In this document: positions 1 to 57,748 of the stretch, piece by piece
Numbering within the stretch: the stretch's first letter is position 1
Layout of the letters: each line of letters begins with the position of its first letter
IMG/VR virus record: IMGVR_UViG_3300042332_001032
Span: 1 to 57,748 of that record
Reading direction: 5' to 3' (one strand)
Source of the DNA: a virus
Taxonomy: Duplodnaviria; Caudoviricetes
DNA: 57,748 nucleotides
Notes under the pieces: generated by a model
Database searches by the model: none
Seen by the model: the letters and a program-made list of their open reading frames with translations, nothing else
Told to the model about the DNA's origin: nothing
Made by a program: the position numbers and the translations under genes

Positions 1-191
1 TACTTGGTATCAGCATCCAAAAGGAAGACGGAGTCTTCCTTGCTACGCCACTGAAAGGTCTTTTCATTATTTGTTTTAGATCTATTTCCATTAAAGGGGT
101 TATTTTTATTTATCTTTTTTATTTATCTTTTGCAAGGCTGAGTTTCATCTGAGTGACTAAAGATCACTCAGCTTTCACTCAGTCCTGAAAT
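1..191 (-). mobile_element. Non-autonomous IS200/IS605-derived element A (5' part; truncated by window start)
   Basis: Reverse strand reads TTAC|ATTTCAGGACTGAGTG-AAAG-hairpin(CTGAGTGATCTTTAGTCACTCAG), near-identical to copies at 43848, 46120, 55175, 57579. Confidence 0.9.
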
Positions 192-274
192 GTAAGACCT
201 GGAGGTATAATAAGATCGCTTATATCTTTTGCATCTTTTTCAGTGTACGGTCTTCTATTGAATATATTTGACAT
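179..274 (-). pseudogene. 5' fragment of a gene interrupted by element A (MSNIFNRRPYTEKDAKDISDLIIPPGLT|FQD*)
   Basis: ATG overlaps the TAA of the upstream ORF (TAATG); the frame is open up to the TTAC junction and stops inside the element. Confidence 0.6.
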
Positions 275-630
275 TAGAAAGTACCTCCATCGAGATTAAA
301 CATATTAACCTTATCTGTACTTGCAGGTATAGTAAACGTTATTTGCTCAGTTGGATTATTCATAGTGAACATACTAAACGCGTCAGTGGTTAGGTCACTA
401 TCAATTACTTCTCTCCTGAGTAATAGGCTTCCGGAGTTAGTATTAATAAAGGTAGTGAGATCCTTGACATTAATAGTGCGTAATGCTTTTTGTATTTCGT
501 CTACATGGGTAGCAGTGAAGGGTATAGATGGTGGCTGGGGCACGAAGTCTAGAATTGGCGGTGGTACGTAATGAGCATCATTTGAAACACCACCGTAACC
601 TCCATAAGCTCCTGAGTAATTTTTACTCAT
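274..630 (-). CDS. Hypothetical virion protein, paralogous to the gp14 C-terminal extension
   Basis: 118 aa; PP..FTATH and terminal FNLDGGTF motifs shared with the gp14 extension. Confidence 0.7.
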   Translation of the reverse strand: MSKNYSGAYGGYGGVSNDAHYVPPPILDFVPQPPSIPFTATHVDEIQKALRTINVKDLTTFINTNSGSLLLRREVIDSDLTTDAFSMFTMNNPTEQITFTIPASTDKVNMFNLDGGTF

Positions 631-632
631 AA

Positions 633-696
633 CTAAAATTTTCCTCCATCTAAATTAAACAGATCATAATTACTGTCTTTTTTAATTTGCACGATA
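633..696 (-). pseudogene. Orphaned 3' end of gp14 (FIVQIKKDSNYDLFNLDGGKF*)
   Basis: Start-less frame just beyond the 419-bp cassette; aligns with the C-terminus of ORF 274..630. Confidence 0.65.
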
Positions 697-1112
697 AAAT
701 AAAAATTCAATCTAATCGAATGTTGCCATTCTAAATGAATCTAAAGCAAAATTAACTTTAGAATTCTTAGATTTGAATTTTCTGAAAACTGTTTCTTTCG
801 GAACAGAAACTCTATATTTCACTTTAAAGTTTTTTAACCAAGAATGTAACTCTTTCCAATCTTTGACTTCTGGTACTTCGGTTTGCTTCCATAGCTCCTC
901 TAAGTACGTTTTCGAAGGCAATTCTGGATAGAATTGTTTGTTTTTGGTTATTATCAACCTAAAACCTCTTTGTGCTATTTCGGCACTAGAAGCTAAAGGA
1001 TCTGGTAAATCTTTATGTAGAATATTTCCTATTGTAGAAGAATAAAATTGTTGATTTTTCATATAAGTTATTTATACGAATTTGTATTCAAATCAACATT
1101 CAGAAAATAATA
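694..1112 (-). mobile_element. 419-bp duplicated cassette, copy 1 (late promoter + 116-aa ORF)
   Basis: Near-identical to 23266..23684 with unrelated flanks. Confidence 0.75.
712..1062 (-). CDS. Hypothetical protein of the duplicated cassette
   Basis: 116 aa, preceded by TATAAATA; 3 substitutions versus copy 2. Confidence 0.8.
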   Translation of the reverse strand: MKNQQFYSSTIGNILHKDLPDPLASSAEIAQRGFRLIITKNKQFYPELPSKTYLEELWKQTEVPEVKDWKELHSWLKNFKVKYRVSVPKETVFRKFKSKNSKVNFALDSFRMATFD

Positions 1113-2020
1113 TCATCCTCTTCGTTTTCTTTAGTTTCAAGAGCAAATGTCTTAGATTCTTCATCAGTTTCGACAACCGTACTTGTCATTATGTTACCCA
1201 CATTTTGACCGAGGAAGAGGCTAGATGTATTATTTGAAGTTAGGATATTAGTTAATGTAGTATTGTGAGTAGCTGTAAAGGTCGAACTTGCTGGATACGG
1301 ATTACCGGGAGGTGGCTGCGGAGGTATAAAATGCCCTGCCATATTATTGCCATCAGTATCTTGATCGCTGTCGTAATAGTCGTATATACACTTCGCACTA
1401 TTATCTGCACTATCAGGGTACGGTTGAAATAGTTTTTCAGGGTTCTCACCACCAGATAAACGCCCGTAATCCCCGCCATCGTTAATCTGTATATTATTAG
1501 GTTCTGCATGCATACCAGGTTCGTATGAGTACTCCCAACGCTTACATTTTATATACCACACATAATGACCCATTAACGTATTCGTGAGCTCTAAATGCTG
1601 ATCATCGCGCTCTGTTATCTCATATATAGGAGCACCTCTAAACCCAGGTCTATCACCGTATCCACCAAATTCATGCATTTCAATAAGATCCCCGGCTTTA
1701 GGCTCTCTACCTGGACCGAGAGATTCAGAAAATGAAGATATATGCACGACTGCAGTCATGTCGCAATCAGCCATTATACCGAATTTTGAAAGCATTATAG
1801 AGTCATTTGTTATGTTTGTGAGCATTATCATCTCACCCACACTTTCAAAAGCCGACGTAGGGTCTTCTCCGTATATAAAATTATGACTAGTTAAGGTATA
1901 ACCGTTCGTGTAATATCTTATACTTGTACCAAAGTGCTCTATTTGCTCCCTCCACCACAAGCTAAAGTTGTTACGCTCATTTGCGTTTACATCTTTATTA
2001 AGATAACGTACCTTATTCAT
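1100..2020 (-). CDS. gp14: Neck protein gp14-like with C-terminal extension (truncated by cassette)
   Basis: Motifs IYGEDP, LSKFGI, PKAGDLI, CKRWEYSYE typical of T4-like gp14. Confidence 0.8.
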   Translation of the reverse strand: MNKVRYLNKDVNANERNNFSLWWREQIEHFGTSIRYYTNGYTLTSHNFIYGEDPTSAFESVGEMIMLTNITNDSIMLSKFGIMADCDMTAVVHISSFSESLGPGREPKAGDLIEMHEFGGYGDRPGFRGAPIYEITERDDQHLELTNTLMGHYVWYIKCKRWEYSYEPGMHAEPNNIQINDGGDYGRLSGGENPEKLFQPYPDSADNSAKCIYDYYDSDQDTDGNNMAGHFIPPQPPPGNPYPASSTFTATHNTTLTNILTSNNTSSLFLGQNVGNIMTSTVVETDEESKTFALETKENEEDDIIF

Positions 2021-2021
2021 G

Positions 2022-2504
2022 TTAATTTCCGAGATGCTTTGGTTTTTTAATCCATTTATTATAATACGGATGAAACACGTATTTATTTTTATCGAAATTT
2101 AATCTATTAACTGTTAATTGATAGTTAATAAAATGATTTGAATCTGTTAATTTTCTCTTATTAAGAGCTACTGTTGCGTTAATAAGACGTTCTTTTAATA
2201 CATCTTGTAAATTAGCTGTATTTAATTGCACTATGATATCAACAGTGCAATTACTTTCTGCATGTGGTAGTAGTACAGAGTCTACTATAGCGTAATCGAG
2301 TATTCTTGTATTCGTACCTATAGCTTCAATATCATTTAAATACTGTATGTCCCTCAATATATGCGTTCTCGCAGCAGGTAGTAGCTCAGGATCTCTGCTA
2401 TCTTCAAAAAATATAAAAACCCTAGGGTCAAGACTATTATCAGCAATAGGAATATGATGATATTTTAAATAGTTTTCTGTAAATATTTTTTCAAAGCGTT
2501 TCAC
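2022..2504 (-). CDS. Hypothetical protein
   Basis: ORF; start moved to the GTG after a TAAATA motif because the upstream part overlaps a terminator. Confidence 0.65.
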   Translation of the reverse strand: MKRFEKIFTENYLKYHHIPIADNSLDPRVFIFFEDSRDPELLPAARTHILRDIQYLNDIEAIGTNTRILDYAIVDSVLLPHAESNCTVDIIVQLNTANLQDVLKERLINATVALNKRKLTDSNHFINYQLTVNRLNFDKNKYVFHPYYNKWIKKPKHLGN

Positions 2505-2537
2505 TATAATATTTAAGCTCGTGTAATCTCTTTTTAC

Positions 2538-2574
2538 AAAAAAAAAAGCCTCATAACAAATATGAGGCTTTTTT
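2538..2574. terminator. Bidirectional intrinsic terminator
   Basis: A-tract GCCTCATA-loop-TATGAGGC T-tract. Confidence 0.85.
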
Positions 2575-2598
2575 AATATCAATATACTATTTCTTTAT

Positions 2599-2898
2599 GT
2601 GAACTACCGAACGACTAAAGATCGTTCGGCTTCAGAACATAAATGTTCTTTCTTTTTAGACACTTCATCGCTTGTGCTTTTAAATGAATTTAAAAGTCTT
2701 ATTTTAGCTCCATGTCTGTAATCGGCAGTTCCTGCCGATGAAACTCCGAAGTAGTTTCTTTGTGCCTTTGATTTACTTGGTATCAGCATCCAAAAGGAAG
2801 ACGGAGTCTTCCTTGCTACGCCACTGAAAGGTCTTTTTATTATTTGTTTTAGATCTATTTCCATTGAAGGGGTTATTTTTATTTATCTTTTTTATTTA
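2599..2898 (-). mobile_element. Non-autonomous element B: omegaRNA + right end, left end deleted
   Basis: Ends in GAAG-hairpin-TAGTTCAC; similarity to other copies stops at TAAATAAAAAAGATAAAT. Confidence 0.88.
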
Positions 2899-3686
2899 AA
2901 AAATTCACCAGGTTTAATGTCTGAAGTTTTAACTTTTAGATTCTTTGTATTTTGTAGTTCTGTATGACTCACATTTAATTTTTTAAGCTCTGGTTCGGCT
3001 TTACGTTTAATGTATTGACCGAGAGCGCTTTTTGGTTTTAAGTTACTTTTAACGACGTATTTCTGCTTCGTGTTAAAACCTGTACCTGATTTCATATTCT
3101 TCAACGGTACACCGTGATCTTCAACAGATTCTTTAACTTTATTTTCCGGTGCTTCTTCATTCCCCATTTCACCTTCAGTTGATTCTTCTTCAACCTCATC
3201 TTCTTCCTCAGTCGATTCTTCCCCTTCAGTTCCCTGAGCGTCATCTATTTTATTAAGAATATCGTTAAGAGAATCTACTACGCTACGTAAATCAGAAACT
3301 AGATCTGAAACTTCATCTTGCGTATTTTCAATTTCATCAGTCATCTCGTCTCCAGATGTAGGTACTTGAAAGTCCATATTGACGTTATTTGTAGGTTTAG
3401 CACCTTGTAGTTCCTCGTCTTCAAGGAGCGTAGATCTAAAGAGTGCTTCAAACGAATTAAAAGAGTCTGTTGTAAATTTCTTTTTATCTGTCGGGGTATG
3501 ACGTAGTTTAGCTTTTGAAGGACCGTCTCCTACAAGCTTCTTATCTTTACCGTTACCGATATCGAATTTTTTTGCTACGACGTTGTCTTTAGAGTGAGTT
3601 ACTTTCTTAGTAGCTTCTCCTCTTTTTTTGCCTTCCGAAAGAAGGATATCTTCATACGCGTTTGTTAGGTTAGAATTATTATTCAT
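2892..3686 (-). CDS. Hypothetical acidic/lysine-rich late protein (possible internal head protein)
   Basis: 264 aa; TATAAATA upstream; low complexity. Confidence 0.75.
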   Translation of the reverse strand: MNNNSNLTNAYEDILLSEGKKRGEATKKVTHSKDNVVAKKFDIGNGKDKKLVGDGPSKAKLRHTPTDKKKFTTDSFNSFEALFRSTLLEDEELQGAKPTNNVNMDFQVPTSGDEMTDEIENTQDEVSDLVSDLRSVVDSLNDILNKIDDAQGTEGEESTEEEDEVEEESTEGEMGNEEAPENKVKESVEDHGVPLKNMKSGTGFNTKQKYVVKSNLKPKSALGQYIKRKAEPELKKLNVSHTELQNTKNLKVKTSDIKPGEFFK

Positions 3687-3725
3687 AAAAGTTTCTATTT
3701 ATATTTATACTATCTCGTGGTTTTT

Positions 3726-5132
3726 TCACATCGTTTCCTTAAAAAACATTCCTGTAGTAGCAGCTCGAGAAAACCCGCTTTGACAAACAGGGGATATTAT
3801 TAAAGCTTTTTGTTCATTATACGGAGCAATCAGTATTTTACCGTTTTCGAGTACAGTGCCGCCAGCGTATTTAAAACTCGCACTACCGATAGTGGTTGAA
3901 AACAGTGTCGAATCTGATATAGGATCGTAGAACGCTACCTTCTGATAACCAAAAGGTGGCATACATACTCTACCATCTGGCATTAATATACCTGATCTAT
4001 ATTTTGATGGCCCTGCTGGATAAACACCACCTGCAACTGTAAAGCTATCTGTACCTGGGTTGTATATATAAGCTGAATTAGCGTTATACGGTACAAAAAA
4101 TACTCTACCATCAGATAGCATTACAGAGCCGCTAAAATCCTGATTACCGCTAAACGTAGTACCTAAACCAGCAAACACCAAATTGTACGGCGGATCTACA
4201 TAAACTTTTAATGCGAATAGTGAATTGTGTGGTGTTAAAAGTACATACGAACCATCAAGAGAGAGCTGTCCGCTATAGAAACTTTTCTTGTTTGGTGTTG
4301 TAAATTCCGCTCCCATTATTTCTTGCACAGTATCTGTAACAGGGTTGTATATAAGTGTACCGTCATTACGCTCATATGGTATAAGCATTATATTACCATC
4401 TTTTAAAAGAACACCTCCGTTATACGGTTGCGATAGACCTGGTTTTGATAAATTTATACTAGATCTAAAAAGATTATTCGTACCCGGAGTCCATATGTAT
4501 ATATAATTGTTTATACCAGGTAATAAGCATACTCTACCATCTGGTAACAAGCAACCATCTGCAAATCCCGATGAAAGCGGCACATCTGTAAATGAAAATG
4601 AATCTGTTACAGGGTCATATATTACCCCGTAAGTATACGAATGTGGTACAAAGAGAACTCTTCCGTCCCCTAATGTAACTACCCCGCAATGAAATGTAGT
4701 TGCTAGAGAAAACGATACTGTAAATCTCTGTAGATATGTTTCTGACCCTATAATAGGTGGGTTTTGATAAACTACACTTTGTATGTAGCGTAAAAAGTCA
4801 CTAGATTTTTTAACCTGCTGAGAAACATTATCTGGAGCAATTTCTTTATACAGCTGTTTATTATTGCTACCTATATGCCACAACGGACAGTATATTTCTG
4901 ATACATTAACTATGCCGCTTGTCGGGGCAACCGCTATACCACCGGTTACCTGACCGGTTAAAGTCGAATATACTCCACCACTACTCACGCTAGCAGCTTT
5001 ATTTTTAACAGTACACGCTGCATTATCTAGAGTATTGAAATTATCATTTATAGTGTTTAATGAATCTCCTATAATTTCATTCTCATCGATTAATTTAATT
5101 GTAATATCGCAATTTTTCATAACACTATACAA
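3726..5132 (-). CDS. Beta-propeller (kelch-like) repeat protein, putative receptor-binding protein
   Basis: Repeats G.LL.DGR.F..P.....IY.P; N-terminal IGDSL..IN.NF..L motif. Confidence 0.75.
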   Translation of the reverse strand: MYSVMKNCDITIKLIDENEIIGDSLNTINDNFNTLDNAACTVKNKAASVSSGGVYSTLTGQVTGGIAVAPTSGIVNVSEIYCPLWHIGSNNKQLYKEIAPDNVSQQVKKSSDFLRYIQSVVYQNPPIIGSETYLQRFTVSFSLATTFHCGVVTLGDGRVLFVPHSYTYGVIYDPVTDSFSFTDVPLSSGFADGCLLPDGRVCLLPGINNYIYIWTPGTNNLFRSSINLSKPGLSQPYNGGVLLKDGNIMLIPYERNDGTLIYNPVTDTVQEIMGAEFTTPNKKSFYSGQLSLDGSYVLLTPHNSLFALKVYVDPPYNLVFAGLGTTFSGNQDFSGSVMLSDGRVFFVPYNANSAYIYNPGTDSFTVAGGVYPAGPSKYRSGILMPDGRVCMPPFGYQKVAFYDPISDSTLFSTTIGSASFKYAGGTVLENGKILIAPYNEQKALIISPVCQSGFSRAATTGMFFKETM

Positions 5133-6501
5133 ATAGACCCGTTAAAAAATTCATCGAAAAATTACTCTGATGAAAGTATTTTAAATATTTAGCATTTTTA
5201 TTATCTCTTGGTGCAAAAAATACATCCCCGTTTTTAAGTACTATACCGTTTGAGTGAGACACTCCAGATCCGAGCTTGAGACCTGTATCGTGTAGTGCGT
5301 CTTCACGTGGATCGTAAATTTTTATAGTATTACCGTTAATTGGAGTTATGAGTACTCTACCGTCTGTTAATAAACAACCACCACAGCTCGTACCACCTAT
5401 AGGGTATACTCCAGAAGGTATAGTAAATGTATTAGTACTCGGATCGTAAATAGCTGCTTTACTGTTATTTGAAGGTACGCAAAATATTCTGCCATCGTCA
5501 AGCATTACACCACCTGAAAATCCACCACCATTAGGGAAGCTATATGTTAAAACGTAACTCAGTAACCTCGTATTAAAGTTGTATAAAGCGGCTGATGCAT
5601 GTCCTTGTGGCACTAGAAAAACATTACCGTTAGGTAATAGCACTCCGTCAGAAAACGAATTAACAACACCAGGATATATATTCGGAGACGTTGTATTTGC
5701 TCCTGTTTTAATATTGTAAGTTCTATCTATTAAACTATTATAAGGTACGTGGTATATGCTACCATTCGGTAATAATACCCCTTTTGAAAATCCTTTAGGT
5801 GTTAAATAATTACCAGCACTTAATTCCGTAGATAAGGTATGAGTACCTGGAGTATAAACTCTTGCGTAAATTGTATTATATGGAACAAAAAACACTCTAC
5901 CGTCAGGTAGTAGTATGGTACCGGAAAACGCTTCTATAACGTTTGGGTAACCGATACCAGCTGGAATTGGTGGCTTGTAAGCTGTACCCGTTTTTATATC
6001 GTATATAAGAGCATCTGTTAGTAAATTAGGACCGAGAAATATTCTATCATCTGGTAACAGCATACTACCGCAGAATTTATCAGTTTGGTTACCAAAATCG
6101 TAAGGCAGAGTTATTAAGCTCTCACAACCCGGTAAAGGTATATTACGCTCTGTTGTATCGCTTACGTGCTTTAAAAGATTGTTAAATTCTGCATACTGAG
6201 TAGATATATTATTACCTGGAATTTCATCATAAAGCATCTTACTAGTAACACCTGTCTGCCATTTAGGGCAAGTGTTTAAATCAATAGTAAACGTACCAGT
6301 TCCGTTACTAGATGCAGGTTGTAACGTAATTCCGTTACCAGGTATAACTCTACTGACTTTATTACCCAGCGTACCACTAAAAAAAGCAGATACGGTACAT
6401 AATGCTGTATCAAGGTTTAAAAAATTATCATTTATAACTTTACGTGACTCTGACAAGCACTGTTTACTATTTATCTGGGTTGTTAAATTACAAGAACTCA
6501 T
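5125..6501 (-). CDS. Beta-propeller repeat protein, paralog 2
   Basis: Same repeat and N-terminal motif. Confidence 0.75.
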   Translation of the reverse strand: MSSCNLTTQINSKQCLSESRKVINDNFLNLDTALCTVSAFFSGTLGNKVSRVIPGNGITLQPASSNGTGTFTIDLNTCPKWQTGVTSKMLYDEIPGNNISTQYAEFNNLLKHVSDTTERNIPLPGCESLITLPYDFGNQTDKFCGSMLLPDDRIFLGPNLLTDALIYDIKTGTAYKPPIPAGIGYPNVIEAFSGTILLPDGRVFFVPYNTIYARVYTPGTHTLSTELSAGNYLTPKGFSKGVLLPNGSIYHVPYNSLIDRTYNIKTGANTTSPNIYPGVVNSFSDGVLLPNGNVFLVPQGHASAALYNFNTRLLSYVLTYSFPNGGGFSGGVMLDDGRIFCVPSNNSKAAIYDPSTNTFTIPSGVYPIGGTSCGGCLLTDGRVLITPINGNTIKIYDPREDALHDTGLKLGSGVSHSNGIVLKNGDVFFAPRDNKNAKYLKYFHQSNFSMNFLTGLFV

Positions 6502-7865
6502 TATAGCTTATTAAATAGAGGATTCGTGATTGTGTTGGACGAGAAACCGTTATTATATGGTACAGATATTAACATACCGGATGTGCTGTTTCTCGGGTAC
6601 AACATTAGTCTATTGTTAACTGTAAGCGAGGAACCATAGTAATCTGATGCATTTATGTTTATATTAACGTCTTCGAGTGTATTATTAAAAGGATTATATA
6701 TGCCAGGAAACCCGGTATTAGCTGGCATAAGAAACACTCTGCCATCTGGAAGAAGAGTACCTGTTTCGTATGCCCCGCTGCCAGGGAATATATTACCTGT
6801 TGATGTTATAGCATCTGTAGCTGGATTGTAAATAGCAGCATATGTTGAATTATACGGTACACAGAATACGTTTCCATTTGATAATGTAACTGCGCCGCGG
6901 AACGCATCCCCTCCTGGTGCAGTATTGTTAACTGCAACCATGGCTGTGTTAGCAGCATTTAAAACCCAATAAGTAGTTGTATCGTTAGGTACAAAAAATA
7001 CTTTACGGTTATACGTTAAACAGCATCCATAAAATGATTTTAATGTATAAACAGCTCCTGCTCCAGTTGTTATAGGTATAGATGCTTGGGTGTTTGTTAC
7101 AGGGTTATATATAGCAACAGAGTTTGTATTGTATGGGCAAAGTAACACTCTACCATCTACGAGAAGCGTACCACCTAAATATGCCTGAGAGCCTGGATAG
7201 GTACCACCAGCGTTTGTTGTAAACCAATTTGCAGATTGTAATTCATAAGGTGTATAGATAACAGCACTTGTAGAATTATGCGGTATACAAAAAACTCTTC
7301 CATCAGCCATTAACACGCTACCCCAAAAGCTACTGGATGTAGTAGACGGAAACCCGACAAGTGGTGAGACACTCTCTGTAACACTATCATATATGTAAGA
7401 TGTCGTGTTATTTGTTGTACTAGGAAAAAATATTCTTCCGTCGTGTAAGTTTATACCGCCTCTAAAATAGTTACCTGTAGGAAAACCGTTAACTGTGTTA
7501 GTTACAAAAGATGCCTGTTCTTTTAAAATAAAATTCGACTGTACTACATCTGATAGATATTTTAAAAAACTAGTATCTTTACTAATAATTTCTGTTACTC
7601 TATTGGTACTTGTTTCATTATTAAGCGATTTTCTAGTACCGCCTACATGCCACACCGGTGGCATACTTTTAGAGAGTACGCTACCTGTAACGTTAATACC
7701 TGAACCCCCGAAAATATTATTAACACCAAAACTACTAACACCTCTTAGATAACCACTTAAGGTACAACTAACTGTTTTTAATTTAACAAAATTATCATTA
7801 ATCTTATCGAGAGAATCTCCGATAAAATCCGTAGCATTTATAGATTCTGTAAAACAAGTTGCCAT
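6501..7865 (-). CDS. Beta-propeller repeat protein, paralog 3
   Basis: Same repeat and N-terminal motif. Confidence 0.75.
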   Translation of the reverse strand: MATCFTESINATDFIGDSLDKINDNFVKLKTVSCTLSGYLRGVSSFGVNNIFGGSGINVTGSVLSKSMPPVWHVGGTRKSLNNETSTNRVTEIISKDTSFLKYLSDVVQSNFILKEQASFVTNTVNGFPTGNYFRGGINLHDGRIFFPSTTNNTTSYIYDSVTESVSPLVGFPSTTSSSFWGSVLMADGRVFCIPHNSTSAVIYTPYELQSANWFTTNAGGTYPGSQAYLGGTLLVDGRVLLCPYNTNSVAIYNPVTNTQASIPITTGAGAVYTLKSFYGCCLTYNRKVFFVPNDTTTYWVLNAANTAMVAVNNTAPGGDAFRGAVTLSNGNVFCVPYNSTYAAIYNPATDAITSTGNIFPGSGAYETGTLLPDGRVFLMPANTGFPGIYNPFNNTLEDVNININASDYYGSSLTVNNRLMLYPRNSTSGMLISVPYNNGFSSNTITNPLFNKL

Positions 7866-7867
7866 TA

Positions 7868-8626
7868 TTATTTGTAACGCATTATGTACGCTAGAGCCAT
7901 ATAAGGAGGTCTGTTTTCATGTGGTAAGCTGCCACCTTCATTGTTAATTGTAATATCAGTTGTTGCTCGATCAATAGAAAGTGTGTGACTGTGTTTTCCG
8001 TCAGTTTGTGTTTCACCCTCTCTTTTTCCACCACCATCATTTTGCCAGCCATCATCGCTTCCAGCAGTATCGCTATCTTCCCACGTACCTGTAGGAGGCT
8101 TAAACTTGTGAGAGTGTTCACTATCTGTAGAACTAGCTGACCCTGTATGACTATGACCTTGCCCGCCATTAGGCTCAGTAATACCGTGAGTATGTATAGG
8201 CATTTCTGGTATTGTTAGTTTTACAGAACTAAAGGCAAGTGAAGCAGTACTATTATATAAAGGCCCGAACTCTCTGTGTACATATGTTCCACCAGAACCA
8301 ACGACAAAGCGATCTCTTAGATCTGGTGTACCGTTGTTACCGTTACATAAGTGATAGGCACGGAGATCTATACCTTGCACTATATTTTGTTTACCTTTAC
8401 CGTCCAGTTCAAAATTAACTCCACCTAATACAATATCTCCGTAAAAATTTATAACCCCGTACAACGGTATAAGGAATTGTAATTGCTCGATAATTCCTTC
8501 TTGACCAGTTTCAAGAGAACAAACATAATTTTTCATGTTTGTAAAATTGTCGTTTATTATAGGTAATGAATTACCTATACATTCCTCTCTACTAATTTCT
8601 GTTATATTTGAAAGACATGCTGCCAT
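7868..8626 (-). CDS. Tail collar-domain fibre/baseplate protein
   Basis: LCNGNNGTPDLRDRFVVG, LTIPEMP.H.H, HSH repeats, HENRPPYMALAYIM. Confidence 0.85.
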   Translation of the reverse strand: MAACLSNITEISREECIGNSLPIINDNFTNMKNYVCSLETGQEGIIEQLQFLIPLYGVINFYGDIVLGGVNFELDGKGKQNIVQGIDLRAYHLCNGNNGTPDLRDRFVVGSGGTYVHREFGPLYNSTASLAFSSVKLTIPEMPIHTHGITEPNGGQGHSHTGSASSTDSEHSHKFKPPTGTWEDSDTAGSDDGWQNDGGGKREGETQTDGKHSHTLSIDRATTDITINNEGGSLPHENRPPYMALAYIMRYK

Positions 8627-8643
8627 ATTATTTTATTATTTAA

Positions 8644-10042
8644 GGTGAGTGGCTGAGAAATCTAGGCGATCTTTAGTCGTCTAGATGAATCAGCTAAAAT
8701 ATTTTTATAAATCTTAATATTTTTTGTAAAAAATACGTTCGTCTGAGATAAGTAATAATAGATGATCGGAAAAGTACAAGAACTAAAAGAGAACGAAATG
8801 CACAAAGCATTTAAGTTCCGTTTGCTTCCTACAAAGGAGCAGGAAGTTCTTTTGGCAAAGCATTTTGGCTGTTCAAGATTCATCTATAATCATTTTTTAG
8901 CTGAAAAACAGAAGCATTATTCGGAAAACAAAGAGACACTAAAATTCAATGTTTGTCAAAATATGCTTATAAAGCAGAAAAAGGACGAAGGTTATGATTG
9001 GCTTAAAGAAGTTAATTCTCAATGTTTAGTAGCGACATTGGTCAATTTAGAGACAGCATATACAAACTTTTTCAAGAAAAAATCTAAATTCCCTCGTTTT
9101 AAATCAAAAAAGAACAAAAATAGTTTCAATATTCCTCAACATGTTTCTTTGAAAGAACGTAACGTAGTTCAAATTCCAAAGTTCAAAGAAGGAATCAAAT
9201 TTGTTAAGCACAGAGAACTAAAAGGAGTTATTAAGAGCGCAACTGTTTCAAAGAATCCTTCTGGAAAATATTATATCTCTTTTCTTTGTGTTATAGAAAA
9301 ACCAACTAAACACAAAAAGACTGGAAAGAGCATCGGAATTGATTTAGGATTAAAGGATTTCATTATTACTTCTGAGGGACAAAGGTACTGTAATCCTAAG
9401 TTCACTAAAAAGTACGAGGTTAAGTTAGCAAGAAAACAAAGAATTTTAAGCAGAAAGGTAAAAGAATCGAAAGGAAGAGACAAAGCTCGTTTGAGCGTTG
9501 CAAAGGTACATGAGAAGATAACCAATTCTCGGAACGATATGCAACATAAAGTCTCCTCCAAGTTAGTAAGAGACTATGATCTGATTGCAATAGAAGACCT
9601 GAACGTGAAAGGAATGGTTAAGAACCATTGCTTAGCTAAGGCAATATCAGATGTAGCTTGGTCAAGCTTTGTGACCAAATTAAAATACAAAGCAGAATGG
9701 AACGGAAAAGAAGTGATTGTAATAGATCGTTTCTACCCGTCTTCCAAAACATGTAGTTGCTGTGATCACATCAAAGAGTCGCTTAGTCTCGATGAAAGGA
9801 CTTGGACTTGTTCTAAATGCAACACAATACATGACAGAGATGTTAATGCTTCGAAAAACATTTTAAGAAGAGCATTAGCAATTCAATCGGCAGGAACTGT
9901 CGATAACAGGAATGGAGCTAAGGTAAGACCAAAGGAGATCTCAAAGGTTTCTAGAGGCACTGGCGTTGAAGTTCTTAAAAAGAAGAATGGACGTAAGTAC
10001 ATTCTGAAGCCAGTAGGTCTTTAGTGTCTACAGGTAGTTCAC
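8644..10042 (+). mobile_element. IS200/IS605-family (IS1341-type, tnpB-only) element 1
   Basis: TTAA target, left hairpin with AAAT guide, tnpB, right hairpin with GAAG guide and TCAC end. Confidence 0.92.
8762..10024 (+). CDS. tnpB: RNA-guided endonuclease TnpB
   Basis: KAFKFRL N-terminus, RuvC GIDLG / IEDL / DRDVNA, CxxC..CxxC zinc ribbon; alternative start 8798. Confidence 0.97.
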   Translation: MIGKVQELKENEMHKAFKFRLLPTKEQEVLLAKHFGCSRFIYNHFLAEKQKHYSENKETLKFNVCQNMLIKQKKDEGYDWLKEVNSQCLVATLVNLETAYTNFFKKKSKFPRFKSKKNKNSFNIPQHVSLKERNVVQIPKFKEGIKFVKHRELKGVIKSATVSKNPSGKYYISFLCVIEKPTKHKKTGKSIGIDLGLKDFIITSEGQRYCNPKFTKKYEVKLARKQRILSRKVKESKGRDKARLSVAKVHEKITNSRNDMQHKVSSKLVRDYDLIAIEDLNVKGMVKNHCLAKAISDVAWSSFVTKLKYKAEWNGKEVIVIDRFYPSSKTCSCCDHIKESLSLDERTWTCSKCNTIHDRDVNASKNILRRALAIQSAGTVDNRNGAKVRPKEISKVSRGTGVEVLKKKNGRKYILKPVGL

Positions 10043-10062
10043 GTAAAGCTAAGATTAACTTC
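9885..10062 (+). ncRNA. Predicted omegaRNA of element 1 (scaffold + ~20-nt flank-derived guide GTAAAGCTAAGATTAACTTC)
   Basis: Scaffold from ATCGGCAGGAACTGTCGAT to TTCAC is conserved with compensatory changes across copies; boundaries approximate. Confidence 0.75.
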
Positions 10063-12222
10063 ATAGAACGCGTTTTTATGCGCTAAGCTGGTAAATGTAT
10101 TAGTGTTTGCTATTACCGTGTATGTTTGATTAGGTTGTAATAAGAACTTCGGTATTACGTGCTGTACGACATTCGCGTTTGATGCTGTGCATATATACGA
10201 ACCATTAAATTGAGGTGCTTGTTGCGGAGCTGTTGCTGTAGTGACAGCTGTTCCTTGATAGTAAACCGTAAATGCTTCTAATACACCTTGAGTTTGTACG
10301 GATTCACCATTTATTTTTAATGTTAAAACTGAAGGGCAATTTTTTGTAGTAATGTTAGCAGTCGCGGAGCCGAACATTGTTGTTATAGGGGATGTGCAAC
10401 TATCAGACATTTTATAACGTGCTTTAAGTTTATCGCTACTTATCACCCATTCAGATAGATCTGAATCTTGACCGAATGTAGTAGACCATGATACAGACGG
10501 CTTATCACAAATTACCTTATTTGCAAACGGTTCAACACACGTTGGATCGAAATAACTAAATAACGAGCAATAATTTTCCCACAAATAATTTATATTTCTA
10601 TTAACAACAATAGAGGTAACAGGTTCGTTTTGTCCAATAAAAAGCTCTTCTTTTTTATACTTTGGCGGTTTATACCCTTTACAATACGTACCATCGTATT
10701 GTAAGGTAGATCTGAATATCTCTATATTATCCCACATACGCTGAAAGGATTTATTATACACCCAATCCTGTATATACTCATCTTTATCGATCAATACCTG
10801 TTCGAGAGACCAAAAATTAGACGGTAGAGAGCTCTTTGTTGCTCTTTGTTTTAAAATGTGTACGTATTTGATAATTTTATCTCCGAATGTTACTAATGTG
10901 CTTCTAAACTCATCCTGATATATGCTGTTTATGTTTTCTACGCATTTTTTATCTTTAAATAAATAATCAAATTCAATACCAGTTCTTACGTATTTTCTTA
11001 CAAATGTATTATATGTTACATATATTATTTGCTTATTAAAGTTCGTGTTAATTTTTTTAGGTATCTGTGTTGTATCAATAGCGTATTTAAAAAGAAAATT
11101 ACCTGTGTAATCATACACTCTTATCGAGTTACTAGTTAATACGTGTACCTGATCAATTTCGTCAATAGCTACACTCAGCGGTGATACTAAATCACTGTCA
11201 ACAATGGTTGTTATCCAATTACCAGCAGGAGTGTAGCATTTAACACAATTGTTACCTGTATCTGTAACCCAGACGTTATCGTTGTTATCAATATGTATAT
11301 CATTAGGCTTTAAAAATTTATTTGTAGAAGCAATTGTACCGACTCCTCCCCATAAATTAAGCAACGTCCATGGTTTATTTGCAGTTACATCAAAACTATA
11401 TACAGCTACCTTACATTGCACGTTATCTAGCACGTATATATGATTAGCGCTATTTATCGCGATACCGCATATACTAGAAAACCGTACCACATTATCTATC
11501 GTGTATCGTACCCCTAATTGCGTAGACGTGTAATTAGATGAAAGCACGTAAAATGTCGTAGAGCGAGAAACGTAAAGTATATTGTCTCTAGAAGCAATAC
11601 CAGTATAAAAACATTTTTGTGTCGAGGAGCAATTACCGATAGGTTCGTAATAATCATCGATTAAAGGTATATTTACATTCCATATACCATCATCACACCG
11701 CGAACTATCATTACCGTCACAAGGTTCGGAGTTCCATATCTTTGCGTACTCGTTATTATCCCTTGTCATCTTCCATGTTATAGGTAATTCAGCTTTTGCT
11801 GTCGAACGCATCTCCCAATCCCAATCTGTACAGTATTTACCGAAACAGGATTTCTTAGTACACTCATGTCCTTGAAACGATAAGCATGGATCTATATCTG
11901 TACCAACACACTCTAAATCTTTCCACTTTACAACTCGAGGATTTGTTGCACTGCAATCAGTTTCACTCCAGTATATAGTTTTACAATTAAATTCGTTTTC
12001 AGGTAACGGCCCTAGCCAACCGTAGTACTCAATATAATCATAGAGCTGACAGTTTCTACTATCCAATTGCAAAAGACCGTTATGCATTACGCGTAACGAG
12101 TTATTGATATTATCTTCAACAGCAATTTCGTTAGGCATTATAAGACCAGTCTTATTACATGAAACTGGTAATTCCATACCTTTAGGAACACATCTTGTAA
12201 CGTCTATTAAATTGTTAATCAT
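10039..12222 (-). CDS. NHL-repeat virion protein
   Basis: KFLKPNDIHID..NVWVTDTGNN, PLSVAID NHL motifs; Cys/Trp-rich N-terminus. Confidence 0.8.
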   Translation of the reverse strand: MINNLIDVTRCVPKGMELPVSCNKTGLIMPNEIAVEDNINNSLRVMHNGLLQLDSRNCQLYDYIEYYGWLGPLPENEFNCKTIYWSETDCSATNPRVVKWKDLECVGTDIDPCLSFQGHECTKKSCFGKYCTDWDWEMRSTAKAELPITWKMTRDNNEYAKIWNSEPCDGNDSSRCDDGIWNVNIPLIDDYYEPIGNCSSTQKCFYTGIASRDNILYVSRSTTFYVLSSNYTSTQLGVRYTIDNVVRFSSICGIAINSANHIYVLDNVQCKVAVYSFDVTANKPWTLLNLWGGVGTIASTNKFLKPNDIHIDNNDNVWVTDTGNNCVKCYTPAGNWITTIVDSDLVSPLSVAIDEIDQVHVLTSNSIRVYDYTGNFLFKYAIDTTQIPKKINTNFNKQIIYVTYNTFVRKYVRTGIEFDYLFKDKKCVENINSIYQDEFRSTLVTFGDKIIKYVHILKQRATKSSLPSNFWSLEQVLIDKDEYIQDWVYNKSFQRMWDNIEIFRSTLQYDGTYCKGYKPPKYKKEELFIGQNEPVTSIVVNRNINYLWENYCSLFSYFDPTCVEPFANKVICDKPSVSWSTTFGQDSDLSEWVISSDKLKARYKMSDSCTSPITTMFGSATANITTKNCPSVLTLKINGESVQTQGVLEAFTVYYQGTAVTTATAPQQAPQFNGSYICTASNANVVQHVIPKFLLQPNQTYTVIANTNTFTSLAHKNAFYEVNLSFT

Positions 12223-13804
12223 AAAAATTTACTACCTTAATAATATTTGCAAACGTTTGTACTCTCACGCTACCATTAACTGTAGTTGTAGTAATATTTA
12301 ATGTTTTATATCCCGCTGTATTGTATATTTTTTTGAAATCTAAATACATACTAGCGCTCGTAAGAGTTTGTACGGTACCGTCTCCGTAATCAATTTTAAT
12401 ACTTAATAGAGAACTTATATTGGTAGTAAGGTTTTCGAATTTTACTTCTCTACCAGCTAAAACAAATCTATTAGGCGTGTATATTTTAACGTAAGGTGCA
12501 GCTCTAACAACAGCCGTTAAGGACTCGCATAACGTTGTACGCTTAACATTCGGAGTATAATTGATAAGATCAATACCTTGTTCGTAGAGCGAATTTAATA
12601 TTAAATCGGTGTAGTAAGCTGTAGTAGCATCTGGGCTAACTACCTCGGTGCCTTTATATAGCACTTGATGTTTATATTTTATATTACTATTAAACTCTGC
12701 TAGACTACTCTGAGGAGTATAGTTGCTACCAATGCCAGTCTGTACTGATGATAAATGAGATGTAAAAGCGGGGCATCTATCTACGTTATTTGCATAAGTT
12801 GTAGCTAGAATTGTTGCTTTATAAAAATCCGAGGATGGTGTACCGGTTAAAAACGTTTTAAATGTCGAAATATCTGTATCATATGTACTTGTTTTAGCGG
12901 GATTAGTACAGCTCGTTACGTATGCGCTCGGGGAATCAGTAAACAGTAAATACACATTACTCGTACCATCGCCACTCAACGCCTGGTATCCACTTGACAT
13001 TAACGTTTTTAAATATCTTTTATCTCCGTTAGCGGGTTGTACTTTAATTATATCGTTTATATCTGTTATTAAATGATTGGTAGCTGTAAAATAATTTATA
13101 GCACGCGGTTTTATAACAGTGTCAACTATATTAACAATTTCGCTATGTATTTGAGACATAGTACCCTGATCAGTAAAGAGTGTAATAGTATTAAAGACAC
13201 TTTCACATTTTATATCTTGGCAAACTTTCACATTTAGTATAGTGTCTTTTTCAAGAGAGAACGTGTAAGGCGATAAACCATCTTGAGAGTACTTTAAAAA
13301 ATACGGAAACTTATTAATTTCTGAACCTAAGGATGTACTAACTGACCAGTTTTTTGTAGAGAGGTTCCAAATTACATAATCTTTCTCACAACCACATAAA
13401 ACAGTTGTAGCGGTAATTGTAGAGGGTTGCACATGTGGTTCTTTTATCCATCTTTTTTCATACGAATTACCACACTTTACGTTTTCCCATGTAGAAGGTT
13501 TATGAGTAAACGTATTTAAAGGCATAGTTGCCGGGGATGAGCATCCTTTAAATGTTGACCATTTCCATGAAACCCCATAAGCCTCAACGCACGGATCTGT
13601 TAATGGAGTAGGTGTAACGATACCACCAACATTTAGTAGCGTTGTATAAAACAGCCCTTCAAATGCTGTAGGTGTTAGGTTGTGATAGAGATTAATAATA
13701 TTATCTCCTGCAGTAGACGTAATGTTATTCAGTGTGTCTCCGTTAAATGTGGTAACTGCTGATAGAAAATTATTAATACTATAGTTTCTTGTTATAGTTG
13801 TCAT
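12215..13804 (-). CDS. Virion protein with C-terminal PKD-like domain
   Basis: V.FEN....IDYGDG....IY...GYKT motif. Confidence 0.7.
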   Translation of the reverse strand: MTTITRNYSINNFLSAVTTFNGDTLNNITSTAGDNIINLYHNLTPTAFEGLFYTTLLNVGGIVTPTPLTDPCVEAYGVSWKWSTFKGCSSPATMPLNTFTHKPSTWENVKCGNSYEKRWIKEPHVQPSTITATTVLCGCEKDYVIWNLSTKNWSVSTSLGSEINKFPYFLKYSQDGLSPYTFSLEKDTILNVKVCQDIKCESVFNTITLFTDQGTMSQIHSEIVNIVDTVIKPRAINYFTATNHLITDINDIIKVQPANGDKRYLKTLMSSGYQALSGDGTSNVYLLFTDSPSAYVTSCTNPAKTSTYDTDISTFKTFLTGTPSSDFYKATILATTYANNVDRCPAFTSHLSSVQTGIGSNYTPQSSLAEFNSNIKYKHQVLYKGTEVVSPDATTAYYTDLILNSLYEQGIDLINYTPNVKRTTLCESLTAVVRAAPYVKIYTPNRFVLAGREVKFENLTTNISSLLSIKIDYGDGTVQTLTSASMYLDFKKIYNTAGYKTLNITTTTVNGSVRVQTFANIIKVVNFYD

Positions 13805-13809
13805 GCTTA

Positions 13810-15633
13810 TTATTCTAAATCTATATTAGTACCATTTTCTAGTTGTATACATGTAACAAAGTCTTCTAGCGCAAGACCTGCACACAAAACCGGTAGTGGC
13901 TGTAAACACGTACAGCAAGATAATGTACCGAAACCGAAAATATCCGGTCTACCAGAAGATAGATTCTGTACTAAGTTATTCCACATCGTAAACTTATCCA
14001 TGTTTACATATGCGTTATAGTACGGGACAGGGCCGCCGCCAGTTTTATAATTACCCATACCCTGAACGCTTAATAGATAATAACCATCAGTTAAACGAAC
14101 CGCCATAGAGTAAGAGGTACTCGTAGACATGCTAACCGCTGATACACCAGGTGCCAGGTTCCTTGCTACAAATGGAACAGGTCCGTACCCATAACTACCA
14201 CCGTCTCCTCTGTAACAAAGTATTCGTTTGTTTGTAAGAAGTACATAATGGAACTCGTTACTAGCACCGTCAACAAAATACTCTCCAGCTCCTAAAGGAA
14301 GACCTGGTAAAGTTGCTGGCGTATTAGAACGAGCAGTTAACCAACTAAAACTACCTAGATGTCTTGTACTGGTCGTTAACCGATATATCTTAGTAGGATC
14401 TGACTTAAGACATACAAAGCAAGAGTTTCCTGGATCTCCGATTTGAGCAAATAATATATCGCTATCATCTAAGTTTAAAATTTGTCTTGCTTCGTAATCA
14501 GCACTCGTATACGTGTCACTTCTCAATGTAACATGCCACACCGTGTCATCGTATTTGGCAACAATGCAGTCAGAGTTATGTGCTTGGTTAATTGCTACTA
14601 CTCTACTTACATTTGTTAATATAACCCGTGGCGGGTTATATCTGTTTCTCAAATCTAACTCAACGAGATCTCCGCTGGTTAATAAGACGACTTGGCAGTT
14701 TGTCCATGCATAAGATGACGGCATGAATATGTCTTTAAATGCATGTAAATTATCACTTATCCAAGAATAATGAAACGGCCCTCTCGATTTAATAGGATCT
14801 GTAGTATCTTCGGTATAGAATACGTTACCGTTCCGGAAAATAGCTGCCTGGTTATGGTTACCGGCACACATTCTTAAAATACCACTTAACCCGTAATACG
14901 ATATACCACCAAAAGAAGTGGTATAGGCGTAAGTAGTATAGCTTGAACCTACAATAGGGGCGTAATATGAGTCCTTATATTCAAGTGGTGCGTACATCAC
15001 ATCTCTATTAACGAAATTAAATGTATTCCATCTATACCCACCTTCTCCTTGTAACGTAAATCTATCGAGAAGATCCTGTCTTTTCGGTACATCTCCAGGA
15101 CAGCAAATCCTCGAACTTAAAGAGTTAACTTTATTAGCAAGGCCGCAATAAGTGCTCTCGAGACTTTTAAAGTTATTGATAATCTTTTGATAAGAATCTC
15201 CTATGTACTCATCTGTGCTTATACCATCGGTGTAAAAGCATTGCGGAGTAGTTACAGGTGTTAACATTGTCTTACCAATAGAGTGGTTAACGACAATAGC
15301 CGATAAAGATTTTATACTTGTTACAAGAGAACATGAAAGGTCGCTAAGTGTATTAAAACTTGAATTTAATGGTACCCTCGTATCCGTAACACATGTATTA
15401 GCAGGTGGTATACTTACTAGGTCACAATTGTTTATATTAGAATTAGATATACTACATTTCGGAGTTTCAGGTATTTTAAGTTTAGCTAGGGTAGCGCTTA
15501 AGGATTCGATTGTACCTAATATTTCACATGCATTAACATCTAGAATTTGAAAATTATCGTTAATCTTTCTTAAAGATGTGCCAAGATACTCGTAATCAGC
15601 GATTACTTGTGTTGATCTGTTACATGCGTCCAT
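13810..15633 (-). CDS. Putative tail fibre/receptor-binding protein
   Basis: Three copies of the G.S..KI..NF..L motif followed by a beta-rich domain. Confidence 0.65.
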   Translation of the reverse strand: MDACNRSTQVIADYEYLGTSLRKINDNFQILDVNACEILGTIESLSATLAKLKIPETPKCSISNSNINNCDLVSIPPANTCVTDTRVPLNSSFNTLSDLSCSLVTSIKSLSAIVVNHSIGKTMLTPVTTPQCFYTDGISTDEYIGDSYQKIINNFKSLESTYCGLANKVNSLSSRICCPGDVPKRQDLLDRFTLQGEGGYRWNTFNFVNRDVMYAPLEYKDSYYAPIVGSSYTTYAYTTSFGGISYYGLSGILRMCAGNHNQAAIFRNGNVFYTEDTTDPIKSRGPFHYSWISDNLHAFKDIFMPSSYAWTNCQVVLLTSGDLVELDLRNRYNPPRVILTNVSRVVAINQAHNSDCIVAKYDDTVWHVTLRSDTYTSADYEARQILNLDDSDILFAQIGDPGNSCFVCLKSDPTKIYRLTTSTRHLGSFSWLTARSNTPATLPGLPLGAGEYFVDGASNEFHYVLLTNKRILCYRGDGGSYGYGPVPFVARNLAPGVSAVSMSTSTSYSMAVRLTDGYYLLSVQGMGNYKTGGGPVPYYNAYVNMDKFTMWNNLVQNLSSGRPDIFGFGTLSCCTCLQPLPVLCAGLALEDFVTCIQLENGTNIDLE

Positions 15634-15648
15634 TATTGATTATTTATG

Positions 15649-15677
15649 TTGCTTGTTCCGGTTTCACCAGTTATGAT
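15649..15677 (+). promoter_or_regulatory. Sigma70-like promoter with GTTCC extension
   Basis: TTGCTT-GTTCC..17 bp..TATGAT. Confidence 0.65.
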
Positions 15678-15684
15678 ATAAATT

Positions 15685-16218
15685 ATGAACATTTTTGTTA
15701 CTAATGAAGACCCTATCGTTTCAGCAAGAGAGCTCTGTGACCAGCACTGCAGATCGAAAATGATGATAGAATCTGCAATTATGCTACAGAATTGCTTTAC
15801 AAACGAGCAGCTCAATGATGAACTGTGTCCTCGAACAAAGACCGGTAAACCTAGAAAATCAGGAAAAGGTTACGCCAAGCATCAATGTACTGTTTGGGTT
15901 AAAGAATCAAAAGAAAATTATATGTGGCTTGTTGAACATGCTTTGGAAATGTTTAATGAAAGAAATCATAGATGGCCAGGTTCAAATGAACATTTCACTA
16001 AGACATTTATAAAATGGTGTAAAGATAATAAAGATTATACTATACATACAAAAACAGCACTCACGCCCTTTACAGTAGCTATCAGTCAAGACAGTAAATG
16101 TCGTACAGTTATTAATAATTTTGATAATTTAGCAGTTACCGAACAATATAAACAATACATTAAGCACGATAAAGACTTTGCTACCTGGACGACAAGAAAT
16201 AAGCCTAGCTGGTATTGA
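15685..16218 (+). CDS. denV: Pyrimidine-dimer DNA glycosylase (DenV/Pyr_excise family)
   Basis: MNIF....P...A..LCD.H..KM..ESA.ML, H.CT.W, NY.WL..H. Confidence 0.8.
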   Translation: MNIFVTNEDPIVSARELCDQHCRSKMMIESAIMLQNCFTNEQLNDELCPRTKTGKPRKSGKGYAKHQCTVWVKESKENYMWLVEHALEMFNERNHRWPGSNEHFTKTFIKWCKDNKDYTIHTKTALTPFTVAISQDSKCRTVINNFDNLAVTEQYKQYIKHDKDFATWTTRNKPSWY

Positions 16219-16258
16219 TTTAGTAGATTAAGTATTAGGTGCACGTATAATTATCTTT

Positions 16259-17815
16259 ATGAAAAACGAAATTACTGCATTTCTTAAACAAGAATATAAT
16301 GATTCATTACGGTTTTTAAAACCGAAAATGTTCATTAAACGATTTGGTCAAGATGTGTACAATAATATATGCGATTTTACACTTTTTTTAGAACATTCTG
16401 TACCATTTTCAAGACGAGTTTATTGTTTTCTCAACGATATAAGCGCAACACCTCTCTGTAAAGTATGTAATAAGGAGGTGAAATATAATCATAACACAGG
16501 TTATCAAAAATATTGTTCGAATGCTTGTAGACTATCTGATATTAAAAACATACAAGATATTAAACGACAGACTAATATTAGAAAGTATGGAACAACAAAT
16601 GTACTTACAAGTGTGTACGGTAAAGCAAAAAAGAAAGAAACATGTATTGAAAAATACGGAGTCGATAATTATGTAAAAACAGACGAATATAAAAATAGAA
16701 TAAAAACAGGAGATATAACGAGAGTATACAATACTGAGAAAAATAAAATTGTAAGTAGAGAAAAATATTATAAATTACTTGCCGTAAAATATCCAACTCT
16801 TACTCCACTTTTTTGTGTTGATGAATATAGAGGTGCGAATTCATACGATATTGTTTACCCGTGGCAGTGTGTAACATGTAACAAAAAATTTGAGCACTGG
16901 ATTAATAATAATTACCCCATCTTATGTCCGTATTGTAAGCCAAAGGGTACGTATTATGAGAATGTACTTAAAAAATTTTTTGAAAAATATAACATAGAGT
17001 ATATTTTTCGAGACAGAAAAAAACTTAACAATCTTGAAATCGACTTTTATTTACCGGGGTGTAACTTAGGCATAGAAATTAACGGTTTGTACTGGCATTC
17101 TGAAAAAAATATTACAGATCGTAATTATCATTTTAAAAAGACAGAAGAAGCTTTAGCAAACAACATAAGACTTATTCAGATTTTTGAGGATGAGTTTTAT
17201 AGTAAACAGGCAATTGTATTCTCGAGATTAAAGCATATATTAAACTTGCAAACCCGTTCAATATACGCAAGAGAGTGTTGTATTGAATCAATTACTAATC
17301 ATGTGAAAAGTTTATTCAATGAAAAATATCATATACAGGGAGATGTTAATACGAGTATCAACTACGGGTTATATTATAAAAAGAGACTCGTAGCCGTTAT
17401 GACGTTCTCAAAGCTTAGAAAAGCATTAGGTAGTAATTCTGAAGAAAATGTATACGAGCTTGTAAGATATTGCACAGTAAAAAACTTTAACATAGTCGGG
17501 GGAGCTGGAAAGCTTTTAAAATACTTCTGTAAAAATAACAACGTTAAAAAAATAATTAGCTACGCTGATAGAAGATGGTCATTAGGTAGCGTGTATGAAG
17601 CCATTGGTTTCACGCGAGAAAAAATAACATCTCCTAACTATTGGTATACAAAAAATTACACTACTCGTTTGCATAGATTCAATTTTCAAAAACATCTTTT
17701 AAAGGGTAAATTAGACGTGTATGATGAAAACCTCACTGAATGGGAGAATATGAAAGCCAACGGCTATACAAGAGTGTGGGATTGTGGTCATTTAAAGTAC
17801 GTAATGCAGACCTAA
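16259..17815 (+). CDS. Hef-like putative homing endonuclease
   Basis: KYG repeats, EIDFY...IEINGLYWHS PD-(D/E)xK motif, C-terminal ELVRY/SYADRRWS/WDCG domain. Confidence 0.8.
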   Translation: MKNEITAFLKQEYNDSLRFLKPKMFIKRFGQDVYNNICDFTLFLEHSVPFSRRVYCFLNDISATPLCKVCNKEVKYNHNTGYQKYCSNACRLSDIKNIQDIKRQTNIRKYGTTNVLTSVYGKAKKKETCIEKYGVDNYVKTDEYKNRIKTGDITRVYNTEKNKIVSREKYYKLLAVKYPTLTPLFCVDEYRGANSYDIVYPWQCVTCNKKFEHWINNNYPILCPYCKPKGTYYENVLKKFFEKYNIEYIFRDRKKLNNLEIDFYLPGCNLGIEINGLYWHSEKNITDRNYHFKKTEEALANNIRLIQIFEDEFYSKQAIVFSRLKHILNLQTRSIYARECCIESITNHVKSLFNEKYHIQGDVNTSINYGLYYKKRLVAVMTFSKLRKALGSNSEENVYELVRYCTVKNFNIVGGAGKLLKYFCKNNNVKKIISYADRRWSLGSVYEAIGFTREKITSPNYWYTKNYTTRLHRFNFQKHLLKGKLDVYDENLTEWENMKANGYTRVWDCGHLKYVMQT

Positions 17816-17834
17816 GATACGATCCACTTGAAAC

Positions 17835-17870
17835 AAAAAAAAAGCTTTGGCGAACCAAAGCTTTTTTTTT
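17835..17870. terminator. Bidirectional terminator between the HEG and gp23
   Basis: A-tract GCTTTGG-CGAA-CCAAAGC T-tract. Confidence 0.9.
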
Positions 17871-17896
17871 GATTGTTAATATTACTGTTAACTGTA

Positions 17897-19339
17897 TTAG
17901 AGATAACGTTTTGCAGCGCCAGCTTCCATACCAACCCCAAGACCTTGAACAATCAAGAGATGGTAATATAGATTAGCCCCGAATATATGGTCGACTACCC
18001 CGTAGCGGGTCAAGAGACCAACACGTGGTGAGAAGTCATTCGGCGCGATGGTTCTCTGAACCATAACAGGAATGTACGGGCAGTACACGATTCCAGTATC
18101 GTAGAATTCGCTCCCCTTATAGCCTAGTAAGGCGTAGTCAGTTGTAGGACGTGTTTGTGCATAACCACCACCGTAGCCACCTTGCTGGGCTTCAGTACGT
18201 GTATCGCGGTAAATCTGGAAGCGACCACCAACTGAACCAACCTTAGCAATACCAGTAGGCGCAGTGTTGACGTTACCGGCAACAGGCATCCAGGTGAAGT
18301 TAGGAAGGGACTCGAGGATAGCGCAAACACGAGGAGTACCAATGATGAAGTTAGCTGCACCACGACGGTTACGGATAGCAACGCGGTTGGCTTCAACGAT
18401 CAAACGATTGTAGAAGTCACGAGCGCGCTCACCAGACCAACGGCCGTCAGCAGAAGCTGCATGCCAGATGGAGTAACCGGTGTCAAGACCAGCATTCAAG
18501 CAAGTCTGAAGCATACGAGCGATCATTTCACGGTCGATTTCGGCTTGAATTTCATACGACATAGCGTTTGTTAATTCAGCGTCAACGTCGATGCCGTTCA
18601 TGTTACGAAGATCTTGCTCAAGTTCAGTTGACCATTTAGCAGCAAGACGACGTGTACCAGCTTCAACAGCAGTTTTGCTGAATTCGAGAGTCATTTGAGG
18701 AATCTTCGAGGTCAATTCGAACTGACTGATAAGGTTAGCAACACCAGAGTCTTCAACAGCCATTGGGAACAAGGAGTTGCCTGTCAACTGAGCACTGGAT
18801 GTACCAGTGAAGGTCGTGTTGAGGTAGTTATAACCAATTTCTTTGCCTTGTGGTACACCGCCACGCAGAGCGTTGTTAAGTGGGTTAGTTGCTAGACCGT
18901 CACTACCATTAGTTGAGAGACCGAGAGCTGTGTCTTCGTATCTATAACGAAGAGCGAAAGCTAGGCCAACTGGACCTGACATGGGCTGTACACCAACGAT
19001 CTCATTAGTAATGAGTTCTGGGAATGTACGGCGAATCATCGGGATGAGGACCTTAGGTAGACGAGCGTCGTTAGGTGCATAGGTATCACTGTTCGGTACT
19101 GCACCGCCGAATTGTCCAGTAGCGGCAGAACCGAAGACTGATCCTGATGAACCAGCGATGTTTGATGCTTCAAAGCACCATTTTTCTTGGTTTTCCAAGA
19201 GCATAGCGGTGCTAAGGCGAATGTGATCGTTTGTGATAGGAGAAACTTTGTCTGAAGTGTAGTCCAAAACTGGAGCCCACTTTTCAACCAAAGATTCAGC
19301 TCTCACTTTATCAATATGTAGAAGAGGATTTTTATCCAT
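17897..19339 (-). CDS. gp23: Major capsid protein
   Basis: LLENQE, GVQPMSGPVGLAFALRY, ELEQDL, EIQAEIDRE, YCPYIP, F.PRVG..TRYG. Confidence 0.98.
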   Translation of the reverse strand: MDKNPLLHIDKVRAESLVEKWAPVLDYTSDKVSPITNDHIRLSTAMLLENQEKWCFEASNIAGSSGSVFGSAATGQFGGAVPNSDTYAPNDARLPKVLIPMIRRTFPELITNEIVGVQPMSGPVGLAFALRYRYEDTALGLSTNGSDGLATNPLNNALRGGVPQGKEIGYNYLNTTFTGTSSAQLTGNSLFPMAVEDSGVANLISQFELTSKIPQMTLEFSKTAVEAGTRRLAAKWSTELEQDLRNMNGIDVDAELTNAMSYEIQAEIDREMIARMLQTCLNAGLDTGYSIWHAASADGRWSGERARDFYNRLIVEANRVAIRNRRGAANFIIGTPRVCAILESLPNFTWMPVAGNVNTAPTGIAKVGSVGGRFQIYRDTRTEAQQGGYGGGYAQTRPTTDYALLGYKGSEFYDTGIVYCPYIPVMVQRTIAPNDFSPRVGLLTRYGVVDHIFGANLYYHLLIVQGLGVGMEAGAAKRYL

Positions 19340-19396
19340 AATTTAATTTTTTAGTTTGTTTAAGTTTTTAACTGCGTTTTTGTAATAAGAGAGGGC

Positions 19397-20425
19397 TTAA
19401 GATCTGAAAATTGCAGATTTGTCACCACGCGCCATTACGTTCAGGTATTCATTGACAGGTGAAGCGTCTTGCTCCGGTGCTGTAACGATACTCTCATTTG
19501 TTAATTGTTCATTTACTACCGGACGATCTGTTGACTCAACTATTCGTCTCGGTAAACTAGTCTCCTTTGCTGTTTCAACTCGTTCAGAGATCTCTCTCTC
19601 GTGCATATCAACAACATATTGGAAATTTTCCTGAATGTAATCAGGTGATTTTCCTCTAAGAAGTTTTGTTACATACTTTCTTGTAGGAGTAGGTAACTCT
19701 TTAGTTTTTTGCTCAAGTAGAAGGCTTGCCTCTACTTCATTTAATTTGTGATTGAGTTCGGTGTTAGTAGCGACAGCTTCGTTTAGTTCTTTTTTCAAAG
19801 AATCGATAATGTTCTTACCGTCTACGAGTGCTTCTTTTACTTCACCGTCGATGTAGGACTCGTCAATAGCGACGAGCTCACGGATTGCATCGAGGGTTTT
19901 CTTAGCTTGGATATTCTCCACGGCTTCGGAAATTTGGTCTTTCGGAACGATCTTTTCGAGGTAGAGATCGAGATAGCTAGAAACTTCATCAATCATACGA
20001 GTACGGAAACCTTCAGCCTCTTCATTAAGAGTAGTTTCGTATTTATTGATAACTTGTTTAAGTTTTTCTGTATGATCTTCATCGATCTTAGTAAGAACTT
20101 TTTCAAGCTTAGTTGTATGATCTGCGTCAATAGCTTCAACAAGTTTTTCAAGTTTTGCTGTATGATCTGCGTCAATAGCTTCAATGAGCTTTTCGAGCTT
20201 ATCGGAATGATCTTCGTCAACTTTTAAGAGAGCGGCTTCAACTTCGAGGTCAATTTTTTCTTGATGTTTTTCAGCTTGCTCAGTTAACTTTTCTTCAGTT
20301 AATTGCTCGGCTTTTTGAGTTGCTTTTTCTGTTACTGCTTGCTCAAAGGCATCGTATACAGCTGTTAGTGTATCCTCAGTGACGAGGTCTTTGAATTGTT
20401 CTTTAAGAATTTCTTTAAAGTTCAT
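19397..20425 (-). CDS. gp22: Prohead core scaffold protein
   Basis: Acidic coiled-coil, FEQAV and SYLD motifs, directly upstream of gp23. Confidence 0.85.
   Translation of the reverse strand: MNFKEILKEQFKDLVTEDTLTAVYDAFEQAVTEKATQKAEQLTEEKLTEQAEKHQEKIDLEVEAALLKVDEDHSDKLEKLIEAIDADHTAKLEKLVEAIDADHTTKLEKVLTKIDEDHTEKLKQVINKYETTLNEEAEGFRTRMIDEVSSYLDLYLEKIVPKDQISEAVENIQAKKTLDAIRELVAIDESYIDGEVKEALVDGKNIIDSLKKELNEAVATNTELNHKLNEVEASLLLEQKTKELPTPTRKYVTKLLRGKSPDYIQENFQYVVDMHEREISERVETAKETSLPRRIVESTDRPVVNEQLTNESIVTAPEQDASPVNEYLNVMARGDKSAIFRS
20063..20222 (-). repeat. Four 15-aa (45-bp) tandem repeats in the scaffold
   Basis: [VI]D[AE]DH..KL repeats; boundaries approximate. Confidence 0.8.
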
Positions 20426-20454
20426 AGTGTTATATTTATTTAATCAGGTTAGCT

Positions 20455-20601
20455 TTATTTTTTATTGCGCAGTGTATCGCGTACTTGGTTTTTAATTTTT
20501 TCAGCAACAATGACTTCTAAAGCTTTGTTAGCTGATGTATATTCCTTATCGATAAGACCACCGATAAATTCTTGAATTTTTAGTTTTTCTGTTTTTGTCA
20601 T
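20455..20601 (-). CDS. Small putative prohead core protein (48 aa, not in ORF track)
   Basis: MTKTEKLKIQEFIGGLIDKEY..A...L; lies between gp21 and gp22. Confidence 0.65.
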   Translation of the reverse strand: MTKTEKLKIQEFIGGLIDKEYTSANKALEVIVAEKIKNQVRDTLRNKK

Positions 20602-20602
20602 A

Positions 20603-21277
20603 TTAAATGGTTTTTAGAGTTTGAATAAATTTAAGAAGCGATTCTCTTAAAAAATTATCTTTGTCATGTTTAGGTAAAGTAGAGACAGTGTCATCTAGGT
20701 CCTTATACATATTACCTATACGCTCAAAAATTCTACCATCGTTACCAATTACCCATTCTCTATTCTCCATAACTGAATCAAGCATAGCATCTTTTACTGA
20801 AGGCTGATGGACGACATCAAGACAAATGAGATGAAAATTTGATACATGTTTTGTATCTGAGCTTTCTGCAATATTACCTAACCCGCGAGTTGATATACCC
20901 ATCTGTACACTGTCCTTAATGAGTGATTGTAGAAGCTTACCCATAGGTGTGTTAAGCACTTGAGATTTACCAACGAAGTAATTTCCCTGTTGTTTTAACT
21001 CAGTAATTAAATGACAAGCATTAACTGGGTTTACTTCAATAGATTGAGGATGATTCATTTCCCCGATTGCTCGTCTTGTACGAATCATATCAGATGTATA
21101 TCTATTAACCTCTTTAACCATTTCATCGAGTTTATATATACGACCGTTTTGATTTTTTTTCTCAGCCATCATAAACGGACCAGTAATAAAAATTTTCTGA
21201 TCTTCGTTAGAATTTTTTTCAACAATGAGGGTGTCAAGACCTTCATGACACTCCTCAACTAAAAATTTCATACCCAT
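20603..21277 (-). CDS. gp21: Prohead protease
   Basis: N.NGRIY, GEMNHP, TPMG, GISTRGLG, D.V..PS. Confidence 0.95.
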   Translation of the reverse strand: MGMKFLVEECHEGLDTLIVEKNSNEDQKIFITGPFMMAEKKNQNGRIYKLDEMVKEVNRYTSDMIRTRRAIGEMNHPQSIEVNPVNACHLITELKQQGNYFVGKSQVLNTPMGKLLQSLIKDSVQMGISTRGLGNIAESSDTKHVSNFHLICLDVVHQPSVKDAMLDSVMENREWVIGNDGRIFERIGNMYKDLDDTVSTLPKHDKDNFLRESLLKFIQTLKTI

Positions 21278-21351
21278 AAGTGAAATTATTTATTCTACTC
21301 AGCGTATTTTCCTCGGGGTTACCTCAAAATTCCTACATAATATCCATAAAT

Positions 21352-22299
21352 ATGCTTATGTTCACGTTTTTACTCGGGTTAGCTGCTTTACTTGTTGCAG
21401 GTTGTGCAGCGTATTTTTCAGTTCTCGGTATTGCTACTCTCTTTATAGGTAGTTACTACCAGGTAATGGTTATGGCTGGATCCTTAGAGTTCGGTAAACT
21501 AGTAGCTACTTCATATCTTTACCGTTACTGGAATAAAACAACATTTGTATTAAAAATGTATCTTATTATAGCGGTATTAACTTTAATGGGTATTACTTCT
21601 CTCGGTATTTTTGGATATCTTTCAGCAGCATATCAAGTAAACTCCAATAAAAACGAACAAATAGAACAACAGATTGTAATAATAGAGCAACAAAAACAAA
21701 ACTTTAAAAACGAAATAGACCAAGTACAAACTCGTATTGAAACTCTTAATAAGTCTCGAATAGAACAAGAGAAGCGTTTGCCTAATTTATCAAGTAAATC
21801 TGCAAAACCGATTTACGAAGATATACAAAGAGCAGGAGATGAGATAAAAAACCTTAATGTTCGTACCCAGCAATTAAACAACTCTTTAATTGAAAAGGAT
21901 AATGAAGTTATAGCACTTAAAACAGAAGCTGGTAAAGCAAAAGATATCGGTACATTTAAATTTATAGCTCAATCCTTTAATATGTCTCTAGATACTATTG
22001 TCAAGATTTTTATATTAATAATAGTATTAGTCTTTGATCCTTTAGCCGTATCTCTTGTACTTGCATTTAACGTTGCAACAAAAGGTAAGATCGTAAAAGA
22101 GCCTAATATAACACCTAAACCTCAATTAATTGAAGAACTAAAAGAAATTGAACAGTCTGTAGCAACAGTAGAGTCAGTAGCAGCAGAACCAGTAGCAACA
22201 GAACCAGTAGTTCCTATTGAAACAACCTCAACTATAGATCAAGACATTGTTGAAAACTTAAAAAAAGAAGTAAAGACTTTTTTAGGTAAAGCTCGCTAA
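21352..22299 (+). CDS. Membrane protein with coiled-coil
   Basis: AYFSV.G...LE.GKLV, ITS.GIFGYLS, VFDPLA; start after ATAAATA. Confidence 0.8.
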   Translation: MLMFTFLLGLAALLVAGCAAYFSVLGIATLFIGSYYQVMVMAGSLEFGKLVATSYLYRYWNKTTFVLKMYLIIAVLTLMGITSLGIFGYLSAAYQVNSNKNEQIEQQIVIIEQQKQNFKNEIDQVQTRIETLNKSRIEQEKRLPNLSSKSAKPIYEDIQRAGDEIKNLNVRTQQLNNSLIEKDNEVIALKTEAGKAKDIGTFKFIAQSFNMSLDTIVKIFILIIVLVFDPLAVSLVLAFNVATKGKIVKEPNITPKPQLIEELKEIEQSVATVESVAAEPVATEPVVPIETTSTIDQDIVENLKKEVKTFLGKAR

Positions 22300-22347
22300 A
22301 ACTTGCCCTACAAGTGCTTCAAAACATAAACCTTCATTTGTATTTAT

Positions 22348-22400
22348 ATAAATAAGGACTGAGTGAAAACCGAAGGATCTTTAGTCGTTCGGTAGTTCAC
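22348..22400 (+). mobile_element. 53-bp minimal element: left-end leader fused to right end through a single hairpin
   Basis: TTAT|ATAAATAAGGACTGAGTGAAAA-CCGAAGGATCTTTAGTCGTTCGG-TAGTTCAC. Confidence 0.88.
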
Positions 22401-22436
22401 AACCTTCATCCTTTTTCTTGAGACTGTAAGGCATAA

Positions 22437-22796
22437 TTAGAGTGTTATTTTTTGAGCACTATTTAAAACTGATTGTGGAAATTTTTCAGCCACAAAAGCT
22501 ACTCTTATACCATTGTTTTTACCTTGCAAGGCCCAACCGTAAAGAGAGTTAGCAACAGCTGTACTAAGCTTATCAACACCTTCAAATACGTAAACACCTG
22601 GGTCAGTTGGAGGTCTTAATAATTCCCACAGTTGCATTTTAGTAACATCATAAAATCTTTTTACAGGTAACCCTGCTTTTAAGAAATCTACAGACGCACA
22701 TAGCGATACTTTACCTTCAATCAGTAGTACGTTATTCTGTAAACGCTCTTCACAGAGTTCTTGTGTTTTCTTTATAATGTTTTTAAGGTCATTCAT
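22437..22796 (-). CDS. Hypothetical protein
   Basis: 119-aa ORF, TAAATA upstream. Confidence 0.65.
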   Translation of the reverse strand: MNDLKNIIKKTQELCEERLQNNVLLIEGKVSLCASVDFLKAGLPVKRFYDVTKMQLWELLRPPTDPGVYVFEGVDKLSTAVANSLYGWALQGKNNGIRVAFVAEKFPQSVLNSAQKITL

Positions 22797-22809
22797 ATTT
22801 GTATTTATG

Positions 22810-23265
22810 TTATTTAGCTAACCCCAGGTGTTTTTCTGTTAGAATTATAAACATTGAACCTTTTTTAGTAGCAAATTGCTGTGCTGCATCCCATTTAGCT
22901 CTATTCTTAACATATTCAGCTTGTCTTCTCAGTGATGATTTTATGTTACGAGTAGGTTTTGGTGGTATAGTTTGTACAGCAGGTTTAATTTCAACAAGAA
23001 ATTTTTTAAGGTTACCCTCTTTATCTCTCATTGTTATATTAAAGTCTACGAAGTATCTACTGATACGACCAGTTAAAGGGTTTTCGTAAGGGATTACAAC
23101 AGATTCAGATCCCCAAGAAATAATATTAGGATTGCTATCAAGGATTCTAGCCACAGATAATTCCCAGGATGATCTTAATAAGATCGGAAACGTACCCTTA
23201 TATTTTTCCGGAAATCGTGGTTGGAACACACTTTGTCTATACTTCTGAGTTCTTTTCTTGTTCAT
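22810..23265 (-). CDS. gp4: Head completion nuclease
   Basis: P..PEKYKG, RSSWE, WGSE, YFVDF, VEIKP, N.AKW.AA, F.ILTE. Confidence 0.95.
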   Translation of the reverse strand: MNKKRTQKYRQSVFQPRFPEKYKGTFPILLRSSWELSVARILDSNPNIISWGSESVVIPYENPLTGRISRYFVDFNITMRDKEGNLKKFLVEIKPAVQTIPPKPTRNIKSSLRRQAEYVKNRAKWDAAQQFATKKGSMFIILTEKHLGLAK

Positions 23266-23684
23266 ATAAAATAAAAATTCAATCTAATCGAATGATGACA
23301 TTCTAAATGAATCTAAAGCAAAATTAACTTTAGAATTCTTAGATTTGAATTTTCTAAAAACTGTTTCTTTCGGAACAGAAACTCTATATTTCACTTTAAA
23401 GTTTTTTAACCAAGAATGTAACTCTTTCCAATCTTTGACTTCTGGTACTTCGGTTTGCTTCCATAGCTCCTCTAAGTACGTTTTCGAAGGCAATTCTGGA
23501 TAGAATTGTTTATTTTTGGTTATTATCAACCTAAAACCTCTTTGTGCTATTTCGGCACTAGAAGCTAAAGGATCTGGTGAATCTTTATGTAGAATATTTC
23601 CTATCGTAGAAGAATAAAATTGTTGATTTTTCATATAAGTTATTTATACGAATTTGTATTCAAATTAACATTCAGAAAATAATA
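23266..23684 (-). mobile_element. 419-bp duplicated cassette, copy 2
   Basis: Near-identical to 694..1112; ends immediately before the gp4 ATG. Confidence 0.75.
23284..23634 (-). CDS. Hypothetical protein of the duplicated cassette
   Basis: 116 aa, TATAAATA upstream. Confidence 0.8.
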   Translation of the reverse strand: MKNQQFYSSTIGNILHKDSPDPLASSAEIAQRGFRLIITKNKQFYPELPSKTYLEELWKQTEVPEVKDWKELHSWLKNFKVKYRVSVPKETVFRKFKSKNSKVNFALDSFRMSSFD

Positions 23685-23689
23685 ACCTC

Positions 23690-24601
23690 TTATACAGGTG
23701 TTGTTGTAGGTGTCGGTGTTGGCGTAGGAGTCTCTGTCGGAGTCGGCGTCTCTGTCGGAGTCGGCGTCTCTGTAGGAGTCTGAGTTGGCGTCTCTGTAGG
23801 AGTCTGAGTTGGCGTCTCTGTCGGTGTCGGAGTTGGCGTCTCTGTAGGTGTCGGTGTTGGCGTCTCTGTCGGTGTCGGAGTTGGCGTCTCTGTAGGTGTC
23901 GGTGTTGGCGTAGGAGTCTCTGTAGGAGTCTCTGTCAGTGTCGGAGTTGGCGTCTCTGTAGGAGTTACTGTAGGAGTTGGTGTAATGGAAGGAGTTGATG
24001 TGAGTGTCGGTGACTGAGAAGGATATGCAGAAATTGGAGGTAATTTAAATATATCTCTACTGTACCCTAATATTAAAGAACCTGTATTAAAATAAAATAA
24101 TGTATATCCTTTATTATCTGATGCTGATAACGAAATACTTCCCCCCACATACACGCTATCACTAGAGGTAACGACTATATTATTGCTTACAGGGGAAACT
24201 GATATCATACACTGAGAAATATCAGTCGGTACAAAGGTATTAGTTACAGATACTACAGCAAAAGAGTCAAATTGTATGTCGAAGAAATTAACAGATGTAT
24301 CTACTATTACATAATCCCTATAACGTAACGCGCGTACAGTCTCATTATCTGTATTAACATATATATACGAAGGATCGTCTTGAGGTACACGCATATCTAC
24401 CCTGAAATAGATATCAGAATAACTAAAAATCTCTGCAGCTATATTTTTACCGTAATCAGATAATAACCTCCAGTCTCCCTCTGGTATTGTTGTATCAAAA
24501 CCACTATCTGATCTCTGTAAATCTACAGATAGAGCAGAAACAAAGGTTGAATATTTTGCTAAAAACTGCTTTACGCGTGTGTTTTTTTCTGTAGCTCCCA
24601 T
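23690..24601 (-). CDS. Virion-associated protein with Pro/Thr-rich C-terminus
   Basis: 303 aa ending in ~100 aa of TP(T/E) repeats. Confidence 0.8.
23693..24012 (-). repeat. Pro-Thr coding tandem repeat (TPTETP)
   Basis: Degenerate 18/24-bp units such as GGCGTCTCTGTAGGAGT. Confidence 0.9.
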
Positions 24602-24615
24602 ATAGGTATTACTTA

Positions 24616-24750
24616 TTAGAAAAACTTACTCAATACCGCATCTTTCACCTTAACGTCATCCATAAGATCGGCGTAACTTAATAATTCAGTGTATCTTTGA
24701 TATGTCTCCGTATTTACGTAATTAGGATCGTTAGGTTGTATGATTTGCAT
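24616..24750 (-). CDS. Small hypothetical protein (44 aa, not in ORF track)
   Basis: [11 protein letters not shown]...; ATAAATA upstream. Confidence 0.45.
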
Positions 24751-24805
24751 AATTGATACAGATATTTATGCAAACTGAAAGTGTTTTAAGAAGATGATTA
24801 GTGAA

Positions 24806-26029
24806 TTAACAAAAAGCGTTTAAAATATTTTGAGCAAACAAGAAAGCAGGAATAGTCAACACAGCTAAAGCTCCTAAAAAGAACATAGGCGGATTATTGT
24901 CCGCGTAGCTGCTCATTAGTTCTTTTTCTAACTCATCTTTTTCTTTTATACCTTGCTGCATAAAATCATCAGCATTTACAACCCCGTTACCGAATAACGC
25001 TGTACCTTTAATTTTACTGCGCACGTTAGCAACAGAAATTTTTGTAAGAGCTAAGGTGTATTTATGTACCCATAGCTCTCTAATTATATCTTTTACAGGT
25101 CTTTCGATATAACAACCCACTATACCATAGTAGCTTTGTTCTGGTATAGGTTCTGGTATAATTCTAAGAGTCTGTGATCTATTATCGAACCTAAAGTGAG
25201 GAGTCATAGCTAGAACTTTCGTTCTAGTATCAATAAACCCTTTTAACACTTCCCATGTTGTTAAATCAAAACCGAAGTTACCTAGCATATAACTTGAGTA
25301 GATTTGCTGTGACATAGCTTGCTCTAGAGTAAACAACGTATTAATACCTGTAGTTTCACCGTAATTAAACGAGAAGCAATCTACAACTTTTCTATAACTT
25401 GCTAAATCGACATCCCATCTCGGAAGATTGGTCATAGCAGAGCTTACACTACTAACTTGAGTAGTTGTAACACTACTTACCTGAGTAACCGTATTAACTA
25501 GAGTTTGATATTCATATGTTATTATAGCGGAAACAGGTATACCGAAACTGTCAGTTGATAATGCAACTTGAAATGTATCATCAGGGTCAAGGTTTAGTAT
25601 ACCAGTGATAAGAGTAGGATCTGCGATCATTCCAATAGGTACATATACAGATGTTAATGCGTAGCCGGGTATTTGAGATGTAACTGGAGTTACTACAGTA
25701 GTTGATACTGTAGTAAAAACCGTAGATGACGCCATTTCAAACGATGTATACATCTCTGGGGTAGTATTCACCATTGTATCTACCTTTATACCTGCTCCGC
25801 GAGTATATATCTTAGAATCAAACACCAAATATTCTTCAGTATACCCTGCCCATTTTGTAAAGTATTCTATAGCATTAGTTATGTTACTATAGAGCTGTTG
25901 ATCTGAAATTTCTATATTTACGAGCGGGTAACCGAGTTGATACTTCACTCTTTCAGCTAGCGTATCATACGACGTAACCTGTGGGTTAAGAGACGTACCA
26001 CCAATATAATTTGCAGGAAAAACAGACAT
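24806..26029 (-). CDS. gp13: Neck protein gp13-like
   Basis: LGYPLVNIEI..QL, WV.KY.LAL.K, K..G..L.G...N, E...LE.EL....PPMFF.G. Confidence 0.88.
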   Translation of the reverse strand: MSVFPANYIGGTSLNPQVTSYDTLAERVKYQLGYPLVNIEISDQQLYSNITNAIEYFTKWAGYTEEYLVFDSKIYTRGAGIKVDTMVNTTPEMYTSFEMASSTVFTTVSTTVVTPVTSQIPGYALTSVYVPIGMIADPTLITGILNLDPDDTFQVALSTDSFGIPVSAIITYEYQTLVNTVTQVSSVTTTQVSSVSSAMTNLPRWDVDLASYRKVVDCFSFNYGETTGINTLFTLEQAMSQQIYSSYMLGNFGFDLTTWEVLKGFIDTRTKVLAMTPHFRFDNRSQTLRIIPEPIPEQSYYGIVGCYIERPVKDIIRELWVHKYTLALTKISVANVRSKIKGTALFGNGVVNADDFMQQGIKEKDELEKELMSSYADNNPPMFFLGALAVLTIPAFLFAQNILNAFC

Positions 26030-26058
26030 GATATACGTATTTAGTCCGTCATACTCAT

Positions 26059-27948
26059 TTACTGCTGAGCAGGTGGAGGTGTTCCTTGAGCTGCTCCAGC
26101 CTCGGGAGGTGCTCCAGCTCCTGGTGCGCCTTGCTCTCCTCCAGGAGCCTCAGCTTCTCCTCCACCGAATTCAGGTATTTCTCCTGCTCCAGGGGCTTCT
26201 CCACCAGAAGAGCTAGAAGGTGAAGGTTGATTAGAGCCACCACCAAATCCTTCCGTACCACCTCCGCCTTCTCCTCCCATTTGCGCAGACGCAAGCTCTC
26301 TAAAATTCGGACCAGAGCCTTCAATTTGCTGTAACTCCCACTTAAGAGCAGCATCTTTTTTCTGCCACTCTCTATTTTCTTTCATTAACTCATCCGAGAG
26401 ACCGAGGTAATATTTTTGTGCATAAGACGGTGCAATTGTGTTACTATTTACAGCATTTGTGTAATTATTAAATTTAATTTCAAATAGTTCCTGTTCCCTT
26501 AACGCCATGAACGACGTAGGAATATTCAGTTCAACTATTAAATGCCTCTCTCTTATTTTATATTGCTTATAAAGACCTTTTAATTTAAGATGAGTAATAA
26601 ACGAATCCTTTATACCTGCTGCAAATTGTCGCTGTATACGTATTATAAAACGAGCAAACCTTAGTTCTTCTCTTGTAATCTCTTTACCGTCTTTAAATGG
26701 CGTATCTGCAGCCATGAATCTACCTAACGGTACTTTAAGTGATGTGTATAATTTTTTAAGAAAATAGTCTAACTCTTTTATTTCCCCTAAATTACCCCCA
26801 GAGGGTAGAGTCTCGACGTCGTTACCGTTACCTTGGGCGTCTTTTGTGAACCAGTATGCATCTAGCATAGACTGCGGATCATAGACATTTGTCACTCTAC
26901 CACCTGAACCTTGATTAGTATCAAAATTCTTTTTTGTCCAGTACGCTTGCATTAAGCGTTTTAAATACGCTTCAGCTTTAGGAGCAGGCATGTTACCTGT
27001 ATATACTTTAAATTTTAAACGCTCTGGTGCACGAACGAGTCTATATATAACAACAGAATCTTCGATGAGTGATATCAACCTGTACGCTCTTTTTGCATTT
27101 TCAATATACGGTAAACGTATTGTTTTAAACTCATTCCAAATACCAGAGTGAATATAGGTTACTTGAGTTTGTTGTAAGAAAAATACCTCTTCTTGATCTT
27201 TTTTATTTATAGTGGTAGAAGGCTCTTGTACTAACTTTCTTAATAAGAATCCCTTTACGCTTTCATTTTGAACGTTATTATAAACAGGGTTTATAATCTC
27301 TGTAGGCACGCTAACTATACCTATAATACCATACTCAGGATGATCAGTTTCAATAACATTCTCAAAAAACAATTCTCCATCTATTAAAAATTGACGAAAA
27401 TATTCCCATCCTTTATTTTCAAGATCAAAGATGCTAATAAACTTTTTAAATTCTTTTTCTATTGTATTTTTTACTTCTTTGGGAAATTCACCACGGAGCT
27501 GGAATGTAGCAATTTCATCGTTTTCGTCTTTTACTAAACATTCATCTGCGATTTCGTCAATACAGTCTGCAAGCTCTGCATAAGCAGCCATTCTACGATA
27601 ATCTTGTAATCTTCTACTTTTGTCTTTATCAATGCTTGCGTATACAAAACTCTGATAGTCCTTGTTTATTAAAATATTACCCGGTGCACCTGCTGTAGAA
27701 TCTTGCGGAGATTGCTCGTATTGTAGAAATATAGATTCATCTTGAACATGTTGCTCTCTTCTCGATGTTACTTGACGGAACACATCGTATTTCGGGTTTT
27801 TCTGTACTATACTATCAATTATTTGGTACGCGTAAGGTAGCTTAGAAACAAAACTACCAAGTAAACTGGTCGTAGGTGCTACCTGACTGCCAGATGAACT
27901 ACCAGTACCAGGTACTGCATTTGCATTTGTATATGGTCTATAAATCAC
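26059..27948 (-). CDS. gp20: Portal protein
   Basis: YR.MA, IEDSVVIYRLVRAPER, GNMP..KAE.Y, TLPSG.NLGE, ITREELRF. Confidence 0.97.
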   Translation of the reverse strand: MIYRPYTNANAVPGTGSSSGSQVAPTTSLLGSFVSKLPYAYQIIDSIVQKNPKYDVFRQVTSRREQHVQDESIFLQYEQSPQDSTAGAPGNILINKDYQSFVYASIDKDKSRRLQDYRRMAAYAELADCIDEIADECLVKDENDEIATFQLRGEFPKEVKNTIEKEFKKFISIFDLENKGWEYFRQFLIDGELFFENVIETDHPEYGIIGIVSVPTEIINPVYNNVQNESVKGFLLRKLVQEPSTTINKKDQEEVFFLQQTQVTYIHSGIWNEFKTIRLPYIENAKRAYRLISLIEDSVVIYRLVRAPERLKFKVYTGNMPAPKAEAYLKRLMQAYWTKKNFDTNQGSGGRVTNVYDPQSMLDAYWFTKDAQGNGNDVETLPSGGNLGEIKELDYFLKKLYTSLKVPLGRFMAADTPFKDGKEITREELRFARFIIRIQRQFAAGIKDSFITHLKLKGLYKQYKIRERHLIVELNIPTSFMALREQELFEIKFNNYTNAVNSNTIAPSYAQKYYLGLSDELMKENREWQKKDAALKWELQQIEGSGPNFRELASAQMGGEGGGGTEGFGGGSNQPSPSSSSGGEAPGAGEIPEFGGGEAEAPGGEQGAPGAGAPPEAGAAQGTPPPAQQ

Positions 27949-27988
27949 TATTTTTATTTATTACCACTATCTTGATATTTCAATTTAT

Positions 27989-29388
27989 ATAAATAAGGAC
28001 TGAGTGAAAACCCATAAGTCTTTAGCCTATGGGATGAAACTCAGCCAAAATATTTTTAAATTATTTTTCATTTTTACTCTAAAAAGTAAACCGTCTGAGA
28101 TAAGTATAATAGATGATTGGAAAAGGACAAGAACTAAAAGAGAACGAAATGCACAAGGCATTTAAGTTCCGTTTGCTTCCTACAAAGGAGCAAGAAGTTC
28201 TTCTGGCCAAGCACTTTGGTTGCGTAAGGTTCATTTATAATCATTTCCTCAGTGAAAAACAAAAGCACTTTTTAGAAAATAAAACCACACCGAACTTCAA
28301 TCAATGTGCAGGAAATTTGGTAGCAAAGAAAAAAGAAGAAGGTTATGAATGGTTAAAGGAAGTTAATTCTCAAGTTCTTATATCAACTTTAATGAACTTG
28401 GAGACAGCTTATGGTAACTTTTTTAGAAAAAAATCAAAGTTCCCTAAATTCAAATCCAAAAAGAATAAAAACTCTTTTCAAATACCTCAACATGTTTCTT
28501 TGAAAGAGAAGAACGTGGTTCAAATTCCAAAGTTCAAAGAAGGTTTGAAATTCATTAAGCACAGAGAACTCAAAGGAACAATTAAATCGGCTACTATCTC
28601 CAAGAATCCTACAGGTAAATACTACATTTCATTTCTTTGTGTTGTAGAAAAACCAACTAAGCACAAAAAGACAGGGAAAAGTATTGGAATTGATTTAGGG
28701 TTAAAGGATTTTATCATTACTTCTGAAGGACAAAGATATTGTAATCCAAAGTTTTTAAAGAAGTACGAGGTTAAGTTAGCAAGAAAACAAAGAATTTTAA
28801 GCAGAAAAGAAAAAGGATCAAAAGGAAGAGACAAAGCTCGTTTGAGCGTCGCTAATGTACATGAGAAGATAACCAATTCTCGTAACGATATGCAACATAA
28901 AGTTTCCTCCAAGTTAGTAAGAGACTATGATCTGATTGCAATAGAAAACCTGAACGTGAAAGGAATGGTTAAGAACCATAAACTATCTAAGGCAATATCA
29001 GACGTAGCATGGTCAAGCTTTGTGACCAAATTAAAGTACAAAGCACAATGGAACGGAAAAGAAGTGATTGTAATAGATCGCTTTTATCCTTCCAGTAAAA
29101 CATGTAGTTGCTGTGATCATATCAAAGAAAGCCTTTCATTAGATGAAAGAACCTGGACTTGTTCTAAATGCAACACAATACATGATAGAGATGTTAATGC
29201 TTCAAAGAATATTTTGCGTAGAGCATTAGCAATTCAATCGGCAGGAACTGTCGATAACAGGAATGGAGCTAAGGTAAGACCAGAAGTTGTTTCTAAAGCA
29301 ACTAAAGGCACTGGCGATGAAGTTCTTAAAAAGAAGGGTAGAAAATATGCCCTGAAGCCGAACGATCTTTAGTCGTTCGGTAGTTCAC
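27989..29388 (+). mobile_element. IS200/IS605-family (IS1341-type, tnpB-only) element 2
   Basis: TTAT target, left hairpin with AAAA guide, tnpB, right hairpin and TCAC end. Confidence 0.92.
28113..29372 (+). CDS. tnpB: RNA-guided endonuclease TnpB
   Basis: RuvC GIDLG / IENL / DRDVNA and zinc ribbon intact; close paralog of 8762..10024. Confidence 0.97.
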   Translation: MIGKGQELKENEMHKAFKFRLLPTKEQEVLLAKHFGCVRFIYNHFLSEKQKHFLENKTTPNFNQCAGNLVAKKKEEGYEWLKEVNSQVLISTLMNLETAYGNFFRKKSKFPKFKSKKNKNSFQIPQHVSLKEKNVVQIPKFKEGLKFIKHRELKGTIKSATISKNPTGKYYISFLCVVEKPTKHKKTGKSIGIDLGLKDFIITSEGQRYCNPKFLKKYEVKLARKQRILSRKEKGSKGRDKARLSVANVHEKITNSRNDMQHKVSSKLVRDYDLIAIENLNVKGMVKNHKLSKAISDVAWSSFVTKLKYKAQWNGKEVIVIDRFYPSSKTCSCCDHIKESLSLDERTWTCSKCNTIHDRDVNASKNILRRALAIQSAGTVDNRNGAKVRPEVVSKATKGTGDEVLKKKGRKYALKPNDL

Positions 29389-29408
29389 TGTTGTTTTGCT
29401 AGGTTCTT
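29236..29408 (+). ncRNA. Predicted omegaRNA of element 2 (guide TGTTGTTTTGCTAGGTTCTT)
   Basis: Conserved scaffold; boundaries approximate. Confidence 0.75.
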
Positions 29409-29446
29409 TAAACGTTTCGATGTATAAGCGCTTAAATATCTTTATT

Positions 29447-30151
29447 GTGAATAACAGCACCATTAATCAACTAAGACCGTTAGAACCAACATATACGCTT
29501 ATTGTACCTGTAGAAGAAGAGTTGCAACCCGGTATCTTTATCACCGGTAAAACAAATCTTTTTAACGCTATAGGAGTCGCGTTATTTGACACACTTCAAT
29601 CTGGATATTTAAAAGATGTAAAATCTGAAAAATTTACAACAGCTTTTGGTGATAGTGATCAATGGAATATAGCTGCTAATTACATTGCTGAGTATAGAGA
29701 CGAAATAGTAACTAAAGACTACTTATCTACCAATTATATTTCAAACGCAAGTGGTAGAGGTTATGGAGATTTCATCTTTGATAATATAACAGCTAATAGA
29801 TTTTCTACAGAAGATGGTAATAGTGATTTATGGAATGAAACTGCAGCATTTGTTCAACAAAATTCAACTCTAAATGTAAACACATATAACGCAAGCTACA
29901 CATTTACAGATTTAGATACAAATAAAGTACATCATTTTAATACCCCGTTCAATTCTTCCCTATCAGCAACTATACCTTCTGACATCTCAAACGGCTTTAA
30001 CGTAGCAATATTAAATACAGGAACAGGTACACTACAAGTTATAGCTACTAATTTAGCATCTACTGGTACTGTTATTACGCAAAGATATAGTGGAGCATTT
30101 ATTTATAAAGACAGTGATGTAGTTTACGCAGTAGGTAATTTAGAAGCCTAA
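29447..30151 (+). CDS. Hypothetical virion/fibre-associated protein
   Basis: GTG start after TAAATA; C-terminal GF.......GTG....YAVGNL beta domain. Confidence 0.7.
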   Translation: MNNSTINQLRPLEPTYTLIVPVEEELQPGIFITGKTNLFNAIGVALFDTLQSGYLKDVKSEKFTTAFGDSDQWNIAANYIAEYRDEIVTKDYLSTNYISNASGRGYGDFIFDNITANRFSTEDGNSDLWNETAAFVQQNSTLNVNTYNASYTFTDLDTNKVHHFNTPFNSSLSATIPSDISNGFNVAILNTGTGTLQVIATNLASTGTVITQRYSGAFIYKDSDVVYAVGNLEA

Positions 30152-30153
30152 TT

Positions 30154-32646
30154 ATGTCTTTTATTATAACAAAACAGTTACTACAAGGCATTTACGCATC
30201 AACATACCGTAAACCGGTTTTTGATAGAGAATCACTTACTATAGAGTATAATTTAGATCTTAATACAGATACTGATAAAAACACTATACATCTAACACTT
30301 GATAGCTTGTATACATACGATTTTGTTATTAACTGGGGAGATGATAGTATAAGCCGTATTACAACCTGGAACGATGAAAACACTACCCACGTGTATAGTA
30401 CTTATGGAGGGATAAAGACTATACAGATAAAAGGAGTTCTACCAAAATGGAGTGTAGATAAAAATAGAAATTCTGTTATTAGTGTTAAACGATGGGGTAC
30501 GAGTTTACAATACACGGATTATAGTTTTTCATGGGATGGTTGTAGTAATCTAGTATTTGACGCTACAGATTCTCCAAATACGAATTTAGTTAGTAATTTT
30601 AAAGGGGCTTGGTCGGGGTGTACGAGCTTAACAAGCTTTCCGAATTTTTATTTTGATAGTTGTACTGATCTTTCTTATGCCTGGGAAAATTGCATTAATA
30701 TAAAACAGCTACCGTATTTTTATACAGATTTTGTAATAGATTTTTCTTATACATGGGCAGGATGTACAAATCTAGAAAGTTTACCGTTTTATAACTACAG
30801 TAACGGAATTAATTTTAAAAGAACATGGTGCGAATGTAAAAAGCTTACGGAATTACCGGTAATAGATTTTAGTAATTGTGTGAACGTGGAGGGAGCGTGG
30901 GAGTCGTGTGAGTCGTTAATAACTCTATCTGCTTACAATCTCAATAACTGCACTAATGTCGAAAACGCTTGGAAAAATTGCACTTCTTTACAGACATTTT
31001 TCGAATTAAACGTACCGATGTGCTCAAGTTTCAATAGCGCTTGGGAAGACTGTATCTCTTTAATATTGATGCCAGGTATAACAGGTTCTGCTCTTACAGA
31101 GAGTTTAGAACATACATGGGACGGTTGTCAAAATATACAAGAATTTAGCTCTTTGGATTTTACACAGAACTGTACAAGTTTAAATTATACGTGGAGGGAC
31201 TGTGTATCGTTAAATTCGTTCCCTCTAATAGAAACAAGTAACTGTGTTACTTTTAATTCTACCTGGAAAAACTGTCAAACGCTTACAGAGTTTCCAGCAA
31301 TTAACACATCTCAGGCTGTTGAGCTTATAGAAGTATGGTCTGGATGTCAAAATCTCAAAACATTTCCGCAAATAGTCACAACTCAATGTAAGGATTTAAC
31401 AAACACGTGGAGTGGGTGCACCAGTCTTACTTCGTTCCCGCTTATAGACACGTTTAACGTTACAACTTTAGAATCAACGTGGTCTGGTTGCAGAGGTTTA
31501 ATACATTTTCCAGAAATTGATACAACAAACAATCAAAATTTTACTAACACTTGGCTCAATTGTAGTTCTTTAGTTTCATTTCCATCGAGTTTAATAACTC
31601 AGAATAACGAGACATTTATTAATACGTGGAACGGATGTACGAGTCTTACATCATTCCCTGTACTAGATTTTAGTGGCACTCATACTCTAGATGGCACATG
31701 GGCTAATTGTACATCATTGAGTTCGTTTCCTTTAATTAATACCTCTTTTGTAAATAATCTTAAGAATGCGTGGTATAATTGTACCTCCTTAATTAGTTTT
31801 CCAGAAAGTATATATACTCCCTTCTGTACTGATTTTACGAATACTTGGAGTCAGTGTACAAGTCTCACATCTTTCCCTCTAATAACTGTTGAGGGTACTA
31901 GGTCCCTTGTGGGTACGTGGTCACATTGTACATCGCTTAGTTCATTTCCTACTATTGATGTTAAAGATGTTTATCAGTTTATAGGTACCTGGGAAGGCTG
32001 TACAAGTTTAAAAGAATTCCTGATTACAGATTTTTCAAACGCACAGTCAATGTATAGTACATGGAAGGGCTGTATCTCGTTAAGTGCGTTCCCTAATATA
32101 AACGCTACGCAGTGTACTAATTTTTATGAAACTTGGGCTAATTGTACAGGGTTAAAGACGTTTGATTTTACAGATCACAATGGTACAATTTACACCGGTG
32201 CGTGGTCGGGGTGCACTGCTCTTACAGGTATTCCGTACTTTAACAGTCAGAATTGTACTGCCCTTGATAGAGCGTGGGAGAATTGTACGTCTCTGTTATC
32301 TATACCGGAGTTAATACTAACCAACATATCAACGCTCAATAGTGCATGGAAAAACTGCATAAACTTACGAGAGATACCGTCTATGCTTGTTGAAAACTGC
32401 GCCGATTTTACGGATTGTTTTTACGGATGTGTAAGCTTAAGTTCGTGCTCGTTTCAGAGTATAAGAGCGTCTATAAGCTTTAACGGGTGTAATTTAAATG
32501 TGCAGTCAATTATTGATATATTCAACAACCTAGACACTGTGGTATCTAGTCCTACTATTGACATCAGCAACAACCCTGGCACGAGCACCTTACAGTCAAC
32601 AGATATCTTAATTGCGACAGATAAGGGATGGAATGTTATTGCCTAG
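30154..32646 (+). CDS. BspA/DUF285-like leucine-rich repeat protein with N-terminal PKD-like module
   Basis: INWGD...H.Y, then more than 25 repeats of TW.GCTSL.SFP.I (~22 aa); ends A..KGW.V. Confidence 0.85.
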   Translation: MSFIITKQLLQGIYASTYRKPVFDRESLTIEYNLDLNTDTDKNTIHLTLDSLYTYDFVINWGDDSISRITTWNDENTTHVYSTYGGIKTIQIKGVLPKWSVDKNRNSVISVKRWGTSLQYTDYSFSWDGCSNLVFDATDSPNTNLVSNFKGAWSGCTSLTSFPNFYFDSCTDLSYAWENCINIKQLPYFYTDFVIDFSYTWAGCTNLESLPFYNYSNGINFKRTWCECKKLTELPVIDFSNCVNVEGAWESCESLITLSAYNLNNCTNVENAWKNCTSLQTFFELNVPMCSSFNSAWEDCISLILMPGITGSALTESLEHTWDGCQNIQEFSSLDFTQNCTSLNYTWRDCVSLNSFPLIETSNCVTFNSTWKNCQTLTEFPAINTSQAVELIEVWSGCQNLKTFPQIVTTQCKDLTNTWSGCTSLTSFPLIDTFNVTTLESTWSGCRGLIHFPEIDTTNNQNFTNTWLNCSSLVSFPSSLITQNNETFINTWNGCTSLTSFPVLDFSGTHTLDGTWANCTSLSSFPLINTSFVNNLKNAWYNCTSLISFPESIYTPFCTDFTNTWSQCTSLTSFPLITVEGTRSLVGTWSHCTSLSSFPTIDVKDVYQFIGTWEGCTSLKEFLITDFSNAQSMYSTWKGCISLSAFPNINATQCTNFYETWANCTGLKTFDFTDHNGTIYTGAWSGCTALTGIPYFNSQNCTALDRAWENCTSLLSIPELILTNISTLNSAWKNCINLREIPSMLVENCADFTDCFYGCVSLSSCSFQSIRASISFNGCNLNVQSIIDIFNNLDTVVSSPTIDISNNPGTSTLQSTDILIATDKGWNVIA

Positions 32647-33775
32647 AAAATACTTTAACCCCTGAAAGGAAGGGTGGGTTGTACGGTATGTGCGTGTTAT
32701 AATTGGGAGATGTAGGATCGTAGGGATTATACGTATTCCGGCGAGCGTGACTGATTAGTGTGCCGTATCCTGCCTGGTTTTCAACAATTATATCAATAAC
32801 ACCAGGGTTAGTTAAGTTGGAGACGCTAAATACGAGCTGATTATCATCAATCACGGTAAAGGAGCTCAGAGGAAGCTTTAAGGCGGTAAATGGCGAAAAA
32901 GTAGCAGAGAGTTTCGGGTTACTTGCAAAAGGTACTTGTAATACACCATCTACCGAACCTGAAAGATAAACGTTTTTTACACTAAAAAACGATGAACCAA
33001 AAAGGTTAATAATATTCGTTGAAGATGTTGGTACAGATAATGTATCTATAAATTTTGGTTGCGGGAAAGCAGACAATGTAATTCGCTTAGTATCGTCTTC
33101 ATTTAAAGATTCTAAAGAGTATTTTGATGTTAACTCATTAAGAGTTGTAAAATCTGTATTGATTGTTAGTATTTCACCCTCATCTTCTTTCGGGAATGAT
33201 TTAAATATCCAACCTTTTAAAGTGAAAGAAGTATCTGCTCGTACCCGAGCAACTGACGTTGCTTGTAATTCCATCGGGTAGTCGAAATTTATTGAACCAG
33301 ACCACTCTACTTTAGATCTAATCTCATGTTCTGGCATATCTGGAACTCTCCACGATATAACAAAATACGGATCACAATACGGTAAGAAGTTACTTATACA
33401 TTGATCCATATCGCTTTGATAACGTGTTAAGAAAGATACGTTTAGTGTTAGATCTATAGGTACAGGTTGTAGTAGCTTTTTCTTTTGTCTAGGATCTGTA
33501 GCCATATACGACGACCCAGCTATCTTATTAAACACTCTATTGCCATCTCTACTAATACCCCCTATGGAGACAGCAGCTACAGGTAATTGTAAGTTTTGAG
33601 CTCTATCACGTAAGTCATGTAATACACGCTGCTTTGGTGCGTATACGAAGCGTACCTTTATTTGATCTCTTGCGTTTTTATGTACATTATGTCTCTTTAT
33701 TATTATGTCATCCATCGCAGAGATGAACATAGTAACAAGTCTTTCAACTTCGAATTGAAAAGTATAACTTCGCAT
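32636..33775 (-). CDS. gp15: Tail sheath stabiliser/terminator gp15-like with C-terminal Ig-like extension
   Basis: F....DIII.R, V..VYAPKQR, LP, PVP......S.LTRYQ.D.DQ...NF.PY..PY, FTLKGWIF. Confidence 0.85.
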   Translation of the reverse strand: MRSYTFQFEVERLVTMFISAMDDIIIKRHNVHKNARDQIKVRFVYAPKQRVLHDLRDRAQNLQLPVAAVSIGGISRDGNRVFNKIAGSSYMATDPRQKKKLLQPVPIDLTLNVSFLTRYQSDMDQCISNFLPYCDPYFVISWRVPDMPEHEIRSKVEWSGSINFDYPMELQATSVARVRADTSFTLKGWIFKSFPKEDEGEILTINTDFTTLNELTSKYSLESLNEDDTKRITLSAFPQPKFIDTLSVPTSSTNIINLFGSSFFSVKNVYLSGSVDGVLQVPFASNPKLSATFSPFTALKLPLSSFTVIDDNQLVFSVSNLTNPGVIDIIVENQAGYGTLISHARRNTYNPYDPTSPNYNTHIPYNPPFLSGVKVFSRQ

Positions 33776-33807
33776 TTAGATATTTAGGTACAATACCTAA
33801 ATTTCTC

Positions 33808-34662
33808 TTAGTCGTTCATGTCTCTATATGGCGAACCTGAGAAACGAAAGTTTGGAGAAAGCTCTCTCTCAACTTCGCCTCTAGATATAACTCTATCGGT
33901 GTCTGTTAGATCTTCATCATCTATCTGATCTTCATCTTCTATAAAAGGTGTTCCCTCTTCTTCTTCTTTGCTCGTACTGTCAGATGGTAAAATAGCTTGA
34001 ATATTTTTTAATTTTGTAGCGGTTGACATGCCAACTAACTTACATAAATCTGTCCATTCAATATCTTTATCATCAGGTAAAGAGTTCCATGCAGGGTACA
34101 GTGCTCCCTCTTCTTCAGGTGTCACATCTTCAACTGGAAAATCTGCGGACTTAAAAAATGTCGTAATCTCGTCATCATCGATAGTAATTTTTTCCTTCTC
34201 TGGTTTCTCAATCTCAGCTACGACTTCGTCTGTAGCTGTATCTGCAACTTCTTCAACTTCCTCTTCTGTAGGCTCGCTGATTAATGCCGTACCTTTCTTA
34301 CCGCCTGATTTTTCATCAGTGATAAATCCAGCATCTTTCATGGCGTTATATACGACACGTGCTGCGTAAACAGCTTTTGTAGGATTAAGAGATGTGTGCG
34401 CAACAATCTTATCAGCTATTACCATTTTTTGAAAATCCTTATAAGGTAAAGGCGAATAATTGTTACGTGTCTGTAGATAATCAATTACACTATCAATAAC
34501 GCTTGCAACTTGTTGTGGCGTAATTTTATAGTTTGCGGTATCTGTGAATGTTGCAGGAGCTCTTTCACCTGCACCTACCCCGATACCGGGTTCGAGATTA
34601 ATAGGCATATCTTCAGATATGCGCTGTATATATTTATTATAAATGGTATCAAACTGTGTCAT
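33808..34662 (-). CDS. Hypothetical acidic late protein
   Basis: 284 aa, TATAAATA upstream. Confidence 0.75.
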   Translation of the reverse strand: MTQFDTIYNKYIQRISEDMPINLEPGIGVGAGERAPATFTDTANYKITPQQVASVIDSVIDYLQTRNNYSPLPYKDFQKMVIADKIVAHTSLNPTKAVYAARVVYNAMKDAGFITDEKSGGKKGTALISEPTEEEVEEVADTATDEVVAEIEKPEKEKITIDDDEITTFFKSADFPVEDVTPEEEGALYPAWNSLPDDKDIEWTDLCKLVGMSTATKLKNIQAILPSDSTSKEEEEGTPFIEDEDQIDDEDLTDTDRVISRGEVERELSPNFRFSGSPYRDMND

Positions 34663-34672
34663 ATGTGTTTAT

Positions 34673-34942
34673 TTATACAGTTTTGCTACTTTTATCAAAC
34701 CGTATATAGTTAAAATGTAGTGTTTTCTCGTACTCAGATAGTACGTCTTTCTCTACACACTGTAAGCACGGTTTATACATATGGTGTAAACTCACAAACC
34801 CGATATGACCTCTACCGTAACATTTTTTGCAACTGCTCCGTGGTCGTTTTTTAAGCGGTATTTCACCTTCCTGTATATTTTTTAACTCTACGTCTTTTAT
34901 TTCGTAAATTTCACCGCTATATGCATTAAAGATAGGTATCAT
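34673..34942 (-). CDS. Small zinc-finger protein
   Basis: CKKCYGRG...CLQC. Confidence 0.7.
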   Translation of the reverse strand: MIPIFNAYSGEIYEIKDVELKNIQEGEIPLKKRPRSSCKKCYGRGHIGFVSLHHMYKPCLQCVEKDVLSEYEKTLHFNYIRFDKSSKTV

Positions 34943-35316
34943 ATGTCTAGTATTGTAAGTTCAAGTATTTTATTATAATATTGCGAGGGCGAAACATTTT
35001 TAACAAACATTTTTTTCGCAGAATCTTCTTTTTTAGTGTCTCTTTTTGCTAGTGTTTTTATACGATAATCAAAATAACATAGCCCCTGAGAACGATGATA
35101 CTCAACCTTAAAGGGTATAGGTATTTCAAAATTTTCAGTTACGCCTTTATTGTTTTGTAAGGTTATATGTAAGCAATAATGTGCACGTTTAAATAGTATT
35201 AGCCTACCTTGCTTTATTGTTTTAGTACCAAGGGTAAACACTATTAACCTCTGTAAATTTTCTGCTAAAGGTTGTTCGCCTGGTATCATATCAAGTAATG
35301 TTGAATCTGGTTGCAT
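34939..35316 (-). CDS. Hypothetical protein
   Basis: 125 aa in a tightly packed operon. Confidence 0.7.
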   Translation of the reverse strand: MQPDSTLLDMIPGEQPLAENLQRLIVFTLGTKTIKQGRLILFKRAHYCLHITLQNNKGVTENFEIPIPFKVEYHRSQGLCYFDYRIKTLAKRDTKKEDSAKKMFVKNVSPSQYYNKILELTILDI

Positions 35317-35317
35317 T

Positions 35318-35701
35318 TTAGTTATTCATTAATCTTGCTTTTTCTGTACCCGACATAGGTAGTATTTTTTCTTGGAAATACTTCCAAAAATTATCTGCTG
35401 GTGTTGATTTAATTACAGCGACAACATCGACTGATTCACAAGATATCATTCTATAGTTTTGTAGTAGAATGTCCCATGTTACAATAAGGTTTTTGTGAGA
35501 AGGTGTATAATTCAGCGCGCCTGTAGGCGGTACGTAATTTAAAACTCTTTGACCAGAGTTAGACATAAGTAGTAGTTTATCGTTAGTACATAGCATTCTT
35601 CGTTGTGTACTATAGCCTTCTTTCATTATTCTCCTTGTAAATCTGAGCTCAACTACATGATTTAAAAGTAATACTGAAAGTGCCTGTCTACTTGCGCGCA
35701 C
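35318..35701 (-). CDS. SH3-like (DUF2693-like) phage protein
   Basis: V.L.F.......R.M.CT......VTWD....YR. Confidence 0.65.
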   Translation of the reverse strand: MRASRQALSVLLLNHVVELRFTRRIMKEGYSTQRRMLCTNDKLLLMSNSGQRVLNYVPPTGALNYTPSHKNLIVTWDILLQNYRMISCESVDVVAVIKSTPADNFWKYFQEKILPMSGTEKARLMNN

Positions 35702-36128
35702 TCTTCTTACTATCCTTTACATTTTGTTTAATGTTCGTATCTGTTTTCTGCACGCACACTCCGAAAATACGATCTTCATTAATAAACAAAATCTGTTTAC
35801 CATCCTGTCGTATCGAGCGAAGACCACGATCGCCTGGAAATATAAACGTTGCACCAGGAGTTCGAAGTGTTTTGTTTCTAACTTTCGGCCCTGTAATGAT
35901 AACTCTACCAACTCTCCAGGCTTTTTGATCCACTACTTCCTCAGGTATAAACAATCCGTTTCTCATTATTTCTCTACCATTACCTGCTATGTCTGCATAC
36001 TCTGCCATGATGACATCATCAAGGACTTCTGTAATTTCATAGTCTTCTGGTAGAGCTGCGTTACCGTATTGTTCAATTTCTACTAACCCTTTATTCTCTT
36101 GTGCAAGTGATGCTTGTTGTTCGTACAT
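35688..36128 (-). CDS. groES: Co-chaperonin GroES-like
   Basis: DDVI.....GLFIP.....GRV...GP.V....G.......FINE..IFGV. Confidence 0.8.
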   Translation of the reverse strand: MYEQQASLAQENKGLVEIEQYGNAALPEDYEITEVLDDVIMAEYADIAGNGREIMRNGLFIPEEVVDQKAWRVGRVIITGPKVRNKTLRTPGATFIFPGDRGLRSIRQDGKQILFINEDRIFGVCVQKTDTNIKQNVKDSKKSARK

Positions 36129-36133
36129 ATTTT

Positions 36134-36493
36134 TTAATTATTTGTTTTTCTATATAATTCTACTAGATTTGTGAGTTGAGTAATCTCTCTTACAGATAAC
36201 TCAGATGCTTGAGCGATCATTTTTATATTATCGTTTTCGAGTTTATCTTTTTTTACCTTTTTAATATATTTAAAATTCGGTAAACGTTTGAATTTAGGTA
36301 AAAGACATAACAGTAATTTATAATGCTGTTCCTTATCTATACCCGGTAACATATTAACGGTTTCGTTAATAGCTGTCGATGTAGACGATACACCGAATGT
36401 TAACCATCTATTAATAAGAAAAGGTATATACTCTTCTAGTGATAGATTATTATTTTTTGTTACTGTAAGAGATTTAAGATACTCAAATAACAT
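36134..36493 (-). CDS. gp62: Clamp loader small subunit
   Basis: LFEYL.S...K, Y.PFLINR.L, NE.N, KYIKK. Confidence 0.8.
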   Translation of the reverse strand: MLFEYLKSLTVTKNNNLSLEEYIPFLINRWLTFGVSSTSTAINETVNMLPGIDKEQHYKLLLCLLPKFKRLPNFKYIKKVKKDKLENDNIKMIAQASELSVREITQLTNLVELYRKTNN

Positions 36494-37080
36494 TATACAC
36501 AGACCTTGCTTGTACTTACAAAGATATCATGAATCATGTTATAAAACACGTTAATAGCATCTTGCATAAACATCTCAGTTTGCTCTTCTGTCAGGTTTGT
36601 TGAATAAGCAAAATCAGGTGCCCTACCGCCAGCGTTAATATTGATACCGGTATGAATAAGAACTGCATTATTAGTATGTGCAGCAATACTCACTGAAGCC
36701 TTCTTAGGTACTCCTTCCACTACAACCATCATATCATCCCCTTTTACAAAGCCATCAGTCTTAAGATACTTCGTGCACAATAACGAGCCAAGCTGTGCGT
36801 TATAGAGTCTTTGAAAACATACGCCGCCGAAGAGATCAATATCAGGAATCTCGATAATAAAGTTAATCGCTTGATCAGAATAGATATAGTCCTTGTTAAT
36901 TGAGTCTTCAAGGTCAATGAGATTAGCCTCAACGACCATAGGGGCAACAAATGCTACAATATTACCTTGCCTGTTAACTTCCTTCTTAAAGAACTTATAG
37001 CTAAAGCGTGACTTTAGGACCGACCCGTCATAATAGTTACACTCAGTTACTTCTTTTAGTTTTTCACGGTTTATTATCAT
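36493..37080 (-). CDS. DUF366-like protein (biotin/lipoate ligase-like fold)
   Basis: YDGS.L...F.Y, DLED....D.I.S, FQRL, GDD.....K.SVSIA, IHTGINI. Confidence 0.8.
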   Translation of the reverse strand: MIINREKLKEVTECNYYDGSVLKSRFSYKFFKKEVNRQGNIVAFVAPMVVEANLIDLEDSINKDYIYSDQAINFIIEIPDIDLFGGVCFQRLYNAQLGSLLCTKYLKTDGFVKGDDMMVVVEGVPKKASVSIAAHTNNAVLIHTGININAGGRAPDFAYSTNLTEEQTEMFMQDAINVFYNMIHDIFVSTSKVCV

Positions 37081-37089
37081 ATTTTTATT

Positions 37090-37782
37090 TTAGTTGTATT
37101 TTGAAAAATTGCTATACTCGTTTAAAAATTTTCTTGCATTAACTTCCCACTCTTTTGTTAGCATTGAATCACCTAACCCATAATGTATTACATTAATTGG
37201 CATTACACCTATGGAAACGTTTTCTTGTAAACATTCTATACAAAACGCAAGATCATATAGATGAAAATCGTAGTTTTTATTGAATCTCGCCTTTGTTTGA
37301 AGAATCTTTTCTACATTTACTGCTATAAACAACCCGTCTATGAGCTTCGCGTTACCTCCTGCCGGACCAAAAACTGTTGTAAATATAATATCGTTTTTTA
37401 TATGTTTGACTTCACCGACTCTACTATGCTCTTCTGTCATTAAATGCCAAGCGGGTGGTAAATTAGGAGCATTTTTAAACCTATTAGCACCCGCTAACCC
37501 CGTAACAACGTATGGTGATTTGTTGAGATGCTCTTGTAAGTAAAGTGTGTCAATAATAACATCATCGTGACAAAAAACAATAATTTGATTTTTATATTTG
37601 TCGATTAAAAACGTATTATATATCTCAGAAAGTCCTTTTGTGTTATCGTAAATCACAGATGCTTCTAGCTGATCTGTAGTGTACAGTTTTTTAAGCTTCT
37701 TAAGTGATTTCCCGAGAGGTCTTTTTTCAAAGTCGTTTTGATTTTTAGTTTTTGTACAAGAGACGATATGGATCTGTTTCAT
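37090..37782 (-). CDS. GT-A fold glycosyltransferase
   Basis: GL...YN, F.HDD, G.AG, IDGLF, FH.YD. Confidence 0.85.
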   Translation of the reverse strand: MKQIHIVSCTKTKNQNDFEKRPLGKSLKKLKKLYTTDQLEASVIYDNTKGLSEIYNTFLIDKYKNQIIVFCHDDVIIDTLYLQEHLNKSPYVVTGLAGANRFKNAPNLPPAWHLMTEEHSRVGEVKHIKNDIIFTTVFGPAGGNAKLIDGLFIAVNVEKILQTKARFNKNYDFHLYDLAFCIECLQENVSIGVMPINVIHYGLGDSMLTKEWEVNARKFLNEYSNFSKYN

Positions 37783-38420
37783 ATTATAAAATAAGGGCTT
37801 GTGTAATTAAAATCAGCTACTTCATGTAAAACTCTATCTTTACCGAGCTCGAAAATTATACCATCTCTTTCTATACAAACTGCACCAGGAAATTTAACTG
37901 ATGAGAACGAATCCTTATCTCGAAACAACGAAGAACCAGCTTTAATAAGGCTGAATTTATTATCTATAATATCAAATATCCAGCTTGTTAATAAACCTGT
38001 GTATTTACTATATACCTCAGATATATTCCCTCCGTTATTATAAAGATGATATGGTATAATAGAGCTATCGACATCGAACTCCACATGCTCTGGAAATTTA
38101 TTAAAGTTATTAATAATACCGTTGTGTGCTACATAATAGTTTTCAAAATTAAACGGATGAGTTGAATCATATTCCCATTCTCCTTGTATCACATTGGTAG
38201 GAGCTCTTGAATGAAACGCACAATACACGAGATCGTTTTGTTCCTTCTTAGAAAGCGTATCTTGTAATACCTCGTAATTAAACACTTCTTTTTGTTTGAG
38301 TATGAGGCTATCGTTCTTAAAAATAAAAATTAAACCTGAGCTATAATGCCCTCTCTCTAGACCGTTTTGGTATAGATCAAAAGCCTTAGTTAATGTTGGA
38401 GCACCACTAATTGAACACAT
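37779..38420 (-). CDS. Class II glutamine amidotransferase
   Basis: N-terminal Cys2, RG..S.G, HSRAPT, HPF, AHNGII.N, VDS. Confidence 0.9.
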   Translation of the reverse strand: MCSISGAPTLTKAFDLYQNGLERGHYSSGLIFIFKNDSLILKQKEVFNYEVLQDTLSKKEQNDLVYCAFHSRAPTNVIQGEWEYDSTHPFNFENYYVAHNGIINNFNKFPEHVEFDVDSSIIPYHLYNNGGNISEVYSKYTGLLTSWIFDIIDNKFSLIKAGSSLFRDKDSFSSVKFPGAVCIERDGIIFELGKDRVLHEVADFNYTSPYFII

Positions 38421-38422
38421 AT

Positions 38423-39151
38423 TTATATAATAGGCTTACAATTATATTTTTGCCAGTCAATATTAACACTATATGGTATTACATCCTCATATCCAGCTTC
38501 AATGAAGCCGCGTAAACGCGCTGAACAACTCGGACACTGACCACATGCTAGCTCTTCCCCGCTATAACACGTTAAGGTTTTAGATAAATCTGCTCCAAGC
38601 TCTATACCGTATTTTATAATATCTTTTTTAGACATTTCGATGAGCGGTGCTACAACCTTTATTGTGTTTAATCTATTAAGAGCTAACGTATCGTTATAGA
38701 TCTTAAGAAATGAGCTACACGCATCCCAGAAACCTGAAGTATCATCAGCTAAAGCAGCACCATAATACACCTCTAGAGCGCCAACAGATTCCGCATAACC
38801 TACAGCTATAGAAAGCATTACCATATTGCGGTTAGGGACATACGCTGCATTCTGCGGGTGACCAATTACTTCTTTCATTTTAGGTACATCAATATCTTTA
38901 TTTGTTAGTGCAGATGCAGATGCAAGTTCCCCGTAAAAACCTAAATTAACTACAGTATGTTTAGCTACACGTTGACCTTCTCCTACCCCTATGTTGGTAG
39001 TGATATTGATAGCACGCTCGATTTCATCCTTATGGCGCTGATTGTAATTGTAAGTTAGACAGTAAACCTCGTCACAATGCTTAAGGCAATGATAAAGAAC
39101 CACAGTGCTGTCTAACCCACCTGAAAAAACTACTACAGCTTTTTTATTCAT
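38423..39151 (-). CDS. queC: 7-cyano-7-deazaguanine synthase
   Basis: SGGLDS, Y.QRH..E, YVPNRN, T.TCY.G...CG.C.SC..R. Confidence 0.95.
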   Translation of the reverse strand: MNKKAVVVFSGGLDSTVVLYHCLKHCDEVYCLTYNYNQRHKDEIERAINITTNIGVGEGQRVAKHTVVNLGFYGELASASALTNKDIDVPKMKEVIGHPQNAAYVPNRNMVMLSIAVGYAESVGALEVYYGAALADDTSGFWDACSSFLKIYNDTLALNRLNTIKVVAPLIEMSKKDIIKYGIELGADLSKTLTCYSGEELACGQCPSCSARLRGFIEAGYEDVIPYSVNIDWQKYNCKPII

Positions 39152-39183
39152 CTACGAGTATTGTAAATGAATAATACTTTAAA

Positions 39184-39363
39184 TCAACGAGAAAATTGCT
39201 TTTTCTTTTGCTGTTTTTTATGCTTCCTGTATTCCCGTAATGTCATATTACAGGAAAGAGCGTTTTGTATCTCGCTTATTAATATTTGAACCTCAGCATT
39301 ACCATCAAAGCTAAGAAGATTAGCAAGCAAATCTTCTAGCTCTTGCTGCTGCTCTGTAGTCAT
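39184..39363 (-). CDS. Small hypothetical protein (59 aa, not in ORF track)
   Basis: MTTEQQQELEDLL...; fills the gap between two co-oriented genes. Confidence 0.5.
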   Translation of the reverse strand: MTTEQQQELEDLLANLLSFDGNAEVQILISEIQNALSCNMTLREYRKHKKQQKKKQFSR

Positions 39364-39369
39364 ATGGTA

Positions 39370-40665
39370 TTAATATGCCCCGACAGGTGTACCGTCGTCG
39401 TCATCTCCGTAACCGTCATTGTAACCACCCTCGTCCTCATCATCAGTATAGCCTTTCGAAGCCTCGATATCCTTCCACTCTTGTTTGTCAAAATCTTCTA
39501 GTTCGTGTTTTATATCTCTAACTAAAGAATCAATAAGAGCTTTAGCTTGGTTATTATTTTGAAGTATTGTGTGTAGTGCTTGTTTAAATTTATTAACAGT
39601 TACGCTTTTTTCTGTGTGAGATACAGGTAGTTGTAGAATTTTTTTAAAAACATCTGCAAGATATTCTTGATCATTTGTGTCAACTAGAGATTGCACTCTT
39701 TTCCATAATGCAGGGCCAATCATTATATCAAATGTTTCAGATTCAAGTTTATCTATATCTTTACGCGCCTGTAAATGCGCTGCATAGCTCTTAGCGTCTT
39801 CGACGTCAGCTGCAGAGTTTGCAATAAGCTCTAAAGCTGCTTTTATAATTTCATGAACAAGTACTGGGAAAATTTTACCTTGTGCTCTTATTACCGGTAT
39901 TCCGTGATCGTCTTCATCGATCTCATTAGCACCTAGTGGGCTTGCAGCTGCTCCTCTTTCAATACCTTCAGGTTGAACCCAGTAAAGAGTATCAACAATA
40001 TTCATGAATAATGCATATTGATTTGCAATACCTGGCTTGATTTGCTCTAATTCGGGTTGCACCATGCGGAAAGCGTCAAAATAACTAACACTCCCACCTT
40101 GAATCATCATGTTTGCAAATTTTCTCTTTAATTTCTCATCATCGAGGTTTAAAATTACATCTGCTATTTCAAGTTCTGCTTCTTCGTTTTGCTCATCCTC
40201 TTCTTCCTCTCCAGGTTCTTCTTGATTTGCATTATTATTACCTAAAAGATCGATAGACGGGTCACCAAGCAATACATCAAAAATGATTTCATTTTGATCG
40301 TATAATTCTTTTAATTTCTTAAACTGCGGTAAATCAAGAACAACCTGTACTGCTAGAGATTCTAAATAGTCTTTATGCTGAGCTTCGGCTCTTGCAAAGT
40401 CTCTAACCATACCAAATGCACTTTGTAGTACGGGGTATAGTTCGCTTTGGGTGTTGAATGTCTTACCAGTTAAGCGCTCAAGCTTTTTAATAACTTCCTT
40501 GTAGCGTTCAGAAGCGATATATTCTAAGTATCTCTGTTCATCTGTGGAAAGAGTGGGTAGAATTTCTTCTATAGACTCTTCTCCTCCTTCGATACGCCGT
40601 AATTTGTCAGGGCTAATGAAATTACGAATATCATCAAACGACATCGCTTCGTTAACTTTTTTCAT
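39370..40665 (-). CDS. Hypothetical acidic protein
   Basis: 431 aa; FPVLVHE..K motif. Confidence 0.8.
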   Translation of the reverse strand: MKKVNEAMSFDDIRNFISPDKLRRIEGGEESIEEILPTLSTDEQRYLEYIASERYKEVIKKLERLTGKTFNTQSELYPVLQSAFGMVRDFARAEAQHKDYLESLAVQVVLDLPQFKKLKELYDQNEIIFDVLLGDPSIDLLGNNNANQEEPGEEEEDEQNEEAELEIADVILNLDDEKLKRKFANMMIQGGSVSYFDAFRMVQPELEQIKPGIANQYALFMNIVDTLYWVQPEGIERGAAASPLGANEIDEDDHGIPVIRAQGKIFPVLVHEIIKAALELIANSAADVEDAKSYAAHLQARKDIDKLESETFDIMIGPALWKRVQSLVDTNDQEYLADVFKKILQLPVSHTEKSVTVNKFKQALHTILQNNNQAKALIDSLVRDIKHELEDFDKQEWKDIEASKGYTDDEDEGGYNDGYGDDDDGTPVGAY

Positions 40666-40668
40666 TTT

Positions 40669-40926
40669 TTATTTAGTATATTTGTTGAAAGTGGAGTTTA
40701 AACGGTTTAAGCGGTTTTTAAAAAAGCTAACCATTTTAGCGCTTGTCGTATCTTCAGCTTTTGGTTTTGGTTTAGTAAAAGGATTGTGCCCTGGTCTTTT
40801 AAAAGGATTAGGTTTTGTACGAGGTTGACTCGGAGCTGTTGGAGTAGCTGGTTTTACAGGGGTGATTGTTGTAGCCTCGTCAATATTTTGAAGAATACTA
40901 TTGATGGTTTTTTCGAATGATGTCAT
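40669..40926 (-). CDS. Hypothetical Pro-rich late protein
   Basis: 85 aa, TATAAATA upstream. Confidence 0.7.
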   Translation of the reverse strand: MTSFEKTINSILQNIDEATTITPVKPATPTAPSQPRTKPNPFKRPGHNPFTKPKPKAEDTTSAKMVSFFKNRLNRLNSTFNKYTK

Positions 40927-40977
40927 AATGAATAATATTATTTATACTCTTTAAAGAAAAAAATAAAAAAACAAATC

Positions 40978-41006
40978 TTGATAGTTCCTGCTATTTTCAC
41001 TATTAT
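40978..41006 (+). promoter_or_regulatory. Sigma70-like promoter with GTTCC extension
   Basis: TTGATA-GTTCC..17 bp..TATTAT. Confidence 0.7.
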
Positions 41007-41015
41007 TTTTAAACA

Positions 41016-41960
41016 ATGAACGTTATATCTAATACCACTCAAGGCTTCACAACAGTTTCTAAAGTCCAAATACCGGATACGTACTTTCGTCGATTCAAGA
41101 CCGGAAAAGACGAAATTGATGAGATTTTCGGAAAAGAAGGATTTATACCCGGTTCGACCTTTACCATTGCAGCACCTCCCGGGTCTGGTAAAACGACTAT
41201 TCTACTACAGACTCTCGAATTTCTACAGAACAGCGGTAAACAGACTGCTTATATATCAGGCGAAGAAACGGTACAGCAATTAGCTTTTACCTGTAAGAGA
41301 ATAAACGTAGAAAACGTAGCAGTAGCGAATATGACAGTTATTGAGGATGTATTCGATGCTGTTAAAGCTAACAAGATTGATATGATAGTGCTTGATTCAT
41401 TGCCCTCATTACGCTCGAGAGAAAAGATTCACGGCCGTCGTTTGGAAGAATATCTTTCAAATTATATTTGTTCGAAAGCTAAAGAACTTGAATGTGTGGT
41501 TGTTATTGTAATGCACATGACCAAAATGGGAACTTACAAAGGCACGACCCTTCTACCTCATTCTGTAGATTGTAATATTTTAATGAAATGTAATACCAAC
41601 GATATTAATATACGAGAGTTTAATGTCACAAAGAATCGTTTTGGTGCTCTTTGTGAAACTGCGTTCCGTATCACGTCTGTTGGCTTTGATTTTACCAAGA
41701 TCAATATAACCGATATTGAAGCTGATGTAATGAGTACTGAGCCTGTGAAGAAGAGCAAGACTCAGGAATACGAAGACACTATATACAACAGTATACAGCA
41801 AGAAGGTGGTATAGATCTTAAGGCAGCTACTCAGCTGCTGCAGTGCACCATTAAAGCTCAATGCACATTGCGCAATCTGACTATTAAAGATAAGATTGTT
41901 AAAAGTGGTCGCGGTCAAACTGCACTATGGACGCTTGCACCAGAACTAGAAACAGTCTAA
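41016..41960 (+). CDS. radA: RadA/Sms-like RecA-family ATPase
   Basis: TG..E.D..F, PGSGKTT, YISGEE, LDS, H.TK.G..KG...L.H.VD, KNRFG; lacks zinc finger and Lon-like domain. Confidence 0.85.
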   Translation: MNVISNTTQGFTTVSKVQIPDTYFRRFKTGKDEIDEIFGKEGFIPGSTFTIAAPPGSGKTTILLQTLEFLQNSGKQTAYISGEETVQQLAFTCKRINVENVAVANMTVIEDVFDAVKANKIDMIVLDSLPSLRSREKIHGRRLEEYLSNYICSKAKELECVVVIVMHMTKMGTYKGTTLLPHSVDCNILMKCNTNDINIREFNVTKNRFGALCETAFRITSVGFDFTKINITDIEADVMSTEPVKKSKTQEYEDTIYNSIQQEGGIDLKAATQLLQCTIKAQCTLRNLTIKDKIVKSGRGQTALWTLAPELETV

Positions 41961-41972
41961 GTATCTACTACT

Positions 41973-42110
41973 ATGCTTAATACAGTACAAAACGGTAAAG
42001 GTTCAAAACCACGACCTGTAGATACTAAGAAATACAATGACAATTTTGATAGTATTAAATGGTCGAACAGCAAAGACAAGAAAAAACCAGCTACAAAAAA
42101 GCTAAAATAG
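41973..42110 (+). CDS. Small basic phage protein (45 aa, not in ORF track)
   Basis: GKGSKPRP.....Y.DNFD.I.W motif. Confidence 0.7.
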   Translation: MLNTVQNGKGSKPRPVDTKKYNDNFDSIKWSNSKDKKKPATKKLK

Positions 42111-42153
42111 CACTGGTGCGCTGAAAGTTCCGTAGTGTCTGATTAAATACTAC

Positions 42154-42357
42154 GTGAGGGTTCCACTTAATATAGTTTACATCGGTTATACTTGTTCTGT
42201 TTTCATAGATAACAGAACCAATAGTGTGTCTATATCTATAGTAGAATCATCTACTAAGAATAATAAAAACACAAAGAAACTCTTAAAAAAGATTTATTAT
42301 TACTTACAGGCTGAAGGTTTTATTGATTACGATACTGAGTACGAAGAAGGTTATTGA
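42154..42357 (+). CDS. Hypothetical protein
   Basis: GTG after TAAATA; YL..EGF motif. Confidence 0.6.
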   Translation: MRVPLNIVYIGYTCSVFIDNRTNSVSISIVESSTKNNKNTKKLLKKIYYYLQAEGFIDYDTEYEEGY

Positions 42358-42836
42358 TTCATCACTGAGTCATATTCTGCTACCTTTGTAATATTGCCGA
42401 GACTATCTGAGCAGATAGATATCTTACTAAACATCCACGGGTCAAACGTGTGACCTTGGCAAGCTAGATCATATAGTTTTTTTGCGTTAGACGCAATACT
42501 ATATAAATCTGTTTTTATCATATCATTATGCTCATTATCAGTATTATTTGTAGATAATGTTAATATGGCTATAGGCGTTGGAGATGTTTGTGTAACTGTA
42601 TTAGTAGGTTGAGCGTTATTATCGTTATCTTCTACAGAATCGACGTTACCTATGGTATTACCTGGGTTTCTTGGATCTCCGTTTCCGCCATCGCCTTGCA
42701 TTCTATCTTCTAGGGTTTCTGCTTCATGATGATCGTCAGGTTGCCTAGGTACAACTTTATGAGATACATTTTTTATTTTTTGTAGAGCTGAAATATACGA
42801 TTCATATACACCTTGAACATCTTTATCATTAAGCAT
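42351..42836 (-). CDS. Hypothetical protein
   Basis: 161 aa; M.K.DL..I...A..L.....W..SKI motif. Confidence 0.7.
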   Translation of the reverse strand: MLNDKDVQGVYESYISALQKIKNVSHKVVPRQPDDHHEAETLEDRMQGDGGNGDPRNPGNTIGNVDSVEDNDNNAQPTNTVTQTSPTPIAILTLSTNNTDNEHNDMIKTDLYSIASNAKKLYDLACQGHTFDPWMFSKISICSDSLGNITKVAEYDSVMNQ

Positions 42837-42899
42837 AATATTAATTATTCTAAAACGAAGAGGTTTCTCAGATATCTGATTAAATAATTTAAAATCTAT

Positions 42900-43847
42900 A
42901 TGGGATTAGAGTACACTAAACAACCACAATTTTTTGAAAATAGCGTTACCGTACAAGGGGCACTATCTAGCGTACAGCTACAAGCTAATGCGTTTATAAG
43001 CAGTACAGCTAGAGTTACGGAAATATCAGCTGTTTCATTATCAGGTACTTTTTACGGAGACGGTACAAAGCTCGAGGGTGTATTTAGTAATCAAAGCACT
43101 ATAAACGCTTTTCTAACAAGTCTCTCATCAAAGCCGTTTTACCCGTCATTGTCTGTAACATCATTTTCAGCAAATAATGTATTTGCTGTTAGCGGTATAT
43201 TCATGAATATAGCTGCAACATCTCTTTCAGGTACGTTTTACGGAGATGGTACAAAGCTAGCTGGTGTATATTCCTCTCAAGGTGCAATTAATACATTTGT
43301 TGTAAACAGCAGCGCAGATTCTAAACTAAACTCTCTTTCAGCAAAATTTATAAACACAGAGTATGTAGGTAATCCGCTATTTAGAACACTCTCCTCATCT
43401 GTAATAACAACAAATACCTTAAACAGCGCAACAACGTTCAGTGGAGTGTATTACGGAGATGGTAGAAACCTACAAGGTATCTTTGCAAATCAAAATGTTA
43501 TAAACTCAACAGTTGCTCAACTCACAGGAGACGCTGTCGTGAGAACGCTCTCAGCAGTAAGTGGCACGTTTATAAACATCTCTGCAACTTCTCTTTCAGG
43601 TACATTTTATGGTGATGGGTCAAATCTACTAGGTGTTACAACTGGTGGTAGAAGATTTTTTTATGAAACTATAGGTAACGATACATACACCTATTCAGGC
43701 TCTACACCATTTTACACAACTTCACCAAGTGCTTCGGCGTGGAAGATTGTTAAAGTGCAATATAGCTTAGATGGAGGAGTGGTAGGGCTAAGTGCAAGAA
43801 ACAACGTACCATGGACAAATAGAGCAACTCTTATATATTACCCATAA
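42900..43847 (+). CDS. Fibre-like repeat protein
   Basis: Four SG..YGDG..L.G repeats. Confidence 0.75.
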   Translation: MGLEYTKQPQFFENSVTVQGALSSVQLQANAFISSTARVTEISAVSLSGTFYGDGTKLEGVFSNQSTINAFLTSLSSKPFYPSLSVTSFSANNVFAVSGIFMNIAATSLSGTFYGDGTKLAGVYSSQGAINTFVVNSSADSKLNSLSAKFINTEYVGNPLFRTLSSSVITTNTLNSATTFSGVYYGDGRNLQGIFANQNVINSTVAQLTGDAVVRTLSAVSGTFINISATSLSGTFYGDGSNLLGVTTGGRRFFYETIGNDTYTYSGSTPFYTTSPSASAWKIVKVQYSLDGGVVGLSARNNVPWTNRATLIYYP

Positions 43848-44200
43848 GTGAACTACCGAGCGACTAAAGATCGTTTGGCTTCAGAACATAAATGTTCTTT
43901 CTTTTTAGACACTTCATAGCCGTTGCTTTTAAATTGCTTTAAAAGTCTTATGTCAGCTCCATGCCTGTAATCGGCAGTTCCTGCCGATGAACATCCATAG
44001 TATGTTCTTTTTGCCTTTGATATACTTGGTATCAGCATCCAAAAGGAAGACGAAGTCTTCCTTGCTACGCCACTGAAAGGTCTTTTCATTATTTGTTTTA
44101 GATCTATTTCCATTGAAGGGGTTATTTTTATTTATCTTTTGCAAGGCTGAGTTTCATCTGAGTGACTAAAGATCACTCAGCTTTCACTCAGTCCTAATAA
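43848..44200 (-). mobile_element. Non-autonomous omegaRNA-bearing element C
   Basis: Both end hairpins present; right end abuts the TAA of 42900..43847; left junction uncertain by ~4 nt. Confidence 0.9.
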
Positions 44201-44211
44201 ATAAAATTACC

Positions 44212-44580
44212 ATGGAACAAGTCATTTTTAATTTAATCCGATTACAAAACCAATTTCGTATTTTACACTGGCAGACTCAAAGCTACGCACAACACAAAGC
44301 ATTTGGTGATATATATGACGCATTAGATGGTCATATTGACACTCTGGTTGAAGTACACCAAGGCAAGTACGGTAGAATCATATTCAACATGCCGTTCAAT
44401 ATAGAGTTAGTAAATTTCGATGATTTCGATATGACTTCTGTTCTCGAAGAAGCTACAGATTATCTTTCTACTGAATTTGGTAGTAACTTAGACGATGTTA
44501 AAGATACAGATTGCTTGAATATAAGAGATGAAATTTTAAGTGAACTAAATAAATTAAAGTATCTCTTAACACTTAGTTAA
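44212..44580 (+). CDS. Ferritin/Dps-like protein (DUF5856-like)
   Basis: HWQT.SYAQHKA....YD.L...D.LVE..QG, NIRDE......KYLLTL. Confidence 0.85.
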   Translation: MEQVIFNLIRLQNQFRILHWQTQSYAQHKAFGDIYDALDGHIDTLVEVHQGKYGRIIFNMPFNIELVNFDDFDMTSVLEEATDYLSTEFGSNLDDVKDTDCLNIRDEILSELNKLKYLLTLS

Positions 44581-44586
44581 GAGATA

Positions 44587-44862
44587 CTAAATTTCAAAGT
44601 ATTCTGCATTTATAATTTGCTTAGGTTCTTGTAATGTGATGATATGATACAGATCATCATTGTTTAAACAGCTTTCTATATAGGTATCAAAATTACCTGC
44701 ATACCCTTTACTTTTGTGATCTAGGTATTGAGACTCATAAAGCTTATCAATTGCTTTATCTAGTATACCTACTGTAGTGTTAGTTTTTAAGCGAACATAA
44801 ACCGTACCGTCAATTGCTTTTGAGTATAGAATAATGAGGTAGTCTTTCATCAGGTGTATCAT
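44587..44862 (-). CDS. Hypothetical protein
   Basis: ORF trimmed to first ATG. Confidence 0.6.
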   Translation of the reverse strand: MIHLMKDYLIILYSKAIDGTVYVRLKTNTTVGILDKAIDKLYESQYLDHKSKGYAGNFDTYIESCLNNDDLYHIITLQEPKQIINAEYFEI

Positions 44863-44954
44863 ATATCTTATGCTGTTTCTTAGAGTTAAACAAGCTAAAA
44901 AAAATTCATTTTTCTTTGTTGAAATTATCTTGTCTGGGCGTATTATACCTAGTA

Positions 44955-45491
44955 ATGAACGATGATATAGCAAAAGTTCTTTACCATGAATCTACCATTT
45001 TAAGCAGATTGGATGAACTTGCTCATTTAATAACTGAAGATTATTCTGATAAAGAATTTACTGTAATTTCTATTCTAAATGGTAGCTTTATTTTTATGGC
45101 TGACTTGCTTAGAAGAATACAATTACCTTTACAGGTTGATTGCTGGAGTGTGTCAAGTTACCATGGTACAAAATCATCTGGTAGTATTAACTTTAGACAA
45201 CACGAGGTAGCAGATGTTTCCGGTAGACATGTACTCTTGTTAGATGATATTTTAGATTCCGGTCTCACACTATCAACAATAAAGAGTAAACTTTTAAATG
45301 AAAAGAATGCAAAGAGTGTAAAGAGTTGCGTTTTACTTTGTAAGAATGTTGTTCGTAAAGCAGAGGTAGAAGCTGATTATGTAGGGTTTAAGATCAATAA
45401 TGAATTTGTAGTTGGCTACGGTCTGGACTACAATGAACAGTACCGTAACCTCCCTTACATCGGAGTATTAAAAGAAGAAATTCACAAGTAG
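44955..45491 (+). CDS. hpt: Hypoxanthine phosphoribosyltransferase
   Basis: LNGSFIFMADL, VSSY, VLLLDDILDSGLTL, FVVGYGLDY...YRNLPYI. Confidence 0.96.
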   Translation: MNDDIAKVLYHESTILSRLDELAHLITEDYSDKEFTVISILNGSFIFMADLLRRIQLPLQVDCWSVSSYHGTKSSGSINFRQHEVADVSGRHVLLLDDILDSGLTLSTIKSKLLNEKNAKSVKSCVLLCKNVVRKAEVEADYVGFKINNEFVVGYGLDYNEQYRNLPYIGVLKEEIHK

Positions 45492-45535
45492 TAGTTGCTT
45501 TCTTAAAAAAAGATTTTAATATCAAAAATGTAGTT

Positions 45536-45790
45536 ATGAAACATATTGTTGACTCATTTACAACAACTCAAGGAAGAATAGTAACAACAAAAACTCTTTT
45601 GAATGTTATTCGTAGAATTAAAAACGGAGAAGATGACAGAGAGATTATTAACGAAGAGTTATCTGATATTCCTGTTGATGAAGAAAGAGACGTTGACGAA
45701 GCATACGAAGTCATTGATTACTGTCAAGATAAAATAGAACAAGAAGAACTTGACTATCTTATAGAGCACACTAAACACATTAAAAATTAA
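45536..45790 (+). CDS. Hypothetical protein
   Basis: 84-aa ORF with upstream TTGCTT..TAATAT-like promoter. Confidence 0.65.
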   Translation: MKHIVDSFTTTQGRIVTTKTLLNVIRRIKNGEDDREIINEELSDIPVDEERDVDEAYEVIDYCQDKIEQEELDYLIEHTKHIKN

Positions 45791-45805
45791 TTTTTATAAC
45801 CAATC

Positions 45806-46063
45806 ATGAAAGACAAAGCAAAAAAGCAAAACAAGGCAAGCAGCGAAACATACAGCATCACCCGTAATGTTATTAAGACACCCGGGCACACTGCTCGTAA
45901 GACATCCAAGCTCGGTAACACGATGCGCATGTTGAACATTGGAGACGGGTTTACATACCCGTTTGCAAAGTCCTCTAACGTACACCGTGCAGCTCGTAAC
46001 TATGGTTACGAAATGGCTACCCAACGTACCGAAAAAGGTATCTTGGCTGTTCGTTGCGCCTAA
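45806..46063 (+). CDS. Small basic protein, possibly DNA-binding
   Basis: 85 aa; L.IGD.F....V..AA......G...VR; followed by terminator. Confidence 0.7.
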   Translation: MKDKAKKQNKASSETYSITRNVIKTPGHTARKTSKLGNTMRMLNIGDGFTYPFAKSSNVHRAARNYGYEMATQRTEKGILAVRCA

Positions 46064-46077
46064 TATAAAAACAAACA

Positions 46078-46112
46078 AAAAAGCCGAGATCATAAAGATC
46101 TCGGCTTTTTTT
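46078..46112 (+). terminator. Intrinsic terminator
   Basis: GCCGAGATC-loop-GATCTCGGC-T7. Confidence 0.9.
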
Positions 46113-46119
46113 ATTTTAT

Positions 46120-46479
46120 ATTTCAGGACTGAGTGAAAGCTGAGTGATCTCTAGTCACTCAGATGAAACTCAGCCTTGCAAAAGATAAATAAAAAAGATA
46201 AATAAAAATAACCCCTTCAATGGAAATAGATATTTTAAATTATATAAAAAGACCTTTCAGTGGCGTAGCTAGATTAATTTCTATAGGATGCTGATACCAA
46301 GCAAATCAAAGGCAAAAAGAACATACTATGGATGTTCATCGGCAGGAACTGTCGATTACAGACATGGAGCTGACATAAGACTTTTGAATTCATTTAAAAG
46401 CAACGGCTATGAAGTGTCTAAAAAGAAAGAACATTTATGTTCTGGAAGCCGAACGATCTTTAGTCGTTCGGTAGTTCAC
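46120..46479 (+). mobile_element. Non-autonomous omegaRNA-bearing element D
   Basis: TTAT|ATTTCAGG...TAGTTCAC, 360 bp; between terminator and ligase promoter. Confidence 0.92.
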
Positions 46480-46487
46480 AAAAATAC

Positions 46488-46516
46488 TTGCTAGTTCCTA
46501 CTGCTTCTAGTATTAT
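46488..46516 (+). promoter_or_regulatory. Sigma70-like promoter with GTTCC extension
   Basis: TTGCTA-GTTCC..17 bp..TATTAT. Confidence 0.7.
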
Positions 46517-46530
46517 AGTCTGACAATTAT

Positions 46531-47652
46531 ATGACACTACCAACACTTTTCAGCAGAACATCGACAGGAGCCGTACAAACTTGGACTATTGAAACTGAAG
46601 GTGACAAATACCGAACAGTCTTTGGTCAAGTGAACGGCGCTATCCAAACTACAAATTGGACGGTCTGTCATCCGACAAATGAAGGTAGAGCCAATGCAAG
46701 GAACGGAGAAGAACAAGCCGTTTTTGAAGCTAAAGCTCTCTGGAAAAAGAAAAAAGATTCTGGATGCTTTGAAGATATAAAAGACATTGATACGTCTTTG
46801 TTCACCGAGCCTATGCTCGCTAAGAAATATGAAGATTATAGTAGCGAACTAGCATACCCTGTCTATTCATCTTCTAAGTTAGATGGAACTAGGCTTGTAG
46901 CAAGAAAAGATGGCCTGTATAGCAGGAATGGTAAAAAATATGCAAGCGTTCCTCATATCCAGGAAGCACTTAAACCGTTCTTTGATCAGTATCCAGAAGT
47001 TATTCTAGACGGAGAGTTATATTGTGATAAGTTTGCAAATGACTTTAATGCTATCTGTTCACTAGTAAAGAAAACAAAACCAACAGAAGAAGATCTAAAA
47101 GCTAGTAAAGCTGCTATACAGTATTGGATTTATGATTGTGTGGATGTTAAAAAGAAATTTACAGAACGTTATAGGATTATTAAAAGTGCAGTTTCTATCT
47201 GCAATAACGAATCAATTTGTCTTGTAGAATCTACAGAAGTTAATAGCGATAAACACCTTAACGACCTTTACGAAGAGTATATTCAGCAAGGCTACGAAGG
47301 ACAAATGGTACGAGTTGATAAACCATATGAAATGAAGCGTTCTAAATATCTTCTCAAGCGTAAAGAGTTTCAAGACAGGGAATACGAAATTGTTGGAACC
47401 GTGGAAGGTGAAGGCAACAAAACTGGAATGCTTGGCGCTTTTGTTCTTAAAAACGATAACGGTTTATCGTTTAATAGTAATATCAAGGGTACAAGGGAGT
47501 ATCTCCAGGAGCTCTGGAGTGATAAAGATAAGCTCATTGGTAGACTTGCTACAGTAAAATATTTTAATCTTACCCCAGTTAATGAAGATGGGAGCGGCGG
47601 AGTTCCGAGGTTCCCCTACGTTATTAAAATTCGAGAGAGCTTTGACGTTTAA
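46531..47652 (+). CDS. lig: ATP-dependent DNA ligase
   Basis: PMLA, KLDG, LDGELY, YEGQM, RS..LLK.K, PRFP. Confidence 0.95.
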   Translation: MTLPTLFSRTSTGAVQTWTIETEGDKYRTVFGQVNGAIQTTNWTVCHPTNEGRANARNGEEQAVFEAKALWKKKKDSGCFEDIKDIDTSLFTEPMLAKKYEDYSSELAYPVYSSSKLDGTRLVARKDGLYSRNGKKYASVPHIQEALKPFFDQYPEVILDGELYCDKFANDFNAICSLVKKTKPTEEDLKASKAAIQYWIYDCVDVKKKFTERYRIIKSAVSICNNESICLVESTEVNSDKHLNDLYEEYIQQGYEGQMVRVDKPYEMKRSKYLLKRKEFQDREYEIVGTVEGEGNKTGMLGAFVLKNDNGLSFNSNIKGTREYLQELWSDKDKLIGRLATVKYFNLTPVNEDGSGGVPRFPYVIKIRESFDV

Positions 47653-47681
47653 GAGCTTAAATATAAAGGTATAGTCAATGT

Positions 47682-47767
47682 GGGTAGTTAATCTAGACGG
47701 CTCTAGACCTAGTCTTGAAAACTAGCGGTACCAGGAATGGTATGGGGATCGACACCTCAGCTACTCG
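47682..47767 (+). tRNA. tRNA-Ser(TGA), atypical 8/4 fold
   Basis: Acceptor GGGTAGTT/AGCTACTC, D-stem TCTAGA/TCTAGA, anticodon loop CTTGAAA, long variable arm, T-arm GGGG-ATCGACA-CCTC. Confidence 0.8.
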
Positions 47768-47789
47768 GTTCTTCAGCATAAATACCTTT

Positions 47790-47975
47790 ATGACTTTTAA
47801 AGAATATATAATTGAAAAATCTATTCACGACCCAGTACGTCCCGGTATTCTTAAAAGACAAATTAAAGGTAAGGTAACCTGTAGTAAAGCTAGAGCCTTA
47901 AAAGCTAAACAAAAGAATAAAGGTAACAATACAGCTAAAGCAGCTCAGAGATTTATAAATTACAGACATTGTTAA
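47790..47975 (+). CDS. Small basic late protein
   Basis: ATG after ATAAATA; RPG.LKR....TC.KA motif. Confidence 0.7.
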   Translation: MTFKEYIIEKSIHDPVRPGILKRQIKGKVTCSKARALKAKQKNKGNNTAKAAQRFINYRHC

Positions 47976-47986
47976 TAAATATATAC

Positions 47987-48730
47987 ATGACAAATCATGT
48001 ATATTATGTATATAAAACAATAAACAAACACAATTCAAAATATTATATCGGGGTACATCGTACTAACAATATAAACGACGGGTACATGGGATGCGGTCAT
48101 TATAGAGGTCGTAAGTTACGAGAAAATCTTGACACAAGACTTTATAGAGCGTTCCGTAAATACGGGGATGATGCGTTTACAACAGAAGTATTGTATATAT
48201 TTGAAAATGAGATTGACGCATATAATAAAGAAAAAGAATTGATTGATATTAAAGACAAAAACTGTTATAATGATAAACCAGGTGGGATAGGAGGATTCCA
48301 CCCTGACACGAATAAAGGTAGAGTTTTTACAGAGTCAGAAAGAAAAAAAATGAGTGAAGCTGCAAAAATACGCTCAAAACGAATTCTTCTACAGACTGAC
48401 ATATTAAAAGAGCACGTTAAGAACAGAACCGGTAAAACTTATGCTGAAATTTACGGTGAAGAAAAAGGTAAAGAAGTATCACTGAAGCGATCTAAATCCC
48501 TTACAGGTAGAAAGCTATCTGATGAACATAAACGTAAAATGAGCATAAACCGCAAAGGTAAAGACTGCGGTAAGAGTAAAGGTAGAGTGCAAGTTTGGAA
48601 TAATATAACAAAAAAAGGCATGAAAATACCGAAAGATGTTTTACAAGCAGGATTGAAAGAAGGTAACATAATTGAACAACTCTTTGTGAAAGATAAATTC
48701 CATAAATTTAAATTTTCAAAGATCAAATAA
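47987..48730 (+). CDS. GIY-YIG homing endonuclease with NUMOD3 repeats (Seg-like)
   Basis: YVYKTIN....YYIG, Y.G.G, KYG...F, YN..PGG.GG, SDEHKRKMS. Confidence 0.9.
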   Translation: MTNHVYYVYKTINKHNSKYYIGVHRTNNINDGYMGCGHYRGRKLRENLDTRLYRAFRKYGDDAFTTEVLYIFENEIDAYNKEKELIDIKDKNCYNDKPGGIGGFHPDTNKGRVFTESERKKMSEAAKIRSKRILLQTDILKEHVKNRTGKTYAEIYGEEKGKEVSLKRSKSLTGRKLSDEHKRKMSINRKGKDCGKSKGRVQVWNNITKKGMKIPKDVLQAGLKEGNIIEQLFVKDKFHKFKFSKIK

Positions 48731-48851
48731 ACTATCATTGCTAATCGACATAAATAAATGAGTGATAGATTTACTAATACTACTTGGAATTATTTTAGGT
48801 ATTCTTTGATATAATGCTGGCTTATTGACCTGTTGTACTTATAATATAGGT

Positions 48852-49004
48852 ATGTCAAATAGATATTATTTTGGTCTCTTCCTTGCAACAGTACCATGGA
48901 CAGCTCTTACATTATCATATAATACCTGGCTTGGAGTATCTTTGCTCCCAGTCCAGATACTCGGTTTGTTCTTAATGCATAAATTTAGCAAAGATAAAGC
49001 CTAA
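48852..49004 (+). CDS. Small membrane protein (50 aa, not in ORF track)
   Basis: MSNRYYFGLFLATVPW...; two hydrophobic segments. Confidence 0.55.
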   Translation: MSNRYYFGLFLATVPWTALTLSYNTWLGVSLLPVQILGLFLMHKFSKDKA

Positions 49005-49020
49005 GAGCTTTTTTTTGTTC

Positions 49021-49092
49021 TTGCTAGTGCCTGCTTCTGGGCATAATATAGAAGCATAATAACGACAGCATCTGTTGTTAAATGATCTTTGA
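49021..49092 (+). promoter_or_regulatory. Promoter followed by hairpin and boxA-like antitermination signal
   Basis: TTGCTA-GTGCC..17 bp..TAATAT; hairpin 49060-49080; TGATCTTTGA 49083-49092. Confidence 0.55.
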
Positions 49093-49119
49093 TAGTCTTG
49101 ATAGAATTTTTTAAGATGG

Positions 49120-49887
49120 TTAGGAGCTGACATATAGCTCGGGTACATCCGATGTACCCGTGGGTTCGATCCCTTCTCCTACTTTCTTTAAGCGGAGTTT
49201 ATGTTCTATAATCTCTATAATAATATTAAAAAACTTTTGAGATGTTTCGATTTTAAAATATTTTTGTTGTGATGTATCAATGATACAGAGCTCAATACCT
49301 TTTTCGACACAAGCTTGAAACTTTCTTTTATCGTTATTTTGAATCTTTTGCAGTTGATTCGGACCGTAAATCGGTTCGTAGTGAAAAATACCATTTAGTT
49401 CAAATGCTATATTTAATGATGGTATATAAAAATCTAACTCAGAATTAATAGCGTCTTTGCGATTAAAGTGTATATTCAAATCCGGATATTTTAAAATTAA
49501 CTGTTCTTCTAACCAAATTTCTAATTTAGATCTACGTGTACCACGTGTCTTATGAGTGTTATTGTATGTCGCTGAACATGTACTACTACAAAAACGGTTT
49601 ATATTTTTTTTAAGTAAAGACGCTTTAACATATATTTCTTTGTTACACATAGTACAATTCTTAGTAATACCGGTTCTGTTATTATCACTTAAACATTTTC
49701 TTGTACAAAAATCTTTAGTATTCTCATTCCAATTCCATTTAAGCACATCTTTACTAAACAAAAACGCTTTACAATCCATTATTTGTCTTTTTGTTTTTAA
49801 ATACTCCGTATTACAATAATCGCAATTAACAGGTACTATGTCTTTACCTTTTAATTTGATAAACTCTTCTTTAGAAATTTTAATCAT
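49120..49887 (-). CDS. Putative PD-(D/E)xK homing endonuclease with zinc-ribbon repeats
   Basis: CxxC..FCS..C motifs, SKLE, ELDFYIPSL.IAFELNGIFHY; ATG after ATAAATA. Confidence 0.8.
   Translation of the reverse strand: MIKISKEEFIKLKGKDIVPVNCDYCNTEYLKTKRQIMDCKAFLFSKDVLKWNWNENTKDFCTRKCLSDNNRTGITKNCTMCNKEIYVKASLLKKNINRFCSSTCSATYNNTHKTRGTRRSKLEIWLEEQLILKYPDLNIHFNRKDAINSELDFYIPSLNIAFELNGIFHYEPIYGPNQLQKIQNNDKRKFQACVEKGIELCIIDTSQQKYFKIETSQKFFNIIIEIIEHKLRLKKVGEGIEPTGTSDVPELYVSS
49121..49183 (+). pseudogene. Degenerate tRNA-like sequence
   Basis: GGGTTCGATCCC T-arm and two hairpins, no canonical cloverleaf. Confidence 0.4.
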
Positions 49888-49959
49888 ATATTTATTTATG
49901 CTAAAAAACCGGTTTTCGAATCTCTCCGCCTCTTCCAAGTTTTTTTAGTGAAGTAAATA

Positions 49960-49987
49960 TTGCTAGTGCCTAAAAAGCTAGTATAAT
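49960..49987 (+). promoter_or_regulatory. tRNA-cluster promoter
   Basis: TTGCTA-GTGCC..16 bp..TATAAT; near-copy at 50420-50447. Confidence 0.65.
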
Positions 49988-50007
49988 ATTTTTTAGAATT
50001 TTTAAAT

Positions 50008-50089
50008 ACACCCGTATCACCACCGCCTTCTAAGCGGTCGTTAATCGTGTAACTGGAGTATGTGCGTTCGAGTCGCACCGGGTGTACCA
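50008..50089 (+). tRNA. tRNA-Arg(TCT)-like RNA lacking a D-arm
   Basis: ACACCCG/CGGGTGT-ACCA, ACCGC-CTTCTAA-GCGGT, GTGCG-TTCGAGT-CGCAC. Confidence 0.75.
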
Positions 50090-50100
50090 TTTTTATATAA

Positions 50101-50182
50101 GGGTAGTTCGGATAGTGGCAATTCCGGGAGACTGTAAATCTCTTGCCTTTCGGCTTCGCTGGTTCGAGTCCAGCACTGCCCA
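50101..50182 (+). tRNA. tRNA-Tyr(GTA)
   Basis: Cloverleaf, loop CTGTAAA, long variable arm. Confidence 0.92.
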
Positions 50183-50210
50183 GATCTTTTTAGCTTAAAT
50201 AAAATTATAC

Positions 50211-50312
50211 TGCGGGTTACAGTTCTGGGAACTGAGGGGTCTCATAGAGTTGCTTTGCTGAGGCGATTCTAGAAGCCTCTTTAGGAGAGTTCGATTCTCT
50301 CACCCGCTACCA
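50211..50312 (+). tRNA. tRNA-Met(CAT), initiator-like, with 27-nt insertion in the anticodon loop
   Basis: T1:T72 mismatch, encoded CCA; removing 50247-50273 restores GGGGT-CTCATAA-GCCTC. Confidence 0.8.
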
Positions 50313-50326
50313 TTTTTCTTTTAGAT

Positions 50327-50398
50327 GCCAGTATAGCACAGTGGTAGTGCAATGCTTTTGTAAAGCATGGGTCGGGGGTTCGAATCCCTCTACTGGCT
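50327..50398 (+). tRNA. tRNA-Thr(TGT)
   Basis: Cloverleaf, ATGCT-TTTGTAA-AGCAT. Confidence 0.92.
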
Positions 50399-50466
50399 GA
50401 TTCTCTTCTTAAAAATATCTGGCTAGTGCCTAAAAAGAATCTATAATAAGAAACATAAATTTAAAC

Positions 50467-50550
50467 GGTCGAGTGGCGAAATGGCGAAACGCAAGGGACT
50501 TAAAATCCCTTACATTAGAAACACTGTGGGTTCGAGTCCCACCTCGACTA
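50467..50550 (+). tRNA. tRNA-Leu(TAA)
   Basis: Cloverleaf, AGGGA-CTTAAAA-TCCCT, long variable region. Confidence 0.92.
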
Positions 50551-50573
50551 GTTTTCCTTACAATAACCAAACC

Positions 50574-51233
50574 TTGATCTCCTACAACAAATCCTATTTT
50601 CCGAATACTGAGTTTATCTTCGCACTCTCCGGGGGTATTGATAGTGTAGCTGCTTGTCATCTTCTAAAGAAGAAAAACTTTAATTTCATTGCAGTACATG
50701 TCAACAATAAATTCATTGAACAAGATGATGATATTGCTGAAGATGTTCAAAGGTTCTGCTACAAAGAAGAGATTCCGCTCCGTACTATTATCACTAAAGA
50801 GAAGTATGTTAAAGGTAGCAAAGAAGACTTTTGTAGAAACGTACGTTATAAAGCTCTAAGAGAGTATGCAGTAAGTCAAGAGGTTGATTTCATTTGCACG
50901 GCACATCACTTAGATGACTGTGTAGAATCGTACTTCTTAAACTTCCTTAAAGGGCATACAGAGTTTGTACCGATTCATTTTTACTGCAAATATCCAGAGG
51001 CTACAATCTTTCGACCATTTTTACTGAATAAAAAGCTTGAGTTTGCCTCATATGCAGCCCATAATAACCTCACACAATACGTTAAAGAAGATGAACTAAA
51101 TTCTGATTTAACGCTTATGAGGAACTGGACTAGAAAAGTAGTTCTTCCTGTAATTGATAAGAAGTATAAAGGTTTGCATAAAGTAGTTTTCAAAAAGATG
51201 AAGAATCATTTGGATAGTGTAGTGAAAGAGTAA
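50574..51233 (+). CDS. tilS: tRNA(Ile)-lysidine synthetase (catalytic domain only)
   Basis: ALSGG.DS, E...R..RY..L, TAHHLDD..E, RP.L...K, D..N......RN..R; probable TTG start downstream of tRNA-Leu. Confidence 0.9.
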   Translation: MISYNKSYFPNTEFIFALSGGIDSVAACHLLKKKNFNFIAVHVNNKFIEQDDDIAEDVQRFCYKEEIPLRTIITKEKYVKGSKEDFCRNVRYKALREYAVSQEVDFICTAHHLDDCVESYFLNFLKGHTEFVPIHFYCKYPEATIFRPFLLNKKLEFASYAAHNNLTQYVKEDELNSDLTLMRNWTRKVVLPVIDKKYKGLHKVVFKKMKNHLDSVVKE

Positions 51234-51246
51234 GTAATTTTTATAA

Positions 51247-51324
51247 GCCTGTGAAGCTTAAGTAGTTATAAGCACCTGTTTCATAAACTGGAGATAGTGG
51301 GAGCATGCCCCACGACAGGCACCA
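51247..51324 (+). tRNA. tRNA(CAT), probably Ile2 (lysidine)
   Basis: GCCTGT/ACAGGC-ACCA, loop TTCATAA, atypical T-loop; adjacent to tilS. Confidence 0.75.
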
Positions 51325-51360
51325 TTTAAAAAGATGCATTGTAAGAGTAGTTTATATACC

Positions 51361-52407
51361 TTACAATGCATCTTTTTTTCTTTTCCAATTATTAGGAATC
51401 GGTATTCCCATATCTTCCATAGCAAATTTTAAAAATCTATCATACCCTCCCAATTCTTTAAAACCTAATACTCTACCAGTTCGGGACTTTGAATACTTCT
51501 TCTCTATACATTCTACAATAAGGTCTCTTTTAGAGATAAAAAAATTAACTAATGTACTATTATTTCTTTCATGCTGCCTCCAACAATCATCGCTACAAAA
51601 CTTCTTACCATAGCGTTTATAAGGTATATTAAAAATATTACCGCAATTTATACACTCTCTCGTAAGTTCTTCTTGCGACACCTTAGTGTACTCAATAACC
51701 GGTAACACTGAAAGATCGATCTTACAATCACGAACTCTCTCTTCAATACGTTGCTTTATTAATTCAAAATAAGGTATCCCTAATTCGTTCTTAAAACCTG
51801 TCATTCTAGAAACATCTAATACATGTAGCTCTATGTTATTATTCTTGCAAAATTCTGACTTTTTTGTATCATTTGCAATTGTACATTTAAATACTTTTTC
51901 GCCGTGTATTGGTTTGTAATGATGTATACCATTTATTTCAAATGCTAACTTTAAGGATGGTATATAAATATCTAATTCTAAATCAGATCCATTCTCGGTT
52001 CTATCGTTAAAAAGCATTTTTAATGTCGGAAACGTTTCTTTTAAATTCTTTTCAATAAAATATTCAATTTTAGATTTTCTAGTACCGTGTGTTTTATGTT
52101 TATTGTTAAAAACTGCACTACAAGACATTCCACAAAATATATTACCTGGGCGACCTAAACGTTTTTGCTTTCTTGAAAATGTTAATTTACCGAAAGAATC
52201 TTTATATTGTATAATAGTGTTACATTGCTTACATGTCAGAGGAGCTTTTAGATATTCAGCTTCAACGATTGTCGATAGTTTTTTAGAGCCACATACATAC
52301 TCAGGTTTATGTACAACGCTATGAGAATTAAGAGCTCTTTTTGAATTAAATGTTTTATTACAGATTTCGCAACAAAACTCGTTATAAGTATTATTATATA
52401 TTTTCAT
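51361..52407 (-). CDS. Putative PD-(D/E)xK homing endonuclease with C2H2 and zinc-ribbon motifs
   Basis: CEIC...H...H, SKIE, LELDIYIPSLKLAFEINGIHHY; paralog of 49120..49887. Confidence 0.8.
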   Translation of the reverse strand: MKIYNNTYNEFCCEICNKTFNSKRALNSHSVVHKPEYVCGSKKLSTIVEAEYLKAPLTCKQCNTIIQYKDSFGKLTFSRKQKRLGRPGNIFCGMSCSAVFNNKHKTHGTRKSKIEYFIEKNLKETFPTLKMLFNDRTENGSDLELDIYIPSLKLAFEINGIHHYKPIHGEKVFKCTIANDTKKSEFCKNNNIELHVLDVSRMTGFKNELGIPYFELIKQRIEERVRDCKIDLSVLPVIEYTKVSQEELTRECINCGNIFNIPYKRYGKKFCSDDCWRQHERNNSTLVNFFISKRDLIVECIEKKYSKSRTGRVLGFKELGGYDRFLKFAMEDMGIPIPNNWKRKKDAL

Positions 52408-52421
52408 GTTTGTGTTAATTT

Positions 52422-52492
52422 TTAAGAGAGGACAGCTAGCTGTTTGTGTCTAGTTTCTTTAAAGGTACGAACTTTAAAGATTACTCTCTTAA
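52422..52492 (-). other. Structured 5' leader of the HEG
   Basis: 9-bp closing stem TTAAGAGAG/CTCTCTTAA enclosing two hairpins, between TAAATA and the ATG. Confidence 0.5.
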
Positions 52493-52562
52493 TATATTTA
52501 TTTCAAAAAGCTAATTTTCACTATTGACATCTTCCATTACACAAAATAAATAAGTTTTATAT

Positions 52563-52644
52563 TCTCCGTTAGTAGAATGGTAAATACACCCGACTGTTAA
52601 TCGGGAGCTGAAAGGCACTCTTGGTTCAAGTCCAAGACGGAGAG
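52563..52644 (+). tRNA. tRNA-Asn(GTT) with long variable arm
   Basis: TCTCCGT/ACGGAGA-G, CCCGA-CTGTTAA-TCGGG, variable arm GCTGAAAGGC. Confidence 0.88.
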
Positions 52645-52686
52645 AATTTCATCTACCTTTCCTTTTCCCTAGGTGGATTTCTTTCC

Positions 52687-52715
52687 TTGCAGGTTCCTCA
52701 ATAAGAACCTATACT
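52687..52715 (+). promoter_or_regulatory. Sigma70-like promoter with GTTCC extension
   Basis: TTGCAG-GTTCC..17 bp..TATACT. Confidence 0.65.
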
Positions 52716-52723
52716 CTTTAACA

Positions 52724-53452
52724 ATGAAAGACATGGATACAGGAGAAGCTAAACGCCGAGCTGAATGGCTAAATGAACACCGAGCCCCAAAAGACTGGCT
52801 CATTGTCACGGAATCTGAGATCTCTTCTGCTCGTACAGAATTTTCAGCAATTGAACGCGAATGCGGTAATTTAAAGGTACTACTAGCACAAAAAACTACA
52901 CAATACGAAATTGCACAAAAAGAGCTAGCTTTTATAAAGTCTAAGTGCGCTGAGGCAAACTTCGTATTTCTGGACGATCTTTCAAGTGAAGCAGGACACC
53001 CTGAAGAGGTTTTAGCTTTTATCAAAGGAGATGTGAAATTGAGTGAGAAATCAAAACCAGATTTTGCAACTGTATTAGAATTTGAGTCAGTGCAAAATCA
53101 AATTGAAGAGTTAACAAAGCTTTTGCGAGACACTGAGTATACGCTTGATGAGGTTAGAAAACTTCGTAACGGAGACAACAAGCTAATTCAATGTCTCGCT
53201 GAAGGTGCTGGTATTAAAATAAACTGCGATCCTAAAATGTTAGGAGTTGGGTGGGAGCAGTTCCATGATGGGGTAATGCTCTTAAAACGCGAGCGCGACG
53301 AGTTACGGGAGGCGTTGGAGCACATTGTTGAATATTGGAACCGTGATGAGAACGAAACGAGTATGTCAGATGCTCTGTGGCACATTATCCAAACGGCGGT
53401 TGATGTGCTACACGCGACAAAACCTGACCGACTCAAGGAGGGAGCGAAATGA
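52724..53452 (+). CDS. Hypothetical coiled-coil protein
   Basis: ORF trimmed to the ATG after the promoter. Confidence 0.7.
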   Translation: MKDMDTGEAKRRAEWLNEHRAPKDWLIVTESEISSARTEFSAIERECGNLKVLLAQKTTQYEIAQKELAFIKSKCAEANFVFLDDLSSEAGHPEEVLAFIKGDVKLSEKSKPDFATVLEFESVQNQIEELTKLLRDTEYTLDEVRKLRNGDNKLIQCLAEGAGIKINCDPKMLGVGWEQFHDGVMLLKRERDELREALEHIVEYWNRDENETSMSDALWHIIQTAVDVLHATKPDRLKEGAK

Positions 53453-53691
53453 AAGTATTTAGGTTGTGCTGGCAAGGTTGTTTTAGTCTTCCTGGTTACG
53501 GACCACACTCTGGAACTCTAATCTTGATCGGGCTTATCATCTTAGGAGCTCTTACCAGGGCACAAGATGGAGTAGAAAAGTCTCTTATTGGTGCAACAAT
53601 AATGGCTCTGTTCTTCGGGCCTATATATTCGATAGGGTCTTACGACAGAGCAAAATCTTATTATAAACAGCTCAAGGAGGATAAAAAATGA
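53449..53691 (+). CDS. Small membrane protein
   Basis: AGGAG RBS, ATGA overlap, two hydrophobic segments. Confidence 0.7.
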   Translation: MKVFRLCWQGCFSLPGYGPHSGTLILIGLIILGALTRAQDGVEKSLIGATIMALFFGPIYSIGSYDRAKSYYKQLKEDKK

Positions 53692-53933
53692 AAGGACCAG
53701 TAGAACCAGATTACAGTTGCCCGATGATTGATAGTGCTATTGAAGAAATTGAAAAAGCTAGAAAAATTCACGATAAATTACGAGAATGGGGTAAGTGGTG
53801 GCAAGAGCCATATGATGACTTGCAAAAAGAAATGAACACTGCGCTCGAAGAAAAAAATGATTATATTGATCTTCTTAAAGAGAGGATTGTAGAGCTTGAA
53901 AAAGAACTTAGCTATGTCAAACTTTCTGTTTAA
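53688..53933 (+). CDS. Hypothetical coiled-coil protein
   Basis: AGGAGG RBS; CP.ID.....LR.WG motif. Confidence 0.75.
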   Translation: MKGPVEPDYSCPMIDSAIEEIEKARKIHDKLREWGKWWQEPYDDLQKEMNTALEEKNDYIDLLKERIVELEKELSYVKLSV

Positions 53934-53938
53934 TATAA

Positions 53939-54121
53939 ATGAAAGACAAATACTATCTAAAGACTATTCCTTGCGTGCATGTTGGAAAAGGTGAATGGGT
54001 TCCAACAGACAGAGTAGAGTTTGTAGACCTCCCTGAAGATCCTCAGGGCTACGATCTCATGACCTTTATCTATGAAGGCAAAGAAATGCAATCCCGAGTT
54101 GCTTCCCAGCCTGTTTATTGA
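53939..54121 (+). CDS. Hypothetical protein
   Basis: 60-aa ORF. Confidence 0.6.
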   Translation: MKDKYYLKTIPCVHVGKGEWVPTDRVEFVDLPEDPQGYDLMTFIYEGKEMQSRVASQPVY

Positions 54122-54130
54122 AAATATTTA

Positions 54131-54159
54131 TTGCTAGTTCCTCTAGCAACCCCTAATAT
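54131..54159 (+). promoter_or_regulatory. Sigma70-like promoter with GTTCC extension
   Basis: TTGCTA-GTTCC..17 bp..TAATAT. Confidence 0.7.
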
Positions 54160-54169
54160 CAATCCTGCA

Positions 54170-54406
54170 ATGAAAACCACCAACACCACAGTCGACCTTG
54201 ATAGTGAAAAGTATTCAAAGATTCTTGATTCTCTTACGTTCGATGATCTGCTATATGAAATCTCTTGCTTGAAAGAGATTAATGAGAAAACAGCTCGCAA
54301 CGAATTTGAAATTACAATACAACACCTTGTAATGGCTGCTCGCAATAGTTTTGAGTGTAATCTCAAGAACATTGTCGAACACGTGAACAGCGTTCGCAAA
54401 GAATAA
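54170..54406 (+). CDS. Hypothetical protein
   Basis: ATG just after the promoter. Confidence 0.65.
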   Translation: MKTTNTTVDLDSEKYSKILDSLTFDDLLYEISCLKEINEKTARNEFEITIQHLVMAARNSFECNLKNIVEHVNSVRKE

Positions 54407-54619
54407 TTCTCGACCTGTCCACAATCAAATAATACTATGCAAATTGAACACGAATACAAACTCTTCCCTTTCACTATTACCATTGATGATGGTTATGGGG
54501 TAGACTAGCATTTGTTTTTGAACGAATAAATTGGCACTGCTGATACACCCGAAGCAAATGCAGTCTTTTTTTTAAAATAATTCTTGACGTTTCCTCAAAC
54601 AATATCTAATATCTAAACC

Positions 54620-54976
54620 ATGACAAACAAACAAATCAACATTGCAATCGCGCTATCGCGCGGGTGGACTGACTGCGTATTTGTAGAATCTCTCAAGCTA
54701 ACAAAAGGCTTTCCGCCGCCGAATAATCCCCCGATTTACGGCACATATGAAAATGGGATGGCCCAACTTCCAGACTATTGCAACGACCTCAATGTAATAC
54801 ACGGAGCGGTAATGACTCTGCCAGAAAACAAGCGAATATTATACGGAATGTATCTTGCTTCGATATGTGGGCATATGACTAAAAAAACCGTGGGGTTGTG
54901 GCACATATCCATAGCAACTGCTCGTCACCGCGCCGAGGCTTTTCTAAAAACAATCGGAAAATGGGAGGAAGCTTGA
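54620..54976 (+). CDS. Hypothetical phage protein (QIN.AIA..GW / PDYC.DLN / ATA..RAEAFL type)
   Basis: Recognisable small phage-protein motif pattern; promoter TTGACG..17 bp..TAATAT upstream. Confidence 0.75.
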   Translation: MTNKQINIAIALSRGWTDCVFVESLKLTKGFPPPNNPPIYGTYENGMAQLPDYCNDLNVIHGAVMTLPENKRILYGMYLASICGHMTKKTVGLWHISIATARHRAEAFLKTIGKWEEA

Positions 54977-54977
54977 T

Positions 54978-55187
54978 ATGCTTGAAATAAAAAACGGAAA
55001 CGAGACAATTACAATATCCAGCCAATCCGATTGTATTGCAATTGTGCACAGGGTTTATAGCCCGTACAAGGATTTTGCTGAAACAACAGCGTTTGCAATC
55101 GACAAAGAAGACTTGTTGGACATATTAAGACCGTATGCAAGATTAGTTAAAAACGAGCGCAATGAGGTATCTACATTTCAGGACTGA
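54978..55187 (+). CDS. Hypothetical protein (last codons supplied by element E)
   Basis: 69 aa; GGAGG RBS. Confidence 0.65.
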   Translation: MLEIKNGNETITISSQSDCIAIVHRVYSPYKDFAETTAFAIDKEDLLDILRPYARLVKNERNEVSTFQD

Positions 55188-55542
55188 GTGAAAGCCGAAG
55201 GATCTTTAGTCACTCAGATGAAACTCAGCCTTGCAAAAGATAAATAAAAAAGATAATTTAAAATAACCCCTTTAATGGAAATAGATCTAAAACAAAACAA
55301 CAAAAAGACCTTTCAGTGGCGTAGCAAGGAAGACTTCGTCTTCCTTTTGGATGCTGATACCAAGTATATCAAAGGCACAAACTAGTTACTATGGAACTAG
55401 ATCGGCAGGAACTGCCGATTACAGGCATGGAGCTGACATAAGACTATTAAAGCAATTTAAAAGCACAAGCGATGAAGTGTCTAAAAAGAAAGAACATTTA
55501 TGTTCTAGAAGCCGAACGATCTTTAGTCGTTCGGTAGTTCAC
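55175..55542 (+). mobile_element. Non-autonomous omegaRNA-bearing element E
   Basis: CTAC|ATTTCAGG...TAGTTCAC|ATG; removal restores an ATGA gene overlap. Confidence 0.92.
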
Positions 55543-55731
55543 ATGACAACAACTGAATACGATTTAATGTGCTGCTTTGAACAAGCGCATGATGCTCTAG
55601 TAGCAGCTGCAAGGATTGCTCATCTTGAAAATCATCCAGAGGCTACAGCAATCTCCGAGCTCATTGATACACTAGAAGACATTGATTTTAAGGTATGTGA
55701 TAAGGTATCATATAATGAAGGTAACAAATGA
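55543..55731 (+). CDS. Hypothetical protein
   Basis: True ATG directly follows element E. Confidence 0.65.
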   Translation: MTTTEYDLMCCFEQAHDALVAAARIAHLENHPEATAISELIDTLEDIDFKVCDKVSYNEGNK

Positions 55732-55913
55732 CACAAGACAGAATCAAGCAAAGAGCAGAAGAACTTAAAGTTATTTATATGAACGCTGGGGTTGATCCGA
55801 TCAGCAGATGGGAAATCCGCATTTCGCTCGGAGGGTTAGCAGACTTCTATCGCATCTACGACAAAGCAACCAAAGAAATCAAAGAACTGGAAGTAAACGA
55901 AGAAAACTGGTAA
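55728..55913 (+). CDS. Hypothetical protein
   Basis: 61 aa, ATGA overlap. Confidence 0.65.
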   Translation: MTQDRIKQRAEELKVIYMNAGVDPISRWEIRISLGGLADFYRIYDKATKEIKELEVNEENW

Positions 55914-55920
55914 ATAAATT

Positions 55921-56823
55921 ATGAGTAATCAATTAGACGGCATTGAGCCAAACGACATCATCAAAAAAGTAACGGGAAAAATCACCAAACTTTACAAAAC
56001 AAGAAGTGTAAACACAAAATATGGTGAGAAGAACTTCCAAGATGGAGAAATTGAAATCGACGGAAACGCTTACAAAATAACTTTTTGTAATAATGAACAA
56101 AAAGATTCAGTAAAAAATAGAACTGTAACTTTGTCTTCAACTCGCGGTAAACAAGGGTTGAATGGAGTTACATTTGCCGAAGAAAAATACGAGAACAAAG
56201 AAGGTAAGCAGGTTTGCAATCAAGTCATCAAGGTTTCAGTTTCGGCGAAAGTTGAATACGATGGCGCGAGCGAAGAACCTCCTCGTGTTGCAGCATCTGC
56301 CCAGCTTAAGAGTATCGTAACCGATAATCCAGAGCAGGCATTGGATGAGATCGTTGAGCTTCACCAATACATAGACTCCTTGGTTCGCATGGCATACCTT
56401 GGAAAGATCACAGACGAAGAAACCCTTGGCTCATATGTCTCATCGGTCTTCATTGAAGCTAACCGCAAGGGTATTCACTACTCGACCAAGGCCGAAGCAC
56501 CGAAGAAGGAAGAGACTGTCGAGGTAAAGGAAGAACTTAATCCCGACGACTGGGGTTCAGCCATCGTCCCATATGGATCACAGAAGGGAAAGAAGCTGGC
56601 AGAAATTGGCAAGCCTCGATTGATTAAATTGTATCATTATTATTGCAACTTGAATTTCGGTGAAGGAAATTTCACGACTCCATTTTCTAAGTGCGTAAAA
56701 AAAGCAGCAGAAGATCTTTCAATATCTGGCCCGATCAATCCCGGCAATCTGCATTCATATAAAGGTGCTAATATGTCAATTGACGAAGAATACTCAGAAA
56801 TAGCAGACGACATTCCATATTGA
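55921..56823 (+). CDS. Putative single-stranded DNA-binding protein
   Basis: OB-fold-like N-terminus and acidic DDIPY C-terminus. Confidence 0.6.
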   Translation: MSNQLDGIEPNDIIKKVTGKITKLYKTRSVNTKYGEKNFQDGEIEIDGNAYKITFCNNEQKDSVKNRTVTLSSTRGKQGLNGVTFAEEKYENKEGKQVCNQVIKVSVSAKVEYDGASEEPPRVAASAQLKSIVTDNPEQALDEIVELHQYIDSLVRMAYLGKITDEETLGSYVSSVFIEANRKGIHYSTKAEAPKKEETVEVKEELNPDDWGSAIVPYGSQKGKKLAEIGKPRLIKLYHYYCNLNFGEGNFTTPFSKCVKKAAEDLSISGPINPGNLHSYKGANMSIDEEYSEIADDIPY

Positions 56824-56826
56824 TTC

Positions 56827-57098
56827 TGTTCTCCCCAGAACACCTAATTTAATTTATGAAAACCTACAAATTCAAAAATGGTGTGGAAATATCCCCGCGC
56901 AAACAACCATGTGGTGCGTTTTACGCTATAGGTGAAACGCATATCGAAGAAAATAAGGTTTTCGATGTGCTTCAAAACGGAAAACTTCTCGCAACGGCGG
57001 AAACATGGGATCAGGCAAAAGACATGGTATTCAATATTATATCAATGATAAAGCATTCCGATTTGACTAATTAACCTTGTTCTCCCCAGAACACCTAA
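56827..57098 (+). repeat. 21-bp direct repeat TGTTCTCCCCAGAACACCTAA (56827-56847, 57078-57098)
   Basis: Exact intergenic copies, each a TGTTCT/AGAACA hairpin. Confidence 0.85.
56856..57074 (+). CDS. Hypothetical protein
   Basis: 72 aa between the repeats. Confidence 0.65.
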   Translation: MKTYKFKNGVEISPRKQPCGAFYAIGETHIEENKVFDVLQNGKLLATAETWDQAKDMVFNIISMIKHSDLTN

Positions 57099-57107
57099 CC
57101 TAATAAA

Positions 57108-57386
57108 ATGAAACCAAATCCAAATTACAAATCATCGCCACCAGCAATACTTGAATTGCATCATGATAATGATTTTGGACTGATGGCAACTGAAACCCGA
57201 TCAGTATATTACGATAAAACAATAGCAGAAAAATGTTATCAAAGATTACTAAGAATTGGTAAGCTTAAAAAACTACTTGAGCAATGTGATTTTTGGCTCG
57301 CTCACCTTGAAGATTATACTAAAGGAAAAGCTGGTGATGAAATTACACAGCTTCGTAGTAAAATTGAAACAGAATTAAAACATTAA
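57108..57386 (+). CDS. Hypothetical protein
   Basis: 92 aa. Confidence 0.65.
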   Translation: MKPNPNYKSSPPAILELHHDNDFGLMATETRSVYYDKTIAEKCYQRLLRIGKLKKLLEQCDFWLAHLEDYTKGKAGDEITQLRSKIETELKH

Positions 57387-57404
57387 CCTAAACACAAATA
57401 CAAC

Positions 57405-57602
57405 ATGAAAAAGAAACCAGAATTAGAATTGTTCAGCCCGACTCAAGAGGGAATCATTGTTCCTCTGTCAAAATACCTAAAACAAATGTCCGAGTTCGCT
57501 AAAACCGAATGGCCGGGCATCAACATTACGGAATCAAAAATCAAGGAAATCTGGAAGTTAGTAGCTTCAAATATTTACATTTCAGGGCTGAGTGAAAGCT
57601 GA
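57405..57602 (+). CDS. Hypothetical protein, 3' end interrupted by element F
   Basis: Frame crosses the TTAC junction and stops inside the element. Confidence 0.55.
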   Translation: MKKKPELELFSPTQEGIIVPLSKYLKQMSEFAKTEWPGINITESKIKEIWKLVASNIYISGLSES

Positions 57603-57748
57603 GTGATCTTTAGTCACTCAGCTTTCACTCAGCCTTGCAAAAGATAAATAAAAAAGATAAATAAAAATAACCCCTTTAATGGAAATAGATCTAAAACAAA
57701 TAATAAAAAGACCTTTCAGTGGCGTAGCTAGATTAATTTCTATAGGAT
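57579..57748 (+). mobile_element. Non-autonomous element F (5' part; truncated by window end)
   Basis: TTAC|ATTTCAGGGCTGAGTG-AAAG-hairpin; interior matches element D type. Confidence 0.9.

Follow-up and report, generated by a model that had tools for sequence, protein, structure and literature searches.

A lineage of IS200/IS605 elements (IS605-group, ISDra2-like) belonging to freshwater T4-like phages has probably colonised the phage described here, its gene-less copies being proposed to act with its TnpB as a homing network; we give the colonisation and the full homing model, taken together, a probability of roughly 0.6. The window, that is the whole 57,748-nt stretch of DNA analysed, makes up one entire viral record (57.7 kb) and covers about 27% of a lake phage of the T4 superfamily. 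The label T4-like in the first-pass annotation was apt, as the phage is a distant relative of T4 with a gp23-like capsid protein (33% identity) and a RecA-family gene at 41016-41960; it also has a classical HNH homing endonuclease gene at 16259-17815, and the only Rfam matches at gathering score in the window are five tRNAs. Two intact TnpB-only IS200/IS605 elements (T1 and T2), six gene-less derivatives (cassettes A to F) and a 53-nt solo-hairpin remnant together occupy ~4.8 kb (8%) of the window. Nine related elements had been proposed from the first inspection; eight lie at the coordinates given then, with exactly the same left-end (LE) starts, and the ninth is the remnant. Counting two more records that probably belong to this phage, there are three tnpB genes and 11 orphan omegaRNA genes in all.

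T1 (8637..10042, plus strand, LE boundary +/-3 nt) consists of an LE hairpin and tnpB at 8762-10024 (420 aa), with the omegaRNA core and right end (RE) overlapping the end of the ORF; its last RE bases supply the stop codon of the ORF at 10039-12222(-). T2 (27989..29388, plus strand) comprises an LE hairpin, tnpB at 28113-29372 (419 aa), an omegaRNA core and an RE, and sits 3' of TTAT, some 40 nt upstream from the start of the portal gene (27948, minus strand). That both elements keep an intact RuvC D-E-D was confirmed. Both ORFs match HTH_OrfB_IS605, OrfB_IS605 and the Cas12f1-like TNB zinc ribbon (PF12323, PF01385, PF07282; all above the cut-offs), align end to end with ISDra2 TnpB (8h1j/8exa, E ~5e-72), and keep the three RuvC acidic motifs (GIDLG, IAIEDL or IAIENL, HDRDVNA) together with two CxxC motifs aligned to those of ISDra2 TnpB. 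TnpB is intact and under purifying selection, with a dN/dS of 0.15 across 66 pairs of 12 phage copies, and this strong selection extends to copies that TnpA cannot move, the LE hairpin having been lost. The remnant (22348..22400, plus strand) joins a T2-type LE start through one hybrid hairpin to an RE end in GGTAGTTCAC, with TTAT on its 5' side.

The six derivatives had been described as lacking tnpB, and self-BLAST and a repeat search recovered them all. Cassettes C (43848..44200, minus strand), D (46120..46479, plus) and E (55175..55542, plus) are full length, A (1..191, minus) and F (57579..57748, plus) are LE halves cut by the record start and end, and B (2599..2898, minus) has a spacer, an omegaRNA gene (CM match at 2599-2752, 168.7 bits) and an RE without an LE hairpin. 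B sits between ORFs at 2022-2582(-) and 2892-3686(-), C occupies the entire gap from the ORF at 42900-43847(+) to that at 44212-44580(+), and D is flanked by a terminator-like hairpin (46077-46111) just 5' of it and by the DNA ligase gene, which starts 51 nt downstream (46531). A full derivative is 300-370 nt long and runs from an LE hairpin through an AT-rich spacer and an omegaRNA gene of ~225 nt, an in-frame derivative of the tnpB 3' end, to an RE finishing in GGTAGTTCAC. The cassettes are 85-98% identical to one another and are mosaics of each other, and their similarity to the tnpB elements is confined to the final ~150 nt (75-77%). Their residual open frame has a dN/dS of 1.06 (36 pairs) and is shifted in four of 13 copies by 1-nt indels near its 3' end, so the cassettes are not protein-coding. 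With IS605 ends, 300-370 nt between them and no protein-coding gene, the pattern expected of PATE- or MITE-like elements, they are PATE-type non-autonomous deletion derivatives of IS605. Of the eight related records compared (G001-G008), five (G004-G008, including the complete 202,880-bp genome G004) have tnpB and no cassette.

The element ends are those of the IS200/IS605 family. Subterminal imperfect palindromes are found at both ends without terminal inverted repeats; the LE and RE hairpins have the common loop TCTTTAG, and their stems vary among copies by compensatory changes. Eighteen LE junctions were readable in the window, records G001-G003 and four metagenome contigs: eight are TTAC (including A, at 192-195 on the minus strand, and F), eight TTAT (including C and D), one CTAC (E) and one unclear. 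Insertion occurs 3' of TTAC or TTAT without target-site duplication and at sites that are all unique, and this TAM-adjacent insertion, the palindromes and the TnpB domains together define the family. Two cassettes depart from the model, namely B, by its missing LE, and E, which has CTAC instead of the TAM and a defective LE hairpin, one arm of which is chimeric and pairs poorly.

The first-pass annotation had noted no tnpA in the window. A search for Y1 TnpA (PF01797), whose controls matched in six known genomes, likewise found none there or in the eight related records: 0/4 in G000-G003, which include the window's own record, only 27% complete, and 0/5 in G004-G008. Three further close relatives (G009-G011) were also negative. 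Since no Y1 TnpA was found, the elements are non-autonomous, and the transposition step rests on an enzyme not seen in the record or its eight relatives. That the transposase is supplied in trans is plausible, because 17 of 48 viral records with a ~54%-identical TnpB have a Y1 TnpA, and REs in records of this kind share the architecture seen here (GAAGCC, a TCTTTAG-loop hairpin, then GGTAGTTCAC). At least 15 different TTAY sites are occupied. Homing alone would copy an element only to the same locus and would be insufficient for spread to new sites, which would therefore need a TnpA-type transposase in trans.

Between these ends, the cassettes are under selection at the level of RNA rather than protein. 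Pairing at the 54 predicted pairs reaches 97.4% across 13 cassettes, compared with 31-44% in slid controls; both sides have changed in 20 of the 54 pairs, compared with 3-5 in the controls, and none of 500 shuffles reached the observed score. Helices 3 and 5 are restricted to cassettes and covary (4/4 and 4/6 pairs), so selection has acted in the cassettes themselves. A wider alignment of 25 RNAs (13 orphan cassettes and 12 tnpB-linked) has 38 pairs that are 96.6% paired and invariant unpaired linkers GGAGC, TAAGAC, AAAAAG, GAAGCC and AGTTCAC. The compensatory change AGGAAT/GTTCTT versus AGACAT/GTGTCT, noticed at first inspection, reappears as pair 41/103 of alignment A3, which is C-G in 13 of the 25 RNAs and A-U in 12. 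The cassette D RNA (46250-46479) folds with an MFE z of -4.2. Covariation in the RE hairpin could instead stem from TnpA recognising the hairpin as DNA and not from a function of the RNA.

It had also been claimed that the cassettes keep a scaffold of ~160 nt up to TCAC. The scaffold is indeed kept to the RE; its length was underestimated, being ~225 nt with a cassette-specific 5' part. As predicted, it is better conserved than the rest of the cassette: between the phage copies and four distant cassettes, identity is 77% in the 5' domain, 73% in the core and 83% in the RE, as against 50% in the spacer. The most invariant block is the 5' domain, where GACCTTTCAGTGGCGTAGC and GGATGCTGATACCAAGTA.ATCAAAGGCA are unchanged in 13/13 cassettes and occur in no tnpB element; these blocks are not in Rfam, where the best match of cassette D has E = 1.1. 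In the ISDra2 omegaRNA the corresponding 5' part is dispensable, and the homing model therefore leaves the conservation of this domain unexplained.

The phage elements show the mark of an OMEGA system, a structured RNA, covarying among these 25 sequences, that lies over the tnpB 3' end and the RE, ends at TTCAC and would continue into a unique flank as its guide. Each cassette RNA runs up to the RE and meets a different flank, as first proposed, and that flank would be the guide (for B, the predicted guide is the 16-20 nt below 2599). At one site both alleles are available. G004, a distant relative, reads TTAT|ACAGGTGGATGGTAAA where G003 has cassette RE|ACAGGTGGTTGGTGAA, the downstream DNA being orthologous (75% over 396 nt) and the empty site differing from the predicted guide at 2/16 positions. 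For 11 other insertion sites, no relative has both flanks adjacent. In subtype, the cassettes (DYRHGAKI/AGACAT) differ from T1 and T2 (DNRNGAKV/AGGAAT), and their RNA core is by sequence of the T3/L165 subtype; the nearest tnpB is T3, on record G001, whose product is 61% identical to those of T1 and T2. Loading of cassette RNAs onto T1 and T2 TnpB is an assumption of the model.

On this anatomy, with which homing between phages fits, we propose that new sites would be reached by single-strand 'peel and paste' transposition, catalysed by a Y1 TnpA contributed by the host, by another phage in the same cell or by a part of the genome not yet sequenced. The AT-rich spacer may serve as a promoter, from which transcription across the RE would yield an omegaRNA whose last 16-20 nt are unique flank; a search of RNA runs for the stretch gave no match. 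TnpB made from the tnpB copies would take up these RNAs in trans and cut DNA bearing TAM and guide, namely that locus in its cassette-free state. Where the phage is proficient in recombination, a cassette-bearing genome would serve as template for repair of the break; a cassette lost by excision would thereby be regained, and co-infecting relatives without one would acquire it. It is a tentative further suggestion, which we hold to be possible rather than likely, that the lineage uses its few TnpB genes, together with 11 or more dispersed orphan omegaRNA genes that promote their own transcription, as a TnpA-independent, multi-locus system of RNA-guided homing and interference. If so, possession of a cassette would label a locus as 'self', the allele without it in co-infecting relatives would be cut under that cassette's guidance, and both the cassettes and the phage genes linked to them would be driven through the population. 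The whole would then be a naturally occurring multi-guide intermediate between the lone RNA of a transposon and an array of CRISPR type. Gene-less guide-RNA elements are known from bacteria; in a phage, they could bias inheritance among co-infecting phages.

The most serious competitor, which we nevertheless consider unlikely, is a plain parasitic expansion in which the cassettes are MITE-like hitch-hikers multiplied by TnpA in trans, neutral or slightly harmful, with no homing or exclusion between phages and with an RNA retained only for persistence after excision, as in bacteria, or unused in the phage. The canonical IS605 ends and TTAY targets would be expected of such elements, as would mosaic copies, since repeats undergo gene conversion. 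Contigs break at each copy, and the word depth of cassettes is ~4- to 46-fold that of their flanks (run X1), a sum over organisms and not a copy number. The restriction of cassettes to one lineage is what a recent burst would leave, and no contig in four lake metagenomes bridges an empty C or D site. Against this, TnpA was found in 0/12 of the closest records, the covariation of cassette-only helices indicates that the RNA was selected during cassette evolution, and TnpB is under strong purifying selection even in copies that TnpA cannot mobilise.

Less probable again is another role for the RNA, with the invariant 5' three-way domain and the TnpB-binding core forming a regulatory or decoy RNA that would titrate TnpB, direct it to bind but not cut at flanks close to promoters, or perform some unrelated function for the phage. 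The invariant 5' blocks, absent from tnpB elements and Rfam, favour this, as does the position of several cassettes beside gene starts or ends; C fills its gap, and a promoter-like TTGCTA-N17-TATTAT in front of the ligase gene coincides in part with the predicted guide of D. Phage-encoded TnpB derivatives acting as RNA-guided repressors (TldR) are reported. However, TldR proteins are not known to keep all the nuclease motifs, whereas the TnpBs here have every one, and the 5' domain, an in-frame descendant of tnpB 3' coding sequence, may equal the natural 5' part of an omegaRNA freed of coding constraint. A role in DNA, as recombination, replication or packaging signals, could be read from the number of copies (11 or more), their dispersal in either orientation and their strong hairpins, in a phage of the T4 type, where recombination intermediates initiate replication, but is very improbable given that related phages, including the complete genome G004, lack the repeats, that the copies are bounded by IS605 ends at TTAY sites, and that long-range helices covary (the strands of helix 7 are ~70 columns apart in alignment A2), which makes sense in folded RNA and not in duplex DNA.

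ISDra2 TnpB and its omegaRNA (8H1J, 8EXA, 8BF8) are among the known systems closest to the phage elements, with a full-length protein match over residues 14-393 (E ~5e-72). Domain order, D-E-D and zinc-ribbon motifs are shared, as are a homologous C-terminal tail whose coding sequence doubles as RNA scaffold and a guide RNA that stops at the RE of the transposon; in contrast to ISDra2, the phage tnpB reaches to 18 nt before the RE, so that the whole scaffold is coding. The replicon also differs, being a phage, tnpA is not adjacent, and the flanking motif is TTAC or TTAT rather than the TTGAT of ISDra2. IS608 of Helicobacter pylori, an autonomous element with tnpA and tnpB, targets TTAC 5' of its LE, carries an AAAG-like tetranucleotide guide ahead of the LE hairpin and is cleaved at the RE a few bases past the hairpin on its 3' side, a target and end layout which we take to be that of the phage elements, the sequences being unrelated beyond family level. 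The cassettes themselves stand close to the IS605-type PATEs of Geobacillus stearothermophilus which, according to Meers et al. (PMC10055086), are gene-less, consist of LE and RE, encode omegaRNAs and are proposed to rely on TnpA and TnpB made elsewhere. The idea of an omegaRNA serving TnpB in trans is already published for bacteria. Relative to those PATEs, as described there, which reside in a bacterial chromosome with tnpA, the cassettes belong to a lytic-type lineage in which no tnpA was found, have a 5' RNA domain that is invariant and peculiar to them, and exceed tnpB in number (11 against 3).

The predicted cutting of an element-free allele and repair from the element-bearing genome also recall phage homing endonucleases, among which PhiPA3 gp210 is reportedly a jumbo-phage example. 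In a 2026 review, SegF and other enzymes of T4-like and jumbo phages act in this way, a phage version of the idea is raised as a theoretical possibility, and TnpB-dependent, TnpA-independent spread of IS605 among plasmids is cited (PMC13565253). Unlike those endonucleases, phage TnpB would recognise its target by RNA guide and TAM rather than by protein, and a single TnpB, given separate RNA genes, could act at many loci. Phage-encoded miniature type V CRISPR systems and TldR are, as here, TnpB-derived proteins programmed by small RNAs; the phage elements differ from both in having neither CRISPR repeats nor spacer acquisition, in a guide fixed by the insertion site, and in their intact nuclease motifs.

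A family of 300-370-nt repeats was found by repeat search and self-BLAST at all six places where the first-pass annotation had set gene-less cassettes (A, 1-191(-); B, 2599-2898(-); C, 43848-44200(-); D, 46120-46479(+); E, 55175-55542(+); F, 57579-57748(+)), together with two 1.4-kb copies, 84% identical, with one ORF of 419-420 aa each (T1, 8637-10042(+); T2, 27989-29388(+)). The claim that these are two tnpB genes with an intact RuvC D-E-D is borne out in both ORFs, which have three TnpB Pfam domains and match ISDra2 TnpB from end to end (E about 5e-72); in the alignment both CxxC pairs and the acidic motifs of RuvC are conserved. The proposed left-end (LE) starts, at 191(-), 44200(-), 46120, 55175 and 57579, proved exact when read from the flanks. 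Cassettes A and F run off the record ends, B has no LE hairpin and no other LE sequence (2860-2898), and a ninth element, at 22348-22400(+), is a 53-nt LE start fused to a right-end (RE) terminus via a single hybrid hairpin; a reading of its flank as a tnpB fragment was rejected. All REs consist of GAAGCC, a hairpin with loop TCTTTAG and then GGTAGTTCAC, all LEs form a nested hairpin with the identical loop, and the flank 3' of the RE is different for every element. The motif 5' of the element at 18 LE junctions, from the window and related sequences, is TTAC (8), TTAT (8), CTAC (1) or unclear (1). Judged from sequence, this end and target anatomy is that of IS200/IS605 elements, with single-strand insertion 3' of a tetranucleotide; the target of IS608 is TTAC. 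We identify the cassettes as IS605 palindrome-associated transposable elements (PATEs) carrying omegaRNA genes, with a probability above 0.9.

That an element inserted precisely 3' of TTAT is shown by two related viral records. G003 (33.5 kb) ends with an RE and its flank, ACAGGTGGTTGGTGAA, and this flank recurs element-free in G004, a complete genome of 202,880 bp with terminal repeats, as TTAT / ACAGGTGGATGGTAAA. The G004 site is in a 182-aa gene, five codons short of its stop, and the DNA 0.3 kb beyond the site is orthologous (75% over 396 nt). The idea that a single insertion had been split into cassette F, at the end of the window, and the RE half that closes G003 was rejected because tblastn found no counterpart in the window of the gene that lies 5' of the G004 empty site. 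Synteny between 11 sites and six related records gave no further case with both flanks adjacent, guide matches (at most two mismatches, beside TTAC/TTAT) in 2.7 Mb were absent except at the G003/G004 site, and contigs of four lake-water DNA runs over 43500-47000 included none bridging an empty C or D allele. Metagenome contigs break at cassettes, and many different flanks are attached to cassette ends.

The LE hairpin of cassette E (55175-55240) has a chimeric left arm, CCGAAGGA facing TCACTCAG, and CTAC replaces TTAC/TTAT; cassettes B and E are probably no longer movable by TnpA, the RNA gene being kept in both. At a further locus, L287, a terminator-like hairpin carries a cassette (450-830) in its loop (AAAGAGCCTAA..TTAC / element / TCTTAGGCTCTTT), and cassette D lies directly 3' of a terminator hairpin (46077-46111); both positions are compatible with integration into DNA that is single-stranded or in hairpin form. 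Another viral record, G002, has at about 11270-11320 (L078) an extra T1-type LE hairpin directly 5' of the cassette LE, as nested or tandem elements.

From 5' to 3' a cassette comprises the LE hairpin, an AT-rich spacer, a specific domain of ~75 nt and a tnpB-like part of ~150 nt with the RE. In alignment with tnpB elements, the final ~150 nt of the cassette are homologous to the 3'-terminal ~150 nt of tnpB together with the RE, and the preceding ~75 nt are a same-frame derivative of the tnpB region for the second zinc-finger half and RuvC-III, now diverged into a cassette-specific domain in which the blocks GACCTTTCAGTGGCGTAGC and GGATGCTGATACCAAGTA.ATCAAAGGCA are invariant in 13/13 cassettes. 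At ~225 nt, the RNA part kept is as long as a whole omegaRNA, that of ISDra2 being ~230 nt. For an alignment of 13 cassettes (four from the window, five from three other viral records and four from metagenome contigs) RNAalifold predicted 54 pairs, with 97.4% of cells paired as against 31-44% with slid partners; two-sided changes occur in 20 pairs as against 3-5 in slid controls, and the observed covariation was reached by 0/500 shuffles. Covarying pairs make up 4/4 and 4/6 of the cassette-only helices 3 and 5, helix 5 occurring as GAACAT/ATGTTC, GAAACT/AGTTTC and CTAGTT/AACTAG. In the core shared by 25 RNAs, 12 tnpB-linked and 13 orphan (genes without tnpB), 16 pairs covary, pairing is at 96.6% and the single-stranded linkers are invariant; the cassette D RNA folds 4.2 sd better than shuffles. 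The cassettes are demonstrably selected at the RNA level. In comparison with four distant cassettes, RNA parts are 73-83% identical and the spacer 50%; among the copies within the phage no segment contrast appears because all segments are 84-90% identical.

A protein-coding reading of the cassettes could draw on a residual open frame of at least 66 aa, in the TnpB frame and present in all of them, but is rejected because its dN/dS is 1.06 (36 pairs, nine copies) and 1-nt indels near its end shift that end in 4/13 copies. The dN/dS of tnpB is 0.15 (66 pairs), a comparison in which T3, the third tnpB, on viral record G001, entered as 250 aa by choice of start codon, its full frame being open; the nuclease gene is shown to be intact and under selection. 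No Rfam family matched the cassettes, and among the data sets listed no RNA data containing window positions 43500-47000 were found. The spacer of every cassette has one or two copies of ATAAATA, which also occurs 6-13 nt upstream of at least nine window ORF starts on the same strand (for example 1069-1075, 3696-3702, 15641-15647, 20433-20439, 22802-22808, 23641-23647, 27955-27961, 34670-34676 and 44197-44203), with 46 matches in the window against 33 expected. This motif, which is similar to the T4 late-promoter core, may be a promoter or start-region motif of the window phage. Cassettes B-E, a copy at 4965-5344 of G003 and one at a further locus, L301, combine a small number of stem and loop variants in mosaic fashion, suggesting gene conversion between copies; in two copies, G3b and L301, a cassette 5' domain is joined to a tnpB-type 3' core.

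The window, one entire IMG/VR virus record of 57,748 bases, has no end repeats, is 27% complete (CheckV) and has a GC content of 35.9%; its DNA is present in lake-water metagenomes of several studies. It codes for a major head protein (17897-19339; phrog_138, E 3e-83), a portal (26059-27948; phrog_213), a RecA-family protein (41016-41960; PF00154, 38 bits), an ATP-dependent DNA ligase (46531-47652), tail-fibre proteins and five tRNAs. The label T4-like, which had been given to the phage, holds only in the broad sense, because the best identity of the head protein to gp23-type capsid proteins of cyanomyoviruses is just 33.5%. An HNH homing-endonuclease gene (518 aa; 16259-17815(+); phrog_3339, E 1e-112) directly adjoins the major head gene, and the phage therefore hosts classical homing elements too. 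A 419-nt duplicate (694-1112 and 23266-23684, 98% identical) holds a 116-aa ORF (712-1062 and 23284-23634), the ORFs around it being single and not copied along, and 17 overlapping copies of a 12-nt period at 23681-24028 lie inside an ORF (23690-24601) for a protein of four-residue repeats.

Beyond the window, the cassette core is present in only three viral records, G001, G002 and G003. G001 (95.8 kb) and G003 have the repeats as the sole sequence in common with the window, are similar in GC, match other parts of a complete relative and start or end within cassettes; by sequence they are probably further pieces of the window phage or of a very similar one. Scanned with a covariance model, the window, G001 and G003 together have 14 omegaRNA genes, three linked to tnpB (T1, T2 and T3) and 11 orphan, a ratio of orphan guide-RNA genes to nuclease genes of about 4 to 1. 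G002, whose capsid gene is 66% identical in DNA sequence, belongs to another phage and has one cassette, as does each of four metagenome contigs; a 17-mer scan of metagenome contigs gave 74 loci with a cassette in only five (two identical), the remainder being rejected as chance matches. Eight other viral records, whose backbones do not exceed about 70% identity with the window, code for TnpB 79-92% identical to T2, and none of the eight has a cassette. A further T2-like match is on a 'bacterial' MAG contig that is identical to one of these eight, and the best true bacterial matches are 54% identical; at 79-92% protein identity the lineage was seen only in viral contigs. A covariance-model search of 1.37 Mb for diverged orphan RNAs returned 25 matches, all known already, and the 44 loci around ligase genes of related phages yielded none. 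Among GenBank phages the cassette had no match, and the tnpB element matched nothing but 83 nt of a transposase from a Paenibacillus phage.

As had been noted, no tnpA is in the window: PF01797 had no match in the window and G001-G003 (0/4), in G004-G008 (0/5) or in G009-G011 (0/3). The window elements are non-autonomous IS605-type copies and PATEs derived from them. PF01797 is present in 17 of the 48 TnpB-bearing records searched, all 17 holding a more distant TnpB (~54% identity) and several having an RE architecture identical to that of the window elements, which suggests that a compatible TnpA exists in the gene pool, with none found in the window's own lineage. The most likely mechanism is a chain of events in which TnpA supplied in trans would transpose the elements, and read-through transcription would give each cassette its own guide. 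The predicted cassette RNA would start near GACCTTTCAG, or be processed from there, and end 16-20 nt beyond TTCAC. TnpB from T1, T2 or T3 would load the cassette RNAs, which are T3-type, and would cut the target motif plus guide, that is, the cassette-free allele, and recombination repair would allow cassettes to be retained and copied into co-infecting relatives. The whole chain, from transposition by TnpA in trans to cleavage and repair, we consider moderately probable. At L160 (G005, about 2850-4350; compare L161 in G004) a tnpB that has lost the LE hairpin has an intact gene (MKQYTPDKWLVIKIEGGDFPLTYK...) on one side and, on the other, the first 23 codons of another allele of this gene, which is cut by the RE; the intact allele has TTAT and the target, with about 4-5 of 16 positions differing from the guide. 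This arrangement is reminiscent of a free-standing homing nuclease located next to an allele that resists cleavage.

TnpB, from which Cas12 descends, is one of the most common genes of prokaryotes. The window provides a natural case bearing on the role of TnpB-only copies without transposase, in a large lytic-type phage as replicon. If the cassette RNAs are not used, the phage would still show a transposon burst of unusual density, the elements taking up about 8% of the window. If they are used in trans, TnpB/omegaRNA pairs that are cross-compatible could be drawn from one compact system, for which the insertion sites predict a TTAC/TTAT motif. Among the titles and abstract openings listed by literature searches, none was an earlier description of a phage with many orphan omegaRNA cassettes. 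The kind of element is already known, and the phage setting is unusual. A cyanophage with a single tnpB has been described (bioRxiv 10.64898/2026.02.14.705889), as have TnpB-only elements with MITEs in insect viruses (PMC6004678), and Geobacillus PATEs are stated to 'often encode omegaRNAs' requiring TnpB in trans (PMC10055086). A 2026 review refers to IS605 homing into co-resident plasmids without TnpA, and regards 'non-restorative homing' into co-infecting phages as possible (PMC13565253). Should the cassette RNAs act in trans, the system would be the RNA-guided equivalent of the homing endonucleases of phages.

What the first reader, a model, noticed from the sequence alone, without database searches (positions are those of the whole stretch)
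694..1112. Unrecognised 419-bp mobile cassette, present twice, that has split gp14
Seen: 694-1112 and 23266-23684 are near-identical. Each has a TATAAATA late promoter and a 116-aa ORF in which I recognise no transposase, recombinase or nuclease motif, and there are no clear terminal inverted repeats. Both copies are bounded by TATTATTTT...TTTTAT. Copy 1 terminates gp14 at DDIIF*, and the missing tail (FIVQIKKDSNYDLFNLDGGKF*) lies on the far side, so this is a true insertion. Inference: a small mobile element of unknown type, possibly specific for a TATTATTTTTAT-like site, or a deletion derivative of a larger element.
Basis: partly seen in the sequence, partly recalled or inferred. Interest (0 to 1): 0.75.

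Follow-up and report, generated by a model that had tools for sequence, protein, structure and literature searches.

The report
Miniature TnpB-type transposon splitting phage gp14
The 419-bp repeat is a stripped-down copy of a TnpB/IS607-type transposon that keeps only its two ends, a promoter and its guide-RNA-like part, and it sits at two places in a lake T4-like phage, where one copy cuts the tail off a neck-protein gene.

Summary
Window 694-1112 and 23266-23684 differ at 7 of 419 bases. Both copies and their junctions appear in contigs of public lake metagenomes. Copy 1 separates the last 20 codons of gp14 from the gene.

The element type can now be named. The 116-aa ORF is about 91% identical to the last ~110 residues of 428-aa proteins. 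These belong to a zinc-finger-less TnpB/Cas12f-like family (D-E-D RuvC triad; Foldseek E=5e-12 to Cas12f). The family is common in large viral contigs, and 26 of 87 sources searched also carry an IS607-type serine recombinase.

The cassette keeps the family's left end (TATTAT...GTATAAATA, a late-promoter-like box) and right end (...TTTATTTTA). Both ends recur in relatives at unrelated sites. It also keeps the whole ~240-nt 3' segment, which folds into a conserved, covarying RNA structure of the omega-RNA kind. About 315 codons, including RuvC motifs I and II, are missing.

It is therefore a non-autonomous mini-element, analogous to a PATE, that spread after the deletion. No partner nuclease or transposase lies in the window, which is only 27% of the genome. 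Whether the RNA still guides a nuclease in trans is inferred, not shown.

Verdict: a new variant of a known kind, of moderate interest.

The parts
694..1112 (-). Cassette copy 1 (mini-element), inserted in the 3' part of gp14
   Evidence: junction-bridging contigs in X1, X2 and X4
23266..23684 (-). Cassette copy 2, inserted in the short spacer between the stop of the TP-rich ORF (+GAGGT) and the ATG of the gp4-like gene
   Evidence: copy-2 flanks seen as loose ends in X1 and X3 contigs; relatives have a 0-5 nt spacer there
1063..1112 (-). Left end (LE): begins TATTAT and contains GTATAAATA (1069-1077), a promoter-like box 6 nt before the ATG
   Evidence: LE block aligns with the LE of L083, L103, L135 and L080 (there it precedes a serine-recombinase gene); flanks are unrelated; gene-start architecture of this phage
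712..1062 (-). 116-aa ORF: remnant of the last ~110 codons (RuvC-III motif plus C-terminal region) of a ~428-aa TnpB-like gene
   Evidence: 91% identical to P0154 residues ~319-428; no Pfam, PHROG or NCBIfam hit alone
695..937 (-). Conserved structured-RNA (omega-RNA-like) segment, 8 helices, ending at the right end
   Evidence: RNAalifold and pair counts; covariance model R1 match 232 bits, model positions 1-238 of 238; family-wide covariation; no structure in the segment just upstream
694..711 (-). Right end (RE) terminus ...ATTGAATTTTTATTTTA(T)
   Evidence: Same terminus next to unrelated flanks in L150, L003, L149, L080, L083, L103, L101, L135 and L140
23284..23634 (-). 116-aa ORF of copy 2 (3 synonymous and 3 non-synonymous differences from copy 1)
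23267..23509 (-). Structured-RNA segment of copy 2
   Evidence: R1 match 230.9 bits
1100..2020 (-). gp14-like neck gene, truncated at residue 306; the last residues and the stop come from the cassette border
633..693 (-). Displaced 3' tail of gp14 (20 codons plus stop, other frame), no start codon of its own
   Evidence: 8 of 11 identical to the C-terminus of L006 gp14
22810..23265 (-). gp4-like head-completion gene whose ATG directly abuts the RE of copy 2
   Evidence: PF08722 4.7e-18 and PHROG 218 3.9e-43; sequence
274..630 (-). 118-aa ORF downstream, paralogous to the C-terminal extension of gp14 (same ..FNLDGGTF ending); context only

Best explanation
The cassette is a miniature, non-autonomous derivative of an IS607-like / OMEGA-type element that lives in T4-like and other large phages.

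The full-length element has a left end that begins TATTAT and carries a TATAAATA late-promoter-like box. In some copies a serine-recombinase tnpA follows. Next comes a ~420-450-aa zinc-finger-less TnpB/Cas12f-like RuvC nuclease gene. The last ~240 nt of that gene, together with the right end (...TTTATTTTA), encode a conserved structured RNA of the omega-RNA kind.

An internal deletion removed about 315 codons, including RuvC motifs I and II. It left LE plus promoter, the RNA-coding 3' quarter and the RE. Both window copies share the same deletion junction, so the deletion came first and the 419-bp unit then spread.

Shown: the homology, both discrete ends, the conserved covarying structure, the real insertion into gp14, and persistence in several samples.

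Inferred:
(a) Transcription from the LE box yields scaffold RNA that runs into the flank (the gp14 tail, or the gp4 start), as an omega-RNA guide would.
(b) A cognate full-length nuclease and/or a serine recombinase encoded elsewhere (the unsequenced 73% of the genome, or a co-infecting phage) serves the unit in trans. This could be by transposition at a TA dinucleotide and/or by RNA-guided cutting of cassette-free alleles followed by recombinational copying (homing).
(c) The 116-aa peptide is a by-product and cannot cut DNA.
For: Homology:
- phmmer over 1.84 billion representatives gives 191 hits at E<=1e-3. Of the 150 listed, 80 are >=380 aa with the match at their C-terminus.
- Four 428-aa proteins are 93-94% identical over 95% of the ORF (alignment).

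Family nature:
- In 32 full-length members D205, E281 and D345 are invariant, as is the aYSSxIGN motif, and there is no Cys4.
- The AF2 model has pLDDT 89.3.
- Foldseek gives 60 PDB matches at E<=1e-3, almost all Cas12/TnpB-type chains. Best are AsCas12f (5.2e-12), ISDra2 TnpB (8.2e-8) and mimivirus Fanzor2 (8.6e-8).
- Weak sequence links: TIGR01766 at 2.9e-6; Cas12f profile at 0.022.

IS607 link:
- A ~200-aa Resolvase+HTH protein lies directly upstream in 26 of 87 sources by tblastn. Pfam PF00239 scores 1e-21 and 4e-16 on the two tested. L080, from the cassette's own subclade, is one of these.

Ends:
- The RE is identical next to unrelated flanks in 11 sequences. Of the 61 model matches, 47 end in TA and 22 in ATTTTA.
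- The LE block TATTAT..GTATAAATA is shared by 6 sequences with unrelated flanks.

RNA:
- In 11 sequences, 14 of 40 pairs are compensatory, with covariation 0.339 against 0.144 shuffled and <=0.108 slid.
- In 61 model matches, all on the gene strand at gene 3' ends, 37 of 40 pairs are compensatory, 89.8% of cells are paired, and covariation is 0.442 against 0.155 shuffled and <=0.111 slid. G-U pairs are frequent, which fits sense-strand RNA.
- The 140 nt just upstream in the same genes show no structure (-2.07 kcal/mol).
- The cassette RNA has an MFE z-score of -3.26.

Promoter: [TC]ATAAATA lies 5-15 nt before an ATG-started ORF at 12 of 22 sites in the window.

Other deletion derivatives exist: P0005 and P0007 and L135.

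Literature, passages read:
- IS607 elements lack TIRs and TSDs, end in a dinucleotide equal to the target, and have short subterminal repeats (PMC6188088).
- TnpB drives homing of IS605 and IS607 elements, and PATEs often encode omega-RNAs served in trans (PMC10055086, PMC10690162).
Against: - No full-length partner, no serine recombinase and no Y1 transposase is present in the 57.7-kb window.
- No DNA of the 428-aa parent could be fetched, so the deletion junction is not mapped to the base.
- No transcript evidence and no cassette-free allele were available.
- The wide alignment A5 is fitted to the model, and the structure was derived from A4, so both pair counts lean towards the structure.
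- Retention of the 3' end by other derivatives is partly ascertainment, because my query was the 3' end.
- The family fails the curated Pfam and NCBIfam thresholds for TnpB, and no Rfam family matches the RNA.
- TATAAATA is not over-represented overall: 14 sites against 9.85 +/- 2.96 expected.
- In one distant subclade (L077/L078/L081/L099) similarity starts at the ATG itself, so the LE described here is not general to the family.
- The 3:3 synonymous:non-synonymous count between the copies is too small to say whether the peptide is constrained.
Confidence: 0.8

Rival explanations
1. Inert relic. The cassette is a decaying fragment of a TnpB-like element with no remaining activity. The second copy arose by ectopic recombination or gene conversion rather than by the element's own machinery, and the RNA structure is merely inherited.
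For: No partner genes in the window. The ORF lacks RuvC I and II. The tail of the peptide changes freely between the window and L150. The contig L150 shows the cassette being eroded further, by fusion to a fragment of an unrelated tnpB.
Against: Two copies at 98.3% identity share exact element-type borders at unrelated sites, and a third context exists in L150. Both authentic ends, a promoter-like box at the spacing used by this phage's genes, and the complete structured segment are retained. The insertion-bearing gp14 allele is seen in runs of different studies.
Confidence: 0.3
2. The 116-aa protein is the functional product. For example, it could be a late-expressed RNA-binding or dominant-negative fragment that modulates full-length TnpB-like nucleases of competitors.
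For: An intact ORF in both copies, with a promoter-like box and ATG at the spacing typical of genes in this phage. The ATG appears to have been brought into frame by small indels relative to full-length genes (alignment).
Against: By comparison with the model of the full-length relative and the ORF's start point, I read the fragment as lacking the core beta-sheet of the RuvC fold. No family of free-standing proteins of this length was found: the short hits are contig-end fragments or other deletion forms. The C-terminal residues vary between copies and L150.
Confidence: 0.1
3. A site-specific element of another kind (homing-endonuclease gene, intron or IStron) that targets a TATTATTTTTAT-like site.
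For: Both copies are bounded by T/A-rich strings. T4-like phages are rich in homing-endonuclease genes, and a GIY-YIG-like ORF lies on L150 (my reading of its sequence; it has no Pfam hit).
Against: No HNH, GIY-YIG or LAGLIDADG match. No group I or II intron in Rfam at gathering or E<=1. The boundary strings are the element's own termini in relatives. Cassette-free gp4 junctions of relatives lack such a site.
Confidence: 0.03
4. Assembly artefact: a repeat wrongly placed into gp14.
For: Short-read metagenome assemblies can misjoin at repeats. The window's own ends lie in another repeat family.
Against: Independent Logan contigs bridge the junctions in X1, X2 and X4. The two copies differ at 7 positions, and both sets of flanks are recovered.
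Confidence: 0.02

Closest known systems
IS607-family insertion sequences (IS607, IS1535, ISC1926; serine-recombinase TnpA plus TnpB)
   Same: No terminal inverted repeats and no target duplication. The same dinucleotide sits at both termini. Short repeated subterminal motifs are present (GATT(T)GAAT-type in LE and RE). A serine recombinase with an N-terminal HTH lies directly upstream of the TnpB-like gene in 26 of 87 sources. An RNA structure overlaps the gene's 3' end and RE. Family features were taken from passages of PMC6188088 and PMC10690162.
   Different: The termini are TA, not GG. The nuclease lacks the zinc finger and misses the curated TnpB HMM thresholds. The LE carries a T4-type late-promoter-like box. 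The host is a virulent-type phage. The window copies have lost tnpA and three quarters of tnpB.
PATEs and other omega-RNA-bearing non-autonomous IS200/IS605 derivatives
   Same: Protein-less or protein-dead mini-elements that keep the ends and the guide-RNA-coding part. They must be served in trans by TnpA and TnpB (stated in PMC10055086, passages read). The same window also holds PATE-like remnants of a canonical TnpB lineage.
   Different: PATEs belong to Y1-transposase (hairpin-ended, ssDNA) elements. This unit belongs to a serine-recombinase-associated lineage without terminal hairpins, and it keeps a translatable 116-aa remnant.
TnpB / Cas12f / Fanzor2 RNA-guided nucleases
   Same: The fold and the D-E-D RuvC triad of the full-length relatives. 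The guide-RNA-like structure lies at the 3' end of the gene.
   Different: No C4 zinc finger or TNB domain (PF07282 is not hit). Zinc-finger-less TnpB branches, some enriched in viruses, are mentioned in PMC10691335 (passages read). The largest one described there (RIIIr-4) has His at RuvC-III, whereas this family keeps Asp.
Free-standing homing endonuclease genes of T4-like phages, and trans-homing of defunct ones (mobE / I-TevIII)
   Same: Selfish cassettes sit between or inside phage genes and spread in co-infection. A defunct element can be carried along by a nuclease encoded elsewhere (PMC2790892; only the search listing and the start of the abstract were seen).
   Different: Those nucleases recognise DNA by protein. 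Here recognition would be RNA-guided, which is inferred and untested.
IStrons (IS607/IS605 elements fused to group I introns)
   Same: TnpB-type elements that can sit inside genes (PMC10690162, passages read).
   Different: No intron signature in the cassette, so gp14 is not expected to be restored by splicing.

Membership tests
TnpB/Cas12-type (OMEGA) RNA-guided nuclease | RuvC-like fold with a D-E-D catalytic triad | tested here: met
   Met for the full-length relatives: invariant D205, E281 and D345 in 32 sequences; Foldseek best hits are Cas12f, TnpB and Fanzor2. The cassette ORF itself keeps only the RuvC-III Asp region, so it is a fragment, not a nuclease.
TnpB/Cas12-type (OMEGA) RNA-guided nuclease | Passing the curated sequence models (Pfam OrfB_IS605 / Cas12f1-like_TNB; NCBIfam guided_TnpB) | tested here: not met
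   No Pfam hit for the 435-, 428-, 449- or 417-aa members. TIGR01766 scores 27.7 bits against a cut-off of 32, and NF040570 scores 13.6 against 100. Membership rests on fold and motifs.
TnpB/Cas12-type (OMEGA) RNA-guided nuclease | C4 zinc finger between RuvC-II and RuvC-III | tested here: not met
   No conserved Cys in alignment A2. PF07282 hits only the two canonical tnpB genes elsewhere in the window.
TnpB/Cas12-type (OMEGA) RNA-guided nuclease | Structured guide RNA (omega-RNA) encoded over the gene's 3' end and the right end | tested here: met
   Conserved covarying structure confined to the last ~240 nt (negative control). Expression, processing and guide use are not testable here.
TnpB/Cas12-type (OMEGA) RNA-guided nuclease | RNA-guided, TAM-dependent DNA cleavage | not testable with these tools
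   Needs biochemistry. No TAM could be derived from the few defined left flanks.
IS607-family transposon | Serine-recombinase TnpA (HTH plus resolvase catalytic domain) adjacent to tnpB | tested here: inconclusive
   Present next to 26 of 87 family sources, including L080 of the same subclade. Absent from the cassette and from the window.
IS607-family transposon | No terminal inverted repeats and no target-site duplication | tested here: met
   No terminal inverted repeat. Flanks of the two copies and of L150 are unrelated apart from one ambiguous T.
IS607-family transposon | Identical dinucleotide at both termini and at the target (GG in IS607) | tested here: inconclusive
   The LE starts with TA in 6 of 6 sequences and the RE ends with TA in 11 of 11 close sequences. 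No empty target was recovered, so the target dinucleotide is unseen.
Non-autonomous (MITE/PATE-like) derivative | Both element ends kept, interior deleted, and the same deletion in several copies | tested here: met
   LE and RE are kept. About 315 codons are missing relative to the 428-aa relatives. The two copies are collinear with 7 mismatches.
Free-standing homing endonuclease gene | HNH, GIY-YIG, LAGLIDADG or similar nuclease domain | tested here: not met
   No Pfam, PHROG or NCBIfam match.
Group I/II intron or IStron | Intron ribozyme core | tested here: not met
   Rfam at gathering threshold over the whole window finds only 5 tRNAs. At E<=1 over 1-3000 there is no match in the cassette.

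The most novel reading that the evidence does not exclude
The cassette is a working 'guide-only' selfish element of a virulent phage. From its own late promoter it makes an omega-RNA whose guide is the neighbouring phage gene sequence (the gp14 tail, or the gp4 start). With a zinc-finger-less TnpB-like nuclease supplied in trans by the same or a co-infecting phage, it cuts cassette-free alleles in competitors and is copied in by recombination. This would be an RNA-guided counterpart of T4 homing-endonuclease trans-homing, in a phage that carries about ten OMEGA-type units of two unrelated TnpB lineages within 58 kb.
Probability: 0.3. Interest if true: 0.75.

Novelty: new variant of a known kind. 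Interest (0 to 1): 0.55.

Why it matters
- It turns an 'unknown mobile cassette' into a defined case: a mini-element of a TnpB-like lineage that current domain libraries do not recognise, and whose guide-RNA-like structure is not in Rfam.
- It indicates that OMEGA-type elements in lytic T4-like phages carry phage late-promoter-like boxes in their left ends.
- These elements can insert into structural genes and shed their nuclease while keeping the RNA part.
- If the RNA is still used in trans, phage-phage competition by RNA-guided homing becomes directly testable.
- The compact (~420-450 aa) zinc-finger-less nucleases, with a defined scaffold model, would then be new candidates for biochemical study.
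- For annotation, it warns that gp14 here is truncated by an insertion, and that 116-aa 'hypothetical proteins' of this kind are gene remnants.

Tried and rejected
Searches that found nothing:
- blastn (distant mode) of 400-1500 against 50,697 phage records: no match.
- Pfam, PHROGs and NCBIfam on the 116-aa ORF: nothing.
- The near-length protein search gave only 4 fragments. The 'longer' search was needed to find the 428-aa relatives.
- Fetching the DNA of the 428-aa parent from viral contigs: none found.
- Rfam: no family for the cassette RNA.
- No RNA holder was listed among the sequencing runs.
- No contig joining across the cassette (empty site) appeared in the four runs laid. The 34-nt partial matches at 666-699 in X1 and X3 were left unexplained.

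Ideas rejected:
- Homing-endonuclease gene, intron or IStron, target duplication of a 12-mer, and assembly artefact (see the rival explanations).
- Assignment to clade RIIIr-4 of PMC10691335. That clade has His at RuvC-III, whereas Asp is kept here.

Points that weaken or limit claims:
- The TATAAATA count over the whole window is not significantly high. Only its position relative to ATGs is informative.
- The 'VDLNTN' reading in another frame of the LE looked like RuvC-I. I dropped it as chance because the LE aligns to non-coding LEs of relatives.
- The TA-crossover model and the TAM could not be tested with so few defined flanks.

Tools not used: complex prediction, the second structure job and the protein-atlas search. 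None would have changed the verdict.

Full report
**1. Observation**

The record is a 57,748-nt IMG/VR viral contig, estimated 27% complete. It carries T4-type genes: a gp14-like neck gene, a gp4-like head-completion gene and a portal-like gene.

Window 694-1112 recurs at 23266-23684 and nowhere else in the record, at 98% identity, E=1.4e-211. I count 7 mismatches in 419 nt. Similarity ends abruptly on both sides.

On the minus strand each copy has a 116-aa ORF, preceded at 6 nt by TATAAATA.

gp14 (1100-2020, minus) stops at residue 306, inside the cassette border. Its closest relative (L006, 73% identical) is 326 aa and ends ..FDLFNLDGSTF. Those residues align to window 668-636, beyond the cassette and in another frame. 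Removing 419 nt (or 416) puts the two parts into one frame.

Logan contigs of four lake-water runs were laid on 200-2500.
- X1 bridges both junctions of copy 1. It shows the copy-2 flanks as loose ends exactly at 694 and 1112. X1 may be the source sample.
- X2, from another study, bridges the 694 junction without a difference.
- X4 bridges the 1112 junction.
- No contig skipping the cassette was seen.

So the repeat, the insertion and both copies are real.

**2. What the ORF is**

Alone it matches no Pfam, PHROG or NCBIfam family.

An exhaustive phmmer search found 191 proteins at E<=1e-3. Of the 150 listed, 80 are >=380 aa, and these match with their last ~100 residues.

A search among longer proteins found four 428-aa proteins that are 93-94% identical over 95% of the ORF. 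In the alignment the ORF covers residues ~319-428 of P0154 at 91% identity.

Thirty-two full-length members share invariant D (GIDLNPN), E (vEDL) and D (DPi.AS), plus aYSSxIGN, and have no conserved cysteines.

An AlphaFold2 model of a 435-aa member (pLDDT 89.3) matches Cas12f (E=5.2e-12), Cas12k, ISDra2 TnpB (8.2e-8) and mimivirus Fanzor2 (8.6e-8). TM-scores are low (0.3-0.44), as expected for multi-domain proteins.

Sequence-only links are weak: TIGR01766 scores 27.7 bits, below its cut-off, and the Cas12f profile gives E=0.022.

The family is thus a zinc-finger-less TnpB/Cas12f-like lineage. The ORF holds only its RuvC-III motif and C-terminal region.

**3. The element and its ends**

The family occurs in 78 loci of viral contigs, many over 100 kb, and often several times per contig. 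Copies within one contig share DNA only over the gene plus short flanks.

A ~200-aa protein with an HTH and a resolvase domain (PF00239, 1e-21 and 4e-16 on the two tested) lies directly upstream in 26 of 87 sources by tblastn (some sources are duplicates of one contig). This is the IS607 arrangement.

The right end is discrete. The two window copies, L150 (a third context, upstream of a DNA ligase gene), L003, L149, L080, L083, L103, L101, L135 and L140 all stop at ...TTTATTTTA next to unrelated DNA. Among the 61 model matches, 47 end in TA and 22 in ATTTTA.

The left end is discrete too. The window copies, L083, L103, L135 and L080 begin a shared block at TATTAT. The block contains ..AAAT(T)(C)GTATAAATA, and unrelated DNA precedes it. 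The same LE precedes different contents:
- L080: the recombinase gene.
- L083 and L103: the full nuclease gene.
- L135: a 5'-truncated 235-aa gene.
- The window: the last quarter only.

The cassette therefore keeps both authentic ends and lacks about 315 codons. The exact junction is unresolved because the parent's DNA could not be fetched. Homology to full-length genes begins about 20 nt upstream of the ATG. The ATG itself corresponds to an out-of-frame ATG within Tyr-Glu codons of relatives.

IS607 elements also end in a dinucleotide equal to the target, GG in that case (PMC6188088, passages read). Here both termini are TA, so a TA target is my inference.

The T/A-rich boundary strings are element termini, not a target. 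Cassette-free relatives have only 0-5 nt between the upstream stop and the gp4 start (29 of 46 loci printed).

**4. The RNA**

RNAalifold on the last 240 nt of 11 elements predicts 8 helices. These include a long-range stem that pairs a segment inside the ORF with the RE just before its terminus. Of 40 pairs, 14 have compensatory changes. Pair counts give 94.1% paired and covariation 0.339, against 0.144 for shuffles (0 of 500 reach it) and <=0.108 for slid partners.

A covariance model built from this alignment finds 61 matches in 82 sources. All are on the gene strand at the 3' ends of the nuclease genes. Both window copies match over the whole model, at 232 and 231 bits. On that alignment 37 of 40 pairs have compensatory changes, and covariation is 0.442 against 0.155 shuffled and <=0.111 slid. 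Many G-U pairs appear, which points to structure in the sense-strand RNA.

Two caveats apply. The structure was derived from the first alignment, and the second alignment is fitted to the model.

As an internal control, the 140 nt immediately upstream in the same genes give essentially no consensus structure (-2.07 kcal/mol). The cassette RNA folds better than all 100 shuffles (z=-3.26). Rfam has no matching family.

A structured RNA over the gene's 3' end and the RE is the known layout of TnpB omega-RNAs, with the guide read from the flank (PMC10055086 and PMC10690162, passages read).

**5. Expression signal**

TATAAATA is not over-represented overall: 14 sites against 9.85 +/- 2.96 expected. 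However, [TC]ATAAATA lies 5-15 nt before the ATG of an ORF of at least 40 aa at 12 of 22 sites. Two of those are the cassettes and two refer to one gene. The cassette therefore has the same start architecture as the phage's genes.

**6. Mechanism**

Shown:
- The origin by internal deletion.
- Spread after the deletion, since both copies share one junction.
- Retention of LE, promoter box, RNA segment and RE.

Inferred:
- The unit is transcribed late into scaffold RNA that runs into the flank.
- It depends on a cognate nuclease and/or recombinase encoded elsewhere.

The window contains none of these partners, but it is only about a quarter of the genome.

The peptide lacks RuvC I and II, so it cannot be the nuclease. 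The two copies differ by 3 synonymous and 3 non-synonymous changes, too few to judge constraint.

Loss of the gp14 tail is probably tolerated. Of 62 gp14 relatives, 50 are 225-269 aa and lack the whole C-terminal extension, 11 have long forms and 1 is cut by a contig end. A 118-aa paralogue of the extension lies just downstream.

**7. Comparison and novelty**

The unit works like the omega-RNA-bearing PATEs of IS200/IS605 and like IS607 elements. It differs in five ways:
- the nuclease lineage (no zinc finger, below the curated thresholds);
- TA termini;
- a phage late-type box in the LE;
- residence in a T4-like phage;
- a retained translatable remnant.

Zinc-finger-less, virus-enriched TnpB branches are mentioned in PMC10691335. 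Whether this lineage is among them I could not tell, because the supplements were closed.

My four literature searches listed no paper describing such mini-elements in T4-like phages. This is a limited search, not proof of absence.

Verdict: a new variant of a known kind.

Noticed in passing
window 8762-10024 (+) and 28113-29372 (+): Two full-length canonical tnpB genes (420 and 419 aa). Both have the zinc-ribbon TNB domain (PF07282, E=9.7e-28 and 1.8e-27). They are 84% identical in DNA over ~1.3 kb. They sit among structural genes of the phage. No Y1 or serine transposase is present in the window.
   Followed up: partly
window 1-195, 2596-2898, 43845-44207 (minus); 46107-46484, 55170-55543, 57566-57748 (plus): A second repeat family of ~300-370 nt with strong hairpins. 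It shares a 44-nt core (86%) with the 3' end of the canonical tnpB genes, and its pseudo-ORF resembles their C-terminus. It looks like PATE-like, 3'-end (omega-RNA) remnants of an IS605-type lineage. Both contig ends fall inside copies of it, and two copies flank the gp14 block.
   Followed up: partly
L150:1-125 (relative contig): A 5'-truncated copy of the 419-bp cassette is fused to a fragment of a canonical tnpB on the opposite strand. The fragment shows the same ..NLETAYGNFFRKKSKFP.. motif as the window's canonical TnpBs. A GIY-YIG-like ORF (my reading of its sequence; no Pfam hit) lies 1.7 kb downstream. Mobile elements appear to be piling into one another.
   Followed up: partly
window, 22 sites (e.g. 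21345, 47777, 49900, 34677, 22809, 15648, 3703): [TC]ATAAATA lies only 5-15 nt upstream of the ATG at 12 of 22 sites. This leaves no room for a leader with a Shine-Dalgarno sequence, and suggests leaderless or near-leaderless late mRNAs in this phage.
   Followed up: partly
window 23690-24601 (minus), repeats at 23681-24028: A 303-aa ORF whose C-terminal third is a long Thr-Pro/Glu-Thr-Pro repeat, encoded by 12-nt tandem units. It lies immediately upstream of cassette copy 2.
   Followed up: no
P0005, P0007 (database proteins); L135:4932-5639; L140: Other internally deleted or 5'-truncated forms of the same TnpB-like family, each with a different junction and each keeping the 3' end. L135 keeps the same LE and RE, and its RE abuts the ATG of the next gene, as in window copy 2.
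   Followed up: partly
window 666-699: Low-depth contigs in X1 and X3 match only these 34 nt (3 differences) and continue into unrelated sequence on both sides. This is an unexplained related junction, possibly another variant of the gp14-tail/RE border.
   Followed up: no
window 50101-52644 (+): A cluster of five tRNA genes (Rfam RF00005).
   Followed up: no

Follow-up and report, generated by a model that had tools for sequence, protein, structure and literature searches.

One DNA-reading residue of TnpB probably changes together with the DNA guide and insertion motif among IS200/IS605-family elements of a large lake phage

We analyzed a stretch of 57,748 nucleotides (the window) from the genome of a large tailed lake-water phage and found that in its TnpB-encoding elements one DNA-reading residue of the protein probably changes together with the DNA guide at the element's left end and the motif at which the element is inserted. 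The residue in question, at position 66, is Gln in one of the two TnpB proteins of the window and Ala in the other. The explanation that we regard as the best, with moderate confidence, is that the guide, the insertion motif, and the reading of the -1 base by TnpB (mainly through residue 66) are matched within each element and are shuffled by recombination.

Elements of the window and their ends

The window represents ~27% of a genome and contains two TnpB-only elements (E1 and E2), at least six mini-elements devoid of genes, and one 53-bp relic. E1, E2, and the minis are located within the structural-gene region of the phage. The sole Rfam matches at gathering thresholds were five tRNAs; no guide-RNA family was found by Rfam at these thresholds over the 3' end of tnpB or the right end.

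E1 (plus strand, 8644-10042, 1,399 bp, IS200/IS605 type) was delimited from the sequence, and exact removal of 8644-10042 left a minus-strand ORF of 727 aa unchanged, with its C terminus kept. The element follows the target motif (TAM) TTTAA (8639-8643, plus strand, read from the sequence), and its left end comprises the 4-nt DNA guide AAAT (8658-8661, plus strand) directly 5' of the foot of an imperfect hairpin with the loop CTTTA (8662-8684, plus strand). The tnpB1 gene (8762-10024, plus strand; 420 aa, P0001) has CAA (Gln) as codon 66 at 8957-8959, and the right end (10006-10042, plus strand) consists of GAAG (10006-10009), a hairpin (10010-10034), and the TCAC cleavage motif (10039-10042). 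E2, likewise TnpB only and on the plus strand (27989-29388, 1,400 bp), follows the target motif (TAM) TTTAT (27984-27988) and has the guide AAAA (28007-28010) and a hairpin (28011-28033) at its left end, tnpB2 (28113-29372; 419 aa, P0002; codon 66 is GCA, Ala, at 28308-28310), and a right end with GAAG (29354-29357), a hairpin (29358-29380), and TCAC (29385-29388). The relic (plus strand, 22348-22400; 22343-22400 with its TTTAT flank at 22343-22347; guide AAAA at 22366-22369) is an E2-type left end joined via a single hairpin to the right-end tail TAGTTCAC; it is identical to the left end of E2 at 30 of 30 nt and is devoid of GAAG.

The minis are PATE/MITE-like, having both ends, no protein gene, six copies, and a length of 353 to 368 bp where complete, and they retain a region that resembles (75%) the final ~150 nt of tnpB together with the right end, an indirect hint that a guide RNA may be encoded there. 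Three lie on the minus strand: m0 (1-196; mini A of the preliminary description of this DNA), which carries the guide AAAG after the flank CTTAC (196-192) and runs from 191 to 1, off the window start; a 5'-truncated copy (~2895 to 2599, the 5' limit being approximate), which has lost the left-end hairpin and whose right end stops at 2599; and m44 (44200 to 43848, 353 bp), with the guide AAAG and the flank TTTAT (44205-44201). On the plus strand are m46 (46120-46479, 360 bp; guide AAAG at 46136-46139, flank TTTAT at 46115-46119), m55 (55175-55542, 368 bp; guide AAAG, flank TCTAC from 55170), in which the 5' arm of the left hairpin is of the right-end type and the arms do not pair, and the mini that we call "end" (mini F of the earlier account; from 57579 to 57748, off the window end; guide AAAG, flank TTTAC at 57574-57578), the left end of which is a long, fully paired palindrome burying the guide. 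Further mini copies were found in L119, L120, and L250.

Left-end guide and insertion motif

In IS608, according to its description (PMC3201880), the left guide AAAG goes with the target TTAC, which lies 19 nt away from the foot of the hairpin, and altering the left guide retargets the insertion. E1 and E2 possess subterminal imperfect palindromes at both ends and no terminal inverted repeats, and target duplication is absent: TTTAA, TTTAT, or TTTAC stands 5' of the left ends, and the right flanks are unrelated. We re-read every guide and motif that had been reported for the window. The pairs AAAT/TTAA for E1 and AAAA/TTAT for E2 and the relic were found as reported, as was AAAG/TTAC for m0 (after CTTAC) and "end" (after TTTAC); the right-end pair GAAG/TCAC is constant across the element kinds, and the one-base deviants, AAAG minis after TTAT (two) and CTAC (one), are also as reported. 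Only the length of the motif required correction, the tetramer being present as part of a motif that is really 5 nt long, TTTAN. Since three element kinds carry different guide/motif pairs, there are three different insertion motifs in one phage.

Of the 83 distinct left ends from the window and its relatives, 75 had a complementary TTAN 10 to 19 nt upstream of the guide. Viral contigs then supplied 147 distinct left ends, picked by the guide and hairpin pattern alone, and 140 of them had TTA plus the complement of the fourth guide base at 10 to 19 nt upstream (87/92 for AAAA, 30/30 for AAAT, 21/23 for AAAG, and 2/2 for AAAC). This pattern is far beyond chance, and the proposed pairing of a 4-nt guide with a tetramer holds in both sets. 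The fourth base of the guide covaries with the last base of the motif in all four classes (AAAT with TTTAA, AAAA with TTTAT, AAAG with TTTAC, and AAAC with TTTAG), and the right end is GAAG/TCAC throughout. The covariation is the published IS608 rule (PMC3201880), and by analogy with IS608 the guide and the target would pair physically in these elements as well.

The distance between guide and motif was 18 nt in E2 versus 12 to 17 nt in most relatives; in L007, TTTAA lies 14 nt upstream of the guide AAAT. Two of the five typed window minis, and L120 as well, have an AAAG guide yet a TTTAT flank, and L041 has the guide AAAA and no TTAT. A G-T wobble for the AAAG minis at TTTAT was considered, is only an idea, and was set aside: TTAT alone accompanied none of the 23 pattern-selected AAAG left ends.

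The two TnpB proteins and residue 66

Both TnpBs match the Pfam families OrfB_IS605, Cas12f1-like TNB domain, and HTH_OrfB, as well as ISDra2 TnpB (HMMER, E 5e-72). Residues D194, E278, and D360 and the cysteines of the zinc-finger CxxC motifs are invariant in 10 close relatives and align to ISDra2; going by the ISDra2 catalytic numbering, we take the three acidic residues to be the catalytic D-E-D. TnpB1 and TnpB2 are identical at 369 of 420 positions (88%), and their 51 differences are unevenly distributed, with 18 in the 48 residues from 53 to 100 versus 33 in the 372 elsewhere (Fisher p 9e-7). The marked divergence around 53-100 had been pointed out earlier; residues 391 to 420 turned out to be equally diverged (11/30). 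The RuvC part (183-390), which had been called nearly identical, is so in protein (8 of 208 residues differ) and not at synonymous sites, where the divergence is 0.46, so the two proteins are not recent duplicates.

The synonymous divergence (dS) is 1.78 in codons 46 to 135 versus 0.46 in codons 183 to 390, and the N-terminal segment is therefore older, not merely faster evolving at the protein level. Relatives are mosaic: L001 and L002 combine an E2-type N terminus with an E1-type C terminus, while L008 has a left-end hairpin of the E2 type, a promoter and N terminus of the E1 type, and a C terminus of the E2 type. Given the dS contrast and these mosaics, the N-terminal difference is an old module shuffled by recombination, and the two proteins, not being isogenic, do not form the clean natural pair that had been supposed. 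A scan of bacterial and archaeal genomes yielded a single close relative (L121, 82% identical, on a 13-kb MAG contig), the rest being at most 47% identical. A TnpB of the TTAC type, which had been predicted to exist outside the window, is encoded in the related viral contig L119, in which the left end of the minis (35/35 nt) is flanked by TTTAC and the TnpB carries C66.

In ISDra2 TnpB (PMC10097598), Y52 and S56 contact the T at -1 of the TAM, Q80 and F77 contact -2, K76 contacts -3, T123 contacts -4, and N124 contacts -5; the S56A substitution only reduced the cleavage. Residues 14 to 105 of the window proteins correspond to residues 4 to 95 of ISDra2 without gaps (HMMER alignment), and residue 66 (Gln for TnpB1, Ala for TnpB2) thus occupies the place of S56, which contacts the -1 base. 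Among 43 typed TnpBs, position 66 ranked first of the 420 in mutual information with the guide class (1.42 of 1.71 bits; z 12.6 versus 8.1 for the runner-up); positions 61 to 63 and 120 were also within the top 12. We also determined the residue in 53 distinct pattern-selected TnpBs, for which the Fisher tests ignore relatedness. Q66 was found in 6 of 15 AAAT proteins versus 0 of 38 others (p 2e-4, relatedness ignored), A66 in 13 of 29 AAAA proteins versus 0 of 24 others, and C66 in 3 of 8 AAAG proteins versus 0 of 45 others. The Q66/AAAT proteins are only 38 to 47% identical among themselves and 44% identical to E1. In a tree built without columns 58 to 95, E1, L007, and L008 were nested in an AAAA/A66 clade, and L049 (AAAG, C66) was sister to L045 and L050 (AAAA, A66), to which it is 84% identical. 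An independent-pairs test covering AAAT/Q66, AAAG/C66, and AAAA/A66 gave four pairs, of which ~2.5 to 3 agreed and none was opposite (p 0.125 to 0.25, too few pairs).

The correspondence has exceptions. At column 66, TTTAT is also accompanied by S, T, I, N, K, F, and Y, and AAAG by S, M, Y, N, and E. L064, L076, and L099 combine C66 with AAAA/TTAT (TTTAT in L064 and L099), and we therefore rejected the idea that C66 is specific to TTAC. L008 has an E1-type segment with Q66 and carries an AAAA guide after TTTAT, so the guide and the 53-100 haplotype as a whole do not go together; what stands of the proposal that this segment reads the TAM is its overlap with the ISDra2 contacts and the rank of residue 66 as the best predictor. 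The SFNIP/SFQIP difference does not track the guide either: L007 is AAAT/TTTAA with Q123, which rules out the difference as a WED determinant, and N123 is found only in E1 among the AAAT and AAAA close relatives. The helix segment with residue 66 is absent from 7/15 to 7/19 of the AAAT-type TnpBs, which must read TTTAA in another way, as does the TTTAA-reading TldR described below through Q116 and L75.

These exceptions bear on an alternative that we consider rather unlikely, namely, that the covariation is real but the TnpBs are blind to the -1 base (TAM ~TTTAN or TTTAH), the N-terminal difference being an old recombining module that is neutral or tuned to another REC contact, e.g., with the heteroduplex or the guide RNA. 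The excess of dS in codons 46 to 135, the mosaic relatives, Q66 with AAAA/TTTAT in L008, and the occurrence of C66 with TTTAT all agree with it, as do the mild effect of S56A in ISDra2 and the relaxed TAM positions that a review reports for some TnpBs. It leaves unaccounted for, however, the first rank of position 66 among 420 in predicting the guide class, the confinement of Q66 to AAAT across such distant proteins, the published role of this position as the -1 contact, and the omega of 0.58 in codons 61 to 90 against 0.14 overall. We therefore favor matched reading of the -1 base, and the sequences suggest that TnpB1 and TnpB2 may have switched TAMs.

A broader proposal, which we put forward tentatively and at somewhat less than even confidence, is that in TnpBs with a long REC alpha-3 helix the residue at the S56 position specifies the last TAM base in nearly one-letter fashion (Gln for A, Ala or another small residue for T, Cys for C), coevolving with the fourth base of the guide; the three element kinds of one phage would thereby divide insertion sites and nuclease targets, and recombinants such as L008 would have been caught mismatched. 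In searches of openly accessible main texts, we found no paper in which the recognition of the -1 TAM base is ascribed to the equivalent of S56.

Mobility, mechanism, and known systems

A Y1 TnpA (PF01797) was absent from the window and from five related viral records, including a complete genome of 202,880 bp, and E1, E2, and the minis are therefore non-autonomous; L280, a distant AAAT-type relative, has a truncated divergent tnpA. A search for an empty E1 site through the flanking 727-aa protein gave nine loci, the best 51% identical and none spanning the C terminus, and when contigs of runs X1 to X4 were compared with 8401-28400, using their joints and not their cover or depth as evidence, no joint cleanly lacking the element was seen. 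A single X4 contig of low depth (3.6), with a shorter side of 42 letters, connects 8648 and 10035 through 16 letters of other sequence and may be a deletion relic or an assembly artifact. The X2 joint of 10012 to 22376 is a repeat join between right-end hairpins.

The lack of TnpA in the window and the five records would fit elements that are immobile leftovers, their motifs being inherited history without present function and tnpB heading to decay or domestication. The same may be said of the absence of the left-end hairpin from seven close relatives (L001, L002, L003, L005, L040, L121, and L206), the spoiled left hairpins of m55 and "end," and the mini without a left end. We nevertheless find this quite improbable: both tnpB frames are intact, the catalytic residues are invariant, and omega is low overall, while the same element types occur at many sites, each with a matching motif; moreover, with about a quarter of the genome in the window, the host may supply TnpA.

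According to the matched-reading explanation, a TnpA from elsewhere would cut and join the top strand at sites found by pairing, as is established for the family, with each DNA guide, the tetranucleotide just 5' of a subterminal hairpin, pairing with the cleavage and target tetramers; the covariation indicates that the fourth guide base would form a Watson-Crick pair with the base that ends the target motif. TnpB with RNA from the right end of its own element would then cut the emptied site, for which its TAM would have to be the insertion motif. Most of the reading of the -1 base would fall to residue 66, situated on the helix of REC that bears the equivalents of ISDra2 Y52 and S56, Gln66 of TnpB1 reading A and Ala66 of TnpB2 reading T, and Cys going with C in the TTAC type. 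Co-resident elements may recombine, shuffling left ends, N-terminal segments, and C-terminal/RNA segments and giving mismatches such as that in L008.

Since it has already been published that transposase target, DNA guide, and TAM are coupled, our main claim adds members and not a new principle. What is new is residue 66 as a testable detail between two natural TnpBs that are 88% identical: swapping Q66 and A66, or changing either to C66, should switch the last TAM base. If the swap works, it would offer a rational handle to widen the target range of small genome editors and would show a protein reader keeping pace with the nucleic-acid reader of one motif. The window also documents dense, diversified TnpB elements and putative guide-RNA minis in a large lake phage. 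Many of the relatives there no longer possess the transposase-dependent left end.

Among known systems, IS608 of Helicobacter pylori (PMC3201880) shares the subterminal imperfect hairpins with a 4-nt guide 5' of each foot, the left pair AAAG/TTAC exactly as in the window minis and L119, a right pair GAAN/TCAN, and insertion 3' of the target without duplication. The window differs in having no tnpA, in a target read as 5 nt (TTTAN), and in its location in a phage; the distance from motif to hairpin foot is 16 to 22 nt here (a linker of 12 to 18 nt plus the guide) versus 19 nt in IS608, and the TCAC end lies 8 nt 3' of the foot versus 10 nt.

ISGst1-5 of Geobacillus stearothermophilus resemble the window elements in that several families with similar ends share a genome, TnpB-only elements are mobilized in trans, and PATE-like minis encode guide RNA; they differ in being chromosomal in a bacterium with a resident TnpA (Meers et al. 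2023, bioRxiv 10.1101/2023.03.14.532601). The same work describes covarying mutations of TAM/TEM and DNA guide and a TAM common to TnpA and TnpB; its accessible text did not explain, at the level of residues, how TnpB keeps up with the -1 base. The TnpB-derived repressor Efa1 TldR also reads a TTTAA TAM via REC and WED (bioRxiv 10.64898/2026.09.22.753285; PMC13622181), but its alpha-3 helix is shortened, with Q116 and L75 as the key residues of the protein (PMC13622181), and in this it resembles the AAAT-type TnpBs without the residue-66 segment and not TnpB1.

The best natural solved relative is ISDra2 TnpB of Deinococcus radiodurans (PDB 8H1J, 8EXA, and 8BF8), which has the same domains and catalytic residues, a REC helix that aligns free of gaps, and a TAM read by REC/WED residues. 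It differs in its TAM, TTGAT, and the WED loop is three residues shorter in the window proteins; the corresponding contacts (window/ISDra2) are F62/Y52, Q or A66/S56, S86/K76, Q87/F77, and V or I90/Q80.

Two TnpB elements in the structural module of a viral contig

The window, a viral contig 57,748 bases long and an estimated 27% complete, carries two IS200/IS605-type elements, E1 and E2, with tnpB as their only gene. Both tnpB1 (8762-10024, 420 aa) and tnpB2 (28113-29372, 419 aa) gave OrfB_IS605, Cas12f1-like TNB, and HTH_OrfB matches; their products are 88% identical, and the best natural relative with a solved structure is ISDra2 TnpB (E 5e-72). Each element has an imperfect hairpin close to both termini, the right ends reading GAAG, the hairpin, and then TAGTTCAC. 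E1 (8644-10042) combines the flank TTTAA with the guide AAAT, the guide being the 4 nt 5' of the left-end hairpin foot, and E2 (27989-29388) combines TTTAT with AAAA. A relic of exactly 53 bp (22348-22400) joins an E2 left end, identical at 30/30 nt, to the right-end tail. When E1 was deleted in silico, a minus-strand 727-aa ORF (10039-12222) kept identical final residues, its stop coming from the terminal TCA of E1 (10039-10042) with the element present and from the target TTAA (8640-8643) without it; this survival of the ORF end supports the exact limits of E1. A low-depth contig from sequencing run X4, belonging to a diverged relative, fuses 8648 to 10035 across 16 unrelated letters. Of E1 it would retain 5 bases at the start and 8 at the end, and it is the remnant of a deletion or else an artefact of assembly.

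According to PHROG matches, the region is a structural module, with genes for a tail-fibre-like protein (7868-8626), the major head protein (17897-19339), a head-tail adaptor (24806-26029), and the portal (26059-27948). Adjoining the major head protein gene is a homing-endonuclease/HNH-like ORF (16259-17815, 518 aa; phrog_3339, E 1e-112), placed where the GC content of the window is at its minimum (31%) and adding another type of selfish element to this module. A cluster of five tRNA genes was found at 50101-52644 (Rfam), and lake-water metagenome runs contain DNA near-identical to the window. No Y1 transposase gene was found in the window or in five related viral records, one of which, at 202,880 bp and with terminal repeats, is a complete genome. 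One may speculate that the transposase comes from outside these genomes or that nuclease-driven copying alone sustains the copies. On the viral contig L280, a distant AAAT/TTTAA element carries between its left end and tnpB (2788-3363, minus strand) a divergent Y1 transposase gene that appears to be truncated (PF01797, E 1.5e-20, profile positions 2-88 of 121).

The window also holds six gene-less minis with a common left end and the guide AAAG, flanked by CTTAC, TTTAC, TTTAT, TTTAT, and TCTAC, the sixth copy lacking a left end. Since their final 140-150 nt are 75% like the tnpB 3' end plus right end, they probably still encode a guide RNA. Two copies are probably disabled: at 57579-57640 the left end is one long perfect palindrome with the AAAG guide paired inside, and at 55175-55230 (flank TCTAC) the left hairpin has a right-end-type 5' arm and is unable to fold. 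Both contig termini (1-196 and 57574-57748) lie inside mini copies that differ in sequence and point outward in opposite orientations, and because both fall within this repeat, the assembly probably broke there.

Covariation of guide and target motif

In IS608, as described by He et al. (2011, PMC3201880), a distance of 19 nt separates the hairpin foot from the cleavage and target tetramer TTAC on its 5' side; this tetramer is recognised through pairing by AAAG, the four bases 5' of the foot, and a change of guide changes the target predictably. The preliminary description had cited this system and listed guide/motif pairs of the window; its motif positions all proved correct on re-reading, and we tested the rule on independent material, beginning with close TnpB relatives from viral and metagenome contigs. 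The pairs recurred as AAAT with TTTAA (L007), AAAA with TTTAT (L045, L050, and further relatives), and, at the same spacing as in L045 and L050, AAAG with TTTAC (L049). A viral-collection scan specifying only the guide, hairpin loop, and post-hairpin motif, and leaving the flank free, yielded at least 147 distinct left ends, each with at least 7/8 stem pairs. Among the matches listed, 140/147 had TTA plus the complement of the fourth guide base 10-19 nt upstream, the expected tetramer being found in 87/92 left ends with AAAA, 30/30 with AAAT, 21/23 with AAAG, and 2/2 with AAAC. A mixed set including the window's own copies gave 75/83. The motif was mostly of five bases, TTTAN.

Among the exceptions in the window's family, L041 has the guide AAAA but no TTAT, and the AAAG mini starting at 55175 follows TCTAC. 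Two copies of L218 join AAAG left ends to TTCAC rather than TTTAC, which may be a variant with another third motif base. Two AAAG minis (flanks 44201-44205 and 46115-46119) and a third of this family, in L120, are preceded by TTTAT, not TTTAC; this could reflect a G-T wobble when the guide pairs, or else a drift from C to T once the element had inserted, and in the broad viral sample none of the 23 AAAG left ends among the matches listed had TTAT alone. A third, TTAC-type TnpB had been predicted outside the window, and such a protein was found on another viral contig: L119 shares the minis' left end at 35/35 nt, has the flank TTTAC, and encodes a TnpB with C66, 60% identical to TnpB1.

Residue 66 as a candidate determinant of the last motif base

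TnpB1 and TnpB2 differ at 51 residues, and these are clustered, with 18/48 in the stretch 53-100 versus 33/372 elsewhere (p 9e-7 for the concentration); 8/208 differ in 183-390 and 11/30 in 391-420. A HMMER alignment to ISDra2 TnpB was gap-free over window residues 14-105 with an offset of +10, so the contacts described for its TAM TTGAT (Nakagawa et al. 2023, PMC10097598) could be transferred. At the -1 T, Y52 corresponds to F62 in both proteins and S56 to Q66 in TnpB1 and A66 in TnpB2; at -3 G, K76 corresponds to S86 in both; at -2 and -4, F77 to Q87 in both; at -2 A, Q80 to V90 or I90; and T123 and N124, at -4 T and -5 T, to a shorter loop beside N123 or Q123. S86 in place of K76 fits the -3 T of the window motifs. 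By this mapping, the base that differs between the E1 and E2 motifs is the one contacted by the clearest differing residue, Gln versus Ala, and Gln-adenine and Ala-thymine-methyl contacts would be chemically reasonable. The proposal that the divergent segment reads the TAM is supported in part: residues 53-100 are enriched in differences and cover the -1 contact, but the SFNIP/SFQIP difference does not follow the guide, since L007 combines AAAT with Q123.

Residue 66 was then compared in 50 non-identical TnpBs, 340 aa or longer, each with a typed left end of its own (set A), and in at least 53 distinct TnpBs chosen by left-end pattern alone (set B, whose non-AAAA rows are common to set A). In set A, AAAA (n = 20) went with A in 15, C in 2, and T, I, and Q in 1 each; AAAT (n = 19) with Q in 10, a gap in 7, and S and K in 1 each; AAAG (n = 9) with C in 4 and S, M, Y, N, and E in 1 each; and AAAC (n = 2) with V in both. 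Among the matches listed for set B, the counts were A 13, N 4, K 3, S 2, I 2, F 2, gap 2, and Y 1 for AAAA (n = 29), Q 6, gap 7, and L 2 for AAAT (n = 15), C 3 and others 5 for AAAG (n = 8), and V for the single AAAC protein; Q66 thus occurred in 6/15 AAAT versus 0/38 other proteins (Fisher p 2e-4, shared ancestry ignored). Over 420 positions, position 66 had the highest mutual information with guide class (1.42 of 1.71 bits; z 12.6 against label shuffles), followed by position 120 (z 8.1), and positions 61-63 ranked within the top twelve. Among themselves the Q66/AAAT proteins share only 38-47% identity, and with the E1 protein 44%. In a tree built without columns 58-95, E1, L007, and L008 nested in a clade of AAAA/A66 proteins, and L049 (AAAG, C66) was sister to L045/L050 (AAAA, A66).

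Several observations weigh against a simple one-residue code. L008 has an E1-type N-terminal segment with Q66, yet its guide is AAAA and its flank TTTAT; its left hairpin and C-terminus are E2-like and its promoter region E1-like, which marks it as a recombinant. L064, L076, and L099 combine C66 with AAAA/TTAT, and TTTAT and TTTAC are each also paired with many other residues. An AAAT/TTTAA subfamily (L216, L222, L303, L305, L318, L319, and L247) lacks about seven REC-helix residues, including the residue 66 segment. A tree-aware test found only four supported contrasts, none in the wrong direction (p ~0.25), and S56A in ISDra2 TnpB is described as only reducing activity (Nakagawa et al. 2023). 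The earlier interpretation is partly supported: the pairing rule, the residue 66 trend, and L119 speak for it, and SFNIP/SFQIP and L008 against it.

The pair is also less clean than one in which only the TAM-reading segment differs. Synonymous divergence was 0.46 in codons 183-390 versus 1.78 in codons 46-135; omega, 0.14 over the whole gene, reached 0.58 in codons 61-90. Together with the mosaic relatives, these values suggest that recombination has exchanged an N-terminal module of considerable age, and they do not suggest that a duplicate recently gained many substitutions at once. Seven close relatives (L001, L002, L003, L005, L040, L121, and L206), 82-90% identical to TnpB1, have an intact right end and no left hairpin, a neighbour gene lying directly against the tnpB promoter region; six are on viral or metagenome contigs and L121 is on a MAG contig. 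A TnpA could not move such copies, which may depend on nuclease-driven copying or be on a route to domestication.

Relation to known systems

The observation as a whole is confirmed, the elements are further representatives of a familiar kind, and the coupling principle is already known. What is new and useful is that one specific residue, 66, can be put forward as a testable candidate for what determines the last TAM base, in a pair that, though less clean, is close enough for swap experiments. The helix-lacking AAAT subfamily resembles a TTTAA-reading TldR, described with key residues Q116 and L75 and an interface of S74, L75, N79, and Q81 (PMC13622181), of which its motif DSLALANAQ is reminiscent. 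ISDra2 TnpB, with the TAM TTGAT, has S56 at -1, where the window proteins have Q66 or A66. A known parallel is ISGst1-5, for which Meers et al. (2023, bioRxiv 10.1101/2023.03.14.532601) describe covarying TAM/TEM and DNA-guide mutations, clade-specific TAMs, the use of one TAM by both TnpA and TnpB, and guide-RNA-bearing minis of the PATE-like kind; the guide/target covariation of the window elements is real but, like that of ISGst1-5, ordinary.

Follow-up and report, generated by a model that had tools for sequence, protein, structure and literature searches.

Do the TnpB elements on this stretch of viral DNA belong to a phage-specialised lineage that draws its expression signals from its carriers, or are they stray insertion sequences of a host? 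Cas12 descends from TnpB, whose natural role in bacteria is still under study. The stretch analysed here (the window) is a 57.7-kb fragment (57,748 nt; A+T 64%) of a distant T4-like phage, with an estimated completeness of 27%. The first-pass annotation had proposed that its tnpB genes and associated cassettes are wired to the phage late promoter. We compared the window with four related phage records, G001, G002, G003 and G006 (n = 5 with the window); G001 is a complete genome with terminal repeats, the window, G002 and G003 are fragments, and four of the five records are fragmentary. The 72 gene starts of the window were assigned with our own longest-ORF heuristic, a crude procedure that uses no gene finder.

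TnpB elements, guide-RNA cassettes and a relic in one phage fragment

The window contains two TnpB-only IS605-type elements, six guide-RNA-only cassettes and one LE/RE relic. The elements and the relic are as follows:

8640..10042, + strand: element 1, delimited from the sequence; left boundary uncertain by a few nt
~8643-8710, + strand: LE hairpin of element 1, followed by an AT-rich spacer
8747-8754, + strand: motif GATAAGTA of element 1, ending 7 nt before the first ATG of tnpB
8762-10024, + strand: tnpB of element 1, 420 aa (Pfam domains; alignment to solved TnpB)
10042, + strand: end of the element 1 RE, which terminates in GGTAGTTCAC
27989..29388, + strand: element 2, left junction TTAT/ATAAATAAGG
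27996-28046, + strand: LE hairpin of element 2
28099-28106, + strand: motif GATAAGTA of element 2, ending 6 nt before the first ATG of tnpB
28113-29372, + strand: tnpB of element 2, 419 aa, 88% identical to that of element 1
29388, + strand: end of the element 2 RE
22348..22400, + strand: relic, which joins the left half of an element-2-type LE to an RE end (...GGTAGTTCAC); recognised from repeat families D10 and D15, with TATAAATA on both strands at its left junction

Both tnpB ORFs scored above the cut-off for HTH_OrfB_IS605, OrfB_IS605 and Cas12f1-like_TNB (Pfam), and the best matches among solved structures were to ISDra2-type TnpB (E 5e-72). The segments GIDLG, IAIEDLN and HDRDVNA, together with CSCC...CSKC, align with a solved TnpB-like nuclease, and we take them to be the RuvC D/E/D catalytic residues and the zinc finger. 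Element 1 is antisense, between two minus-strand genes. Of 13 junctions, 12 have TTAC or TTAT 5′ of the LE and one has CTAC; a clean empty site that would fix the boundary was recovered for none of the window insertions. The LE hairpin is missing from some copies of the lineage, those of G001, G002 and G003. PF01797 (the Y1 transposase TnpA) was absent from all five phage records, that is, from the complete G001 and four fragments, in a search whose control was positive in 6 of 14 known genomes. The unseen 73% of the window's phage genome, or the host, could carry TnpA.

The six cassettes are distributed over both strands:

1..191, − strand: c1, truncated at the contig end; LE hairpin and two GATAAATA (107-114, 120-127); repeat families D6, D7, I4
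2599..2898, − strand: c2, LE hairpin lost; TTAAATA and GATAAATA (2880-2887); RNA region of 274 nt ending in the RE
43848..44204, − strand: c3, LE hairpin, one GATAAATA (44129-44136), RNA region 44121-43848
46120..46479, + strand: c4, LE hairpin, two GATAAATA (46184-46191, 46197-46204), RNA region 46212-46479
55175..55542, + strand: c5, LE hairpin, one GATAAATA (55239-55246) and a decayed second copy, RNA region 55267-55542
57579..57748, + strand: c6, truncated at the contig end; LE hairpin and two GATAAATA (57643-57650, 57656-57663); repeat families D2, D7, I4

Each cassette encodes a structured RNA of ~270 nt with one or two copies of TAAATA just upstream. In the consensus fold, 15 of the 69 predicted pairs show compensatory changes. 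The 3′ 160 nt align with the tnpB 3′ ends and the RE; no Rfam family matched. An ORF within the RNA is not conserved (86 aa in c2 and c3, truncated in c4, c5 and the divergent L121 cassette). The guide of each cassette or element is the DNA adjoining its own insertion. The annotation had placed one or two GATAAATA upstream of each RNA, and this is indeed where they lie: the window holds 11 copies against 5.6 ± 2.4 expected, a count reached in 2 of 100 shuffles, and nine of them fall inside the six cassettes, each of which contains one or two. Across four contigs, TAAATA precedes the RNA in 9 of 9 complete cassettes, and in L121 it keeps the same distance with an unrelated spacer. Cassette c4 is inserted in the T-tract of a bidirectional terminator (46077-46111) and lies directly behind it, with a predicted transcription start at ~46210. 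The left junction of c3 adjoins the TAAATA that belongs to a divergent gene (44212-44580). A search for sense-strand sigma-70-like sites upstream of c3, c4 and the tnpB of element 2 detected none.

TAA[A/G]TA is a gene-proximal signal of the carrier phages

TAAATA occurs 113 times in the window, counting both strands. At 9-25 nt upstream of the 72 starts we counted 23 copies versus 1.2 expected (~1% of positions), and two of its reverse complement. It was the top-ranked hexamer at −25..−9 in all five records, with 48 observed versus 4.15 expected in G001, 16 versus 1.83 in G002, 19 versus 2.25 in G003 and 27 versus 1.30 in G006. TAAGTA, the variant found at tnpB, was likewise enriched in every record (4-18 observed, 0.35-0.69 expected). 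For TAACTA and the reverse complement of TAAGTA, counts departed from expectation by no more than ~3-fold in most records, one record reaching 8-fold; TAATTA was moderately enriched (2- to 10-fold), and the non-overlapping AT-rich hexamers TAATAA and TTAAAT were far less enriched than TAAATA. Over the whole window, neither TATAAATA (14 versus 9.9 expected) nor GATAAGTA (4 versus 3.7) was enriched; the signal is thus positional and not one of overall 8-mer abundance. Its core is TAA[A/G]TA, preceded by A in 56% of 186 sites, the base before that being unconstrained.

In the window the core ends 4-16 nt ahead of the start codon, which fits the ~5-15 nt given by the annotation. The spacing distribution rises sharply at 5 nt, with counts of 27, 38, 21 and 20 at 5-8 nt and of 0-7 at 0-4 nt; its tail reaches 17 nt, and the control is flat. 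Little Shine-Dalgarno sequence accompanies these starts, as had also been noted: GGAG, GAGG or AGGA at −20..−4 was present in 5 of 72 window genes and in 30 of 257 genes of a second set. Strong AAGGAGG sites do precede three small genes, and the host therefore probably reads Shine-Dalgarno sequences.

Among genes annotated by PHROG or Pfam, the motif is carried by 5 of 8 structural versus 1 of 10 non-structural genes (one-sided Fisher 0.03), the latter being 44212-44580. In G001 it stands before 6 of 8 structural homologues; the head-tail adaptor and head-closure homologues there have the TAAGTA variant upstream. Within 25 nt of 52 of the 72 window genes the motif is missing, including the major capsid gene and two head-closure genes, and none of the four HNH/GIY-YIG endonuclease-like genes of the window bears it. 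G001 encodes a gp55-family late sigma factor (phrog_234, E 4e-27); the phrog_234 search found no homologue in the window, G002 or G003, all fragments. In the published geometry (PMC1524935) TATAAATA occupies −13..−6, its first T is poorly conserved, and phage Aeh1 has CTAAATA. The core is also the conserved part of the gp55 promoters that other T4-like phages use, and the gene-proximal motif fits a TATAAATA-like box with a TAAATA core and no −35 element. Judged from these sequence matches, TAA[A/G]TA is most likely the −11..−6 core of a gp55-type late promoter.

The motif and an upstream start codon are conserved throughout the tnpB lineage

The annotation had found the variant GATAAGTA before both tnpB genes, and the comparison bears this out well beyond the window. 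TAA[A/G]TA lies 5-9 nt before the start in 37 of 37 lineage rows (61-94% protein identity), some of which are one contig present in two collections. Among these rows, the 11 aligned elements show no variation in the motif columns (11 of 11), at a mean column identity of 66%; the motif is likewise kept by 25 of 25 metagenome rows of 65-91% identity and by the G006 copy, which is 61% identical. Part of this conservation is inheritance, because the lineage copies share ancestry. In a few distant homologues (L011, L014 and L091) TAAATA occurs somewhere upstream, but not at the fixed position of the lineage.

In most lineage rows the upstream ATG is the start, adding 11 codons that distant homologues lack: solved TnpBs and homologues of ≤52% identity begin at query residue 12-14. 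The internal ATG is gone in L170 and L171, in which the upstream ATG must therefore be the start. We scored the sites with a matrix built from 186 non-tnpB sites. Those of tnpB and the cassettes reached 8.2-12.5 and score like ordinary gene-proximal sites (median 10.8, 10th percentile 7.2).

The junctions of element 2 and the relic had been credited with creating a perfect TATAAATA. As sequence this holds, at 27988-27995 (element 2) and 22347-22354 (relic) on the + strand, but a promoter function is not supported: the sites score below the 10th percentile of the training sites and have no gene behind them. At these TTAT/ATAAATA junctions the TAAATA core lies wholly within the element. They are better explained by the TTAY target motif forming part of TATTTAY, which is the putative promoter read in reverse complement.

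The lineage is found in phages and is more alike than its carriers

The TnpB lineage was present on eight IMG/VR contigs at 78-92% identity. All TnpBs of at least 61% identity came from viral or metagenome contigs, with one "cellular" exception among the representative genomes of 185,579 species, a single contig (82%) whose tnpB has terminase and tail-tube genes as neighbours. The remaining full-length cellular matches in this collection were ≤51% identical; it was scanned via peptide patterns drawn from the query TnpB, and close cellular relatives may exist in unsampled hosts. In a quick tree the 12 lineage rows formed a single clade (SH-aLRT 100), whereas other viral TnpBs stood beside near-identical cellular copies. 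The sequence comparisons support a phage-restricted lineage.

TnpB copies are much closer between phages than the phage backbones: between the window and G001, TnpB is 90-91% identical, the capsid 66% and the portal 46%. Cassettes, too, are common to otherwise dissimilar phage contigs at 90-96% identity. The tnpB copy of G001 and G002 is missing at the orthologous site of G003, and that of G003 is missing in G001, which has 24 nt there instead; in neither case are the junctions clean. With nine copies at separate loci, the contig must also have seen real transposition, for which homing by itself gives no explanation.

Weighing alternative readings of the motif

The motif could instead be a translation-initiation or 5′-leader signal that replaces Shine-Dalgarno, with tnpB adapted to phage-style translation and the cassette motifs left over from a deleted gene start. 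The spacing peak, which at 5-8 nt falls where a Shine-Dalgarno sequence would lie, the scarcity of Shine-Dalgarno sequences themselves and a conserved ATG that the cassettes retain 15 nt past the motif would all suit such a signal. Yet the core is that of gp55 promoters in other T4-like phages, a gp55 homologue is encoded in G001, the spacing tail extends to 17 nt and the enrichment is hexamer-specific. The strong AAGGAGG sites and the cassettes speak against it as well: in c4, c5 and L121 the ORF is broken and the motif is kept, even tandemly duplicated. We consider this reading quite unlikely. That the motif is incidental, the elements being ordinary IS605-type passengers with AT-rich 5′ regions expressed by read-through or host-type promoters, appears very improbable. 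A genome of 64% A+T, chance-level counts of TATAAATA and GATAAGTA over the whole window and the occasional TAAATA upstream of distant homologues are what it would predict; it does not account for a fixed position and invariant motif columns in all lineage rows examined while the spacer diverges, for site scores typical of true gene-proximal sites, or for the missing sense sigma-70-like site. Read-through is also unlikely, since element 1 is antisense between minus-strand genes and c4 sits behind a terminator.

Another unlikely reading is domestication, in which TnpB and its dispersed guides have a regulatory role in the phage or are turned on competing phages and other mobile elements, and the motif places the system in the phage programme. 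The single tnpB of complete G001 has an RE, but no LE hairpin and no TnpA go with it, catalytic motifs are intact, there are several guides per genome, and, according to a preprint, Thermus phage Lalka27a uses a TnpB-derived Cas12r with an abundant middle transcript (bioRxiv 10.64898/2026.04.20.719267). Each guide is, however, merely the DNA beside its own insertion, as in selfish elements, the window copies retain LE and RE hairpins, and a similarity between copies far above that of the backbones is the pattern of a spreading element. The domesticated and selfish readings overlap, because homing also excludes competitors.

A model for expression and spread

We favour, as the probable explanation, a phage-resident IS200/IS605-type TnpB/omega-RNA lineage that has taken over its expression signal from its T4-like carriers. 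As for the proposed wiring to the late promoter, a link to the gene-proximal phage motif is supported by comparison (invariance, TAAGTA use and site scores), while its identity as a late promoter, and with it late timing of tnpB and cassettes, is what we infer from sequence. With T4 geometry, the late transcript of full elements would be leaderless or carry a leader of 1-3 nt, like those of phage structural genes, and the omega-RNA would derive from the 3′ end of the tnpB transcript. In the cassettes, where the tnpB ORF is gone, the motif would drive an RNA of ~270 nt that stops at the RE and takes its guide from the flanking DNA. The full elements may supply the TnpB that loads this RNA in trans; the RE of element 2 is identical. 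Intact nuclease motifs and the lack of TnpA suggest persistence and spread of a homing type, analogous to T4 homing endonuclease genes: between co-infecting phages, RNA-guided cutting of uninterrupted alleles (TTAY plus target) would be followed by recombinational repair, and late timing would coincide with recombination-dependent replication.

A wider, tentative reading, which we regard as possible but doubtful, joins these points. Late mRNAs of the clade would be leaderless or nearly so, with TAA[A/G]TA ending 5-8 nt before the start, and TnpB would have gained its upstream start at the late transcription start. The late-promoter cassettes would form a dispersed guide-RNA array through which one nuclease drives multi-locus homing and marker exclusion in co-infection without a transposase. 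Since TTAY is contained in TATTTAY, new insertions would settle beside late promoters and leave them intact.

Relation to known systems and significance

With the IS200/IS605 TnpB/omega-RNA elements (ISDra2, IS608, Geobacillus ISGst) the window lineage shares the three Pfam domains, RuvC motifs and zinc finger, LE/RE hairpins, a structured RNA that overlaps the tnpB 3′ end and ends at the RE, and a TTAY sequence that precedes the LE at 12 of 13 junctions. It differs in having no TnpA in five records, in its confinement to T4-like phage contigs, in the upstream start (+11 codons), in a phage-type motif replacing the host promoter and in the loss of the LE hairpin from the G001, G002 and G003 copies. 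PATE-like non-autonomous IS605 derivatives encode omega-RNAs (Meers et al., PMC10055086). The window cassettes resemble them in their LE - guide RNA - RE layout without a conserved protein gene and in a presumed need for TnpB in trans, but reside in a lytic-type phage genome, have one or two phage gene-proximal motifs directly upstream of the RNA and number six per 57.7 kb, 90-96% identical to copies on dissimilar phage contigs.

Own late promoters are reported for the T4 homing endonuclease genes I-TevI, I-TevII, I-TevIII and segB by Edgell et al. (PMC2988022). The tnpB elements are similar in being selfish nuclease genes between or beside essential genes with a candidate late promoter immediately upstream; unlike them, TnpB is RNA-guided and has guide-only satellites. 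A preprint describes strong induction of tnpB of cyanophage A-1(L) in infection (bioRxiv 10.64898/2026.02.14.705889), and A-1(L) tnpB and Lalka27a Cas12r, too, are TnpB-type nucleases forming part of a phage programme. The window differs from both in that it has no CRISPR array, its guides being dispersed transposon-end RNAs, and in that carriers of its lineage are T4-like with gp55-type signals.

Our literature search (supplements excluded) found no description of this arrangement of phage TnpB, late promoter and guide cassettes. The lineage apparently occurs only in lytic-type T4-like phages, with no transposase, phage-specific expression signals and guide-only satellites. Its compact 420-aa nuclease and several natural guide scaffolds are open to comparison, and the motif predicts leaderless late transcription in an uncultured phage clade. 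If the model is true, the lineage would represent a step from a transposon guide toward a multi-guide array and an instance of natural RNA-guided homing between viral genomes, which a 2026 review treats as only a theoretical possibility (PMC13565253).

TnpB elements, guide-RNA cassettes and a relic

The window contains two tnpB ORFs, 88% identical to each other, six guide-RNA-only cassettes (c1–c6) and one fusion of the left (LE) and right (RE) element ends:

8762–10024, tnpB ORF of element 1
28113–29372, tnpB ORF of element 2
1–191, minus strand, cassette c1, cut by the contig end
2599–2898, minus strand, cassette c2, LE hairpin lost
43848–44204, minus strand, cassette c3
46120–46479, plus strand, cassette c4
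55175–55542, plus strand, cassette c5
57579–57748, plus strand, cassette c6, cut by the contig end
22348–22400, relic of 53 nt, an element-2-type LE start joined to an RE end

Both ORFs carry all three TnpB Pfam domains; aligned with TnpB-type nucleases of known structure, they show the RuvC motifs and the zinc finger. Each ORF is flanked by a nested LE hairpin and an RE terminating in GGTAGTTCAC. The cassettes are organized as LE hairpin, short spacer, ∼270-nt region and RE. Their 3′ 160 nt align with the tnpB 3′ end and RE, the RE being identical in element 2, c4 and c5. When nine cassette copies, taken from four contigs, were folded jointly, the consensus had 69 pairs. Compensatory changes occur in 15 of these and extend to entire hairpins replaced by different sequences. 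We also considered a cassette-encoded small protein and rejected it: an 86-aa ORF in c2 and c3 matches the TnpB C-terminus alone, and weakly, and is truncated in c4, c5 and a divergent cassette on another contig (L121). Since this ORF is not conserved, the cassette product is RNA, which makes the cassettes omega-RNA genes without tnpB. Omega-RNA is made by TnpB trimming of its own transcript.

An Rfam search of the window returned tRNAs only, among them a fifth tRNA at 51247–51321 (33.9 bits) absent from the ARAGORN output. Both window ends (1–195 and 57575–57731) lie within cassettes and are 96% complementary to each other, and the contigs of two related phages, G006 and G008, likewise end in cassettes. 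Assemblies thus seem to break at the cassette repeat, so that copy number per genome is underestimated. Related records G001–G005 lacked cassettes, the tnpB 3′ end being the sole match there, and a degenerate LE pattern run over viral contigs gave no contig beyond those already known. A search for the Y1 transposase (PF01797) matched 6 of 14 control genomes and none of five phage records (the window, the complete relative G001, G003, G006 and G008). At element 1, the RE end (10038–10042) contains the stop codon of a 727-aa minus-strand gene (10039–12222). The c5 region (55160–55560) lies between a GAGG Shine–Dalgarno-like site and the downstream gene's ATG at 55543, and an ORF (55351–55731) runs in frame from within c5 through the RE into that gene.

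A distant T4-like phage and its relatives

The window spans an entire IMG/VR virus record (57,748 bases) with an estimated completeness of 27%. Its genes include one for a T4-type portal (Pfam Portal_T4, E 1e-93), and PHROG matches point to a major head protein, prohead protease, head-closure and adaptor proteins, tail fibre and tail-sheath stabiliser. It also has a DNA ligase, a tRNA cluster and four HNH or GIY-YIG homing-endonuclease-like genes:

16259–17815
47969–48730
49120–49938
51361–52407

The best portal identity to named phages was ∼29–33%, and a search for a near-identical phage genome gave no megablast match for positions 8600–12600 in the phage collection; by these comparisons the phage appears distant from all named phages. 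G001 (202,880 bp with terminal repeats; completeness rated at 100%) shares proteins with it at 66% (capsid), 46% (portal) and ∼25–61% (others) identity, as expected of a true relative.

A positional motif before gene starts

The first-pass annotation had placed late genes behind an (A/T)TAAATA word; its coordinates and sequence words were right when checked against the window. Using a gene list from crude longest-ORF calling (72 genes), we found TAAATA to rank first among all hexamers at −25 to −9 (23 observed versus 1.2 expected), its reverse complement occurring twice. The same unbiased ranking put TAAATA first in all five records (window and four related phages). TAAGTA, the core of the tnpB variant GATAAGTA, was enriched in each of them (4–18 observed versus 0.35–0.69 expected) and precedes, among others, head–tail adaptor and head-closure homologues in G001. 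In most records TAACTA and the TAAGTA reverse complement departed from expectation by no more than ∼3-fold, with one record reaching 8-fold; TAATTA showed moderate enrichment (2- to 10-fold). GATAAGTA is therefore a natural variant of the same element and no odd near-miss. Across the whole window, neither TATAAATA (14 versus 9.9 expected), the T4 gp55 late-promoter box, nor GATAAGTA (4 versus 3.7) was enriched; the real signal is positional.

We built a position matrix from 186 gene-proximal sites, leaving out the tnpB genes. Core position 4 was A in 78% and G in 22% of sites; A stood immediately 5′ of the core in 56%, the second base 5′ of the core was unconstrained (G in 22%), and an A/T-rich stretch followed downstream. 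Scored with this matrix, the tnpB and cassette sites reached 8.2–12.5 (training median 10.8, 10th percentile 7.2).

Some observations lie beside this pattern. A 300-nt duplication (694–993 and 23266–23565, 99% identity) carries a 116-aa gene with an upstream TATAAATA-N6-ATG (712–1062 and 23284–23634). A 303-aa gene (23690–24601), preceded by a TAAGTA motif, contains at least 17 overlapping copies of a 12-nt period (23681–24028), which suggests a repetitive structural protein. Most window genes are without a Shine–Dalgarno sequence; strong AAGGAGG/GGGAGGA sites (53430–53450, 53670–53690 and 54960–54980) precede three small genes, which suggests that this one phage may use two classes of translation signal:

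53449–53691, plus strand
53688–53933, plus strand
54978–55187, plus strand

The motif is conserved in tnpB genes and cassettes

When the two window elements were aligned to nine relatives (78–92% protein identity), the motif columns T-A-A-x-T-A proved invariant, at a mean column identity of 66%. A metagenome scan added 25 rows (65–91% identity), some of them from the same contigs as viral loci, and all 25 had TAA[A/G]TA 5–9 nt before the start. The 65–71% subgroup reads TAAATA-N5-GTG or TAAATA-N5-ATG, and the G006 copy (61%) TTAAATA-N6-GTG. The internal ATG is missing from two of the metagenome rows, L170 and L171, so the upstream ATG must be their start. In solved TnpBs, as in every homologue at ≤52% identity, the protein starts at query residue 12–14, which implies that the lineage gained an upstream start codon. 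Upstream of these distant homologues the DNA is sigma-70-like or unrelated, and the few TAAATA words have no fixed position. The gained start codon is spaced from the motif as in the phage's own genes. In contrast to the tnpB genes, none of the four HNH or GIY-YIG genes in the window had TAA[A/G]TA within 25 nt of the start.

The cassettes follow suit. All nine complete copies had TAAATA 7–8 nt (20 nt in two cases) upstream of a conserved CCCCTTCAATGG, and the cassette word GATAAATA was enriched (11 versus 5.6 expected in the window), with 9 of the 11 inside cassettes. A 13-nt tandem duplication gives several cassettes two motifs; the proximal one has decayed to TAATTT in c5 and in one copy at locus L123. 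The divergent L121 cassette has an unrelated spacer, yet CTAAATA at the same distance. Cassette c4 comes directly after a bidirectional terminator of 15 bp, and element 1 runs antisense between two minus-strand genes; each would therefore need a promoter of its own. In the relevant spacers upstream of c3, c4 and the element 2 tnpB, a simple scan detected no sigma-70 site on the sense strand. With T4 geometry, transcription of c4 would begin near 46210, and the RNA would extend over ∼270 nt to the RE at 46479 before continuing into the guide.

Late promoter or ribosome-binding element

According to PMC1524935, the T4 late-promoter box TATAAATA lies at −13 to −6; other T4-like phages conserve its first T poorly, and Aeh1 has CTAAATA. 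The window motif core equals the conserved core of the consensus published there. G001 encodes, at positions 106600–107016, a late sigma factor of family phrog_234 (E 4e-27), the family having been obtained by scanning T4 gp55 against PHROGs. Among annotated window genes, the motif preceded 5 of 8 structural and 1 of 10 non-structural ones (one-sided Fisher 0.03). Counting start codons that open ORFs of at least 80 aa, pooled over the window, G001, G002, G003 and G006, the distances from motif end to start codon were 0, 2, 6, 2 and 7 at 0–4 nt and 27, 38, 21 and 20 at 5–8 nt, i.e. an abrupt rise at 5, a peak at 6 and a tail to 17 nt; the control was flat. Under T4 geometry, a 5-nt spacing would place the transcription start on the A of ATG, and the sharp onset at exactly 5 nt is expected of a promoter feeding leaderless or 1–3-nt-leader mRNAs. 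A ribosome-binding element would be expected to give a similar spacing peak, and we keep it as a rival, but the cassettes retain, and even duplicate, the motif with no conserved ORF behind it. On the promoter reading, leaderless or 1–3-nt-leader late mRNAs are predicted for the whole phage clade.

The target motif probably accounts for junction promoter words

It had been proposed that the junctions themselves create a late-promoter word. Element 2 and the relic do have TATAAATA at their left junctions, but the sites have a poor context score and no gene behind them. They scored 5.9–6.2, under the training 10th percentile; their TAAATA core lies entirely within the element, and the two positions before it are unconstrained in the phage clade. 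Behind the relic's minus-strand TATAAATA we found no gene (nearest ORFs 21–27 aa), and on the plus strand the sequence downstream of the relic runs into a convergent gene from its 3′ end.

The target-adjacent motif TTAY probably explains these words better. Of 13 LE junctions of this hairpin type (window, L010, L120, L123, L142 and L144), 12 were flanked by TTAC or TTAT and one by CTAC. TTAY is contained in TATTTAY, the reverse complement of [A/G]TAAATA, and five of the 13 junctions coincide with this very word. In c3 and L010, an opposite-strand TAAATA abuts the LE 8–9 nt before a divergent gene start, and the same is true of element 1 and the divergent tail-fibre gene (7868–8626). Insertions would therefore tend to land beside late-promoter cores and keep them intact, a placement in which the element must also face away from the gene next to it. 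A search for empty sites, using 300-nt flanks of seven window insertions against all relatives' DNA, gave no match except an unrelated repeat of 91 nt on the left side of c5.

A phage-restricted lineage that moves between phages

A protein search gave TnpB relatives at 63–94% identity, many on 200–240 kb contigs, and IMG/VR held eight loci at 78–92%, the next best being 52%. In representative genomes of 185,579 species, scanned with peptide patterns drawn from the query TnpB, a single locus reached 82%, and all other full-length cellular hits were ≤51%. The 82% locus is on a contig of 13 kb that had been assigned to a MAG. The flanks of the MAG locus match terminase and tail tube, and its TnpB is identical to one on a viral contig. 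In a quick maximum-likelihood tree of 43 rows (L049, L051, L067, L068, L083, L084, L087 and L091 dropped beforehand for internal stops), the 12 lineage rows formed a single clade (SH-aLRT 100), and several other viral TnpBs adjoined near-identical cellular copies, as expected of a stray host IS.

TnpB is 90–91% identical between the window and G001, while core proteins are at 46–66%. Cassettes are 90–96% identical between the window and G006, and outside them we found no nucleotide similarity of at least 120 nt. Identities this far above those of the backbones imply that the elements move between phages. Together, these comparisons bear out the proposed phage-specialised lineage and mark it as phage-restricted and horizontally spread.

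Hints of homing and a model for late expression

Nine copies at different loci mean that true transposition was needed at some point, and a transposase may lie in the remaining 73% of the genome or in the host. Some units in relatives differ in their ends:

G002:C1:73240–74830, LE-less TnpB unit
G001:C1:32480–34330, LE-less TnpB unit
G003:C1:69900–70760, the same site, uninterrupted
G003:C1:67950–69800, second G003 TnpB unit, LE-less
G001:C1:35380–35680, the intact region

The G001 and G002 units abut the start codon of a minus-strand gene. The G002 unit lies between two diverged direct copies of ∼68 nt from the 5′ end of the abutting gene, and its RE adjoins the one resembling the uninterrupted allele. 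The second G003 unit replaces 24 nt of the G001 intergenic region, directly upstream of a minus-strand gene's ATG. These arrangements hint at HEG-like behaviour, the junctions being not clean enough to prove conversion.

Parts of this picture have precedents: omega-RNA-bearing PATEs in bacteria (PMC10055086), T4 intron endonucleases immediately preceded by late promoters (PMC2988022), and phage-borne TnpB-type nucleases transcribed during infection. In the literature searched, we found no description of these features together: a phage-only TnpB lineage that lacks a transposase, has gained a start codon and conserves a gp55-type motif, with guide cassettes that bear promoters. 'Non-restorative homing' of the kind outlined below is treated as theoretical in a 2026 review (PMC13565253).

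The window encodes TnpB genes with visible catalytic motifs and covarying guide-RNA cassettes, and a conserved phage-type motif stands before both. We infer late, gp55-dependent, near-leaderless expression of the TnpB elements. Cassette RNAs would be loaded by TnpB in trans, and alleles with TTAY plus target and no insertion would be cut in co-infecting genomes, with recombinational copying to follow.
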